NCBI GenBank assembly: GCA_965649765.1
Contig: OZ287757.1
Span: forward strand, 27,342,001 to 27,406,000
Direction: 5' to 3'
Length of the DNA: 64,000 nucleotides
Source: Bispira polyomma
Lineage: Eukaryota
Shown here: piece after piece, positions 1-64,000 of the stretch
Numbering within the stretch: position 1 is the first letter of the stretch
How the letters are laid out: each line of letters starts with the position of its first letter
Notes under the pieces: model-generated
Seen by the model: the letters and a program-made list of their open reading frames with translations, nothing else
Databases searched by the model: none
What the model was told of the DNA's origin: nothing
Position numbers and translations under genes: made by a program

Positions 1-1084
1 AGAGAAAAGAGATTACCAAGGATTCAAATGGTATTTATAGCTAAAAGAAGGTTTATTTATTTGAATTTTCTAAATTCACATGAACCATTCATCCAGGCTG
101 TGTATTCACAAAGATTATTATTATTCTTAATTTTTTTTTGTCGGTCAATTTCAATGGCCACAAATACTGCTTGCAGAAAACTGATTGACAATGCAAATTC
201 CAAGACCTGCTAAGAATGTTTGAATAAACCACCCTTGGATGAGAACCGTAAACTGGGTCTATTGTTTCAATCACTGCCAACGGAACATATTGCCAACTAC
301 TGTCACTTAACTAAATATTTTTTCTGCTTCATGTTTATTAGTGGCTCTTTTGACGATGTAAGAACTTAGAACTGTATGCAATATAGTAATAATATATTAA
401 ACTAGATTTTACACCTTTCTAAATATGATTTTGACGCTAATTCTGTATGGTAACAACTCTGTACTTCTTTATTAGTTTGCCGTGAATTTTAAATATATTG
501 GGGCTTTTGAGACTGTTTTGTGTTATATTTGACATATAGAAGCACCATGATTACATCTTAGAAGTGGAGTCATATTTTTTAATATACACCACACGGGTAG
601 TTTTACTATTATACTTCACAACTGATGGACTGTATTTTTCCCAAAAATTTTTTTGGGCTATTCCGGGGCACCCGCTGTCAAAAGAAAAGAATATATAAAT
701 TGAGACTCATTATTAATTTATCATCATGAATATTTTTACAAGTCCAAGCTGACACATATTATGGTAGATATTTACCTCCGAAAAAATCTCTTTTTCTCTG
801 TAAGGTTTACACAGAGTAAGTAGTAACTAAGAAATATATTTGTAAATACTGTATTATTGTTTATAAAGTGTATTTTATTGGGTGTAAAAACATGTACGTG
901 TTAAACAACGTCCTGTAGCTCTAAGACACACACCACCGTCATACAATTCTAGATGTAAAAAATTAATATTGCATACAATTTCATCTCTTGTAGGATATTG
1001 CTTGCAAGCCTGCTGTACTAGGTTAGAATTTGGATATTTAACGTCCACTCTAGTACCTTTTAGTAGGTTATATTGGGACGGCTG

Positions 1085-1118
<34 letters not shown>

Positions 1119-4100
1119 TTTGTTATATAGCACTGTATATATGTCGCATTAATAGTGCAAAATGACATCTAATCCAAGTATATTACAAGTTCAGATCATG
1201 AGTACTACAAAGTACATTCTAGTCCCCGAGAAATTGATTTATCATATTGTAAACAACATACACAAGTATATCACGAGAGATAACACCCCCATACAAATCT
1301 TGAAAATTTGAGGACTTTTTGTTCTGCAATTCCTGGTAAGAAGCCACAACAGTCAGCTGAGGATTCCAATTTAATTGGTGTTTAACATGACCTTTTTACA
1401 TTTATGTGATATATGAAGACAGGCAGTTTACAGAAAACAAGCACAGATTGGCTGCCCAAGAAATCTGGGCTGGTATTCATAAAAAGTCTCAAACTCAAAC
1501 TCAATCTCAAACTTAAATATAATCCTAATATATAGGTTATAAAACCTATATTTGAGCTTCTACTCAAACTCAAATTAAATACCTATTCTTAAAGAAGCCT
1601 ATGCTCAAACTCAAACTTAAACTCACTTATAATCCCTAAAAATAGGGATTATATTTAAGTCTGCAAAGTAGGTGAACTTAAATATTTAAGTTTTGTCAAG
1701 ATGGCTTCCCTTATGACAGAAGATATTGTGTATGAGAGGGCATTTCGTAGGGAAAGGGTGTTTAGGGACAGATTGAATCCACTGGATACTTTAACTGACG
1801 AAGAACTTTACCGTAGTTACATTTCACAAGACAGGGTATATATTTTCTTGTTGATTTTTTAAATGAACACTTCTGCAGGGGGACTAATAGGAACCACTCA
1901 GTGTCAGACTCTCTAGTTTTACTAACAGGACTGAATTTTTATTCAAATGGCTGTTTCCAAAGGGTAACAGCAGATTGCAGGGATTTGAACGTGTCGCAGG
2001 CCATTGTTAGCCGCTGTGTTAATTCTGTCACCGATGGCTTAGTCCAACACAGACAATCATCAAATTTCCCACAGAACAGGGGAAAATACGACATGAACAG
2101 CAACAGTTTTTTAATATGAAGGGCATTCCTAGCATTGTTGGCCTAGTGGATGGTACCCATGTCAAGATACAGAGGCCAACACAGAATGGGGACCATTACG
2201 TGAACAGACATGGGTACCATTCTGTCAATGTACAAGTCGTTTGTGAGTCGTCGAAATTTAACATCACTAATTTAGTTGCTAAATGGCCCGGGTGTGTACA
2301 TGATTCCGTAATTCTGAGGGAATCAGAATTGTCTTGGTCATTTGTTGATTATCTTAACTTGATAGACTATTTACCGGTGTTTTAAACTTCATCAATTTCA
2401 CATAACTAGGTCATTTTAAGTATTCTTATAATACATATGGATGTACTGTTATATCCAGTAAATTTCCATGTGAATTCCATAGAAAAGTTATGTTGTGTAC
2501 TGAATTTGTTTTGTACAGTACATCAACATAAATTTATGAAGGAATATTTTGTTAGGCTGATTCTGTATGTTTTATAACAACAGACCACTTCATGAAACAA
2601 GGTATTTCATTGGGTAAAAGTTATCTCAGTCTCAAACTCAAACTCATTCTTATACTTATGTAGGAATGAGTTTGAGAATACCAATTTAAGCATATACTTA
2701 CGTAGGACAATATCTGAGTTTGAGATTATATTTAAGATTGAGTTTGAGTTTAGGATTTTTTATGAATACCAGCCCAGTTATTCACTGACAACAACCCACG
2801 ACTACAGAGGGGGAATTGAGTTGTATACATCACTTTCAACTGCTTCATATTATGATGACCAGTTTTCATTGTGGAAGAAACCATTGACACCAGTATACGG
2901 CAAGTACTTGACAAACTTTCCCACATGAAGGATCAAATAACATTAAGTCCACATTGGTGGTGTATAATACATATACATAATGACTTGAATGACCAATCCA
3001 AATGGCAATTCTCTTGTTATTGGAGCTTTTATCGAGTGGCTACCTAAGGAACCTTAGGGACATTGATAGAAGGTCGGCCACAAGCCTATTACTGCAGCCT
3101 TCATTGTAAACCACATACACACCAAAATGAAGCCTTAATCCTTAATAAATAACTAATTCAAACATTTAATGTCAAAATATTTATTGGCCCAGTCAGTAAC
3201 ATAATTGCTTATGAACACAAAGGGACCTAGGTTTGATCCCGGAAGACACATATGCAGATACATAATGGCTCAGATGACCAATCAAAATGTAAGTTCTCTG
3301 TCATTGGGTCTTTTATCCAGTGTCCGGTAAAGAACCTTAGGAATATTGACAGAAGGTTATTTTCAAGCCTCTGCCTTCAGTTACAGGAATGGCAGTGACT
3401 GGTGCTGATTGACTGTATTTGGACAGTCATGAAAATGTACATTAGCGCCATGAGTATGAATATGAATACAAATTAGGGTGTAATCTATGTTGACTAATAA
3501 GTGATTTTGACAAACTGAGCTTCCTCTAACAATTGATTTGATGAATAGGATATGGGCAATACCAAACGTTTTGTACCCAACTTTACAAAATGTATCCAGC
3601 ACCTTTCGTCAATTGAAAAGGAAGGTGATTGTCCATACATTGACAGTCTAGAGGGAGATAAAAAATACCCTTTAAAAACATTGTGGTTTGTGAGTTACAG
3701 AAGTCCTGGTTGTAATGGGTATGCCATTTGTTTCGCAAGGAATCTTTTAAAAAATTCTGCCAGGCTGATCAGCCAATACAAATCTTTGTACAATTGCTCC
3801 ATTTTTTCTATATGAATACAAAAAGTACTTGCGCCACAATAAATGGATTAAAAAATATCAGCAAAAGATTTATATGCCCAAAGATATCTTTGCTTTTATA
3901 TTATCACCAAAGCAATTTCAGTAATCAAACTTATTGATCACTATTGTGCAAATTATAGGTGACCCATGCAGGAATATAAGGAATGCAAAAGTCACAAGCA
4001 GAACACCAATAGGCAAGTATAATAATAGTTATCAACACAATATTTTAACACACATCTTAATATTTTATAAGAACTATGGGTCTGTGGGGCAGGTATTGCT

Positions 4101-7100
4101 TGCCTATCAATAGAGAGATAACACCCCTTATAAATATTGAAAGAATTTAGACCAATTACTATTCTGCAATTCTATAATACAGTTAAATGTTGATCGAAAA
4201 ATATCAGAGCAGGATTTTTATTTAGTTAGGATTTTTAGAATTACTTTTAAAACTTGTGTGTTATGATGATGGATAGTTTACAGGTCAAGCTGGTCAACAT
4301 ATCTTTACTCTAAACAACTGGCCTTCAACAAATCCACTACCAACTTTCCACATACAACCTGAGTCCGATATTTGAACCCACAACTACAGATTTGGGCCTT
4401 AGTTAGGTTGTACCTCGCTTTTAACAGTGATTGGCCAGATTTAATGGTGGAAGAAACTTGGTCGAAGCACTGTAAACCATCTATGTAGGGAAGTACCTGA
4501 CAAATTCAAACCTATAGTGGTCATGGACCAGTGATTGTTAAGCAAGTGCATCTAACCAATATGCCATTGAGTCCCCCACACCACTTAATAAGTTTGTAGT
4601 ATCATCACAGCTCAATTTAGAATTCACTTAAATTTTTGGTCTCTTTTGGTTTGATCTGTTTACTTATTCTGGATAAGTAGATTGTCAAAGAAAGTCCTGT
4701 TGTAACATTAAATGAATAAAATATTCGTCGTTATCCATGTAATTTTCAAGGTTCTATTCACTTAAGATTAAGTGGTTCTAATCCTGATTGGCAAATATTT
4801 GCAATTTTGCCTTAGTGGTACCAATTTTTTTTTGTTTCCAGATGTGTTTTTTAAATGGCGGAAATTCTTCAAAAAAATTGCAATTTAAATTGACATTTTT
4901 AAGTAATTGAGCACACATAATTACATAAAATGCTAAAAAATACAGCAGTAAACATCAATATGATAGAATTATACAGATTTTATGGAGACAAGTTACAACA
5001 CAGAAGCTCTTGTATCTGACACCCAGCTAAAGTAAGGGAAAACACAAATGTAAATATCGTTTAATCTGCTAGGTGATTAGGTGCCGCAGGTGTCGGGCTT
5101 TCACCCCAGAGTGTCACATTAAGCTAAACACCAAAGCTACTATTTTGAGGCATAAGGCAATATCAGGTTAATATACAAATTTACATAAATGTACAGATTC
5201 CAACCCGTGTTTCTATCACAATTGAACATTTCATAAAGAAACATCATAAGCCTCGGGCCCATGGGAGAAAGGTTATACTTGACATGATTATCCAATTTAT
5301 TTTGCTGTGAATGGTATTCACTTAACTATTTCTAGTCAGTTACTATGCATATTAACCAGGGCTAGTCTCGTTTACACCTATTATACATGCTAGTCATGGG
5401 TATATTTTGAAATTCTTACCAAGGTTTAAATTTCAAACTATTTTATAATTTGCCTTTATATATATTACTAATATGTACAGAATAAATTCTGCAAACAAAT
5501 CTTTTACTGTCTTCTCAAGGTCACAAACCTGTAGCCTAGCATAACTTTTATATATTTAACTTGTTACTGTAACACATCACTAATATTAAAGATAACTGTA
5601 TCAGTTTAGTGCACACACAGTACATACCACCGAATGTTAATTGCATAATTAATCAGGTATCATAGTAATATTCTTTTCTATTTTTCTTTGTATGTTTAAA
5701 TGTTTTCATTTTTAAAATGGCCTTATCTTTAAGTCTTTAAAAATAAAATGCACACTTCAAAACAAATGTAAAATAATATGCAACTTCATTAACCGTAACA
5801 GTAAAAATGAACCAAATCAATTGTTGTCATATTCTCTTATATAGCACAAGCCTCGTTTTACCAAAGTATGGACAGCAGCTCAACAGAAGACTCTGTTTTA
5901 CCATCAATGTCGAGAGGAAGCAGACATTCCGTGCAAATCAGAAGTATGTCATTTTCTGGTGAAGGTTGCAAAGGATTCATTTCCCATTTTTTTGATAAAA
6001 ATATAAGAATTAAAATTCACATTTACAAGTAGTGTAAAGCAAAATTAGCACACATAATTGCATAAATGCTGTAAAATACAGCAGTGTGCATAAATATGCA
6101 AGAATGTTACTGATTATTTAGCACAAAGTCCCCAAAGCCAGAGTTAAGATTTTGAGCTTAGAGACAGGTGTTATATTGATACTGCCAAAGTAAACATTTA
6201 AACAAATTAACAGTAATGTTCAGTTATGGTTAATTTGTGTTTGTCGGAGAACTGAAAAACTTATATATTTCACATTTTGTTATTATCATGTTCAAGTGAA
6301 AATAATTTGATGTGGATTATATAAAAACTAGTAATTCTACTTTTTAATGTCAAAATAGTCTATATTATTGTCTATTATTTTTACTATCTAACCTATACTT
6401 TTATCTAGAATTGTATGTAAATTTAATCTAAATAGTTTGATACTTCCTGTTTTGCATAGAACCTGACAAAACTACCTTTTCAATGCCAGAGAAGACAAAT
6501 GAAGAACTCATTGCAATGCAGGATATTGACATCACAGGCGGAGGTATTTATTCAGTTCCAAAGTTCAATGTAATGCTGTCTGTTCCTCCATTGGAAGAAA
6601 CAACTCAAATACAACTTGCTAGCGAGGCTTGGAAAAACAATTCTCAGAATCCAATGACTAATGTCTATATATTACGTCCACATGGAACAATTTTCTCTGA
6701 CTACATATTGGTTTGTATTCCACTTGGCACTGAGTTGATGGAATCAGGAAATATTGAATTAATCTATAGTTGCACAGATATTGATGAAGAACCAGAATGG
6801 ATGAATCTGCAGCCTAATAATCTTGATGCTACACACAGGGATGAGATCTTCTGGATTCTTAACAAAGATCAAGTTTTTGTATTTACCAAACATTTCTGTC
6901 ATGTGTTTTTAACAAACTGCAGTGGGCTACTCAAGCAACCTGCTCTGTACCTAACAGCGTCAGTTTTTTACCAGTACCTACATCACATATCTCAAATAAA
7001 ATTCTCTGTTGGATTTCACTGTGGTAAATGCTATCCAGAACTGCTAGAATCTTCTGTAAGTAGATGATGCATTTCACTAATGACTAACTGGGGTTATTAA

Positions 7101-10100
7101 ATCACTATTGCTTCAATATGTATAAATGATAATAACTATAGTATTGATAAGTATCAATAATAGTTTCACACTGATTTAATTCTGGCCGATTGTCTGGAAC
7201 TTGTATCACTTGATTTAGGTAAAAATTAAATGTGAATGATTCTTCTTTGCATTGACGCTTTTATTTAATTTTTAAAATTTTTATTGTATTGAAACATTTA
7301 AACTGTAGCCAAAAGTAGAAATTTGTGTACAATATAAAAGTTCAGAGCTCGCAAATCTGATACACGACGAACATTGAGAACTAATCATATTTACAAAAGT
7401 TAAAAAAATGGTTTATATTTTCAGTAATGCCTGTGCTTCAATTAAAATGAATAAATTCAGCTCAACCCATGTGTTCCAATGTATTTGAATTCTTAAAACT
7501 TCAGCAAAATCAATTGTATGGTTATTTTTTTACAGACCAGTAGAGGTGCTCTGATGGACTACTGTTGTAAATGTATCTATGGAAAGGAAACTGCAGTAGT
7601 GATAAATGTGGATATGACTAATAAAGGCTGGAACAGTTTATCTTCTGAAGCGGTAATTGTTATCAATACTATAATTATTATGGTTATATCACTTTACAGT
7701 CGATTAAAAAATCATTATGTCAGAGCAGTTAAATTATAATAAAAAATTCTATTTCAAGATTACAAGGTTTTCGTCACTATGTTCATGTTCAAAACATCTT
7801 AAACAATACATTGAAAACATTAAGACCGAAAAATTTTAGACCAGATTTGGGTACATTCACTATATACTAATAGACAATTATCAAATATGTACATGTAGTG
7901 GTTCGGAAGACCACTTTAAATGGTGATTCTCTGTCATTGCTTCCTATCCCCAGTGGCAGGCTAAATAAGTTAAGGGACGCTGATACACAGTCATCCTCAA
8001 GCCTCCTTATTCAGTTAGAGTTACAGGTACTGGTTGTAAATGTCAGTCAAAAAAGGTTAATTACCAAATTATTTTGACCATGTCATAAAATAAGCCCATT
8101 GCCATATGTATTACTTTCAATAAGTTTTAATCTTATAACCAAGTCAGTGGAATTTGTATGTATAGCTCAGGGGCCGAATTTACTAAAGATCCAACAGTTT
8201 GAAGGAGTGTAGTTTTCAATGTATAACTGCTTAGTTTTGATGATATCAAAATGACACGAAAAGTTGTATTAGCATGAAAGCTAGACTAGTGACTATAACT
8301 TTCTTTATATCATATTATTCTATAGACTGCTTCAAAGCCAATGATATTATTTAGAAAAAATATTTCCTTGGTTAACGCTGACACCATCACCATTAAACAG
8401 ATTTAAATTCCGGCATTTGTTACACCTGGAACCTATGTCTACCAAGAACAAGTAGGGTTCTGCTAATTCAGTTCAATAGTTCACTCATATTTCAACCCAT
8501 AGGGAATGAACACAACACTAGAATCACTTGTCATGAAATGTTTTGAAGATTATTATAATAACGACTATGCATTTGAGTTCGGCTGGGTCCACGGTTCACA
8601 GGCCATTTCAAGGCGTTTCTGATGTCATAGCCTATGAAATAGACCGATTGGTAGATTCAATATTCTGTTATATTGATGACTACATTGGAATATATCCAGT
8701 CGACGAGGACAATTTATCTATCGTTATACTTAAGGAATATATGGCTGTTCTCAGCCAGATATTATATTTCTCTTAAAGTGCAACATTTTAGGGGTGCAAA
8801 GAATGTTATAGCAGATTACCTTTCAAGAATCTACTCTGACCATTCCACTACTTTGGAACATCATAACATGCTTTATAATAGGTTTACCTAGAGACACATT
8901 ACACTGCATTACTTTAATATCAACCTCACTGTATAGTTGAAGGTGCATCCACTGTCACTCAACAGCTCATGAATTCAGCTTTGGAAAGACTTAACACTGC
9001 TCTGCGAGCTAAAACTACATCAGCATACATCAATCAGTTTAAGAAATTTATAACATTCAATTGCTTTGCTGGTATTCAGGTTACACAGAGATCTCATCTC
9101 ATAAGCATGTGACATTCTTTCTGACACTATTATTCTATTATTCTCTTTGTACAGTATCTTTGCATTTCCAATATTGCACCCTATTCTAGGGCCACATTTG
9201 ATTCCTCACGTCACTTTCTGAAAAAAACATTATATTCGGCCCAACAGGGGCACATGTCATTTCAAAATGGGCAAAAAATCTTTAAGACGGATCTCAATCT
9301 CACATAACTCCAATCTCTGCTTTACAGAATAAGATACTTTGCCTGTTCAGGACTATACAAAAACTTCTTGTCTCTAGGCCCCTTCATGAATCTCCACCAC
9401 AATTTGCACACTTTCATACTCCCAATCATACAGTTATAGATACTCATGTTCGATCTGCTTTCTCCTCGGTGTTAACTCATAGGGATTCCACATAAATCTT
9501 AGACTTCTCCTACCTTTAAACAATAATGTATCCCTACAAAAAATTATGTCACATGGACTGTGGAGATCCTCAACAGTCTGGACTTATCTCCAGAAAACAC
9601 CAAAAGCAGCTTCCAGTCAATTTTGCCTCCTACATCCATTCTCAACTTTAGTTTTGGGTTTTGGATGTTTTAAAATTCTATACATTTTAAATATTTAACT
9701 TTTTAATATTAAACCTGTATCATAGATTTGTAACATGTACAAAATAAAATCCTCAAAACTTAGTTATACTCTCATGTCATTTACCTCTTCACATACACAT
9801 GATCTTTACCTTCACCTCATACATTCACACTAGTGAACATGTAGGGTTCTGATAATTCAGTTCAATAGTTCACTCATATCTTAACCCTAGGGAATAAACA
9901 CAACACTATAATTCACTTACCATTTAATAACTAATCACATCATTTGCCCTCTGTTCTAGCACCATATACAATATGGGGTCAATTATATTGAAATCACACT
10001 CTGATAAAGCAACACAAAGGAAAATTGCCCACCTCTTCCGCATTATCCAATCTTATTAACGAATTGCTGAATAATTTATGAATTTGACATAAGGGATCAT

Positions 10101-12652
10101 GTCAATCAATCTGACTGGCCTGACTTTATTTTCCTCGCTTACAATAGGAGATTGTTAGTATAGCAGACTCCATTGTTTATAAATTATATTTGAGGTCGTT
10201 ATTGAATAACAGAAGTGGTCTGTGGTGTGTGTTTTAGTGACTTCAGCTATCTGTAACCTATTACCCGAAAAATTTCCTTCAGTTCCAGGTGATAGTATTA
10301 TCTTGTGCTCGAAAAGGTTAAGTATTAAGAGCCTCTTTAATAGCAGTGAATATCTCTTGGTATTGGCATGTGAGTAGTGAAACAATTCAAATAACAAAAA
10401 CTGTTTATTGGATACAACATCGTTTGCTACAATGAAGACCTCAAAAGTTATCTATTTGGCTCTTTTTAAGTAATCTCTAATTTGTGATATGTTCAGTCTT
10501 AGCAATGGCTTCTATAAATGATATGCACATTTGACCATATATATAAGTGGATCCATTGTTTAAGTCCGTTTCTTCTCATTAAGTGACCACAGCCATTTAA
10601 AATGTTTGAATGGATTAAAGTGTGAAGCTTTGGATGGGCAATCCTGAAGAAAATATATAAGTCTTGTGATGAGATAAGCAATGGTCTGGTTAGATATCAT
10701 GCATCTTTATGTCCTGTTGATTCATCATGCAAACGAGGTATAATCTTGAAAGTTTACAACTGTCATACTTTGTGTACTCCTACGTAGACAGTCCCTTATG
10801 TTTTACTTTTAATTGGTAGATAGTCATAGATAGATATCGGTACATCTCAGTTGTGGGTTCAAAAGAAGTCAAGGGTACTTGCTTTTCTCAGGACTATTTG
10901 TAGTAATTTGGTGGTGTATACCATATTTTATACTTTTTTCGTTTAACAGATATTTACTCAGAGCACATATGAAGATTATTTCCAACCTATATTTTCACAT
11001 AATCCGAACCTAAAGGCCAAAGTAAAGCGAACATGCTGATATGCTAACAAAAGCTGCCCAGATAACATGTCAGAATATCAGTGATACAATTTCTGAACTG
11101 ATCTCATTTCTGTTTTAAGTAGAATTGTATAATACTGTGTATCCAGATTTTGATGATGTTACAACTATATTTAGATGGAAAAAATAACCAAAGTTAGTCA
11201 ATACCTACTGTAATCAACGGGGGCTCTCCAGTCAGTAATGGCTGTATTTATGAGTTATGGTTTTCTTAATTGATAATTACAACTGCACATTTATACATTT
11301 ATACATGGCTCATTCAGCAACTTTACTTATGCTTGTATTGTAGAGGGTTGACGCTACTGACTTGCTGAATTTGTGCCAAATAAACCAGATTTACCCTCCT
11401 ACCATGTTCACATTCAGTTGGCTGGGCAGTGGCGATGTCACTAAAGGTGAATTATCTAATACTGTCATAACCTTCAGACAAGGGCACAGAAATTCCAGAA
11501 TAGAAGGTTCACTGCAGGTATGGTACATCCTCTTTTTATCCCAAAAATACAATTTTATTAACTATTTTAACTCTAAATGTAGACTTTTCCATTGTTTTAT
11601 GTCAAATTGCATCTTCTGTAATATGAACATTCTATTATGTGACGTACAAAGTTCCAAGATATTTGATAGTATCCATATATGTACTAGATTGCATTGTCTG
11701 TGTTTCACAGATGAACAACTGTGTTCAAAGAAAAAAAGCACAGATATATGCAAGACATGCCACAGAACATCCATACCCTGTTGAACATGTTGACCTACGA
11801 GCATCTGAAAGCACACAGGCGAGTATACATGTACCAACTGAATTTCATACAACACCGATTCAAGATATAACTTGTACACTAACACAACCTGAAATACCAA
11901 GCATCACCAAAACTTCAGTGAAGCAGCCAGGATTACATTCTGCTGCAGTTAGTAGTGAACCTTATCTCGATATAAGCATCAGTCAAGCAAGAGTATCTCC
12001 AACTGGTGCGGAAGAAAGTGAAGATGAAACAGAGTTAAAATGTGTAACAAACAGCATTCCAACTCATGCTACTGAACTATGTGAAGGTGAGACACATTTA
12101 AAAAGTATAGCAGAATCAAGGGTCAGTCCAACAAGAGGATCCCTGGACAGTGAAACATATTTAGAAAGTGCAACAGACAAACCTCCTACTAGTGCTGATG
12201 AAAATGCTAATGTAACTTCTTTGGAAAGTGTGATAGAAACCCCTCATGCAACACAGCAAGTGTTAGGCGGGGCCAGACCCAAAACTGCTACATGTTCTGA
12301 GGGGACTACTGTCTCTGTTGAAAAGCTGGATGTTGATGCTATTTTTAGTGTGTCACTCAAGGAGGAAGAGAAATATCTTTGTGAATTACTCAATAAAAAC
12401 ATAAGATGTTTAATAACTATTTTAGTTGATCAAGGTTTTGATGGTAGCCACTTGTCACAGAAAAATACTAATGGTATCATTTTCTTAAGGATTTGGAAGA
12501 TGCTGGTCGTGCAAAAACAAACAACCTGGCCTAAATTACATGCCTGTTTACTGCAAGCAGGCATGAAAAAAGCTGCACAAACATTAAAAAATGTCTACCA
12601 GAAAAATCTCAAGATAAAGTTATCAGAGGTGAACGAAAAGTATGCAAATTAA
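1..12652 (+). CDS. Gene A: UNC5CL/ZUD-like ZU5-UPA-death-domain protein, 5'-partial, spliced (exons 1-30, 994-1021, 5845-5943, 6460-7055, 7536-7652, 10950-11021, 11344-11517, 11711-12652; 685 aa in window)
   Basis: All internal exons are AG/GT bounded and join in one open frame (intron phases 0,1,1,0,0,0,0). ZU5 motifs ITGGGIYSVPKFNVMLSVPP, RPHGTIFSDYILVCIP and TKHFC; C-terminal death-fold-like segment ending FLRIWK..TTWPKLHACLLQAGMKKAAQTL. The small exons are less certain than the large ones. Confidence 0.8.
994..1021 (+). CDS. Gene A 28-nt micro-exon (DIACKPAVL)
   Basis: ctcttgtag acceptor, gttaga donor. Same length, phase and upstream intron as the gene C exon at 62945-62972. Confidence 0.6.
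1027..1082 (-). mobile_element. 3' fragment of tRNA-derived SINE
   Basis: aatttggatatttaacgtccactctagtacc...aggttatattggga matches the 3' end of the SINE copies at 42292-42487 and 50301-50562. Confidence 0.7.
1088..1116. repeat. (TA)n microsatellite
   Basis: Direct inspection. Confidence 0.95.
1465..2777 (+). mobile_element. Internally deleted PIF/Harbinger DNA transposon in a gene A intron
   Basis: TIRs ctgggctggtattcataaaaa / tttttatgaataccagcccag with subterminal aaactc/gagttt arrays; encloses a transposase fragment. Confidence 0.88.
1701..2330 (+). pseudogene. HARBI1-like Harbinger transposase, frameshifted and truncated
   Basis: MASL..RRERVFRDRLNPLD..DEEL N-terminus from 1701; GIPSIVGLVDGTHVKI..YVNRHGYHSVNVQVVC..AKWPGCVHDS..LRES (DDE_Tnp_4-type motifs) in ORF 2116-2385. 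Confidence 0.88.
3185..3380 (+). mobile_element. Old tRNA-derived SINE copy; paralogous copy at ~63270-63460
   Basis: A-box-like tggccccagtcagtaa and B-box-like ggtttgatccc; collinear with 63270-63460. Confidence 0.5.
5845..5943 (+). CDS. Gene A exon (AQASFYQSMDSSSTEDSVLPSMSRGSRHSVQIR)
   Basis: 99-nt phase 1-1 exon, ttatatag/gtatgt, open in the frame required by the ZU5 exon. Confidence 0.7.
6460..7055 (+). CDS. Gene A ZU5-domain exon
   Basis: Overlaps ORF 6483-7067. ZU5 signature GG..V.L.VP, PHG..F...I.V.IP and HFC; tttgcatag acceptor, gtaagt donor. Confidence 0.88.
7536..7652 (+). CDS. Gene A exon (putative UPA region)
   Basis: ttttttacag/gtaatt, 117 nt, phase 0-0, within ORF 7518-7739. 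Confidence 0.75.
8452..9920 (+). mobile_element. Deleted Ngaro-type YR retrotransposon in a gene A intron
   Basis: Direct repeats gtagggttctg.taattcagttcaatagttcactcatat at 8452-8530 and 9841-9920; RT YIDDY, RNase H QHFRGAKNVIADYLSR, YR remnants (SNIAP, HGLWRSSTVWTYL). Confidence 0.85.
10950..11021 (+). CDS. Gene A exon (IFTQSTYEDYFQPIFSHNPNLKAK)
   Basis: Pyrimidine tract plus aacag acceptor, gtaaag donor, 72 nt, phase 0-0, open. Confidence 0.65.
11344..11517 (+). CDS. Gene A exon (putative UPA C-terminal part)
   Basis: ttgtag/gtatgg, 174 nt, phase 0-0, in frame with ORF 11362-11784. An alternative in-frame acceptor exists at 11388. Confidence 0.7.
11711..12652 (+). CDS. Gene A terminal exon: S/T/E-rich linker plus C-terminal death domain
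   Basis: tgtttcacag acceptor, ORF 11639-12652. The last ~95 aa have a death-domain pattern (W...TW.KL..CL...G....A..L). Confidence 0.85.
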   Translation: MNNCVQRKKAQIYARHATEHPYPVEHVDLRASESTQASIHVPTEFHTTPIQDITCTLTQPEIPSITKTSVKQPGLHSAAVSSEPYLDISISQARVSPTGAEESEDETELKCVTNSIPTHATELCEGETHLKSIAESRVSPTRGSLDSETYLESATDKPPTSADENANVTSLESVIETPHATQQVLGGARPKTATCSEGTTVSVEKLDVDAIFSVSLKEEEKYLCELLNKNIRCLITILVDQGFDGSHLSQKNTNGIIFLRIWKMLVVQKQTTWPKLHACLLQAGMKKAAQTLKNVYQKNLKIKLSEVNEKYAN

Positions 12653-12809
12653 GCATGAAGAATATTACTTGATTTGTTTGCAACTGATAATACTTGCCTA
12701 CTAGCCAGCTATTTAATGAGGTTCTTGTTTATTGGGAAATTCTATTATTAATACTAATTGTAAGTGCAGTTCCCTATGGGAGGTGGAAGTTATTATCAGT
12801 TCATTATAG

Positions 12810-13765
12810 GAGGTAAAAGTGAGAAAGAGGAGAAATAAAATATTTTATTTGACTTTTATTTTCTGTACATGTTAGTAGGTATATACAGGTTGAAGTTATA
12901 GGTTGAAGTTACAGGTTGAAGTATATTAAAATGTTGTAAAATAATATTTCAAAACAAGCCCACACAGGAGCACAACAACAAGCCCACGGAATGCGGACAT
13001 AGACATATAAAGTATAACCACTAATAGGGTACAAAATAAAGTATAAAATCATGTTACAGTTAAAAACCTAAAAAAAGTTCACCGACATGACGTCGTTATA
13101 GGACTAGCCCAAATAATTATACAACACATGACCTAGTGATCATAGCGTAGAGTAGAAGTGGTACATCTAAGTGTTCCTTTCTGCAGGCCAGCTGTTTCCC
13201 TTGCTGAATGTTGTCAAAGTAGTTAAACAAATATAACAAGCAAGTACAATTTTTCACAATGATAATTTTCCTGCTGCACCAAATGAAAGGGGATTAAGGG
13301 AAGAGGGCCTTGGACACCTATTCGCCTAGCAGTGGGAAGTCCAACCTCTTAGTGCCCTGATTCTACCCTGGCTCCCTAAGCGTGATGCTCAGGGGAGAGA
13401 TAAGAAGGAAGGACCCTCCACCACACGTCTCCGCACTCGAATCCCCCAACAGGGAACAAGCATTAAATAATAATAGTTTATGTTAACCTGGGGGTGGGTA
13501 TTATGTCCCAATAGCCAAAATTTTATAAATTTTCCTTACACGTGGTGAAAGGGGAGGGTGGCTGGATTTGCTGTATACGCGTTTACCCTTGTCTTTCTGG
13601 GTTTAAAATAGTAGAGTTCTCTGTGAGGGGATGCATAAGCTAGTTAAAAGAGGGTTGTCAAATGCTAATTGGTTAATACCTAATTAAGGATGGACAGACT
13701 GTGCAACAAGAATGGTTTTATGAAAGGTGTAACACAGCAGTCCCTTAAAGTGGTCTGGCTAGTCT
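12810..13765 (-). mobile_element. ORF-less terminal unit (A-spacer-B) of a related Ngaro-type element
   Basis: Collinear with 19659-20551: aagcccac..gcggacatag, ggactagccc, ttctaccctg, gtttacccttg, gcagcagtccc.taaagtgg; no coding remnants adjacent. Ends approximate. Confidence 0.7.
13305..13442 (-). ncRNA. Putative structured RNA, copy 2 (Ngaro spacer)
   Basis: Same conserved motifs and stems as 20062-20198, with different but compensating stem sequences. Confidence 0.5.
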
Positions 13766-15011
13766 TACTATTATAAATAGTAAGACACTCATTATAGTAA
13801 GACACATCACTCAATGATGGTGACAAATTTATTAAAGATATGTATTCTATTTTAAAGATATATTCAACTGTACAAATTTAATCAAATACGATGTAAATAA
13901 AATTAGTTTGTTGTTCCATGTGGGTCTTTAACAAACCAGTCACAGTTTTGGCATAATAATTTTTTTATAATTTACCTATCATTGAAGTTAGCCTTACAGA
14001 TGGATGCTCACTTGTCACAAAGAACTTTTCTAAACGGTGACTCAGACAAGAGCACTATCTTGTTTCCACCAACCACTTAAAAACCAGACAAACCGTTCCG
14101 TCTATATAACATGATAGTGTTTCTATTTCTGCAGTAAGAACTCTTAGTGTCAATATACCCATTTTAGTTGATTATTTACACAGATACATCACCATTTTGC
14201 TTTATTAAGCCAATTTGTGTAGTGTATTTTGAGTTTACAGTATTTGGAGTTTACAGTTTTTGAGCTGCCACAATCTATCTAGAACAGATAAAACTCCTCA
14301 ATTTAACACACCTCTTGGCAAGTGCTTCATGAATTTCTGTCGCTGACGTAAGGTACTTGGTCGAAGAAATGACAGCACAGGTTGACATTTGTTTTAAACA
14401 CATTCAACTCTAGAGTCAAGGGGCAACACAGTTTGTAAATACATTGCTATTATGCAATTTGAACTGAGAATGGGGAAACAGCTAAACTATGGTAAATGTA
14501 ATTTATGCCCAGCAGTTGACATGTGTGCTCTTTTGAGAAACACTGTTCTTTTCTGTACATCAGTTCTATACTACACGCAAAACTACTCTGGGCCAAAGTA
14601 CTCACATGGGGAACATTGTCAGTAATACTTTCTGATACATGGGTCAATGTTAGCATGTGCCAGAGAGCCTGATCTTTAAGTTTTTTCTACCGCAGCCATT
14701 CTACCAGATGAACATTATAGCTCTGAAAGAGTCAGCACACTAGTTTTCTCTGTAGCTGTGTTGTCTGTAGCTCTGACCCCTCTCATATTGGTGGGTTTCT
14801 GTCTCAATCCTGTTGGTAGAGTAAGTGCTATACCAAATATTGGCTTCCTGCAGTGCCACCCAACAGGGCATTTGTTGCTCACTCTATACACGTGTTGCAG
14901 TAGGCAGAGGACATCGTGCAGAAATACACAAATAAATTGTTAAAATCTATGTTATAAAAGAAAATCAAAAATCAAATCAGTTGTTTAAGAAAAAGGTGAG
15001 ACCAAAGGGTA

Positions 15012-15830
15012 GTGTTCACAAAAAAGTCTTGGCCTGCCCACATCCACAATCACACACTTGATCTGGTAATAGACCGACCAAATTACAACCTGATCAGTCA
15101 CATCTGGGTCACTGATAGGGTTACCGATCATTTAGCAACCTTTGCCTGTCTAAATATGCATGTATCTGTTTCACAAAAACCTTGTGTAATAAAATACCAA
15201 AATATTAGAAAAATCAGTATTAACAAATTTAGAGACGACATTCTTGCATCAAACCTTATAAAACATTCGTGCAAGAATGCAGACAGCCTCAGCTCACAAT
15301 ATGATCATAACCTTTCAGCTATTCTTGAGAATCACGCTCCACGACAAAACCCTTCCCCCCACGAACCCCCTAGGAGGCCAAAAGACTCTAGCGTCAAGTC
15401 AAGCATTGATGGTGTCATACCAAATCCTCGCTTGATACAAGGCGGTATCACAAACCACTTCAACATGTTGATAACAAGTGTTAAAAAGGAGCACTATGAC
15501 TATATTATCAGTAAACACTAATACAACCGCAAACAATTATGGGCTTCCAACAATAAAATTCTTCATCAAACATATGAGAAAGTTCTTCCCGCCAGTCAAT
15601 CACTGCCTTACATTTTTAGCCGATAAATTTTTTTAAAAAAAATTATTGACAAAATAAGCAACATTTGTTACGTTTTTAATGATGCCCCACTTCTTCCCTC
15701 CAACTCCTGGTTATAGGATTTCTAACCTAGATTCCATCCCAGCTGTTATTCTGAATCAATGCCTGAACATTCTAGTCACACCCATGACCAACATATTAAA
15801 TTTTCCTCTTCAGAATGGTATTTTCCCCAC
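15012..15830 (+). mobile_element. Degenerate L2/CR1-group LINE ORF2 fragment (end of APE to start of RT)
   Basis: HIHNHTLDLVI..VTDH (APE end), LENHAP, LDSIPAVILNQCLNILVTPMTNILN..LQNGIFP. Confidence 0.75.
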
Positions 15831-15949
15831 TTGTAAAAAAGAAGACAATTTGATAGTGCATTTCGAAATGCTAAGCGTACTAGTTGTCTTTTAGTTATGG
15901 CCTGAAAAATGGCGAGATTCGCGAATTTGCATACAGTCAGACAACAGTA

Positions 15950-16850
15950 GTATCTGTTGTGAAGTCGTCAAAAACTAAGGACATTATGTAAGTAACATGT
16001 CTTAGAAATATGTGGTTAATATGTGTAAATTATATTATTGAGATCAATATAGAACATATTGCAGGCAAAAAGAATATTCTTGCAGACACCTTTTTAAGAT
16101 GACATGACTTAGGACAGTTTACACTTGAAATTAAGGATTTAATGACTTGTAGGTTACATATGTGTAATATGCCTTTGACACATTTTATCTTGGAAAATGA
16201 CTTGTAATTTTAGGTGCATTAGAAGTAGTCAAGCCTTTGTTGAAATTTGCAATAAAATGATGGCAGACACCTTAAGACTGAGGACTACACGTAATCTAAC
16301 AGTTAAATGAGACTTTTTCTGTCTTACATAGTATATTATAACATGGAAGACACTTTTACCTTAGGGTCAATATTAGCTTTCATGAAGTAGTTCCATCAGA
16401 CAAGTTTCTCTTACAAAGTAATTAACAATTACTTGGCTGCCATCAGGCACTTTGAAAAGAGATTCTTATCCAAGGCTGTCAGCTGTATGATCAAAGAATT
16501 GCACTGTACCAGAAATCACTGATGATCAATTCTACTTTTCAACCAAAACCGAAGGGCATCTTTGATATTTCTTAATTAAATAGCATTTCACGCCAGTGTC
16601 TGCTGTCCCATTTTCCTGAATTATTACAGGACAGCTTTTTTGTTTGCCTTCTTCGGTTTTTTGAGGATTTCCAACTTGACCCCAGCAAACCTTGCTGACT
16701 TTGACCCTACCAGACATTTGACAAGGTCACATATTATTTTCTGACCACCTGGAATTTGCTTAATCCTAAAGTAGTCAAAAACTAATCAAATCAGGCAGCA
16801 CCAGAACATAATCCAATCCCCAACTTTAAAATAACCTTAGCTCTGTCCAA
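15950..16850 (+). mobile_element. Degenerate YR retrotransposon remnant (RNase H plus YR)
   Basis: IEHIAGKKNILAD RNase H end and decayed recombinase motifs; many stops. Ends approximate. Confidence 0.65.
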
Positions 16851-19489
16851 AATATCTCACTGAAATGAGAAGTCTCTCTGAAGTAAAGTTGAGAAGTACA
16901 TTAAAAATTATACTATCGCAATTAGTATTCCCCATTTAACCTCCACCACACCACTACCACTTTATCTTAACCTTTAAACAAAGGTCAAAACTTGTAAAAG
17001 ACTTAAACTACTATTTTGACCTGTTTTCATCACCAGCTACCTTGTGAGACAGGATTTAGTGTTCAACATGCCTTGATCAATGTTCAATTGTCAACATCAA
17101 AAAGTGGTCGTTTTCAAGTCATTGGCCTGCTGGGATGAGCCCTAATTTTAGCTAAATAGTTTGAAATGGCATGAAATTGGTAATGATGCTAACAACTCCA
17201 GAAGTCCGGAATTGATATATTGAACCTAGAAAACTTGTTTGGAATATTCACTTTATTGGCCATTCAATATGTTATGTAGCAGTATTTGTCTTTGTGTGCA
17301 TGTATATAACAATATAAAAACAAATAAAAATAAAAGAATTCATCAAAAACATTTAGGTTCTGGTTCAAGTTTCTTGCTTAAATGTTTCCTTGATGTTGTT
17401 TGGTTAATGTTGGAATTCAATATGGAGTGCTGAAATAGCAGAAGCATAAGTAGTGGCCCTAGCATTTTCATTGGTGAAGAAGTGAATGGACAGATTGACT
17501 AAATAAATGTAGATTACACCAGTTATAATATTCAACAGTATATAAAATATTAAGGGAATGAGACATGGACTGAAGTAGCAGTCCCCTGAAGAGTTCCTTA
17601 ATCACTGTGTATTATATTAGTGTGTGCTTAGTTCCTCTGAATGTATGCTAACAACTGTCTGCATCTAGAGATTCTAAAACTGACTTACATATTCCAAATC
17701 TGTACAATCAAAAGTAAATAAAGAATAATATACTTTATTTTACTATAATACAGAGTCATTCTCAGATATGGTTATTGAAATGAAGTGTCACCTCTGAATG
17801 TTATGTGAAGAATGCAATCGACTAGAGGACAAGCTTGGACATCTCATATGTAGTAAGTTAGCTAAAAACTGACATAAAGGTAACCGCTAAAGCTAGAAGC
17901 ACACAGACTGCCACAACAGACCTTATGGACACCCGCAACTGAACTTCTATGCACCCAAACACCAAGAAACTAAATTCGACCATCACACAAATTATAATCT
18001 TTTTAATTTATACCAAAAATTGGTAAAAAATGTAGAATTTGTAATGGTCTCATTTCGCCGGGTCGTGCACACACTAGGGTGATTCTTGTTAGTGTCCAGG
18101 CGTCGCAGGCTGTTACTACAGTGGCAACATCCAGTGTATCCCAGATAAGTGACACCGTGGTGCCATCCTTACAGACCGTGAGATCTACAGACCAACAGGC
18201 GGCCGTGGACACCAGACTGCCACTCCTACGACTTTTACAAATCTCGTACAAACAAATGTTTTCAAAATTGGGATACATAAACGCATAAGTTTGACTTTAT
18301 AAATATTTATGAAGGTTTTTTGTGGTTTGGGAAAAAACCACAGGTATTTTAACAACAAAATCATTATTTTGTGTAATAATAATTGTTATGATTTATACAG
18401 ATTATATATATTTTAGTAGCTTTTATATATAGTATAATATTTACAAAACATATTGATTTAAATAATACATGGTTATTTAAAAAAGATTGTTGGTAGTATG
18501 TACACAGAACAACCTCTATGGGGTATATCACAATTATATACCTGAACTTTAATAACAAATAATTTATAGGGATTATTTATTATAGTATACCGAAACTGCA
18601 GATATGTGAGGTGAGTTCATAACTAAAGACGCCCTACAATCTGTAGCAGTGTGTAGGGAACCATGTTACTTAGTGATATGATGTTTGGTTCATTAGCTGG
18701 TTGCAATGTAGACCATTGTTATCTGTCACATTAAACAATGAATTAAAACTGCAGCATCTTGTTATGCATGTTTGACTCATTTAATTATCCATACTCTTCA
18801 CACACTATATTTTATTGATACATTTAAGTCCAGTATTTCCATATTGCATGTTTCTTACATTTACACGTACTTGTACTTACTTAAATGTTTTATATACAAT
18901 CATATAATATCTGTTACCTTTTAGAATTCATACTTAGTATATAGGTTACGTTAAGTGAATAATTTAAATGATTTTACAAGGGTTTAACCACTACCACTTA
19001 TGCATATGAGAGCATTATTGATAGTATATTCACACAATGACATTAAGACACCCACTACTTCATGTTACATTTGAGTTATAGCTAAATTATGTAACAAGAA
19101 TATATATTCTCTCATAATACATTTGTGTGATACAGCTAGAATATTCATATTTAGTAATCTTAAGACATACGTTTTAGTAATCAGTTGCTGTTGAATGTCA
19201 ATATTATATACTCATCTTGCAGTTTTGCCATTTATATAATCAACACTGCATTATATACTATTTCTTTAATTAAAAAACTTCATATCTAGTTAGTATTACT
19301 ATATTCCTATACCTCTTCAATTTCAGTTAATAATTGGTGTTTGCCTGGCCTGGGAGGTGAAATGTTTCTAAAACACTTAAAACCTACTTTCTGGGTATGA
19401 CAACAATGTGTGATTTTGTGATATGATTAAGCACACATTGTTATTGGTCTTTTCTTGATCAAATTATGTTTTAGCAAATGCTTAGTTTA

Positions 19490-19658
19490 GTTTTGATTTA
19501 ACGTCACTGTCAACATGTCAACACAGTGTAGATGGTAAGCTTTTCTGATCTGCCGACCACCAGCCTTCAGTAAGTCTATAGTCAACTTTCCCACATACAC
19601 CCCAGAGCCCAAATTTAAACCCACAACAGAGGTGGGAGGTAAGTTTATTACCGCTACA
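19490..19658 (-). mobile_element. tRNA-derived SINE interrupted by the Ngaro element (head continues at 25882-25896)
   Basis: Rejoined, the - strand reads gggcctcggtggtgtagcggtaa...gggtttaaatt; uninterrupted paralogous copies at ~31100-31275 and ~52500-52610. Confidence 0.7.
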
Positions 19659-19816
19659 GTTGCCAGGTTGGGTGAAATTGTAAGTTGTGAGGTGACCTTG
19701 AGAGATAAACTACAAGATACCATTTGGAGAATTTATTTATGTACATAAGTTAGTATGTATGTACAGAGTGTAAAAGCAGGTTAAAATTGTTAGGGTAGAA
19801 ATTTTAAATATACCCA
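19659..19816 (-). repeat. Split direct repeat B2
   Basis: 158 bp, 2 differences seen versus B1 (20552-20709). Confidence 0.93.
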
Positions 19817-20061
19817 TACTATCACAACAAGTGTAAAGCCCACGTATGCGGACATAGTTAACAATAAGAGAAACAAAGACACTAAAATAAAATAATGACG
19901 GGACTAGCCCACTATGCCAATTAAGTGATAAGTAGCGATACCTTTAAAGTAGATACTATAACGATGCAATCAACCATCTGGTATAATACACTACTATTAT
20001 TCAAGACACAATCATTGACGTTATTCATCCTGATATTCACAGTGTTAATTAGTGCAGCATT

Positions 20062-20198
20062 GGAACCCGAGACCTGTGGCACCTAGTCGCCTGGCAGAGA
20101 GAGGATTCTGTCCCACAGCGCTTCTATTCTACCCTGAGTCCCCACAGGGGAAAGATTGAAGGGCAGAATCCCATCTCCACACGGTCGCGGGGTCGAAT
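20062..20198 (-). ncRNA. Putative structured cis-RNA in the A2-B2 spacer (possible pseudoknot or ribozyme)
   Basis: Nested stems GACC.TGTGG/CCACA.GGTC, GGATTCTG.CCC/GGG.CAGAATCC, TCCCC/GGGGA; motifs CAGGGTAGAAT and CTGCYAGGCGAMTAGGTG shared with 13305-13442. Confidence 0.55.
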
Positions 20199-20334
20199 AC
20201 TACCAGAGCACGAGTTACCGATACTCTACCACTACAACTATCGCAAATGCAAAGTTACATGCACTTGAGGTGCCAAGTACGTATAAGTTAGCACCAGTTT
20301 TAATGCTGGAGGAAGAAATTGGGATGGGGGTGGG

Positions 20335-20551
20335 AATTTTCATAAAATGGGTGTTTACCCTTGGAATATCGTTTCCAAAATGGAGAATGTGTGAGGGAGT
20401 GCACACGCTAATTCAGGGGGGTCTGTTCACTAATTGGATACATAATTAATTAGGGAAGGAAAATTGTCAAAACAAGAATAGTTTTACAAAAGTGGAAATG
20501 GACAGGAGGGCAACTGAGGCAGCAGTCCCCTAAAGTGGACTGCTGGGCACA
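20335..20551 (-). repeat. Split direct repeat A2
   Basis: 217 bp, about 3 differences versus A1 (25667-25884). Confidence 0.93.
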
Positions 20552-20709
20552 GTTGTCAGGTTGGGTGAAATTGTAAGTTGTGAGGTGACCTTGAGAGATA
20601 AACTACAAGATACCATTTGGAGAATTTATTTATGTACATAAGTTAGTATGTATGTACAGAGTGTAAAAGCAGGTTAAAATTTTTAGGGTAGAAATTTTAA
20701 ATATACCCA
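20552..20709 (-). repeat. Split direct repeat B1
   Basis: Begins just after the YR stop, abuts A2, matches B2. Confidence 0.93.
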
Positions 20710-20716
20710 AACCCAA

Positions 20717-21703
20717 TCAAATAGAGGAAGGGATGATGGAGGAAAAAGTAGCAGGAATGACAGAAGCTGCCTGGGAGGTAGATTGCAAGTAGGTCCATAC
20801 AGCTGAGCTGCACCATAAACCGTGTGACATAATATTTTGAAGAGAAACATTATTGTTGAACGCTAACATAGCGCCAGATCTACGGAAAGTGTGAAATCCA
20901 TGAATTTTGTGATCTATGCCAATATGTTGTAAAATATTCTTGAGAACTGTCCTGATGTGCGAGTCTATAACAGGATGGTGAGGGGAAATTCCTGTAACAA
21001 ATAATGGGTAGTGTTGTGGGAGTTTCCTTGATTCCATTAGTAGTGTGAGTGCTGTCACTGGACTCAGCAAAGGGGTATCAATCTTTGGAACCTGGATTAC
21101 ATGTGAGGAGGACCTATCTTGCATGTTTTTGGCCCACTTGAGGATTATGTGTGCTCCAGGTGGACCAAAAACCACATCCTGTCTAAGGAGGTATCTAGTG
21201 GAGTCAAATTTTAGTCTGGAGTGAGGTGCAATATTTGACATTCGTAAAAAACCATAGAAGGCTAAAAGGAAGATGGCCCTGTAAAGCTGAGGATCGGAAG
21301 AAATGCTGCAAGCCTGTGATATTTGTAGTAGTTGTTTGATCTGAAAAACCCCTTTGACTGCAGGTCTAAAGGAAGAATTCAGAGCAAGACTACGTGTGAA
21401 GAGTGATATAGAGTTGTGCTGGAATACTTGTGTATCCAAGTGGTATTTTTCAGACATGAATTTCAGTGCTGAGATGTAGTTATTTATGACTTTTGGTGAA
21501 ATGTTATTTTGAGCTAAATATTCCAGAAAAGCCAGAATAGAATGTACAGTGATGTTTTGAATTGCAGCATATTGCAAAAAAGCAAGAAATGTTCTAAATT
21601 GACTGACATAAGCTGAGGTAGTTGAAGGTCTCAGAGCTGCATTGATTCTTGAGATGGCTGCTAACCCCAGCTGTTGTGATGAAGCAGTAGCACCTGAAAT
21701 CAT
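20717..21703 (-). CDS. Tyrosine recombinase (integrase) of the Ngaro-type element, 328 aa
   Basis: Catalytic R (GFLRMSN), HxxR (HTFRRSGA), HGLW and Y (VWTYL) all present; the ATG overlaps the pol stop (ATGA). Confidence 0.95.
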   Translation of the reverse strand: MISGATASSQQLGLAAISRINAALRPSTTSAYVSQFRTFLAFLQYAAIQNITVHSILAFLEYLAQNNISPKVINNYISALKFMSEKYHLDTQVFQHNSISLFTRSLALNSSFRPAVKGVFQIKQLLQISQACSISSDPQLYRAIFLLAFYGFLRMSNIAPHSRLKFDSTRYLLRQDVVFGPPGAHIILKWAKNMQDRSSSHVIQVPKIDTPLLSPVTALTLLMESRKLPQHYPLFVTGISPHHPVIDSHIRTVLKNILQHIGIDHKIHGFHTFRRSGAMLAFNNNVSLQNIMSHGLWCSSAVWTYLQSTSQAASVIPATFSSIIPSSI

Positions 21704-24461
21704 ATGTTATAATCAAGGTTAAAGAATTTTAAAGGAACCAGTTTACAGGTGTAAGCACTGAGAAATTGCATGATTTCTGCTCTAGGTGGGTTGTTTGAAT
21801 ACATACGCGAAAGTGCATCTGCATATATATTCTCCTTACCCCTAATGTGCTGTATTCTAAGAGTTATATCCAGTGTGGAGGTGATAAGCCAGATGTTCCT
21901 TATACATGTAGCAAGGAAGGCATCCCTCGTTTTACCTGTCTGTACGACCAAAACCACGGCCATGTTATCGCAGTTAAATAGTACCTTTTGGTGAGCCCAA
22001 TCCCTACCCCACACTTTCAAAGCAATGACGATGTTAAGCATCTCTAACTGAGTTATGGCCAAATCTTGTTGATATATATTATACACAGGGGTATGGTAAA
22101 CTTCAGAACCCCAGATAGCTCCAAGTCCAGAAAGGCAAGCGTCAAGGTGTAATTCCTGTCCTGACTTAATGTCCACTGGGTCAATATATGTAATTCCGTT
22201 GTAAGATACTAGAAAATGTATAAACCAGTCTAAGTCTATTTTAATGTTGTCTGTGACCTTGAACCTTTTGGCATTAGGTGAAGCTCTGAACACCGATAAT
22301 AGTCTATTAATAAAACACCTAGCTGGTTTCACACATTTGTGAACGTACAGTAAACTGCCTAAGATTGATTGAAATCTGCTCCGTGAAAGCCATGGCTTGC
22401 TCCTTGCCTCAACGCAGATGTTATAAATTTGTGTGATTTTTTCAGGGGTAATACTAATGGTTCCAGCTGAAATGTCGATATCTATCCCCAAGTAAGTTAC
22501 ATGTGTATCAGGGGAGCTGACCTTGTCCTGATTGATAGGGAGACCTAAATCATTGAGTAAATTACAGAGAATATCAAATCCCCTGCTGGCATCAGCTTTA
22601 GAACATACGCAAATGTAGTCGTCGATATAGCAGTATAAGTTGAAACCTAAAGTGGCCATATGGTCAGAAATTATGTCCGAGCAAAACTGAAAGGCCGCGC
22701 TTCCATGAGCCCAGCCGAATGCGACCGCCGCGTCCATGAAGTAGCTGTTACCATGTTTTATGCCTAATTTTAAGCTGTCTACTGGGTCTACCCTTAAGTT
22801 TCTAAAAGCGTGGGCGACGTCGACCTTAAACATAACTGGATCAAGTGTAGACCTAATACTATCAGTAATGTGATCTATATATTTGGAAATTTTAAAATAA
22901 ATTTTGTATTGTCAAAAATTTCCCTATTAACGTTGTCGTTAATTGATTGACCTTTGGGGTATGATAAATTAAGTATGACTCGACATTTGTTTGAGTCCTT
23001 TGGCCTAGTAAGTAAAGGTGAGCAGTGAAAGTGTGAGTCGGGAATCTCTCGAACTGGGCCTAACATGGCACCCTTATGCTGTTCTTTCTTAAGATATTCT
23101 ACAATTGCTTCTGTGTGCTGTAAAGCAGAGTGGTGATTAATTACCTCTTTACACTGAAGCTGATCTGGGTTGTCAAGTGAAAGAGGAAACCCGAATTTTA
23201 AGTACTGAGTAATAATCTTGTCAGGGTGATGTTTGGTTATTCTCTCCCAGACGTCTATGTTTAATTGAGATTTTATTGGAATTTGAGCTTGTTTATAATT
23301 TGGAACTCCCGTTTCCCTAATAATGTTTGCAACTATGCACATATGAGTAATGTCAACAATATCGACCGAATCCCTGTCAGGTCCGATGAAGTTGAATTGT
23401 TGTTCAGCAAGTTTAATAAAACCAATGTGTTTAGAACTGTCTGAAATATCAGTAAAGTCCTTAGTTTTCGTAGAAGAAAAGGTAGCTGTGTCAAGGTTGT
23501 CCAACCCCTCCACAAAGTGAACGTTGTAATCACGGACGGAGTTGTTACTCACCTTTGCATTCTCATAGCTGTTTAGTTTATTATCACGTACATTTAATTT
23601 TGTTTTACATATTTTTACATTATCCTGCATTACAATTTCATCAATGATATCATGAATAAATTCAGTATAATCATAACCCAATCTTTCCCAACATATCAGG
23701 TTTCTTTTGTAGTTAAAGTAAGTATTTTTTGCCTCAAGTACTCCCAATACTGAATGTGTACGCACAGTGTGTCTTTTATGCACTGCCATTTGCACTGTTT
23801 GGTTTTCGTTTACCCTAATAGGGAAACTTGGGCCATTGCCAATGTGGTTGTAGGTGTAAGTTCTAGTACTGCTGTCAAATGACATGTAACAGAAACCTGA
23901 CATGTCTTGAAAGTTGTCGAATTTTAAATATACTACTGGATGATTGTGACTGCCCCTGAGCACATGATAAGTACAATCAATTACTGCTACTTCACATGTA
24001 ACAACCAACACTTCATCATGAATTGTTATACACAAATCGTCCTTTCCAGCAAGTTTATTTTCCTGTCAATAATGGTCCAATAACCCGTTGTCACCGATTT
24101 GGTTAACAAAATCAAAATGCACTCCTGTAGTGTCATTTATCATGGCAGTGACAGGATTGGCATCTATTATGTTATGCCATGCACATCCCCTGATTATATT
24201 GCACCCGTTCATGCTAGTACTGTTATACTGAGAAGATGTATCACTGTTATCTGACATGTATATATTAACATTAGCATGCCCCAACAATCTAGAATCTGCT
24301 TTCTGATACTCATCTGCAAGTCTAACCTGACATTTATCTACACTACTAGTTATATTCCTAAGACTAGACACATTAAACTGACATACTTTAGTTTCACCAC
24401 TACTACTATTACAAACACTCCTCTCTCTGATTGTTCGTTTATTTGGTCGTACAGGAAATCC
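21700..24461 (-). pseudogene. pol (RT plus RNase H) of the Ngaro-type element, with one in-frame TGA (24066-24068) and a 2-bp frameshift (~22877)
   Basis: SPLLTRPK..RVILNLS, KVDVAHAF, AFG..GSAAFQ, YIDDY; RNase H LDACL..G, ITQLEMLNI, CDNMAVV, HIRGKENIYADALSR (ORFs 24066-24371, 22875-24035, 21700-22833). Confidence 0.92.
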
Positions 24462-25580
24462 CTAACTGGTAGATGACTTAACATCGGTTGCACGTTTTGC
24501 AGAATTGGCCTTAACACACTTGAATTCCGGATGATTACTATCTCTGTTTAGTACGCGATGACAGTGACTGCAAATATGCCTGTACTGGCTGTGATCATTT
24601 TCATGTGAACATGTACCATTATTGTAATATTTGCAGATTGTTTTTGGTTTCTGTGATGACTGTGTTACCTGAGAATTAGCGAGCACTAGCTGGGAAGTGC
24701 TAAGCCTGTTTAGGGCCCATTGAGTAGTGTTATCCCATTTAAGCCGTCCCTCCTCCACTTCCTGCATGTTCAATGCCCATGCAGATCTGACAGCTGGCCA
24801 GGGGAGGGAGGCTGCATCCCTCAGCGAGAAAATTACCTGGTCAAGCATCTGTCGCATCACTGTATTATCAGATACTTGAGCAATGTTAAATAGTTGGCCA
24901 GCAGCCCACTGGGGGAGAGATAGGTCGTCGTACTGAGGGCACTTCCGTGCCGTTCCACCGAGCCAACCTTCGTTGGCCCAGCGAGACTGAGGGTCAGCGC
25001 TGCAAATGTCCGTGGTATTAAATCTGCCGGATTTCTGGCGCAAAGATGGCTTACCTTGAGATAGGTCCTGGCGGAGTTGTACATCATAGGCAGCCAGTCT
25101 CTGGTTAACCGCTGCTGTTACTTCAGGTATTGACTTAAGGACGTCAGGTCGGGGTATAATAGCATCCCGTTGGTAGTCCATATGCGCCGTCACCGGAGGG
25201 ATTCCGGGCAACTGTTGAGTGAAAGCCTGAGGTTGAAGTAAAGCCGAGGTCCGTGGCTGCACATGTAAACCCAAATCCAGAACTGTGTCGTTTCTCGCCG
25301 GGTAGTGGGGTGAGTTCAGTGGTGTGGAGTTGCGCGACCCCCTTGTTTCGACCTCATCTAGCCGCTTGGTTATAGAAGCATTCGCTGACTCAAGTTTCCG
25401 GAGTATGTTCATTACCTCAAACATATCGCCTGACCTAGTAGCCTCCCCTTCTGATAACGGAACATTCAAGTTCTTTGCCACCAGATCGGATGATTTTGTT
25501 ATTGCCTTACGTGTACCTACAGATGTCTTCTTCTTTAAAGGCACACTACTTGGCGTTTTGGTTTGCTTTGTCCTTCCCAT
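24462..25580 (-). CDS. gag-like ORF1 of the Ngaro-type element, 372 aa, C-terminal Cys/His zinc-finger cluster
   Basis: Located after A1; KSGR, YDDLSLPQWAAG, W..VRSAW, CKYYNNGTC..H..HICSHC..H..C typical of YR-retroelement ORF1. Confidence 0.88.
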   Translation of the reverse strand: MGRTKQTKTPSSVPLKKKTSVGTRKAITKSSDLVAKNLNVPLSEGEATRSGDMFEVMNILRKLESANASITKRLDEVETRGSRNSTPLNSPHYPARNDTVLDLGLHVQPRTSALLQPQAFTQQLPGIPPVTAHMDYQRDAIIPRPDVLKSIPEVTAAVNQRLAAYDVQLRQDLSQGKPSLRQKSGRFNTTDICSADPQSRWANEGWLGGTARKCPQYDDLSLPQWAAGQLFNIAQVSDNTVMRQMLDQVIFSLRDAASLPWPAVRSAWALNMQEVEEGRLKWDNTTQWALNRLSTSQLVLANSQVTQSSQKPKTICKYYNNGTCSHENDHSQYRHICSHCHRVLNRDSNHPEFKCVKANSAKRATDVKSSTS

Positions 25581-25666
25581 AGTGTATAACGAGGACTAGA
25601 ATACTTAAAACTCATATAAAAACAAATAAAACTTTAAAAAAAACAACAGTAGATTGAATTAATGTA

Positions 25667-25884
25667 AATTTTCATAAAATGGGTGTTTACCCTTGGAATA
25701 TCTTTTCCAAAAATGGAGAATGTGTGAGGGAGTGCACACGCTAATTCAGGGGGGTCTGTTCACTAATTGGATACATAATTAATTAGGGAAGGAAAATTTT
25801 CAAAACAAGAATAGTTTTACAAAAGTGGAAATGGACAGGAGGGCAACTGAGGCAGCAGTCCCCTAAAGTGGACTGCTGGGCACA
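25667..25884 (-). repeat. Split direct repeat A1 (5' end of the element)
   Basis: 218 bp match to A2. Confidence 0.93.
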
Positions 25885-27720
25885 CCACCGAGGCCCATGG
25901 CTTAGTTCCTCTGAATACACTGTATCGCCATCTAGAACTATGTAACACTGACTTAGTCTGTATAAATCTTTAGAATCATAACTAAGACTCCCCCAACAGA
26001 AGAATATAAAAAAGGGAATTGCATAAATCTTATAATTACTGTAAAAGTGGGAACATTTAGTTGATACTAAAACTCCATTCAAATATAAAAATACCACAAT
26101 ATTTAAAACTAGGCCACTTGAGGTTGACTGGTTTACTCCTTTTTAAATAAAACCTGAGTTGTTTGCTTTCTCTCAATGTTCTTCTATATCAAAGTCAATA
26201 TATATAAGAGGGCTGTTTAATCCATTTGGCTAGTATGTTTACTAATACCCCTGTTCCACTATGGCGATTGAACCCCCAACGGTTGCAATTATGCATTCAG
26301 GGGCATAATTGTGGAGGTCATGGAGGTAGGACGACTTATCTTTAGTATTCGGGACAAATGTTTACCAACCAATGACTTACCTTTTTATATCGGCCACTCC
26401 TAGGACCATAATCGCAGGAAAACGGACAAAAATCATAAATTTCACCTCAAACAGCAGTAGGAGTCGCCACTCGGGAGCGCCGACAGACTTATTTGTATGA
26501 AGTTGTGGTGGGATTAAGACTTATCCTTTATCCTTTTAAGTTAAGACTTATCTATTTAAGGATATGACTTATTTTTAGGCCCTCCCAACTTATCTTTTCA
26601 ATCTTTGCATTCAAATTTATGCAAATTTTTCCACCCTTTTTGTAAAAAATGCCTCCCAAATTACCAAGATAATACAATCGGCCCCTTTCCCTGACTAGTC
26701 TTGATAGTGAAATAGTACCATAATAAAAAAAAATACGTACAATTTGTCCACGAGGGGAGTTGTTTGTTTATGGAAAGTCTCAAACTGTTTTCTTTTACCA
26801 TATATGACCATTTAAGCACATGTCCCCCTAATTATATCACCCCTTCTTTAGATGTAATATATTAGACCCTTGGGGTGCTTTTTAGGGAAGAATAACAAGT
26901 GACTCCAATGTACATACATACATGTCAGGTGCACGACAAGAGCTTTAGAAACTGGTGATTGGGGTTAAATCAGCCATTACTAAACACACAATTGGCATAA
27001 ATCATGACAAAAATAGCCTTGTAATAACTAATGTATCTTATTCATGAGTCGAAGAAAGCATTATCATTTAGACTCTTCAATCTACATGCAACAGATATAT
27101 CAGGGCAAAAAGAGAAGTTTAAAAATATGAAAGACATTACCGATAGAGCTCAATTAAAAGATAGCACTAAAGTAAAAAAAAACTCTTAATGTAAGGATTA
27201 AGTAATTTTTATACTTTTAGTAATTACACTTTAAAGTAAGCCTTGGTAAGACTGGAGTAAGAAAGATTTTTCTTGTATTGGTGTGGTATAAACACCAAAC
27301 ACAATGTATGTTTGTAAAGGTTTTGGATCTATAGCCGATAGATCATACATGTTTTTAGTTAGTATTGGTCTTGCACTATTGATAAAATGTTTTTTTCTCT
27401 AGTCTTAAGATTTATATATTATTGGTGTAAAATAAGGAAGGTGCTTGAATACTATGACAATATATATTAGAAATATATGGTAGAGGATAAAGCCACTGAG
27501 GTAATACTCTATATATGTATATATACAGATTTATACTTTATATTGCTAAATGTGCCCAAATTTATGTTTTATATTACTCAATGTATCGTATATTATCTTA
27601 AATTGTGTTCTTATAGACAACACCATTTCTGGCCATGGTGTAACGCCTTGACATTGACTTCATTTAAAGTCAGATCAATCTGCTAATTTTTTCTCAAATA
27701 GATTTTACTTGTTATAATAT

Positions 27721-30237
27721 TTTTTTTTTTTTTTTTAAACTTTTAACTGTCTACAATAGGTAAAACAAACTTAATAATCAAAACAAATAAAATCAATAAC
27801 AAGTACAAAGTAACGAATATAAGTAACTTAGCAATCAAATAACCATTACAAATGGCAGAGTGGTCATTTATATACATATAGTGCATTATTACAAAATGAT
27901 TAAAAGCGATAGTTTGTTTAAATTTATCTTATTGCTCATCTTTACTAAAAACTGACCAGAGCTAACAGAATTTATCATATTCAATCTTAACTTTAGAAAA
28001 ATATTCCTGATCTGTATATATTCTTATAAAAACAGGACTGAAATACATATATATCTAAGTTTTTAAACACCTTCGAACATTTATAAATGTAATTTTTCTC
28101 CGCAAGAATAATAACATTTTTGGGGAAATGATCAAAGCCTTTCTCAATGTCTCCAAATATAATAAATTTTGGACTAAGTTCCAAAAATAAGCCATAACTT
28201 GACTGAGCCTAGGTCTTAATGTTTTTCCAAAATTGTTCAACTTTCGGACACAAAGTGAAAAGACGCAGTATTGTTTCTTCAGAGACCTTACAAAAACTGT
28301 AAATTTGGTTGTCGCTCAAATTGAACATGTAAAGATATTTCCGTGTTCCAAGAATTCTCTGCAATATTGTAAACTGGAACTATATTAAATCATTTCTTTT
28401 TATAGTTTTAAAGCAAATTCTATATATTGTTTGCCAGTCCTTTTGATTGATTTCTGAATTTAAGGTGCCCTTTTATTTATTCTTAAGTTTTACATTGTCA
28501 TACTTGCTATTTAGTATTTTATAAAATTTTTCGGCTACCTTTGGTAGGACTAATTTATATTTTAATTTAATTTGAATACCATCTTATTCGATAATAATCT
28601 AAAAAATTTGCATTGATATTATAAGATATTTTTATCTCCTCTTGCGTCATCACAGTGCCATCATATTTTATTATATCTAGTGGTGTTGTAATTCCAGAAG
28701 AGTACCAATGTGAGTAAAACAGAGGTTTTTGGGAAATTTTGGGATTGTACCATAGAGGACAGAGAAATGCTTCAGTATGATTTATAGTTATTTTATATTG
28801 GACCGATAACAGAGAAATTGGCCTCCAATTTTTTAAATATTCACGTGGTTTTCCCCTTTTAGGATACAGCAGATAATACATGTCCTTAGTGACACCAATA
28901 GTTTGCCAAATTTGTATGCATAGTTCATTGCTCTCTGAACAAAATATTTCAACTTTGACAAAAAACTTTGCAAAAATTCTGCTGGTAGACCATCTACTCC
29001 AGGACATTGTTTTTCATTTGTTTAAGTGCCTGGCTCATTTCATTTAATTCAAGTTCACCTTCTAGGGTGTTTGATTCCATAATTGATAATTTCCTAGTGT
29101 CCAATTCTTTAAAAACATCATCAAATTTAATTTTATTGTGTGAAATCTTTTTATTTTTGGAAAACAAGTCTGCATAGAAATTACGAATCTCTTCTATACA
29201 TGTAATAGTCTTTTCTGTATGGTGATATTTTTCCAAGGAACAAAAGAATCTGGTTGGCCTTTCTCCTTCATTAGGCCATTGAGTTCACACCCTAATAGCA
29301 CTACCCTGCATTTTTTGTTGTCTAATTGTTTCCAATTCTTTCTTTTTATCATCCAAAATATCGGAGAGGCCTTTGTATGCAGCATTGTGTTCAAGATGTT
29401 CAATGTCTTTTATAAACTTTTTTCAAGCTCAAGCTGCTCCTTTTTGCGAAAGCTTGCAAATTTGATGGTGTCGCCTTTAACTCTTAACATTAACATTTCC
29501 AAGAATTGCCCATCATTTATTGTGAATTTAATATCATTTTCTGAGATATACTCTATAAATTGTAGATCATATACTGGTAGAGCATATTTATGCATTTCTT
29601 TCTTTAAAATACAATTTATTAAATCTACATATTCCTTATCTTGTAAAAGGTTACAATTTAATTTCCAGAGTCCCTTTCCTCTTACAAGTTTATTAAGCAG
29701 TATTTTTATTTGAATAATAGAATGATCACTCCTATAGCTAGAGTGTATTGAACAACTGTGTATAATGTCATGCATTTTATATGATACCAAGAAGTAGTCT
29801 AGCCTGGCTTGTCTCATAGGGTTTTTCCTTCTCCAGGTATATCTCTTAAAGTTAGGATGAAATGAACGAAACGTGTCCTTCAGACCAAAGTTATTCATAA
29901 TATCAAGAAGTTTTCTTGACCTAGGATTATTTATATGCTTATAACCCTCACTATCAAGGAATGGATCCAATGTCATATGTAAATCCCCACAAATTATTAC
30001 GTATGTTTTAGTATTTGAAACCAAAAGTTCCTTGACCTTCATAAAGAAAGCGGCCGAGTCTTTGTTGGGGGAATATACGTTAATCAGTTTTACCTGTATA
30101 TTACTAAAGTTTAGGTCAATTGATATGATATTACCATTATCATCCTTATATTCTGGCTCAAGTTTATATTCAAAGTTGTGTTAAATAAGATGGCAACACC
30201 CCTTGAGTTTGAAGTTTTACCATTTAGAATACAGTTA
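27721..30237 (-). mobile_element. 5'-truncated, internally deleted L1/Tx1-group LINE with poly(A) tail and 15-bp TSD
   Basis: TSD tacttgttataatat at 27706-27720 and 30238-30252; T17 tail; APE motifs SNSRGVAIL, ICGD, ARLDYFLVS, SDH; RT LKNWRPISLL; 3' C..C..ET..HLF-like region. Confidence 0.9.
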
Positions 30238-30375
30238 TACTTGTTATAATATTAATTGAAATACATTTCAGAAATGGAAAATAATAACGTTATTTATAGG
30301 ACATAAGTAGATTGTACTCGTTATAATATAAATTAAAATACATTTCAGAAATGGAAAATAATAACGTTATTCATA
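30238..30375. repeat. ~77-bp local tandem duplication
   Basis: gttataatat...aaatacatttcagaaatggaaaataataacgttatt occurs twice. Confidence 0.8.
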
Positions 30376-30779
30376 AAATATAAAAGTTTGATAGAAAAAA
30401 CATATGTCTGTCACAATGCCTTGCAGGTACACATAATGAAAATAATCATATTTATATAGTGTTAATGTTACATGTTATACTGCTCTGTATCAGTAGGTCA
30501 AAAATGTTTACTGCTCCAGAACTAGGTGTACAGATATAGGACCGGAAAAGCATATCATACACTTAGAAGGTTTGTGTATTTTATGACACTGCACATATAT
30601 AGGCAGATTGATATCCTTTGATTAACTGCACTATTCTTAATATTCTATACTGTTACTGTTGGTGCCATTAGTCGGTGGAACAGTTGTTAAAGGTAGGATG
30701 TTAAAATGTAATCAACCACAATAGTCTATCCCATATCTTTTTATAACGGTTCAATTCCATAAAAATATAGATTGACACA

Positions 30780-32270
30780 TTGAAGTTTAGTGTTCCATAT
30801 TGCATGTTTCTTAAATTCCCACATGCTTGTACTTAACTTTCTTTAAAAACTCTATAAAAAATTATATAATATATGTTATCTTTTGGAATTTAAACTGAAT
30901 ATATAGGTTATGCTAAGTGAATAGTTTACAATTATTTTACTTATGCATATGAGAGCATTATTGATAGTACACTCACACAGTGACATCTTCTACGACACCC
31001 ACTACTTCTTGTTACCTTTCATTTACAGTTGTATTATGTAACAGGAATATATATTCTTTCATAATACATTCATGTGATACCACTAGACTATTTAAGTTTG
31101 GGTTTAACGTCACTGTCAACAGAGGGTAGTTTGTCAAGGTTTTCTTATCTGCCAGCAACCAGTCTTCAGTAATTCTACTGCCAGCCTTCCCACATACACC
31201 CTAGAGCCAAGATTCAAACCCACAACAGCAGTTGTAGAGGACAGTGTATTACCACTACACCACAGAAGTCCCTAACTTAGTTATCTGTCTGCATATAGAA
31301 CTTTGTAACATTAAGTTATCTGCTTATCCCAAATCTTTGTGATCAAAACTAATTGAAGAATGATGCACTTTATTTACCATTAATGTAAAGTTCCCCGAAA
31401 TTCCCCAAGATGAATACAGAAGAAAGAAAATTGCATCACTATCCTAATTACCATAAAACTTGGAAATTTTGCTATCACCCCATTTTAGGTATTTTTACTA
31501 ATTAGTTGGAGCAGTACAATTTTTTTCCCAGTTACAATTTAAATGTATCCTCTTTTAATAGTAAAATTTAAATATGGGAAAATAATATTTATGTGGGTTT
31601 TGAGGAATTGCAATTTAATGATATTTGCTTTTTACTAACATTCAATTCAAATAGAAGAATACTATGACATATAAAACTAAGGCACTGGTGGTTAGCTGGT
31701 TTATTCTCTATAAATAGAACTTCAGTTTTTTACCTCGAAGTATATACAAATACGATGACTGTGTAATCCATATAGAAAGTCTGTTTGCTTTCGTGCCAAT
31801 TCATCCATAAATGGAGCTGTTTGTACAGCAAACATGTACAACTGTTTTTATGCTGTGTTTTTAACATTCAAGAAAACATATTAACCAGTTGAACAAATCT
31901 ACATGAAACAGATATATCAGGACAGAGATTTTTTCTTCAGTCATAAAATGTATATGCTATTTGTGTAAAATAAGAAAGTGACTGACTACTTTGATAGTTG
32001 GATACAATAGAAAAATATGATAGAGGATAAAGCCACTCAGGTAATACTTTGAAATGCTTTGTTAAATATACACATATAGCTTATAATAAAATGTGTCTGA
32101 TACTGTTCATCCTAGATTGTGTTCCCAAACATAAAGCTGTTTCTGGCCGTTCTATTACATTTTTTAACAAACTGTATATCAACCTTATTCAAAGCCAGGT
32201 AACTCTTTAATTTTTTTCTCAAATAGATTTTACTATTTTAAATACATTTCTACACTACCACTCTGAGCTA
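30780..32270 (+). repeat. Segmental duplication block upstream of gene B, paralogous to ~18820-19655 + 25885-27720 and ~52500-53760
   Basis: Shared anchors such as ccatattgcatgtttctta (18839, 30795), the same SINE, and tagaggataaagcca (27481, 32021, 53468). Ends approximate. Confidence 0.75.
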
Positions 32271-33689
32271 ACCAGTAATCATCGATATTGCAAATCGTAA
32301 AATAAAAATGTTGTACATAAGACACACCTTATTTTTTTGTTTATATAATTTTCCAGTACCACATGTAATATGGATCAGTATCAGTTGCTTAAAAAATGTA
32401 CTAAAAATGTATACTGACAAGATGACTCTTCTGAACAAGGTTTACTTTTATACACATTTTTACGGCCCAAAACGTCACCGGAAGTGAGGTAACTGGCTGT
32501 TTTACAGGCGGTCTTGCCTTTCTGGCATGTCCACAAGGCAAATCTCGGTAGTGGTTGGTCGCTCTGGCCTGAAATTGGGGACAAATATAGATTTTGGGCT
32601 CTAGAGATTTTTGGGGGGCTTGATAGGAATAACAAATCTGCAAATATTGGGCTTTTCTGAGATTTGCGGGTGTGTCCACCTCAATTTGTCAATCACGGAA
32701 GCCTCTCTTTAGAAACTGTTGTTGAAGGATGTGCTTCATTACCTTTTAATGACTCGCTGTAAAAAAGATTTATATTGGTCCACAGCTTGCCATCACTGGC
32801 GTCACCATGTTCTCATGTTTATTAAGACAGCAGCATACTTCCTCTGTGTTGTTCCGGAAATGTTTGAAATTGTGACGATACCTTCTAATCATCAGAGCTT
32901 CCTTGGGCGCACCCGAGGAGACAGCACTATCTACCAGTTCCATTATTTCGACTTAATTCTTGGCAGTTACATGTGGTTTGTACTAAGGACGTGTCACATG
33001 CTTAAATAAAAACAATTGATTGTGTTTGTAAACAAGATTTGCTATTTGCATCCCTGTTGCAGGTTTCAAAAGGAACATATATATATATATATGACAAACA
33101 TTAGGTTTGGGAAGATACATAACATATATATTCATACTTTGGTTTCTGCTGAAGGGATTATAAAATTTGCCTCCATATGAAATTCGCCACCTAGAAAATG
33201 TTGTGTTTTGGTTAGAATTGAGGTTAATATTTACTTCAACTGAGATTTTTATAACTAATTTGCCTTCCTTACCAGTTATTTTTCGCCAATTTGTATTTAT
33301 TTAGCTTAAATTTTAGTGGTGGCGAATTTCAATTAGAGCGGTGAATTTTCAATTCCTTACTATTTAAAAAAAGAAAGAAACTGAGAACGAAAAAATACAG
33401 ACGCTGTAATAGGAGTATTTTCAAAGGATAAAAATTATCCATTTTACAGAAGCTATATCTGTCACAATATGAATAAATGAGCTCAGAAATGGACTGGGTG
33501 TCAGTTAGTGCTAGCTTCTAATGCGAGAGAAATTTTTGTTTTTCATTTGGTAACTATTATAGTTGAACTTTGTGTACCAGCATGTGTGTGACGGTTATTT
33601 CTTTGCAAACAGTATATGAAATAAAAGTGCTTTTCACAGTATGTTACTGTGGTTGGTAGTACTGAGGATGTGTTTCCTGGTTTAACATA

Positions 33690-34491
33690 TTGATTTAATT
33701 TGTTTGTAAAACAAGATTTACCCTTTGAGTCAAGTCGACAAATATATATTTTTTATTTTTTTTTAAGTTATAGGTAGACAGGTCAAGAGACAGACAAATA
33801 GCTTTTTTGTAACATATAGGATGACAGATAGACAGATAACTTTTGTTTATTTTACTTAAAAGATATTTTTTTTCTAACTTACAGGTCGACAGATCTTTTT
33901 TGTACGTTATTGGTAAACAGGTCGACATATAGACAGATAATTGTTTTTTAAGTTATAGGTTGATAGATAGATCTCTTTTTTTGTAACTTATAGCTTGAAA
34001 GGTCGACAGATAATTTTTTTAATTTTGTATTTAGGTTGACAGGTCAACAGGTAGACAGATAATTGTGTTTTAAGTTTTAGGAAGACAGGTTGACATAATT
34101 TTTTTTTAACTTATAGGTTGACAGGTCAACAGATCAATTTTTACATTTATTTTTAGGTAGACAGGTTGACAAGTCGACAGGTAGACAGATACTAAAAAAA
34201 ATAAGTTATAGGTAAACAGTTTGACAGATAATTTTTTTTTTGTAACTTATAAGTTGACAGATCAACAGATATTTTGTTATTTTACTTTTAGATAGACATG
34301 TCGACAGATTGACAATTGGTTTTTTTTGGATTATAGGTAGACAGGTCGACAAAAAATTTTTAATTTTGTAACTTATAGGTTCACAGATAGACAGATAATA
34401 TTGGTTTACTTTACTTTTAGGTAGACAGGTCAACAGATAGACACATATCGTTGAGAAATGTGACCGCTTCAGCGGTCACTGCCTTCTTGTT
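33690..34491 (+). mobile_element. Non-autonomous Helentron/HINE-like element with degenerate minisatellite (taggtagacaggtcgacagat-type units)
   Basis: Array followed by the perfect hairpin GTGACCGC-TTCA-GCGGTCAC (34460-34479) and a CTTGTT end. The repeat is certain; the family call is inference. Confidence 0.55.
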
Positions 34492-35139
34492 AAATGCTAT
34501 TTGTTTTCCAAATAAAGGTAATTCTTCAAGTCTACCACTATATATTGCATATTAGTCGGATGAGATGGGCATTTGGCTTTGCGTTTTGGGATGTACCGTT
34601 ATTTTCTATTGTTATCTCTGCATAATCCTATGACCATGCACACAAATATTACAAAACGAAGACAAAATAAAGGTAGACTTGCAAACAATTGCTTATATTT
34701 CTGAAGTTTGTGCACCTATATGCAATAAATATGTCAGCGCATGAACTTGAATTAGGATTATACAAAAATTACATTTGTAAAAGTGCTGTTTTAGGTATAA
34801 AATATTATCTTTTGTGGGCGATAGCAGAAGTTAAGCCTTAATTAGCAATAAGTTTTGACATACACTTTTCCAGCATATTTCCAACCCATTCGCAGTATTT
34901 TCTACATCGGGTGATGTGGCCCCCAGGACCACTATATTTTTTTTTATTTAGTATAGTGACATGCACTTATGAATTTGTTTTACTTCAGCCTTTTAAGTAG
35001 TATTTATTTCTTGAAGATTATTTTAAGCTCTATGATTTAGAAGAATGATAGTGTACCCTGTTTTACTGCTTTGGAATAAATATAGGGGTGTAAAGTAACT
35101 TTCTCATATCACATGTTATCTCGCAAGGGGCAGTTCACT

Positions 35140-36745
35140 GGTGATAAAATCAGGACAGGGCTTTTGATCAAGATTTCTGTTCATCAAACCACCTGCTTTC
35201 AACTCTTCTACTAGTCTACTTTCTAATGCTACCTTCTTACATGTTACGGTTAGTTTCAAAGCCTAACTGTAAATTCAAATTTGTTATCGCAACACCACTA
35301 AAGCCCCTACTGCACAATATGATATTAAAGATAATTATAAACAATTTGGCATTCTGGTTGGGGTTTCTTCTGAGTGATCAAACTGAGCAGAATTCCAACT
35401 CAATACCTGATTGGTTGAAGCATAACATAACTAGGTTCATAGATATATGACTGAAAAAGCATATAATACACTTGGAAGGTATGTTTCAAAACATTACACA
35501 TCAATTGCAGATCAAAAATACATTCATTACAGATCAATTAAGTATATGGAATTGTTTAGCCATTCTTGTGTTCAATCTAATTATAGTAATGGTTGTTACT
35601 GTATGTAAATGTAAGTCTTTGGCTTTGAAAAATGATACAACTTTAAACAGTGATTTTATCTCTGCAGGGGTTGCAGCAGGTTTTGCTATTTAGTGTAGTG
35701 TAATTAGAGTATATATTAAAGGTTACAGATAAGAAATTGCTGTGACAACCCTAGCTAATGTTAATTCAACCCATTATATGGACCTTATTATGTTAAATCA
35801 GTCGCTGGAATAAAACCAATTGAATTAGATGTATGTAGGAAACAGGATTTCTTGATTTTCCACAAAGACATAGCTAATTAAAATATTATTGGAAACACTA
35901 CTATAGCCTAATTGGTAAAACAATCATTTAAAGCAAACATAATACCTTGGTTTTATCCCATCCTGGGGTTCCCAGCTAGGTGTAGATACACTGTTCTTAA
36001 TAGTAGAAGCTGAAATTAAGGGGTTTCTTTTTCTAAATGTTTAACCTCAAAGGTCATGAAGCTACAAGGGTGAAGCATAAACAGAGTGAAGTCTGACCAC
36101 AGTCCAAATATCCAGTTATGAATTAAGGTAATATAAGAATTTTGATCTTGAAGGTCGAATTTAAAAAGTTAAATAGTCAGCTATAAAATCAGGTAATACA
36201 GAAGAATGAAATTACTACTCTTGTAGTGGCTATGGGATCTCCACTACTGCCTAAAAGGATTTAGCTTTGATTGATTGATTTGAATTTGATTGATCAGTTA
36301 GTGATCAGTCAACTTGAGTAATTTGTTTATAAAATAGTGTAAGAAGGATAGAATTATATGAAATGAAATGCTATACACCTTTGGGGCTGTATCACCACTG
36401 GTGGCCTTAAAATGTCAGTCCGCTGCTTTCATTGGTGACAGGTTTGCATATGTTGGTAAACTCAAGTGCATGACTCCCTAGCTTGCTGATAGACAGCTGG
36501 GTGCATGCATTCATGCAGTGAAAAAAACCTAATTACCACAGACACCAAACAAATTTGTTAAACTGTTAATATGTCTCAATGTTTTCTGTAAAAGATGTAC
36601 ATAACATATTCTCCTTTTTTAACTAATCTATGATTTTTGTGTCAGATACTTACCGAAATGGATTCATCCAGGCCATACGATGACATGAATGTGACATCTG
36701 TGAAACCCACCTTATTTTCTATGACAAAAGGTACTTAGCTATATT
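35140..36745 (+). repeat. Segmental duplication: 5' region of gene B, paralogous to ~54520-56225 (gene C)
   Basis: Collinear anchors ttgatcaagatttctgttca, aaatgtaagtctttgg, aaggggtttcttttt, agttagtgatcagtc, acaccaaacaaatttgttaa, ggtacttagc. Confidence 0.85.
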
Positions 36746-39681
36746 CTTTTGAAATAGTATGTATAATGTATACACTAAATTTTCGTTTTAACATTTGCAG
36801 TTATACACTGTAAAGGTTTATTTTAAACTATCAATTAGAAATTAATATGCAGTAAAATTTTAAAAAACCTAAACTTTCCTACACAAATATTTACACATAG
36901 AAGTTAATTTTTTCCAAAAATTCATGTTGATTAGTTGTAGGCATGCTTGTTCTACTTCATCGCATAAGTCATAAATTGTTAGGTGTAACGTCAATCTTAT
37001 TTAGTTTAATATTTGATTCGAGTTGTAGATCCTTCCAGAGACAACACATTAATAGCAGATATAACCTTTGTGATAGTAAATGGATTTGTATTATTCCCGA
37101 TTGTATGTGTCATTGTCAGAAAGAGACGCAAACTCTGGAGGTTTTTAACACGTCATCGGAGAGCTTCAGAAGACAGGTAAATGGATATGGGCTAAATAGA
37201 ATTTAAGAGGTATTACTGTAAATATACAGACAGTATTAATTATCACACACGCACAGTGAATGTCCACATGAACATATACCTCAGGTCATCAATACATATA
37301 CAAAAACTTAGCACACAATATTGAGCAGTTCTAGGACACTTTTGGGGTAAACATGAAGCACTACAATGTAGACTGATTCTCTGTTAACATCCCTGATTAC
37401 AAATAATGTTTGTAGGCATTTTTATTAATTGTCTGTGCTTCGTATATACAGGCATAAAAACTCCTGTAAATATAAAAAAATATATATATATATATTAATA
37501 AAAGTGAAATAAAATGATTGCCTAATTGCAGTACAGTTCCAGTATATATGGAGAAATAAACAGCATAAATAATCAAACAATAACAAAAAATAGAGTCAAA
37601 CCTAATGTAAATGTAAACGGTGTAATTTCATTGAACAAACATAAATTAATATGCAATAAATGTGATATATTGTGAGCTTTGAACTGTATATAAATTTTTC
37701 AGCTGTCCCTAAAATTATAATATAAATGTAACATTTGTGGTTTTATTTCTGTGCAACAAAGAATAAAGCCATTGTGTGTAATAAATCCTAATAATATATT
37801 AAAAATTTGAAGTAAATATAATTAATAAGGGAGATATGACATTTTTATATGTATATACAATTTTTGTATGTTTGAATTAAAAGTAATTCCATACTGAGAG
37901 TTACTTAAGTTTTGATAATTCTGCGGTGTGCATCTGCAGGCCTCCACTGCTGATAGATGATTCTTATCATCCTGTGATTACAAAAGGATCATCAAGTGGC
38001 TATTTGAACGAGGTAAGAACTTACAGCTCTCTATATGGTTAATTAAAATTAACTAATTATTTAATATCTACTTCAATAGTACTATTGTTGTAATAATATT
38101 TAGGGTTTATTTTAGGTTCCTGGTAAGTTATTGTTTTTCACAGTGGGCACCTCAGGACCTGGTTCTAATCAAACTGTTTTACATCCAATCACATATATCT
38201 GGACTGGGTTCTCAATATTCACAATGTCTATTTATATTCTGATAAGGTGTACATATGGGTCACGGTTCAGAATTCATTTTGTATTATTTATCAATTGATG
38301 AAAGATGTAGCTATTACTTTTTTTCCCTATTAACGTGCTATTGCCATTTTTTTAAATGGTTATAAAACAGCACGGGAAGAAGTGTTGGAATATTTAGTAT
38401 TGACGGTCAGTTTGTGGTTAATTATCATGTTGTTAGGGCAAGTTTGAAATATGATTGAGTTTTTAGTATGATAGTTTGCTTAATGAATTTATATTGATAA
38501 TTTAGAGAAGACAAATCATAGCTAATTTCTGTCTTGATGTGAAGTATTAATGTGTACTATTATGGGTAAATTATGGCTGGTCCTTGTCGTATGTAACACT
38601 ATGTATGTATGTTTTCCATTGTATGACTGGTCCTTCTTTTGACATGTCTGATTATTTAGGCTTTAAAATTTTAGTAAAAAAAAGATCACAAGGGATCAGA
38701 CCTGTAGGTTTACTTAGTTTATGTACTAAATTCATACGAACCATTAATTCGAGATGTGTATTCACAAAGATCATTACTATTACTATTTTCAAATTTGTAC
38801 CTCAACCACAATTGTATGTGTTTTTCGCTACAAATACTGCTTCAAGGCAATATTTTGGCTGTGATAGTTCCAAGACCTGCCAGTTAAGAATGTTTGGCAG
38901 TAAGCCATTCTTAGATAAAAACAATAACATCAGTCCATTGTTTCAAAAACAGTCTCTATTAAATGGGCAAACAAAATGAAAACTTTGGAATATATTTTGA
39001 CCTACGACTGTCACTTAAGTAAATCGAAGAATGTTTTAGTGTAGTTATTTTAACAAAATACATTAAAATATATGTTTATTTTGTTTTTGAAGTGATAATC
39101 ACCACAAATCAAGATTGATCATTATTATTAGTACTATATTAAAAGTATTAAATAAATGGTATGCAATTTGTTACTCAGATGATGAATCTTTATGTGGATG
39201 AAGATGAGGCTATGGCACCTGACTATTCCAGACCTGTACGTTTACTTATTTTATTTACTGAATTCATAAGAGACCATTCATCCTGGATGTGTATTCACAA
39301 AGATCATTACTATTACTATTTCCAAATTTGTAGCTCAGCCACAATTGTATGTTTTATTCGCTACAAATATTGCTTCAAGGGAACTTTTTGGCTATGAAAA
39401 TTCTAAGACCTGTCAGTCCGTTGTTTCAATAACTACCAAAAGTATATGTTGTTAAATCTTCCTATGGATGAAGTTAAGGCTGTGGCATATGAGCCTTCCA
39501 GTACAGACACTGTAAGAACTTGGGACTCTTCATTTTATCTAAAAGTAAAATTAACTAATTTTGAGATAAAAAGAAAAAATCAATAAAGTTTTAGATAAAT
39601 AGTATAAAATTTATTATTCAGATGATGGAATATGAAATTGCTCTCCATTTGGTTAAATTAGTAAAATTAACTAATTATTGA
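36658..39681 (+). CDS. Gene B: single-pass type III membrane protein with short Tyr-containing tail (exons 36658-36730, 37029-37176, 37940-38012, 39179-39235; tentatively 39443-39511 and 39622-39681)
   Basis: Phase-consistent AG/GT exons give MDSSRPYDDMNVTS..DITFVIVNGFVLFPIVCVIVRKRRKLW..DDSYHPV..GYLNEMMNLYVDEDE..DYSRP. Exon 1 is paralogous to gene C exon 1. The 3' end is uncertain. Confidence 0.62.
38035..38290 (+). repeat. Internal duplication in gene B, second copy ~39650-39905
   Basis: cagtggg.acctcaggacctggtt ... tgtacatatgggtcacggttcagaattcattttgtattat present twice. Confidence 0.85.
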
Positions 39682-40769
39682 TTATCTACAATAATAGTAC
39701 TAATGTGGCTAAAATAATATTCAGGGTTTATTTGAAGTTCCTGCTAAGTTATTACTTTTTACAGTGGGTACCTCAGGACCTGGTTTTAACTTAACTGTTT
39801 TAGATCCAGGTAATATATCTGGACTGGGTTCTTAATACCCATGCCTATTTGTATTCCAACAATGTGTACATATGGGTCACGGTTCAGAATTCATTTTGTA
39901 TTATATATATTTATAATGGAAGGTGTGGGGACAAGGTGGGTCAGTTACTTGTATGGAGCCTTAGCACAAGTATGGAAGGGCTACAAAGTGTTTGTTCAGC
40001 ATTTTGACTAGGTAACTGATAACGTTTATTTGTTCACATTTTATTTATGTTTTCTAAAGTTATTATTGGCCACTTCTGATGGTCCAGCAGCATATTTAGT
40101 AAACTTTCTACCAGACAATCATTGACAACTTCCTGTCCTTCAGCATCAGGATTTGTCAGAGAGTACATGGTCCACATTGACAACTGCCTCAGATTTATTC
40201 CAGGGACTATGTTCACGAAAATGCTTACACACTACCATCCTTACAATAATTACTATGCATGTTTAGCCCATGTATTTTCACCAAAAAGCACACCTGCTGA
40301 TGCAAAATTGCAGGTATAGTTCAAAATCAATTTAGCGCTACTAAAAGGGACGTAATATATGTAAAATTGGTTTCTAATTACGGTGGTAATTATAAAATCC
40401 ATTTTAAAATACGTTTTGAATTACTGGGAGTAAGGTAAGGCAGGATTAATTTTAAAAACCTAGTTATAATACCTGAAAACCAGATGAAAGACTAAAATTG
40501 TAAATGGGAAAACCTGTAGTCATTGGTTTGGTCCCAGTTGACAACTACTAAAAACATGTAAAATATAATAAGACAGCCATGGCAGCTAGCACATATTATG
40601 TTTTCTTACTTAAGAATCTAATCTAATCACAATATTAGTGTTTCAAAAGCAGCAGATGAATGAAGCAACACAAATGCTCTATATCTAATTTTGAACAACA
40701 ATTGAGTTAAATGAATTTTTATGGACATCGGAGCCATCACTGTTGAATGTCCACGCTTGTAAACACAGT

Positions 40770-41330
40770 TCTTTATGTGGTGAAGTTAATCATATGAATT
40801 AAAGAGGAAATAATGAGAATTTTATTTTGGAGTTTATTTGTGTACAAGCTATTCATATCTATGCACAATATCACAATAAATGAGGTAAAATATTTAAAAT
40901 TGTAAGAGATGACTAAGATTTTAAATGCACCCAATATATATGTAAATAACAGTATAAGAAGCCCATATGGGACGTACATACACATGGTTAAAAAGACATT
41001 ATGGGACTAGCCTGTACAACAAAAGTTACATTATAAAACAACCCAAAAGGACACCACTGGTGTAAGCCCAAAGAACCTGACAAATGCACATTAAGTTATT
41101 TTATATTTGAGATTGACAAAGACTAGTCAGATTCCCAGGTTCTGTGGCCCCAACCATTGTTATGAATAACTATTTATATAGTAATTGCAATCTCAGTGAC
41201 TGCCTGTAAGAGAGGATTGTGGAAAACCCCAGCCTACGATTATTAACTCACCTGGGATTTTTCAACAATATTTAACATCTCGGAGATAATACGAGACATT
41301 GGTGCAAATAAAATTAACCTCTATAAAAAG
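40770..41330 (-). mobile_element. Degenerate Ngaro-type terminal remnant (B plus spacer)
   Basis: B-like end attttaaatgcaccca, aagccca, gggactagcc, gcctg..agagaggatt and a flanking stem attcccaggt/acctgggatt. Confidence 0.5.
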
Positions 41331-42291
41331 CACGAGGAAAAGTATCTGATATCAAAAAAAATTCAATTAAAATAAAAGACCCATACTTTAATTTCACTTG
41401 AATTTAGGTCATATCAAGGTGGCCAGGAATAATGGTAGAAGCAACCAGTTGGGAAGCACAGGCTAAACCACCAGTCTACACCAATTACCTGGATGTAGAT
41501 GAAAGAGAACAGATTCTGGCGATTTAATACTATAAAACTTATTTACATCAGCCTAAATTCAGGAATATTTATAAACTAAGATAAAAACACAGGATGTGGA
41601 TTGAAATCGCCAGTTTATTTAACTGACAAAAATGTATATATTAAACCAAGAATACAAGATCTTTAAAATTTGATTACATCACACAAGTGATTTACATATA
41701 CATTATTTATACAGATTTATATCAATGGCGAAGTGTCAATTAAAGTAAATACCGGATGTAGTTGCACAGTAAAGGATAGTTGTTGTTTCTGTTTAAATAT
41801 GTCCTGATATATTTAAAAATGTTTTTTTCTTATCTACAAGTAGAGATATATGGACATGCGATAGCAATGGCCATAGTGTGCCGACTTCTAACGGACTGAA
41901 TTTATGACAATTAGTTTATAGGTAAATTGGAAAATGTACTATTTCTATCTTAAAATGTGAACTTCTCAACAACTGTCAATGACTGTTCACGTAAAATAAA
42001 AGTTAAATTCACAAGTAAGTGTATAAGAATAGAGAAAATTATTTAATTACTGCAGTAATAATACTACATGTATACTTTTATCCCTCAACAAGTGATCAGG
42101 ACTGTTGAAATAAAGGCTGAATATTTGAATTTATGGCAAACTGGAACAACCATGCAAGTAATCAAACCTTAAATGGACTTTTGTAGAATATTTTTACCAC
42201 AATTACCACTATGAGTTGTGTTTGGTTGTATACAATTTATGCAGCACTTGGAGAATATAATAAAATAAATAACTACTTCTATGTGATTAAA

Positions 42292-42487
42292 GGGGCCGCG
42301 GTGGCCCAGTGGTTAGCAAGTATTGCGCTTCACAATCATTGGTCTCTTACCTCTGGGCGGCGAGGTGGGCCGCTGGTTTCAGTGCAGAACCTTGATCAAC
42401 TGTATGCAGTGTTTCCTCCAGCGTTTCCAACTACCCATCCTAATATAACCTAGAGTGGACGTTAAATATCCCAATTCAAAATAAAAA
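42292..42487 (+). mobile_element. tRNA-derived SINE, internally deleted, 15-bp TSD
   Basis: ggggccgcggtggcccagtggttagc head, gacgttaaa 3' part, A-rich tail; TSD ttc(t/c)atgtgattaaa; B-box segment missing relative to 50301-50562. Confidence 0.88.
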
Positions 42488-43399
42488 TTCCATGTGATTA
42501 AAGGACTTAATATATTCTACCAGGGTCTGTTATTCAACACTTTTAAACCCCCATATTTCAAAGAATATTCAACAATCCCAGAAAATACACAATTCACTTG
42601 ATCTGTCAAAGTACAGTCTATATATAGCACCCAAAACACTAGATTTAGTTCATGTAGTACACAAGTGTTAAAGTGCACACACTATTATACAAGCATGTAC
42701 CAAATATGTGCTATTCTACTTCATACCACACAGAATCTTCAGTGTAGGAGAATAGCCAAGAACCAGGTGTTTCTTCAAAATTAATAGTCAAAGCCTGATT
42801 TAAGGCAATTCTCTGACATAAACTGCTGAAAACTAAGGCGACGGTAACAAATTGTATTTTTAAGTATTGCTTAAAGTCATTTCAAATTTCTGAATACATA
42901 TACATCTATAATAAATATAAAAAAAAGTAAAGCGATACAATTTTATGATAATATAATTTTATATCATAATTTTCATAAATAAATATAATATATATTTAAA
43001 AGTTACTGAATATGATGTACCAATGTAATCTTGAACTGATTAATTTATTAAACAAGGTCATTCAATAATGTGGCCTAGAAAGCAGACAGGACATTCTTTA
43101 AAAAGAAACACCTGATTTTAAACAATAGGTATCACCCAAATAGAAGTTTAAGCAATAATAAAGCACACGATTGTGCAGTATAACATTTAGGTGCTATTAA
43201 GTTCAGTCCTTGAGCCCCTCCCAGTGGGCCATTGCATTCCATTTGTTAAACAATCCCTATTCCTGTGGACTAGTTCATTCCAAGCAACCTAATTATAGCC
43301 CCCTTTCCTGTCATTGAGACTGATTAAACATTCGTGGCAATGTACTAATTAGCCCTATATTTTTGGAGATGTTTACTGGTTCTAAAACACAATGATACA

Positions 43400-44660
43400 T
43401 ATCTTCTAGACCGTCATCTTCACAAATCAATGATATGATGTCCTCATGGGGACACAAACCTTCATGTATTAAAAGACAGTATCAGTCACTACTTGGTTCT
43501 CTGTCACCAAGTGTGTCCAGCCTGCAAGGTATTTCTTGAATCAAATGTTAAGTTTACTTAGGGACAACCATAGTAAAACTTCTATATGTCTTACTCCTGA
43601 ATTTTTTAAATATTTGAATTGGTTCAATACTTTTCTTCCATCATATAATGGGGTTAGATTCTATGATAACAAATATGTCAGTGCCACATTGGAGTTAGAT
43701 GCCTATACAAAGGCGTTTTCGGGGATATGACACAATTCACCTAGAAATCCTTAAGGCATGTTCAATGTAGAACTGGTTTTAAACCATGTATATGGAAATT
43801 TTACCAAGTGGCTGATCTGTTGTCCAGATTGACTTTTTACAAGCAACCTTCGGAAAACTTGAAAGTGCATAAACCACAGCCTGAATAGGTATAACATATA
43901 GTACTATGTATATATTTTGTATTCCGGTTAATCTGTGTGGGGCAGCCCAGTTGGCATCCTGTGCCACCACCAGACTGCTGTCTGCCTTTAGACCAACGAC
44001 GAGGTAGGCTTACTCCAGAATGCTCAAATAATTTCTGGCTTTTCTGGTGGCAGCTGGGCTGCAGCTATGCAGGTCTCTGTATTAGTATTGCTTTCATTTA
44101 TGGAGTATCTAGTTGTAAATGGTAAAAATGTCAATAATATTGCCAATTTTGTTTTTTCTTCCAAGAGCTTCCTATATAATACATGTACTTTCTACACAGG
44201 TTTTTCAGGACCTTAGAATGCAGCATTTTATGAAATCACTACGATAAACAGATCGTTTTGTCTTAGAAATGTATTTGATGAAATAGTGTTACTACAGAAA
44301 GTTCATGCTGCTTCATTTAGTGCATTCTTTTGATGTGTCCAGATAGCTGGCTCGGCAGGGGGGGGGGATATTATATTTGTACCCCCAGGGACCACTGTCT
44401 TGGTTAAATAGTCTAAGACCATTTAAACCCGGGGTGACTTAAAGCCCATTGCGTTTCCTGCTCTGGCAGACTCACCTCTCTGTCCAGTACGGGCACTAAA
44501 ATGTATGTTGGGCCTTGCTTTATTTCAACCTAATGATCCCTTGTTTCGAGTTTGTAGAGCAAAGTCTTCTACTTATTCTACGGCAAGAAAACACCTTAAG
44601 AAAGTGCTACACTTTATCGGAGCCACTAATTTGAAATATACATTTCACAGTTTTTAAGTC
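43400..44660 (+). mobile_element. Degenerate YR retrotransposon (RT, RNase H, YR remnants)
   Basis: SLLGSL..KCVQPARYFLNQML..LNWFNTFLPSYNG..LELDAY; CPVRALK; YTFHSF. Confidence 0.75.
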
Positions 44661-45149
44661 ATTTTATTAAATCAGTAACATGAACTTTGGTTTATGTTTT
44701 ATTATATTATATTATATTTGCTTATAGCAGTAACAGGGGTTGAGGAGTACCCTGCTGCTTCGAGTAATGGTATTACCAATTGGGTGCATTGTGGCCATGC
44801 ACTCGAGCATTGTTTTAATAAATATTACATATTTTAACTATATATATATAAAAATTAACAGACATATTAATAGAATTAAAGTAAGAGTAACATAAAACCA
44901 GTGACCTCCCCATGAACCCTTCACATAAGCACCCCCTTAGGAATAACCAACAGATGGGACATCACAATGTGTCAACACTTATAACAACATTCATCAAGAA
45001 TATTAACATGACAGCATTATTCCAAGAGCGGACGTCCTGAGGTCACTGCCAGAAGTGAATGTGGCTGTAAATTATAAGTGGTGTCATACGTTTCACAACT
45101 ATGTCAGGCAGTATTGCAAGGTAAAACCAACATATCGCTAAACATCTAG

Positions 45150-46080
45150 TAAATAGGTTTACATATGTAATAGTAAATATGTCCTGCCATAAAGGTAATC
45201 ATGTCCATAAAGAACAATTCAACGGCACAGATTTTATTTTAAAGCGTCCTAGTTTTGACCAAATCAAACAGGCAATAATTGAAACCCTGAACCTGAGATG
45301 TTTAAAATAGATGTGATGAGTTCTATTTTTGAACGTCATCCCTCAATCAATCATCTTGAAATCGTAAATATAATTATTGCATTGAAAGTTTTGGCACAAA
45401 TCATAAGCTCATCAAGTAACTATTCATAGTTACAACATCGCCAAAATAGTGTTGTTTGTTGGTTTAACTAAAACTGGAGACATTTTCGTGGATACATGCA
45501 TTCGTAATGTTGGCTTATAACATTTACTCATGACATCAGACCGGACATCCAGCTCATCCAAGGTTCAAAAAACTTGGAAGCTGATGCCCTGTCCCGGATC
45601 TAAAAATTACCGCAGAAGGCACACTTCCATCCAACATTTTAACCTGAATTATTCCATATAGTTGTAGGCTCCACATGGACCACATCATCTCTTACTAAAT
45701 ATTTCTTACAGTGAGTGGAGTCTGCTCCTAGATCTTTCACATCAGCAGCTGACCACAGCCAGTTCAAAGTGACATATCAAATTTACAACATAATGCTCTT
45801 TATTTTTTCTAGAGAAGCTTGGTTCACACATCTCCATTCAGAAGTTATCTTCCTAGTGGCTTTCTATAGATTTGGCACAAGTCAAACATGGCCCACATCT
45901 ATGAAAACATTTCACCCTTCCAGGTACAGCCCCGAAAAAATTACATTAGTCCAGACCCCCTCCCTCCTTCAGCTCTTTTATGTACAGCTTCCTCTCATTT
46001 TCCCATCATTGACTTCCACACACACACTGCTTTGACAAAACTCCTCCAGTACATAGGAATAGACCATATTTTGAATTCCT
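45150..46080 (+). mobile_element. Highly deleted YR retrotransposon remnant
   Basis: INHLEIVNIIIALKV, IQGSKNLEADALSR, and a YR-like PIIDFH...LLQYIGID segment. Confidence 0.65.
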
Positions 46081-46982
46081 TTGTTACATCTGTCATACTG
46101 TGTTCTGCCCAACTTGTTACTCTGTCAACCTTGACCCCTGTGGGTGTGGTCTTAGAGTCTGCAGATCTGCATTACTGTTTATCAAATGACAATCACTGTC
46201 TTCAGCTAGCTGAAAACTATCACTGCATGCACTCTGACTAAAGCAATAGTAGCTAGATACTGTCTTTGTGTAAATAACACCGTAAAACCACTTGTAAAAT
46301 TCTGTGTATAAATAGTGTATATGTCCCAACTTAAAATGTATTAAATTGCTTGTGTTCCTTCACCAGGTAATTTAAATATAATGAAGTTATTTACATGTTT
46401 TTTGCCACTAAGTCTTTTGGGCGGGAAACCTTTGTTCCCCTATTTTAACCTAGCTAATTAGGGTTTTACTTAATGTGTAACTTCTACCAGTGACACTGAC
46501 GCTACATGTATTTCAAAATGTACTAGTATATGTTTGAGAAGGTAAAAAGGGCCCCATCTCAAGAAACTGACACCTGATTTTAGTAATTAATCTCTTTACA
46601 CTGGACAAAATTTTGTTGTTTTTGCAAGCCAGAGGTACAGGAGAACATACAGGTTTATGTAAGGAATAGAAGGTTACTTTGTATCAAAATATTTGGTATA
46701 TTATGTCTCCCTTAGAAATATAAGCCGCACCGCAATACACTAACTCCCAAACATCCACTTTAGCATAAAACAAACCACCATTGAAATGGATCTTCAAATA
46801 TAATCACAAAGGCAAGTTATTGTTTTTCTCCAGTGTAAATACCCAGTGTAAATAACCACCTCACTTCGACAATTAATTTTCTACTGTATACGAAATGATT
46901 GTCAGTGCTTCTGTATAAGTGCACAATATATATTGAACACTTAGAAGCACTTACCATATTATAATTCACACAAATTTACAAA

Positions 46983-47225
46983 GACAAAGCTAGGCACTAC
47001 ATATACTAACATCAAATGAGATAACCACTGGCCACAAAGCTATACACTACAGACACCCACAACAAATCAGATAGACAACACTGACCACAAAGCTAGACAC
47101 CACAGACATCTACAACAAATCAGATAGACACTAACCACAAAGCCAGATATTACAGACACCTACAGAAAATGAGATAGACATTAACCACAAAGCTATGCAC
47201 TGCAGATACCTACAGCAAATCAGCC
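46983..47225. repeat. Minisatellite, ~50-bp unit (cacaaagctagacactacagacacctacaacaaatcagatagacactaac); further units at 49125-49192
   Basis: 4-5 degenerate tandem units. Confidence 0.85.
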
Positions 47226-47696
47226 GCCAGGCAATGAGTGCAAAGTTTACATGAACTGTAGACTAATATACATATAAATATTTTAATTGCAATAAATCTG
47301 AATTGAATGCAGTTAACGTGATTACCCTTTCGTCTAAGGTTAATGTTGAGCTTAAGGAGGTTGTATTGCTCAACCATATAAGGAAACATATTGGGGCTAG
47401 TGGGGCTTGACTGTTTGAGTGTGCACTATCATATTTATAGCCACCACAATACACTTGTTACAAATGCTTCAAACTAATGGCTCGTTGATTGTTATGAAAG
47501 AATTTATACAAACTTGGCATGGGTTCAAAACATGTTTTATAACTTTATATTTCACAAAACGTATTTTACTATTTTATTTGTTAATTATTTCTGTTAGTTG
47601 TCTAACACATTTTATGGTTAGGAAAATCTGGAACAAAGAATATAAATATATATGCATAACAGTCAACTAGACAGTAACCAAAGTCATTACTGTCTC

Positions 47697-48969
47697 AGGG
47701 CATAAGGTCACTTTTAGTATACAGTACATATTGTACTTCAAATATACGTTCAACCTAAATCCACAAGTTTAAGTTGAACTTACAAAAATCACATTAAGTT
47801 TGAACTGAAATTCAAATTCTCAACTTAATGCTTAAGTTTGGACTTAAAGTCAAATTTCACTCAACTTAATGTCTAAGGTTGGACTCCGTGTGTGAACTTC
47901 GCGGAAAAAGTGTGGTGGCCCTTCGGGCCACCAGATTTTATAGCTTGGAGGTCCGGATTAGAATCAGGTGGCCCAATACTTTGTAATGAAAAATTCAGCT
48001 ATAATTTTTTTTCAGAATACGACTTAGAACAAAATGTTTATTGCATCATAAAATATATAGTGTAATTTCAAAAAAATAATTGGCTGAAAATTTATCAGCC
48101 CCTCGACAAAATTTGAAATTTAATAATTGAGCAAGCCCAGTCATTTAACCCCAAAGTACGGGCCACAAGATGGGCCGAAAATATATTTATATTCATATAT
48201 TTTTATTTCGAATGAGGGGGCCAGAGGGCTCGAGTTGACTGTAAAACACTGAATTTGCAATTTAATAATTGAGCAAGCCCAGTCATTTAACCCCAAAGTG
48301 AGGGCAACAAGATGGGCCGAAAAAATATTTATTTATATATATTTATTTCGAATGAATGGGCCAGAGGGCTCGAGTTGACTGTCAAACACTGAATTTGCAT
48401 TGAATTCAAAATTTAAAATTAAAGCAAGCTCAGTTATTTAACCCCAAAGAAAGGGCCACAAGATTGGGTGAAAATTCGAAAATTACAGCACTAACAAAGA
48501 CGAGGCTAGCCAGTTAGCAGCGAGAGCACTGGGCGATAATAGATGAAGTTAGTAAAATATGCGTAAAATTGGTTTTAAATTAGAAAATATAAAGATCACA
48601 TAAAAAACTACTTACAAATATATAAAATCTTCTTTTTATTTAACAATAACAGGAGTTCTCATCCACATCCTTGTATTTATTAAAATGGAAAAGTTTCACA
48701 GCAAAATTTCGTCTGCGCATGCGTGCCGAAGAAAAATGGAACAGTCTGGTACCCAAATTATACTGTTGGCGTGTGTAGTAAAAAAAAAATCGAAGGCCCG
48801 GAAATAAGGTGGCCAATCGGGCCACCGGAATTTGAAAGGAAGTAGCGTTTCCATAAAGCGGTGGCCCCGGGCCACAGGGCCACCGAGAATTTCGCACACT
48901 GGTTGGACTTCAGGTCAAACTTCAAACTTAAACTCCTTTAAGCCTTAGGCTATGGTGACCTTGTGTTCC
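47697..48969. mobile_element. MITE-like element with aaactt/aagttt subterminal repeats, host of the hAT insertion
   Basis: Imperfect TIR ggcataaggtcac / gtgaccttgtgtt; the repeat pattern continues on both sides of the hAT element. Confidence 0.5.
47886..48901. mobile_element. Non-autonomous hAT element with 8-bp TSD and internal ~143-bp tandem repeat
   Basis: TSD gttggact (47878-47885, 48902-48909); TIR c(c/a)gtgtg(t/c)gaa.tt; subterminal ggtggccc/gggccacc palindromes; ~2.5 internal units at 48115-48470. Confidence 0.85.
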
Positions 48970-50300
48970 AACCTCAAACTCTACTGTAAATAATAGCTTT
49001 TAGTGTTTTAATATAGTAACTAATAAAATTATTCCCGCAATCTTGTCATGTTTATTTAGTTGTTCACTTTGCTAAAAGTTAACTATCCCTAGAGTTTACA
49101 CTTTGGCCTGCTACACAGGGGAACTGAGCTAGACACTGCAGACACCTACAACAAATCAGATAGACACTAGCCACAAAGCCATGCACTACAGAGAGATACT
49201 TTTGCATCGGAAAGGACCAGTGAAAGTCAAACGTCATTTTTTTCAACATTAGAGACAAATGTGAAGAAAATGTGCCTAACCACTAAGCCAACAGAGAGAT
49301 GTATTAATATATGTTAAGGTCAATACTAATTTTAATATAAATATGTTTGTGCAGCTCAAAAATGGCTCTTAATTTTTTCACGATTTACAGTTCTAACTTA
49401 AAACCTTGAAAGAAAATGTTTTAAATTTAAAAAAATATCAAATGCGTAGAAACAAACTATTAAAGATAACTATGTGTGTTTTATGACTCATCCAGAAATA
49501 TAAAGGCCTGTGCAACCATAATAAATACTCCTTGGGGGCTATGTCACCAAATACATAAGATTGACACCAACTGTAATGATTGTATGTTTATATTTCTAGG
49601 ATTGTGTATCCAAGAGAAATATACTTCCTGTTTGTTACAATCCTGGTGTCCAGTATATTAGTAAGCCGGACCCGTGCAGAATGCACGGTAAGTACTGTAT
49701 ATTTATTAATAATGTCAACTATAAGCACACAGTTGAAGACTAAAGTACACTTACAAAGGAACTAGTTTCAGAAGTCGTTTGAAAAACTACCTTTAAAGCC
49801 TACCTACTATCTACCACGGCTACTTTCCAAAATCAAATGCTTTTTAGTAACAACTTAAATAAACTATTGTATTTGTTATTTGCATTGTTATTGCACATTA
49901 TTGATGCAAGGCATCCTCTAAAGTGCAACAACATAATTAATTAGCCAATCAAAAAATTAAGGAAACATATACAGGTGATGTGGAAATGTACTAGGTACGC
50001 GAGTCTGAAACAATAGAATTTAAATTTTCCCCTGAACCCAAAAACTGTTTTAATGCTCTAAACTTTTCTATAACTCTAAGCTCAACTGGGAGACTATTTC
50101 ACAACAAATGGATAGCGACTGACAAAAGCTCTATCCAATTTTCCGTTAACAGACTATCCATTTCTGGAGAATCATCGCTTTGAAGGAAGTTCTATGAATT
50201 TGGCGCTTTACATATCCTTCAGTTCAATAGTCACCTCCTTCAATATGATTAACTTTTCTCCTATGTCATTTGGTTTGTTTGTTTGTCACCATGGCTACAT

Positions 50301-50562
50301 TTTTTTTTTTTTTTTTAATTTGGATATTTAACATACACTCTAGTACCTGTTTAGGTTATATTGGGATGGGTAGTTGGAATCGCTGGAGGAAACATTGCAT
50401 ACAGTTGATCAAGGTTCTGCACTGAAACCAGCGGCCCACAGTAAGGAACTACTACCTTTCCCACATAGGCATGGACAGGATTCGAACTCACGCCGCCCAG
50501 AGGTGAGAGACCAGTGATTGTGAAGCGCAATGCTTGCTAACCTCTAGGCCACCCAGGGCCCC
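50301..50562 (-). mobile_element. Full-length tRNA-derived SINE with poly(A) tail and 11-bp TSD
   Basis: A box tggcctagaggttag and B box gagttcgaatcc on the - strand; TSD catggctacat (50290-50300, 50563-50573). Confidence 0.92.
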
Positions 50563-51769
50563 CATGGCTACATGAAACCAGCCCATATTATATATCTAAT
50601 AAAGCATAATTAGACATGTTATCTGGTTGGCATACATATATATCTTTATTTAAAATCATACATTTTTTAAAAAATCCAAGGTATTCTCTATTCATATCTA
50701 AAATCTGTGTACCTGTGAACTGTTGTAGGGGGACATAGAAGTATCGAGGTCAAAGTACACGCAGCTCCGTGAGTATACTAAAACCAAACAATTCATTTAT
50801 CCAAACAATAAACGGTATTGCCTAGGTCTCTAATCTCAAAAGAAACTCAAATAAAAACTATGTGTAAGTCTATGTAACTGGAAACAACATATGGGTGTGA
50901 ATATTCATTTTAATAAAGCTTTCAGTGCTAAACTCAAGTATGAAGTCAGATGTTGCTTAATCAGAGATATGTACACTTCAGATATTAGCTTTAGTCTAAG
51001 TTGGGATTTTTAAATAATATGGCCACACAGAAACAAATAATATGTCAACCAGTATAGCCTAGTGGCTAACACAATCAGGAGCAGGACCTTTGTTCAATTC
51101 CATCCTGGGATTCACAGGTACACATCTAGGTCCAGCAGTGGCCCGGTGGTTAGAAGCGCCTGCTTAAAAATCAATGGCCTCTCCCCAATGTATGTTTGAA
51201 TCCTGATTGTCAGGTGATTGCCATAGCTCCGTGGTTTACAGTACTTCAGCACTGGTTTATTACACCTTTGAATCTACCCATCACGTTATGACCTAAGCTG
51301 TTAAAACCAGCGTGAAAACCTAAAAAAACTAAATTTGCTGGAAACATGTTTACACACAGTTCGGAAAACCATTTCGGGAGCGTTCCTGAGGGTATATAAG
51401 GGGGCCAGTGACAACAATCTATATTCATTCAGCTAGAGTATCTTGGGGAATTCACAACTATCAACTATTTTACAATTCTACAGACAGAAATTGTTATTGA
51501 GATTATTATTGTGATTATTATTGAGAATAGGAATTTATGGTTTTTTGGAGAATAAAATATTACAGTTAGAAAATTATGTGACCAAACTCAAAGAGAAATA
51601 TCAGGATGAGGAGAACCAATAATTTATGGGAATCCCCATTGCCATGAGACACAGCTTTCCCAGCATTCACAGACCCCGGTGACTGAGCAGGTGGGAACCC
51701 AAGAGCTTTATGGGGAGGATTAGGCTGACACAGCTGGTGATAGAGAGGTGGCTTTCATATTGAGGAAAC

Positions 51770-52040
51770 CGAAGAAGGGGAAGATGCGTATGGTCATGTT
51801 CAGTGATGCAGAGGAAGATCCAAAATACAATAACACCCAGGCTAAAGACCTATTGTGACTGGAGTTCTGCTTGGGCAAGGGAATGTACATGGAAGAAGTG
51901 AGGAAGTGGTTTCAATCACAGAGGACTATCTATAACAAGCTGAGCATCAGGAAGTCTGGCCAGGTAACACCTGAGTTGACAGAGAGGCAGCACTGGGTCA
52001 AGAACACCTTTGACTTTTTAAAACCTCACATTATATGACA
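51770..52040 (+). pseudogene. Remnant of a Harbinger accessory (MADF/Myb-like) ORF
   Basis: KWFQSQRTIYNKLSIRKSGQ..ELTERQHWVKNTFDFLKPHI resembles Harbinger DNA-binding ORFs; stops present. Confidence 0.6.
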
Positions 52041-53974
52041 TGTCTCGAGAACATCCGGCTTTAGACCGGTCGCATCCACCCAAAACATCCAAGAACAATG
52101 TCGGAGCTGTTGTTGAAAAAACCATAAAAACCCCTCATGACAAGAAGCATACTGCTTGCACAAATAAATTTTAATAACACACATACACACAAATAAACAA
52201 TACCCCCCCCCACACACACACACATAAATAAGAAATAAATTGTTAACTTTTAAACTAATAAACCCCGCAAGTATAAATTTGCCCAACATACACCACAGAA
52301 GGAAAATACTTGGCCCCTAAACAAATATTTTTTGTAAAAATGCAATACTACAAACCATCCCAGGTAGAAATGTGACAAGTTCACACCCCCCCCCCCCTTT
52401 ATAAATATGTGGAAAACCCCTAAGTAAAACTATGTTGAGTCAAGTCCCTTCATGTGGAAACCCCCCTAAGTAGAACGCTGTTGAGCCAAGTCCACCAGTC
52501 ACCAGTAAGTCAACTGCCAGCCTTCCCACATACACCCCAGAGCAAAGATTTAAACCCACAACAGCAGTTGTAGAGGGGAGTATATTACCACGACAACACA
52601 GAAGTCCCCAGCTTAGTTCATGTAATTACACTCGTTCTGCATATAGAACTTTGTAACACTGACTTGTCTGCCTATCCTAAATCTTGATCAAAACTAAATG
52701 AGGAATGGTGCACTTTATTTACCATTAATGTAAAGTCCCCCAAAATTCCCCAAGAAGAATATAGAAGAAAGGAAATTGCGTCAATATCCTAATTACTGTA
52801 AAACTGGAAAATTATATTACCACCCCATTTTTTGGTATTTTTACTAATTAGCTAGATCAGTACAAATTTATTCTCAGTTCAAATTTTAGTGTAATGTAAA
52901 ATAATATTCATATGGGTTTTGAGAAATTGTAATTTAATGATATTTTCTTTTTACTAAACTTCCAATAAAATACAAAAATACCATAATATATCAAATTAAG
53001 CACTGGAGGTTGGCTGGTTTATTCTCTATAAACATAACCTCACTTATTTACTTCCTTGTGATGTACATTATATATCTCTATGACTTTTCATATAAGAGGG
53101 CTCTGTTTACGGTTCGTGCAATTTGTCTACAAGAGGAGAAATTTGAACACTGAATGTGGAGAAGTGTTTTATACCCCATATGAAAACCTCTGTACAAATT
53201 TGCCTTGTTAAAACTTAAGTATCTTATTTATGAGTCGAAAAAACATATTAATCAGTTGGACTTTTAAATCTACATGGAATACATATCTCACGATAGACTA
53301 TCTTGGTGAGACTATAGTAATAAAGATTATTCTTGTGTTAGTGTGGTATAAATAGCAAGCACTTATGTGTTTATAAGGATTTATAGCAAATAGATTTATA
53401 TGTTATTGGTGTGAATTAAGGGAAGTGACAAGCTACTATGATAGTGGGATATACTATAAATATATGATAGAGGATAAAGCCAGGCATTATATCAGGTAAT
53501 ACTTTCAAATACCTTGCTTAATCTATATACATATATAGCTAGTAATTTATACTGTTAAATGTGTATGATACTGTTTATTCTGGATTGTGTTCCCATAGAT
53601 ATTGCCGTTTCTTGCCATGCTGTAACGCCTTCACATTTAATATTTTAACAAATTATGTTGGCTATAATTTAAATCAGAAGACTCTTCCACATTTTACCTT
53701 GATTATTTTTACTTAAAATGTATTATTTGAAATACATTTCTACGCTGTTCATTACTACCCTGAGTTAGCAAATCGTTGTAAATGTGAAATGGCAACAAAA
53801 ACGTAAGAAATAAAACCCTAAATTAAGGAATCTGCTAGTCAAAAATATATGGAATTGAAGATAAATGGTTCTATTTTGTATACCAACCTTAGGTAAGTAC
53901 AGATCATGTAAACTTTACTTAGACATAGTTTTAGTTTCTGAATATTTAACATCCATGTTCTTTGTGAGAACCTG

Positions 53975-54245
53975 TTGGCGCATGCGCACACCATCTTTTC
54001 CTGTGGGATTCCCTGGGGGTTTTCCGATTGGAATTTTTTGACAGAATAAGACCTGTTAATATTTATTAAATACAAATGATCCCCAATGATATATTTCTAA
54101 TTATTGTAGCCAACTTTGGTAAGAATTAGCAATAATTTAATCAACGCAAGTAAAGGAAGCAACACTACACATGTCCTTGACATTATATGATGACCGCGTG
54201 ATGGATTACAGAAACCTAAAATGGCGGACAAAATACCGGAAATAG
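53975..54245 (+). promoter_or_regulatory. Candidate promoter of gene C: NRF1-like, two kappaB-like, YY1-like and ETS-like motifs
   Basis: GCGCATGCGC 53978-53987, GGGATTCCC 54005-54013, GGGGTTTTCC 54016-54025, AAAATGGCGG ~54218, ACCGGAAA ~54235, locally CpG-rich, ~2 kb upstream of the ATG exon. Confidence 0.45.
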
Positions 54246-56144
54246 ACAAATTGGCTAATATATATATATACCTTGTGACGTTTTCTAAACAAAAATTGTG
54301 AACGGTTAATAACCTTTATTAAAGTAAAAATTTCATGTATTTAAAACAAATGAAGTGTATGCCTAAATGTGCTGTTTCACATTTACAACGATTTGCTATT
54401 GTAAACAACTCTGTCGCCAACAGCGGCAAATCAGAAAAAAAATGGCCGGTTCGGCGACAGAGAACTCAGTCTCGGTTCAAGGTATCTGTCACATATCGCA
54501 TATCACGGCAGTTAATTGGTGGAGGAAATCTGGTCAGGGAAGTTGATCAAGATTTCTGTTCAGCAAACAACCTGCTTTCAGCTAGTCCACTGTCATGTTT
54601 CCCACTTACATGACCGTAACGGTAAATTTCGAAGCCCACGACTGCAGAGGTGGGAGTCAAATTTGTTACCACTACATAACTAAGGCTCCAAACTGCACAA
54701 CATGACATTGAAGATAATTATAAACGATTTGGTGTTTCAGTTTGTGTCTCTGTTGGGTCACCAAAGTGATCAGAATTCCACATAAAAGGCTGATTCATTG
54801 AAACAGTCCATGACAAAACTAGGTGTATACATATAAGACGGGAAAAGCATATTATACACTTGAAAGGTATGTTGTGTGTTTCAAGAAATTACACGTGTAT
54901 TAGGCAAATTAATATCCTTTGATAAACTGCACTATGCTCAATATTTTGTAAGGCCACTATTGCTGGCATTAGGCAGTAGCCTAAGGTAGTTCATTCAAAT
55001 TTAACCAATCACAATTGGATATCGCATAATTTCATAAAAATATTTCTTTATTTTCTTGATAAAATTTGTATGGTTCTGAGTTTGTTAAAGATGGCTTTGC
55101 TAGAGTGAGCTTTGGTGATGAATTGACCCAGTTTAGCTATTCTTGTGTTCAGTCTAAATATAATAATGGTTGGTATTGCAGGTAAATGTAAGTCTTTGGT
55201 TTAGGATGTTTCTGCAAGTACTACAACTGTAAACAGTGATTATTATCTAGGCATGGCGTTAAAATAGACCTTTCTATCACTGATAGTATGAGGTGCAATA
55301 TATAGGGAAGGCTATAGACCAAATTGCTACAAAAACGTGGTTATCTTAGAATCCATTTTCAACAACCTTGATGAATTTTATTGTTACACCAGTCACTGGA
55401 TAAAAAACAATGGAATAAAGCTGCATGTGGAAACCAGGGCTTTTTATGTTCTTCTAAAGACAGAGCTACTTAAAACATTAAGGGAAATGTGGTCCTGTGG
55501 GTAAGGCGGTCATTAAAAGCAAAAAAAAAAGACATCGATTTTGTCCTGTGCTCCCAGGTAGCAAAAACAAGTTATTGATAGAAGAGGTTAGAAATAAGGG
55601 GTTTCTTTTTTTAAAAGTTTAACCTTGAAGGTCATATATTAAGTAAGAAAGTGATGATCTATAAGTTAAAAACATAAACAGGTTAAAGTTAAAATGCTTA
55701 AAGTACAGGTTTAGGTAGTGTGAATGGAAGTAAAGGTAAAAGAGTGGAATTTACTAAGCTTGTAGTAGCCACAGGAATACCCTCTAACTACAAATGGAGA
55801 AACATTTGATTGGCCAGTTAGTGATCAGTCGCTCTGTAAGAAACAAGTAGGTTTTACAACATAAAATAAGGTAGGATACCACAAGGACCGGAGTTTCTTA
55901 CTGCCTGTACGATGGTAGCATTTGTAGTGGCCTGGATGACTGCTCAAGTTGAAATCCTTTGCTATCCTCAGTGGCTGGCTAAAGAATTGATGATATATTG
56001 ATAAACATACAGATACTGGTACTAGATGCATGCATGTTGGCATATATGCACACACACCAAACAAATTTGTTAATATGTATCAAAAAACATGAAAATATAA
56101 TTTGCTTTTTTATTTAAATCAATCCAGGTTTTTTTGTGTCAAAA

Positions 56145-59100
56145 ATGGATTTGTCCACACGATACAATGACATGAATGACACGTCCTTGACAACCAATTC
56201 TACAATAGCGGGTACTTAGCCATATTCATTTTAAATTGTTTATAGTTTAATAATGTGTACGATGTATTTAACTTTAGGTTCATTCCGAACTACCAAAAAG
56301 CCATTTTTTCAATAACCATGCAAAAAAATTAATGTGCCTGTAACTATTTTTCCACCTTGTCTCATAATTATAAATGGATAGGTGTAACCTATATTTCCTA
56401 CATCAGCACTAAGCTATCTCCAATGTGTTTATACCTTATACTAAGCAATATCCACAATTATAACAATTGTGTTGTTTATTATTATTATTAGTTTTAGCTG
56501 ATTCATCAGTCAGCTCATTCCCAGTTATAATTGTTGCGACAGTATGTGGACTTCTACTACTCGTGTTTGCTATACTATGTGTCACTACACATTATTGGAG
56601 AGCCAGAGAAGACAGGGGAGTGGATATGGAGCTAATAGAAAATGTATGGAGCTTATAGATTTACATGTTAATTAAGAAGGCCTTCTTTTTTTAATTACTA
56701 AACTCATACAAACCATTCATCCGGCTGTGTATGCACAATGATTAACATTCTAAATTTTTTATCTCAACCAATTTCTTTGGCTCCAAGGGATACGATTGGC
56801 TATGAAAATTCTAGAAATGCAAGCTACCCTTGTGAATAAACTACCCTTGGATGAGAACAATAACCATTGTCTATTGTTTCAATAATTGCCATCCATATCT
56901 GTTGTTAAATAAACAACCAAGTATTTTTAATATATTGACAACCACTGTCACTTTAGGGCTGATGGGCCCGTCCCACTTTTCTAACCTTGTTGCATTTTTG
57001 GTGTGATGTAGTTGTTATTCTGTGATCGCAGCTGGTCACCTGCCAATAATGTAACCTCTCTCCCAAATATGGTAAGATAGTGCTCATAAGCAATCTCAAT
57101 TTGACCATATTTGGACCATTGTATGATCAATTGCGAATCAGAGCAATCCAACTACATTCTTTGCAAATGCTGTGAGGTAACTTACATGCTGGTTGTTCGC
57201 AATCAATTACGACCATTTGCAACTGTATTACGACCAATTACAATGACTGTGCATTCCCTAATGGAACCAGTATGTGCACTGTACAACAATTGCGGTCTCA
57301 GTTGATTATTTGGGAAGGTACCAAAACCTCTTATCTGGATCTCCAGTTAGTGTGATTATCATCACGATCCTAGCATGCGTACAGGTAAAAAAAATGATCA
57401 AATCTAGGTTACTTTTAAAGGACTTAAAACTCTGACCATTGAGTTATTGTTTGTTGGTCTATTGATGGTAACACAATTAACTGTTAGCTTAATATCTGAA
57501 TGCTGCTGACAGGCTGGAATTTCTGACGCGTATGTGGGACGAGTGCTTTGGTTCTACGCTGCCTTTATATGATCAGTATGAGCATCTGATGGCCTTGGAG
57601 GACATAATAGCTTTCAATGAATTTGTTAGGGTCCACCCAGATATATTTCAGGAGCTGGGGGATCATTTGGTGCACAGGATTGAGAGGGCAAACACTTTCA
57701 TTTACAGGTTTATTGAACTAGCCTGCAGACTGGCCATCACCTTTAAACATCTGGTAATTAATATAAATCCATTATGTTTAGCTTCTGCATGGCTGCCGAC
57801 ACCATCTCTAACATAGTAGATCAGTGGAAGGTTGTTAGATTGGCCGTCAGATAGGCTAGATAGTTTGCTTCTCGCTGGAATTTCCAAACATTGAGGCTAG
57901 TAATGAAAGCATGTAGCCATCAGGTGTCGTAATAACAGGAGGTCACTACTATAATTAAAAAGGTTTCATTATACTCGTGGCACTGGTGGATGTGGACTAT
58001 ACGTTTATATTGGTGGATTCCCAGTTTATTAATGCCTGCCAACTGAAAGAGGCCATTAAAGATTAAAGGCACTATTAGCTTCGCCCCTGATGAGTTCCTA
58101 TTCAGGGATAACAAGCCCATGCCTTACTTCATAGTTATACTCTTTATAGTTTGACTGCGGAAATAATGTATTAAGCCAGTTCAAGATAAACACTCGCCGT
58201 AGGTTATCAAGGACCAGGATAATGGTCGAAAATGTATTTTGAGATTTTGGTCTACAGATTTGGCTGTCTCTTGACCACAAATAAGACCCAGACAGCTTGC
58301 CTGCTGCACACTGCGTCACTTAATAAAGACCATATACCCAGGGAGCCAAGCAGGTCCACTGGATCTGAATAATGCCAATCATTGTCTCATCCCTGGGCAT
58401 GGGGTCAGGGACTAGAATTACCAAACGTGGGCCAACAGGACAGTACCAAAATGGATTCTACAACTCCCCTCAGGATCAGTGCTATGACAGGACCAGATGA
58501 TCAGATGAGACATATTTATCACTGGTCCTTTCCAGGGGCAACATATGTGCCAGGGCCGTGCCTAGTGCCGTGGAGGCCCTTAAGAAAGGGGTCTACAGGT
58601 GTTGCATGCTAGTTATACTCATCAACGTGTGGTACTGTTGTGGTGGCTGTAGTTGTAGTACCGGGTTTGTGTTGTTGTGCCTGGCTGCTACTGTGGCTGT
58701 GGTTTAGGCTGCAGTGTTTTGTATGACAGCTACTGCGTGGGCTTTATTACCACCTGTTGAGAAGGAGGCCCATGACACCAGGCTGCTACTGGTGCTCGTG
58801 CTGATACACCACTTCACTCTCCTGCCCAAACTGGTTGTAGGTGGTAGTCATTGTGCTCTCAAAGCGGTTCTAAATGTTGGTATGTATATCCTTGTGAGTA
58901 CCAGCAGTCAGCTACAACCCCTATAAACTCTGCTGAATGTGTGGTAAGGAACTGGGTTGGCTGTTGTTGCTATTTTATCATCTGCAGCAGGTCTCCCTCT
59001 CTGGCACCTTTCTGGCGAGGGTGAGGACTTGGGTGCAGGAGTCTGGGTCCAGATTCCGCTGAGAGGGCTACATCGACTATCAACCTCCATAGCCTCAATG

Positions 59101-62100
59101 GGTAAAATCATGAAGGGGTATCAGACTGACTGAATGGAACGGTGGAGGTTTCTGGCCTAATGAGCTGTAAGGATAAAGATTGAACAATACCATTAGTCAA
59201 ACAATGAAGGCATCTCCAAATGAATACAATTTTCCATCAAATTCTGGACTGAAAAGTAATATATCCGAAAAATGTTTTTAACTTCTGGACTGGGCCAGAA
59301 GATAAACTAAAACATGTTACTGATAAAATTTTTAAAAAAAATTGGTACTTTCAATTACAACTTTAATTACCACTTCACTTACCAATTTAATTACTTTTCT
59401 GTACTGAACTGAAAAAATTTACAAATCAATGAAAATCATATGATACTTACAGTGGAGCTGACTCGGCCAGCATGTCAGGTAATGTTGCTATTCAGATCAG
59501 TTTACCTCTTCGACTAGGATTTGCAGGTCACACTCCTCTTGATTTGAGAATGCTTCCCAATCGCAAAGATCTCATGCTCCAATAATCAAATGTTTGTATA
59601 CAATGATTGTATTGAGGTCAAATTTGTTTGCTTTTGAGTTGCATGGGTTTGTATTAGGATTGTAAAGGTTGTTTTGACATCACAATCAGTTCACCATTGC
59701 ATCGCATACAAACAGCTGGATTACCTCAATGATATGAAAGGGCGAGCCATATGCTATCACTGCTCGACTATTACGTCCTTCATTCTTACACTGGAACCAT
59801 GGTACTATTTTATTGGAAACCACTGTGTGATCATGGGGATCTGTTAGACACCTAATTGGGCGTTTGAAACAACATGCTACTCACACTGCTCCCACAGGAG
59901 TCACAATGCAAAATCACTTAAGTGGTAATAATTATGATTTATTATAACAAAAACACGCAAAACTTTCACTGCATGATCCAACTATGATGAGAGATAATTA
60001 TGCTCTATGGGATGTGGTGTCACTTCCTTGGCCAGTAGTTAGGACTGCATGGTTACTGAATATACAGGAGGTAGAGAAAGGCTTGCATACATGGTATAAC
60101 ACTACGCAATGATCTCCGAACAGGCTTTGCAACTAGTTGTAAACATTTTAATACTGGTAAGTAATCAGATCATGATACTTTAAAACACATCCATTGGTAT
60201 TTTGTCAAATTTCTGGGGATGTTTTAGAGCTAACACTAACAAACAGGTAGAAAACCAGTAATAAATGGGGGTGTATTCAGAAAAAATGTGACGGAATGCA
60301 TGGAAGGATATGTTGGAAAACTATCTAGTCACCTCCTGATATAATAAACAAGTTAAGAACTTTACAAATCACTATTCTGCCCCTCAATATGTCAATATGT
60401 CATAGATACCTAATACCTTACATGAATGATATGCATGTGCCAGGTCCAGTTGCAACAGTTAATTCATCGCATTATCATTGCTCACTGCTATTAGCAAGTC
60501 CCAAAGACATTTTTTTTGTTATTTTGAACTCAAGATATCCCGAGGAAGTTTCAATAAACAACAATGGAATTTTACAGAGTGAAGTCTGTACTAACATTAA
60601 CTTTTTTCAAAATTGATGTTTCCCACACCTTTCGAAATTTGAAAACTTGGGAGATGATCATTAACTTGATCTGGCCATAGTGGCCGGCTCTGTGACACAG
60701 TGACATCACACAAGTGCAAATATAATTTTAATAGGTGTTTAGCAACTTTAATAATTCAAATTTTTAATCCGAAACTTTAAATCTACAATGTAAATGCAAT
60801 ATCCAAACTACTGTTCATCAATGATATCCTACCTTGAGCCACAGCTATTTGGGACTCGCTCTTACGCATAGTCACTTCAACCTCATTCTTCTTCCTTGCC
60901 GCTGATTGGTAGCTGCTGATTGGTAGTAGTTCACTAGTGGACATTCTTCTCCATTATCCATGACTCACAGTCTATTGATAGTAGCCTCACAGCAGCTTTG
61001 CAGTGCCTCATACTAGGACAGTAGATTCCTTGTCACCAATAAAGATGTGGTTTCCTATTGTGGAGATTAGTCTGCAAGATAGAAGGGAGTAAGGATGCTG
61101 AAGGATGGTGAATGTTTGTACCACTGCTACTCAAGATATCCCGAGGAAGTTTCAATAAACAACAATGGAATTTTTCAGAGTGAAGTCTGTACTAACATTA
61201 ACTTTTTTCAAAATTGATGTTTCCCACGCCTTTCGAAATTTGAAAACTTGGGAGATAATCATTAACTTGATCTGGCCATAGTGTCCGGCTCTGTGACACA
61301 GTGACGTCACACAAGTGCAAATATAATTTTAATAGGTGTTTAGCAACTTTAACAATTCAAATTAGTCACTTCAACCTCATTCTTCTTCCTTGCCGCTGAT
61401 TGGTAGTAGTTCACTAGTGGACATTCTTCTCCATTATCCATGACTCACAATCTATTGATAGTAGCTTTGCAGCAGCTTTGCAGTGTCTCATACTAGGACA
61501 GTAGACTCCTTGTCACCAATAAAGATGTGGTTTCCTATTGTGGAGATTAGTCTGCAAGAAAGAAGGGAGTAAGGATGCTGAAGGATGGTGAATGTTTGTA
61601 CCACTGCCACTCAAGATATCCCGAGGAAGTTTCAATAAACAACAATGGAATTTTACAGAGTGAAGTCTGTACTAACATTAACTTTTTTCAAAATTGATGT
61701 TTCCAACACCTTTCGAAATTTGAAAACTTGGGAGATGATCATTAACTTGATCTGGCCATAGTGTCCAGCTCTGTGACACAGTGACGTCACACAAGTGCAA
61801 ATATAATTTTAATAGGTGTTTAGCAACTTTAACAATTCAAATTAGTCACTTCAACCTCAACCTCATAGTCACTTCAACCTCATTCTTCTTCCTTGCTGCT
61901 GATTGGTGGTAGTTCACTAGTGGACATTCTTCTCCATTATCCATGACTCACAGTCTATTGATAGTAGCCTCACAGCAGCTTTGCAGTGCCTCATACTAGG
62001 ACAGTAGACTCGTTGTCACCAATAAAGATGTGGTTTCCTATTGTGGAGATTAGTCTGCAAGATAGAAGGGAGTAAGGATGCTGAAGGATGGTGAATGTTT

Positions 62101-62972
62101 GTACCAAGAAGCTACCACTACAAAGAAGCCGCTACAATCAAAGCCCAAAATTTAAAGACCGTGAGTTTTAAATTTAAAGACTGGAGTTGACGGAGAAATG
62201 GGGAATAATCCTGAAGAATTGGCTACCAACTAGGGTGATTTTTGGATTTGCCTTGCTGTGCACTCCCAAAACACCACTGTTGGACCTGTGTATTACACTT
62301 CACATCTTTTGACTGTATTTTTGCGTCCAACTTCATAGATATTTACCTCAGAAAAAATATTTTTATCTTTTTAAGGTTTACACAGAGTAAGTAATATAAC
62401 TAACAAATATATTTGTAAATAAGTGTAATAAAAACATTTATTACGCATTGCACTACGTATCACACTCGATGATATATCATCAAACAGTGTCCCTCAAAAT
62501 GTATGTAAAAACTGGAAAAAATAGATATCTTAAAAAATATTCTGGTGAATATAAATTCTTACACCTTTCTAATTATTATGGTGACAACTGTTTTGCTTCA
62601 AACTTGCATTGTTACGTCTCAATCGACAGAAGGTTTACTATTTTAGGGTTTTTGGGGATATTTGTTCTTATAATTTGTTCAATTGTAAGAATGTTAATGA
62701 TAAAATATAGTGTGTAATAAAAGTAAACTTCTGTTGTGTATTTTAAAATTATATTACTCAAGAAGACAACATACTTACAAAATTCCCTGTCTTCTTTTGT
62801 TATATAATTTAATCATACACATCACTTGTGTAGTTTTACTATTGTACCACGTCCTGTAGCTCTAACATATTGAACACACAAACCTCACCATGACACAATT
62901 CCATATGTAAAAATTCATATTTCATACAATTTTATCTCTTGTAGAAAATTGATGAGGAGGCTTTGGCAGCAG
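56145..62972 (+). CDS. Gene C: 5' part of an UNC5CL-like paralog (exons 56145-56211, 56498-56643, 62945-62972; probably continues beyond the window)
   Basis: MDLSTRYNDMNDTSLTTNSTIAADSSVSSFPVIIVATVCGLLLLVFAILCVTTHYWRAREDRGVDMELIEN|KIDEEALAA. Introns are collinear with gene A introns (56690-56950 with 50-310; 62340-63120 with 770-1250; 63230-63750 with 3150-3690). Confidence 0.7.
57490..58330 (+). pseudogene. Decayed PIF/Harbinger transposase in a gene C intron
   Basis: F..FVRVHPDIFQEL..RIER.NT..RLAIT; YYN*KGFIILVALVDVDYTFILVD; RLSRTRIMVENVF*. Element ends not resolved (~56960-60250). Confidence 0.75.
60528..62106. repeat. Three-copy tandem repeat (601, 480 and 498 bp units)
   Basis: Units start actcaagatatcccgaggaag at 60528, 61129 and 61609; near-identical apart from indels. 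Confidence 0.95.
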
Positions 62973-63839
62973 GTATGTATTTGTTATACAGGTATATTAT
63001 ATATAATTGTCAATATATATCCATTAGAATGTAATGAACAAAATCTAATCAAAGCATAATTTGGTTTCGATCATGTACATTCCAGTCACATTTTAGGAGA
63101 AATTGTTGCATCATATTGCTAATTTTTACTCTTTGGTGGTTGATTGTTTGTCAACATAGTATAAACATATATTTCGTTAAACATTAATTATTAAATATTG
63201 AATGTACCTAATACAAATAGGTCAGTTGGAGTCATTAACCAATTTATTTGTTTAATGTCATAAAATGAATTGGCCTAGTGGGTAACATACTTGCTTTTAA
63301 ACACAGAGGACCTAGGTTCTTTCCCGGCAGACTCATGGGCAGATATAAAATGGTTCGAAAGATAACTCAAAATGGTGGTTCTCTGTTATTAAGGCTTTTA
63401 TCCAGTGGACTATAGAAATTTATGGACATTAACAGAAGGTCATCCTCAAGCCTCTCCTCTAGCTGTATTTAGACAGTCATGGAAACGTATATTAGTGCCA
63501 TTAGTATGAATAAAAACACAAATGAGGGTATAATCTATGTTTACTAATAATTATTTTTTGACAAATTGAGCTGCCTTTGACAACTGATTCAAGGGATAGG
63601 CTCTATTTTGTATTAGGATGGGATAGACAATGTATACCAAAATTTGGATACCAAACTTTATAAAATGTATCCTGCCATTTCATTCAATCGAAAAGGAAGA
63701 TGCTTGTCCATAGCCTTGGGGATATAAAAATATACCACGTAAACATTGTTTGTGAAAAGACTTTTCTTGTTACTTAATCAAAAGCATTCAGCTGAGGATT
63801 GAGATTTGATTGGAGTTGGTCAAAATGGCACCAGAAAGT

Positions 63840-64000
63840 ATTACATTCCACTGTTTTAACTGTTGTGGTCTCAGAAATAATAAAAAAAAAAACAATTAAA
63901 TATTTTAACTTGTTAAAGCAAAACCACTTTGGAATTACAGTATTGCAAGAGACACACTCTTTTTCAGAAGATGAAATAAAATGACAAGAGGAATGGGGTG
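63840..64000 (+). mobile_element. Start of a decayed L1/Tx1-group ORF2 (APE N-terminus)
   Basis: LNCCGLRN..K..ITVLQETH..DEIK*QEEWG with frameshift and stop. Confidence 0.7.

Follow-up and report, generated by a model that had tools for sequence, protein, structure and literature searches.

To our knowledge, protease-tripwire sensing through a ZU5 self-cleavage module has been proven only for vertebrate NLRP1 and CARD8. In these proteins a disordered, positively selected segment ahead of ZU5 serves as the tripwire, according to PMC10249858. Two genes, here called A and C, in a 64,000-nucleotide window of Bispira polyomma (the whole stretch of DNA analysed, G000:C10:27342001-27406000) resemble this system, as PMC10249858 and PMC3210808 present it, in that a fast-evolving segment lies N-terminal to a putative ZU5 cleavage site and the output is probably a death fold. 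CARD8 and NLRP1 are soluble and carry SF|S and a CARD, and both protease sensing and positive selection at the level of sites are proven for them, whereas A and C are predicted to be membrane-anchored, are known from sequence, and give a suggestive signal of selection. Membership in the CARD8/NLRP1 family is rejected, as A and C have a TM helix and an H-F-C motif and gave no CARD match.

In layout the predicted A and C proteins are UNC5CL-like, a likeness of architecture. They share with UNC5CL, a vertebrate TM-ZU5-UPA-death domain protein (PMC10084454 and PMC7883297), a single TM, the lack of an Ig/TSP ectodomain, an autoproteolysis-type motif in ZU5 and, probably, a C-terminal death fold. 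Unlike UNC5CL, they have H-F-C, a multi-exon variable juxtamembrane linker and a 200-aa low-complexity stretch, and they occur as tandem duplicates. The UNC5CL motif is H-F-S. Assignment to the netrin receptor UNC5 is rejected, the ectodomain being about 30 aa in all three gene models, with no Ig or TSP1. PIDD1, as described in PMC3210808 and PMC7883297, offers a further parallel, since cleavage at HF|nucleophile after ZU5 releases a UPA-death-domain fragment; unlike A and C, it is described there with LRRs, two ZU5 domains and no TM helix. In the trappins (PMC2831891), the coding exons of duplicated defence paralogs likewise diverge faster than introns and flanks, there across a whole effector exon and many paralogs, whereas here the pattern is limited to two or three copies of short linker exons. 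A search of literature listings and abstract openings returned no description of such invertebrate genes.

The window was compared with itself together with 100 kb on either side (genome size 1.04 Gb). A and C are tandem paralogs that are both predicted to be intact, and a third gene, B, is a 5'-only duplicate. A begins 1.2 kb upstream of the window. All splice junctions in the three genes are inferred from sequence, and the script-spliced models of A (739 aa) and C (756 aa) have open frames and compatible phases. The features are as follows.

1204-1132 nt upstream of the window, + strand: first coding exon of A, predicted splice sites
843-726 nt upstream of the window, + strand: TM exon of A, phase 1>2, predicted splice sites
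1..30, + strand: 3' part of linker exon X of A (starts 42 nt before the window), 73 nt, phase 2>0, predicted splice sites
805..815, + strand: candidate micro-exon m1 of A, 11 nt, identical to m1 of C
943..993, + strand: conserved intron 3' end before Y of A, 45/50 to C
994..1021, + strand: micro-exon Y of A, 28 nt, phase 0>1, reads DIACKPAVL
1023..1080, - strand: truncated SINE fragment, 3' tail end, 58/58 identical to many genomic copies
3165..3637, unstranded: intron block of A collinear with 63251-63712, includes an old dispersed repeat
5845..5943, + strand: linker exon Z of A, 99 nt, phase 1>1
6460..7055, + strand: ZU5 exon of A plus start of the probable UPA, 596 nt, H-F-C motif at 6891-6899
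7536..7652, + strand: exon of A, probable UPA part by position, 89/117 to C, omega ~0.5
11344..11517, + strand: exon of A, probable UPA part by position, 120/174 to C, omega ~0.2
11711..12652, + strand: last exon of A, low-complexity linker, then probable death-fold domain (~12308-12649), stop
36658..36730, + strand: first coding exon of B, 65/73 to A
37029..37176, + strand: TM exon of B, alternative donor after 37140
37940..38012, + strand: linker exon X of B, 73 nt, phase 2>0, as a whole not alignable to X of A beyond chance
56145..56211, + strand: first coding exon of C, sequence model
56498..56643, + strand: TM exon of C, phase 1>0
62376..62386, + strand: candidate micro-exon m1 of C, 11 nt, identical to m1 of A
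62894..62944, + strand: conserved intron 3' end before Y of C, pairs with 943..993 of A
62945..62972, + strand: micro-exon Y of C, 28 nt, phase 0>1, reads KIDEEALAA

Gene B (36658-38012) consists of exon 1, TM and X alone and is without the ZU5 part. The TM exon of C has undergone a 33-nt deletion and is lengthened so that it ends in phase 0; it has neither the basic stop-transfer stretch nor the phase-2 donor seen in A and B, and no exon X follows it; a C counterpart of exon Z was looked for and not found. The ZU5 and later exons of C lie 3.9-12.6 kb past the window end and are the same four 3' exons as in A. A protein search of the contig finds the large (ZU5) exon only in A and C, and a genome search with the Y flank matches only these two genes. 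The same search with exon 1 and TM finds A, B and one broken remnant, C lying below its reach. Contig C1 carries a distant paralog (large exon 39%) with the phase series of A (TM 1>2, 2>0, 0>1, ZU5), and the linkers of A, C and this paralog differ in length and exon number.

A segmental duplication of ~16 kb (92-99% identical) pairs 39927-55897 with DNA 46.3-29.4 kb upstream of the window; it contains the upstream region of C, and the 3' part of B is missing at its edge. Upstream there are also further copies of the promoter alone and a remnant of exon 1 (G000:C10:27272758). B also has internal tandem duplicates of intron pieces at 38026-39930, with more exon-like stretches at 39179-39239 and 39622-39651, which suggests linker-exon duplication. 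An old dispersed repeat makes up the intron end before X (37790-37939; L030 9822-9957). It has matches at four more places in the genome; three of these matches end at about the acceptor position of X, and the acceptor may be repeat-derived.

The A and C proteins are predicted to consist of a short glycosylatable ectodomain, one TM helix, a variable cytoplasmic linker, ZU5, a probable UPA and a probable death fold. A single hydrophobic 19-mer (KD 3.1-3.2) follows a segment of 30-37 aa with N-glycosylation sequons; an additional coding exon may lie upstream of it. By profile and fold, the large exon is predicted to encode a ZU5 beta-sandwich. Its Atlas score for ZU5 is 0.96, and a profile of 16 family sequences matches ankyrin ZU5 (E 1.4e-5). 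Pfam ZU5 is matched by 8/16 family members, A not among them, and the exons of A searched on their own against Pfam matched no relevant family, death domain included. The structure model used, which is alignment-based (pLDDT 78; a single-sequence fold reached only pLDDT 32), resembles ankyrin ZU5 and the UNC5b cytoplasmic domain. Searches for relatives gave 14 homologs, none with a protein name; a word-indexed search for longer proteins gave 0/222 candidates, and pattern scans of metagenome contigs had no match.

At the end of ZU5, the 16-row alignment has F in 16/16 rows, H in 14/16, and C, S or T as the next residue in 16/16; H-F-C itself is present in A, C and the C1 paralog. According to PMC3210808, C, S or T after H-F are the residues that drive ZU5 self-cleavage. 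On this motif, A and C probably cut themselves at H-F|C with Cys as the nucleophile. The domain after H-F-C is a probable UPA, with beta strands and an UNC5b match in the model of the large exon, and UPA-labelled Atlas clusters. A 200-aa low-complexity stretch in A is followed by a C-terminal domain of 114 aa that is a probable death fold (Atlas 0.89 to DED/PYRIN/Death clusters, a lead-level score, with 10/10 in one clan).

In the last exon of C (L032 1730-2180), the linker that leads to the probable death fold contains a run of repeats of ~20 aa, expanded relative to A. Three more ZU5 genes with H-F-C occur in the genome (G000:C1:46515700-46525300; C9:62734700-62740000; C6:41477900). The C1 gene is TM-anchored with a death-like end, the C9 gene has a death-like exon downstream, and the C6 gene has a long Tyr-rich disordered stretch before ZU5.

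An earlier note on this DNA had proposed that the paralogous exons are more diverged than their flanking introns, and several of the counts behind this proposal are reproduced here. The Y exons of A and C (994-1021 and 62945-62972) match at 14/28 positions. The 45/51 given for the preceding intron corresponds to 45/50 paired columns plus one 1-nt gap, or 35/51 without the gap. Long intron stretches do align (3165-3637 and 63251-63712, 70% by BLAST, 338/437 gapless), with an old dispersed repeat inside. Both Y exons are 28 nt long and have phase 0>1, with an open frame along the one path by which TM can be connected to the ZU5 exon in both genes. The general proposal does not hold gene-wide, where seven A-C exon blocks are identical at 1122/1449 positions (77%) and eight non-coding blocks at 1864/2651 (70%). 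Nor do the TM exons of B and C barely align, as had been claimed: their identity is 55/83 (66%), compared with 612/955 (64%) in the upstream non-coding DNA and 137/210 (65%) in the intron. The exons look unalike because C has the 33-nt deletion and a different exon start, and since their identity is no lower than in these non-coding regions, we reject this pair as a sign of selection.

At Y, the extreme value belongs to the flank. No 50-column non-coding window reaches 45 matches (0/2259), and at 0.90 the Y flank is the highest of nine exon-flanking intron stretches compared, the other eight ranging from 0.48 to 0.72; the contrast between exon and flank therefore owes as much to an unusually conserved flank as to a diverged exon. 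The flank is best read as a putative splice-control constraint or as a conversion tract ending at the exon. This bears on a rival explanation that we consider possible but rather doubtful, in which the architecture is the same, the linker is a flexible spacer under relaxed constraint, and the pattern arises from a conserved or gene-converted splice flank combined with small-sample noise. The flank being the stronger outlier agrees with it, as does the finding that 28-column non-coding windows score 14 or less in 9.1% of 2435 overlapping cases, so that about 9% of neutral windows equal the divergence of Y. It sits less well with what is usual for micro-exons (PMC10551640), namely that conservation of the flanks goes together with conservation of the exon.

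An assembly artefact is rejected. The sequencing runs listed for 5800-7800 are three from one study (kind not on record, DNA-like), with no RNA run among them, which has no bearing on expression. Three of three give one contig across Y of A, extending 26-29 nt into the SINE (below the 31 letters required for a bridge), and one across Y of C, each with no difference from the assembly; no allele appears among the matches listed, and the assembly may itself have been built from these runs.

The donor of Y in A is bordered by the SINE fragment, 58 nt long, which starts at 1023 inside the GT donor, supplies its T, and has an 8-nt direct repeat on either side; judged by its sequence, this insertion is young. 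Other copies of the family have target duplications of 10-16 nt (10/18 copies), so the last 5-7 bases of Y in A may derive either from the target or from the tail of the SINE. That Y of A and Y of C are in exact 28-nt register speaks for the target. As the cause of the low Y identity the SINE is rejected, since the identity is 10/21 without the last 7 nt.

The candidate micro-exon m1 (805-815 and 62376-62386) is identical over its 11 nt in A and C, has a GTAAGT donor, and lies in a block of 76/84 (90%). By splice scores that rest on approximate metazoan frequencies, it is the top-scoring candidate exon in the 7-kb interval of A, above Y; candidates of this kind have a background density of 0.05 per kb. 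Its inclusion in the main path (X+Y in A) breaks the frame in both genes, and m1 may for that reason be a poison exon, a class of micro-exon described in PMC10551640. In A, m1 may also replace X+Y as a short-linker alternative. The C intron ahead of m1 contains a tandem repeat at 60528-62106, with ~480-nt units that are 92-98% identical.

These observations define a very unlikely explanation in which Y of A does not function as an exon, the SINE having remade its end. A would then join TM or X to m1 and m1 to Z, and a live exon would have been compared with a dead one. The insertion inside the donor with its flanking repeat would fit, as would the higher score of m1 in A, which alone converts phase 2 to 1, and the stop that ends Y when it is read in phase 2. 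However, drift in a dead exon would not outrun the neutral rate, the flank at the acceptor retains 90% identity, Y of A agrees with Y of C in length and AG|G register, and C cannot use m1 in frame.

The earlier note attributed the divergence of Y to diversifying selection on the juxtamembrane cytoplasmic region. This claim is supported in part. Its location stands: the region is the linker described above and the least constrained part of the protein, the N-terminal omega being 0.9-1.3 and that of the core 0.37-0.46. The N-terminal part changes at a near-neutral or faster rate, and the core is under purifying selection. In pairwise counts between A and C, dN/dS is 0.37-0.46 for the core and 1.1-1.3 for exon 1, TM and Y together; in a codon model with shared distance, omega is 0.39 for the core (p<0.0001), 0.50 for exon 1 and 0.91 for TM. 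For Y the maximum-likelihood omega is 3.5, with p=0.011 uncorrected and ~0.08 allowing for seven exons, on nine codons picked post hoc for looking divergent in two full paralogs. Selection over the whole region does not follow: the N-terminal region pooled fits omega=1 (omega 0.92, p=0.67), TM+Y gives 1.2 (p=0.44), and gene-wide, dN/dS lies below 1 with exon identity above intron identity, which speaks against the earlier note at that scale.

The changes in Y are ~13 replacement to 1 silent, distributed 6/5/3 over codon positions (Fisher p=0.03), and in the conserved core 3/412 overlapping nine-codon windows have at least 14 differences. The pooled omega of 0.92 is what a relaxed spacer would give, and linker change consists mostly of indels, exon loss and donor shifts, which also suits that reading. 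Against it, the replacement rate of Y exceeds every neutral estimate tried (p 0.0001-0.013 at a neutral distance of 0.30-0.55), and the A-B pair, a comparison outside the data of the earlier note and previously untested, points in the same direction as A-C.

Between A and B, non-coding DNA is 79-87% identical and the TM exon 79%, with a TM omega of 1.8-2.0 (p=0.15-0.23; fixing the neutral distance at 0.15 gives 0.01, and at 0.25 it gives 0.5); a branch-wise TM excess is not significant. Relaxation is expected in B because it is truncated. Exon X is unalignable as a whole between A and B immediately after an intron of 86% identity; it matches at 28/61, and 0/3166 non-coding windows are that low. 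As codon-for-codon homologs the 73-nt X exons are rejected, their global score being no better than that of shuffles (P=0.27). X has been reshuffled by indels and rearrangement, and its one significant piece is read in different frames in the two genes. The high-identity tract ends at the acceptor of X in A-B and at the acceptor of Y in A-C, a pattern that would follow from homogenisation of the intron, or splice constraint on it, together with exon divergence that is either favoured or tolerated. We hold positive selection on the linker exons to be evenly poised.

Our best explanation, held tentatively and at somewhat less than an even chance, is that Y is part of the cytoplasmic linker of self-cleaving TM-ZU5-death-fold paralogs whose linker exons diversify as bait, cleavage releasing the signalling half. 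Bait is the best single functional reading because the variable linker occupies the same position as the CARD8/NLRP1 tripwire, and the ZU5 domain with H-F-C gives the bait idea a concrete mechanism that the earlier note had not named. The protein would cut itself at F|C and the two halves would stay together at the membrane; a pathogen protease would then cut the linker, the ZU5-bearing piece would be degraded, and the freed UPA-death-fold piece would signal. That A and C follow this CARD8/NLRP1-like logic, which is proposed by analogy, is a doubtful proposition as it stands. Relaxed constraint beside a conserved splice flank accounts for the data almost as well as the bait reading. If the bait reading is true, a membrane-anchored invertebrate version with a micro-exon bait would add a new protein class to effector-triggered immunity; should the linker simply lack constraint, this is an ordinary small UNC5CL-like gene cluster, and splice-site flanks are a poor neutral yardstick.

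The linker could also diversify through different host partners (tyrosine docking motifs, trafficking, TM pairing) and not under pathogen attack, an explanation that we consider improbable. The linkers of A, B and the C1 paralog, like those of two other ZU5 genes, contain short motifs with Tyr, which we take to be tyrosine-based docking motifs, and the TM exon changes between A and B. However, Y has no Tyr in either A or C, the linker of C has almost none, and exon turnover that recurs is less to be expected from a single event of subfunctionalisation.

A bolder form of the bait reading, which we regard as unlikely, is that these are invertebrate membrane-anchored self-cleaving death-fold sensors with swappable linker exons as protease bait under arms-race selection, a convergent membrane-tethered CARD8, with B possibly splicing in frame onto the core of C. 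Exon X of B ends in phase 0, and Y of C starts in phase 0. If this is true, the TM and linker of B on the signalling core of C would provide variable baits on a constant core.

The intron of A also contains an element bounded by inverted repeats (1465-2777) with a broken DDE_Tnp_4 (Harbinger-type) transposase. On the minus strand, 20335-25884 has gag-like, RT/RNase H-like and tyrosine-recombinase-like ORFs with split direct repeats, and by reading of the ORF list this element appears DIRS-like. Remnants of LINE-type endonuclease/RT are found between the genes at 28500-30200 (minus strand) and inside the intron of C (L031 6500-9400).

What the first reader, a model, noticed from the sequence alone, without database searches (positions are those of the whole stretch)
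1..63750. Tandem cluster of ectodomain-less TM-ZU5-UPA-death-domain (UNC5CL-like) genes
Seen: gene A encodes ZU5...DD but its start lies outside the window. Gene C has the same intron sequences and a 28-nt micro-exon in the same position, and supplies a ~30-aa N-terminus with no signal peptide, N-glycosylation sequons (NDT, NST) and one TM helix. Gene B shares that N-terminal exon. Established: vertebrate UNC5CL (ZUD) is a membrane-anchored ZU5-UPA-DD protein lacking the Ig/TSP ectodomain of netrin receptors and is linked to NF-kB signalling. Inference: a lineage-specific expanded family of membrane-tethered death-domain signalling proteins, plausibly innate-immune sensors or adaptors. The ORF track hides it because it is split into small exons.
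Basis: partly seen in the sequence, partly recalled or inferred. Interest (0 to 1): 0.8.

Follow-up and report, generated by a model that had tools for sequence, protein, structure and literature searches.

The report
Membrane-anchored self-cleaving death-fold signalling genes
An invertebrate genome carries two intact, recently duplicated genes for a membrane-anchored protein that probably cuts itself and releases a "death-fold" signalling piece, built like the vertebrate protein UNC5CL but apparently a separate family with a cysteine at the cut site.

Summary
Observation confirmed and completed. Both models are open with GT-AG at every junction (739 and 756 aa); no ectodomain was found. ZU5 is well supported; UPA only weakly; the C-terminal domain is a death fold of unresolved subtype. 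The cluster is small: two complete genes, a short gene B without ZU5 or death fold, a relic, and a distant ZU5 gene E upstream. The genome holds at least 15 related loci, mostly dispersed. Features not in the finding: His-Phe-Cys at the position of the HF|S self-cleavage site (44 of 78 aligned relatives; the scan noted it before on gene E), a 207-274 aa acidic linker before the death fold, and fast-diverging membrane-proximal exons. It works like UNC5CL/PIDD/CARD8 but is not shown to be a UNC5CL orthologue. No RNA run exists, so the TM-to-ZU5 splice is unproven. Joined models were not searched. New variant of a known kind; interest 0.42.

The parts
1..30 (+). Gene A exon 3, in-window part (whole exon -42..30, 73 nt; same length and phase as gene B exon 3). 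Gene A's exon 1 (-1204..-1132, sequon NVT) and TM exon (-843..-726, hydropathy 3.16) lie just outside the window
994..1021 (+). Gene A 28-nt micro-exon, phase 0 to 1
5845..5943 (+). Gene A 99-nt Ser-rich exon, phase-neutral; no paralogue support, may be optional
6460..7055 (+). Gene A ZU5 exon plus start of the UPA-like region
6891..6899 (+). His-Phe-Cys (H275-F276-C277): predicted self-cleavage site F|C
7536..7652 (+). Gene A UPA-like exon 1 (117 nt, same length in gene C and in a second species)
11344..11517 (+). Gene A UPA-like exon 2 (174 nt)
11711..12652 (+). Gene A last exon: 207-aa acidic low-complexity linker, then a death-fold domain (about 12350-12610), stop
36658..36730 (+). Gene B exon 1 (sequon NVT)
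37029..37176 (+). Gene B TM exon (hydropathy 2.72)
37940..38012 (+). Gene B exon 3, 73 nt, two Tyr
39179..39235 (+). Gene B exon 4, 57 nt, acidic, two Tyr; a candidate last exon from 39622 stops after 19 codons (about 136 aa in all)
39927..55897 (.). 16-kb block mostly 92-99% identical to -46292..-29392; begins right after gene B's modelled exons and carries gene C's upstream region
56145..56211 (+). Gene C exon 1 (sequons NDT, NST)
56498..56643 (+). Gene C TM exon (hydropathy 3.14)
62945..62972 (+). Gene C 28-nt micro-exon, phase 0 to 1. The gene continues outside the window: ZU5 exon 67882-68483 (78% identical to A), UPA-like exons 68978-69094 and 74810-74983, last exon 75487-76623 (274-aa repeat linker, death fold 57% identical to A)

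Best explanation
Genes A and C are intact recent tandem duplicates encoding single-pass membrane proteins without a signal peptide (type III: a glycosylated stub of about 30 aa outside, the rest in the cytoplasm). SHOWN from sequence: exon order, open phases, TM helix, ZU5 fold, death fold, purifying selection, invariant His-Phe-Cys. INFERRED: (1) the TM exons splice to the ZU5 exon (about 0.85); (2) the ZU5 domain cleaves itself at F276|C277 (A) and F228|C229 (C) by an N-to-S acyl shift, the thiol version of the HF|S reaction of PIDD1 and UNC5CL (about 0.7); (3) the C-terminal UPA-linker-death-fold piece stays bound to the membrane-anchored piece through the last ZU5 strand until that piece is cut, degraded or clustered, then oligomerises and recruits a death-fold partner (IRAK-type kinase, adaptor or caspase), giving NF-kB-type or cell-death signalling (about 0.55). 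Gene B and relic D are truncated by-products of birth-and-death duplication. It works like UNC5CL/PIDD1/CARD8; it is an invertebrate ZU5 family, not shown to be UNC5CL itself.
For: Open GT-AG models in two copies. Same ZU5-UPA1-UPA2-last exon order in a C1 paralogue and in a second species, with the same intron positions, a 117-nt UPA1 exon and a shared neighbour gene on a contig of the same length. The ZU5 exon opens in phase 1 in A and C, and by inspection in C1, so it is an internal exon needing upstream coding exons. dN/dS A vs C: ZU5 0.32, UPA 0.44 and 0.19, death fold 0.48. ZU5: ESM features 0.96; C1 paralogue passes Pfam ZU5 cut-off; family profile hits ankyrin E=3e-17 and UNC5B E=6e-7; AF2 model pLDDT 86 matches ankyrin and UNC5b ZU5. 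Phe invariant and His above 90% in 56 aligned sequences; next residue Cys, Ser or Thr in nearly all aligned rows that have letters there; the triad lies between strands 128-135 and 138-142 of the model, the place described for the CARD8 site, and Cys is a recognised nucleophile for this reaction (PMC3210808; PMC9162469). Death fold: six-helix model whose top 45 structural matches are almost all CARD/DED/PYD/DD or designed relatives; C1 paralogue Pfam Death E=0.02. The same ZU5 family is fused to TIR, RHD-dimer, DED, LRR and Death domains in other animals.
Against: No RNA evidence at all. No TM exon was found within 10 kb upstream of the second species' orthologue on either haplotype, so the TM link is unconfirmed outside this genome. 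UPA rests on position and weak exon-wise profile matches (P=0.0025 and 0.067). Death-fold model is modest (pLDDT 65, best Z 7.1, below the tool's 'common arrangement' caution of 8). No cleavage, partner or pathway was tested.
Confidence: 0.55

Rival explanations
1. Protease tripwire sensor, as in CARD8/NLRP1 but tethered to a membrane: the fast-evolving cytoplasmic linker between TM and ZU5 is bait for pathogen proteases or ligases; its cleavage triggers degradation of the N-terminal piece and frees UPA-death fold. A sharper version of the best explanation.
For: Membrane-proximal exons diverge faster than their flanking introns (micro-exon 14/28 vs intron 44/49; exon 3 38/65 vs 42/49) while ZU5-UPA-death fold are purified; the same layout (disordered N-terminus, self-cleaving ZU5-UPA, death fold) underlies CARD8 sensing (PMC10249858).
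Against: Few codons, pairwise only, alignments of the small exons are poor; dN/dS near or above 1 (1.1-1.9) also fits relaxed selection or exon replacement; intron flanks next to acceptors are constrained by splicing.
Confidence: 0.2
2. The TM exons form separate short membrane-adaptor genes (like gene B), and the ZU5-UPA-death-fold part is a cytosolic protein with another 5' end.
For: Gene B shows the TM part can exist alone; TM and ZU5 exons are 7-11 kb apart; no TM found within 10 kb of the second-species orthologue; gene E has no such TM exon.
Against: Both A and C have TM, micro-exon and ZU5 in the same order with compatible phases despite different TM donors; the ZU5 exon is a phase-1 internal exon and the Met after the acceptor is not at the same position in A and C.
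Confidence: 0.12
3. Non-immune role: a ligand-independent UNC5-type dependence or scaffolding protein (development, apoptosis in tissue turnover, cytoskeleton link as in ankyrin), with an uncleaved ZU5.
For: Closest solved structures are ankyrin and UNC5b; canonical UNC5 does not self-cleave (PMC10084454).
Against: The catalytic-type triad is the most conserved feature of the family; recent duplication, truncation and at least 15 dispersed loci are more typical of immune genes (own knowledge); a separate locus at C6:32.0 Mb has Pfam ZU5, UPA and Death in order and is the likely true UNC5.
Confidence: 0.1
4. A receptor with a real ectodomain coded by exons further upstream (TNFR-type, as in amphioxus relatives), the apparent ATG being internal.
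For: An acceptor precedes exon 1 in A and C; amphioxus P0073 and P0055 have, by inspection, a signal peptide and Cys-rich repeats before TM-ZU5-UPA.
Against: The stretch between acceptor and ATG is 22 nt in A and 17 nt in C (different frames), the acceptor is lost in B, and the conserved 2-kb upstream block has indels and stops in all frames.
Confidence: 0.03

Closest known systems
Vertebrate UNC5CL (ZUD)
   Same: TM anchor without Ig/TSP ectodomain, then ZU5-UPA-death fold; self-cleavage site at the ZU5 end (PMC10084454). The ZU5 model matches the UNC5CL cluster at TM 0.59, no better than UNC5 or ankyrin.
   Different: Cys instead of Ser at the cut; 207-274 aa acidic linker between UPA and death fold (UNC5CL is 518 aa and compact); 739-756 aa; death-fold subtype unresolved; multi-copy; no vertebrate among the named relatives.
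UNC5 netrin receptors
   Same: TM-ZU5-UPA-death fold order; profile hit to UNC5B over positions 7-182, E=6e-7.
   Different: No signal peptide, Ig or TSP domains; keeps the self-cleavage triad that UNC5 lacks; the genome has a separate likely UNC5 locus on C6.
PIDD1, CARD8, NLRP1 (ZU5-UPA/FIIND self-cleaving sensors)
   Same: His-Phe-nucleophile as in PIDD1; variable N-terminal linker and C-terminal death fold as in CARD8.
   Different: Membrane-anchored; one ZU5; no LRR or NACHT; no Pfam FIIND hit; HF|C rather than HF|S or SF|S.
Uncharacterised invertebrate ZU5-UPA-Death proteins (amphioxus XP_035659818, XP_066287333; crinoid XP_033122635, XP_071948739 'UNC5C-like'; sponge expansions noted in PMC3482391)
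   Same: Same extended ZU5 family; several carry TM helices; an unnamed relative P0047 has N-terminal TM, TIR and this ZU5.
   Different: They form a separate clade, often use Ser or Thr, and carry other N-termini (Cys-rich ectodomain, RHD-dimer, DED).

Membership tests
UNC5CL (ZUD) | N-terminal TM anchor, no signal peptide, no Ig/TSP ectodomain | tested here: met
   Exon 1 and TM exon in A, B, C; hydropathy 2.7-3.2; no conserved upstream frame. Splice to ZU5 is modelled, not read.
UNC5CL (ZUD) | ZU5 domain | tested here: met
UNC5CL (ZUD) | HF|S self-cleavage motif | tested here: not met
   His-Phe present but the nucleophile is Cys in all five aligned paralogues; chemically equivalent in principle, literally different
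UNC5CL (ZUD) | UPA domain | tested here: inconclusive
   No Pfam UPA hit at this locus; about 150 conserved residues after the cut match a UPA profile weakly and in the right order; joined domain not searched
UNC5CL (ZUD) | Death domain in the strict sense | tested here: inconclusive
   Death-fold superfamily supported; ESM ranks DED first, structure ranks CARD first, C1 paralogue Pfam Death E=0.02, profile to amphioxus/crinoid DD P=0.002
UNC5CL (ZUD) | Compact ZU5-UPA-DD supramodule (DD directly after UPA) | tested here: not met
   207 aa (A), 274 aa (C), 258 aa (second species), 127 aa (C1) low-complexity linker
UNC5CL (ZUD) | Orthology (one clade with vertebrate UNC5CL) | not tested
   No vertebrate UNC5CL sequence was obtained from the tools for the tree; of 30 hits looked up, the informatively named ones were amphioxus, crinoid and centipede
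UNC5CL (ZUD) | IRAK/NF-kB activation and observed cleavage | not testable with these tools
   needs expression
UNC5 netrin receptor | Signal peptide, two Ig and two TSP1 domains | tested here: not met
CARD8/NLRP1 FIIND sensors | Pfam FIIND with SF|S site and C-terminal CARD, cytosolic | tested here: not met
   No FIIND hit; HF|C; TM anchor
PIDD1 | LRRs plus two ZU5 domains | tested here: not met
   One ZU5 exon per gene, no LRR frame in the models
ZU5/GAIN/Nup98 autoproteolytic superfamily | ZU5 fold with His-Phe-(Ser/Thr/Cys) before the last strand | tested here: met
   activity itself untested

The most novel reading that the evidence does not exclude
An independently assembled invertebrate family of membrane-tethered tripwire sensors: a thiol-type (HF|C) self-cleaving ZU5-UPA module holds a death fold on a long leash at a membrane, and a rapidly evolving juxtamembrane linker detects pathogen enzymes, with truncated gene B as a decoy or adaptor. 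This would extend CARD8/NLRP1-style effector-triggered immunity to a membrane-bound form outside vertebrates.
Probability: 0.18. Interest if true: 0.8.

Novelty: new variant of a known kind. Interest (0 to 1): 0.42.

Why it matters
The ectodomain-less TM-ZU5-UPA-death-fold design is known from one poorly understood vertebrate gene. An invertebrate family with the same design, probably assembled separately, suggests it is a recurring solution for membrane-proximal signalling. The Cys nucleophile is the majority state in this family (44 of 78 aligned rows), and the papers I read did not describe a natural HF|C ZU5 (limited search; the key 2014 survey was not held), so it gives a simple biochemical test of thiol-type ZU5 self-cleavage. 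These genes escape Pfam and ORF-based annotation, so immune repertoires of such animals are probably undercounted. The limits: parts and order are known, function is inferred, expression is unproven.

Tried and rejected
Pfam on gene A and C exons: no ZU5, UPA or Death; only paralogues score. Word search with the ZU5 exon: nothing (length limit applies). PDB sequence search with single exons or the 3-sequence death-fold profile: nothing. Foldseek on the death-fold model: no E<=0.001. RNA runs: none; three DNA-type contig sets only. Whether the gene B / 16-kb block junction is real could not be settled: no listed contig bridges 39893-39973; depth is higher inside the block but is no copy number. 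TM exon upstream of the second-species orthologue: not found in 10 kb; its exon-3-like hit (E=0.03) has no acceptor and is treated as chance. Upstream ectodomain: rejected. Host phylum: not identified; a neighbour gene had only unnamed relatives. Heinz 2012 and Liao 2014 were not held; statements on them come via PMC10084454. A CARD call for gene E's C-terminus is by eye only; Pfam and profile tests were blank. Junction phases were checked in scripts, and exon 1 with the TM exon was read together once locally to place sequons.
Full report
Setting. The window is G000:C10:27342001-27406000 of a 1.035-Gb assembly in 75 contigs, 35% GC, no N; matches fall on contigs C1-C14. It is an invertebrate animal by inference (relatives in amphioxus and crinoids, DIRS-type elements); the phylum was not identified. 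It is not human. I fetched 80 kb on each side and continue the window numbering into the flanks.

Observation. Gene A has nine modelled exons, from an ATG at -1204 to a stop at 12652. All junctions are GT-AG, phases chain without a stop, 739 aa. Gene C has seven exons, 56145-76623, likewise open, 756 aa. The 28-nt micro-exons (994-1021, 62945-62972) match in length, phase and upstream intron. Exon 1 carries NVT (A, B) or NDT and NST (C), has no hydrophobic core, and is followed by a 19-residue helix of hydropathy 3.16, 2.72 and 3.14 with basic residues on its C-terminal side: a type III topology (inference from the positive-inside rule). The sequence between the upstream acceptor and the ATG is 22 nt in A and 17 nt in C, and the conserved 2-kb upstream block has indels and stops in every frame, so no shared ectodomain is coded there. 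Gene A's exon 3 is backed by gene B's exon of the same length and phase; its 99-nt exon 5 has no paralogue and can be skipped in frame.

What the cluster contains. Only A and C are complete. Gene B has exon 1, TM and two small Tyr-containing exons (117 aa), then a candidate last exon that stops after 19 codons; no ZU5 or death fold lies between it and gene C. Directly after it starts a 16-kb block mostly 92-99% identical to -46292..-29392. An exon-1 relic (D) without its first ATG or TM exon lies at -69151. A further ZU5 gene (E, -56052 to -50929) is only 18-20% identical, falls in another clade (100/100) and lacks the A-type TM exon. A and C are sisters (100/93), then comes the orthologue from a second species, then a paralogue on C1. 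A profile finds 15 loci on 9 contigs, a lower bound, three of them here. The picture is a small recent tandem duplication with losses, inside an older dispersed family.

Domains. Pfam misses A and C. ZU5 is still secure: ESM features 0.96 to ZU5 clusters, the C1 paralogue passes the Pfam cut-off, a 56-sequence profile hits ankyrins (E=3e-17), ZO-1 and UNC5B (E=6e-7), and the AF2 model (pLDDT 86) matches ankyrin and UNC5b ZU5. The roughly 150 residues after ZU5 are conserved in C, C1 and the second species, begin with beta strands in the model, and match a UPA profile weakly but in order: UPA is probable, not proven. The last 110 residues form six core helices (pLDDT 65); nearly all of the top 45 structural matches are CARD, DED, PYD or DD, best Z 7.1 to a chain of the Apaf-1/caspase-9 CARD complex; ESM ranks DED first at 0.89; the C1 copy gives Pfam Death E=0.02. 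It is a death fold; the subtype is open. Between UPA and death fold lies a low-complexity linker of 207 aa (A), 274 aa (C, with repeats), 258 aa (second species) and 127 aa (C1), unlike the compact UNC5/UNC5CL module.

The genes are under selection. dN/dS between A and C is 0.32 (ZU5), 0.44 and 0.19 (UPA-like) and 0.48 (death fold); against the second species 0.34 and 0.25 for ZU5 and death fold. That species (ENA ERZ22147071, two near-identical copies, probably haplotypes) keeps exon order and intron positions and a neighbouring glycosyltransferase gene on a contig of the same length. In contrast the TM and small linker exons give ratios near or above 1 and are less alike than their flanking introns; the samples are small and relaxed selection is not excluded.

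Self-cleavage site. All five genomic ZU5 exons first aligned share His-Phe-Cys. I ran the large protein search because Pfam and the word search had left the protein open; it gave 74 relatives. In their alignment the triad reads HFC in 44 of 78 rows, HFS in 8, HFT in 6; Phe is invariant in the 56-sequence set. In the model the triad sits on the turn before the last ZU5 strand, where CARD8, NLRP1 and PIDD1 are cut; Ser, Thr or Cys can serve as nucleophile (PMC3210808; PMC9162469). UNC5CL keeps this activity and canonical UNC5 does not (PMC10084454). Predicted cuts: F276|C277 in A, F228|C229 in C. I saw the triad before consulting earlier notes (note); the scan had also noted it on gene E.

Mechanism. 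Most likely the protein is inserted with a short glycosylated stub outside, folds, and cuts itself. The UPA-linker-death-fold piece stays docked on the membrane-anchored ZU5 piece until that piece is cut, degraded or clustered, then oligomerises and recruits a death-fold partner. Gene structure and folds are shown; TM-to-ZU5 splicing, cleavage, trigger and pathway are inferred (overall 0.55). Relatives join the same ZU5 to TIR, RHD-dimer, DED, LRR and Cys-rich ectodomains, which points to immune or death signalling. The tripwire version (PMC10249858) fits the fast linker but is speculative.

Comparison and novelty. It works like UNC5CL, PIDD1 and CARD8. It should not be filed as UNC5CL: the HF|S motif and the compact module are not met literally, DD and UPA are inconclusive, orthology was not tested, and the named relatives are invertebrate. 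It is not a netrin receptor; a separate C6 locus with Pfam ZU5, UPA and Death in order is the likely UNC5. Lineage-specific ZU5 expansions were already noted in sponges (PMC3482391). Verdict: new variant of a known kind.

Limits. No RNA run was found; the laid runs are contigs that cover introns and show gene B's region unchanged. No TM exon was found within 10 kb upstream in the second species.

Noticed in passing
window 20335-25884 (-): DIRS/Ngaro-type retroelement between genes A and B: ORF1, RT/RNase H and tyrosine recombinase ORFs, with split direct repeats 20335-20551/25667-25884 and 19656-19819/20549-20712 at 98%. Observed only.
   Followed up: partly
window 8446-9918: Decayed DIRS-type relic (by eye) with terminal repeats (8446-8529, 9835-9918) inside gene A's intron; further relics in the flanks.
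   Followed up: no
L010:3948-9071 (window -56052..-50929): Gene E: ZU5 with His-Phe-Cys, two UPA-position exons and a helical last exon that looks CARD-like by eye; orthologue in the second species (L026, 50% in ZU5). Pfam and profile tests for CARD were blank.
   Followed up: partly
window 11777-11794 and L023: The hexapeptide PVEHVD near the start of the last exon is identical in gene A and the distant C1 paralogue inside an otherwise unconserved linker; it fits the TRAF6 consensus PxExx(aromatic/acidic) (own knowledge); altered in gene C.
   Followed up: partly
window 37940-39235: Gene B's two small cytoplasmic exons hold four Tyr in an acidic context and end in phase 0, compatible with gene C's micro-exon 24 kb downstream; B could be a short adaptor, a pseudogene or an alternative 5' end.
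   Followed up: partly
P0073, P0055 (amphioxus); P0047 (unnamed): Relatives with signal peptide, Cys-rich TNFR-like repeats (by eye), TM and ZU5-UPA(-Death); and one with N-terminal TM, TIR and ZU5. A search for ZU5 + TNFR + amphioxus listed three papers, none on such receptors by title.
   Followed up: partly
G000 C7:4343037 and 4390551; C10:32364707 and 32551526; C4:95.8-96.3 Mb; C12:7.96-8.14 Mb: Other duplicated ZU5 or ZU5+Death loci and tandem arrays of death-domain exons.
   Followed up: no
window 54000-54040: NF-kB-like motifs (GGGATTCCC, GGGGGTTTTCC) 2 kb upstream of gene C, but inside a repeat that recurs elsewhere (53783-54408), so probably transposon sequence.
   Followed up: no
window 60528-62106: 480-bp tandem repeat (2.4 copies, 93%) in gene C's intron.
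   Followed up: no
window 1465-2777: Harbinger-like nuclease relic (by eye) with inverted ends in gene A's intron; LINE relics at 15012-15521 and 28567-30180.
   Followed up: no
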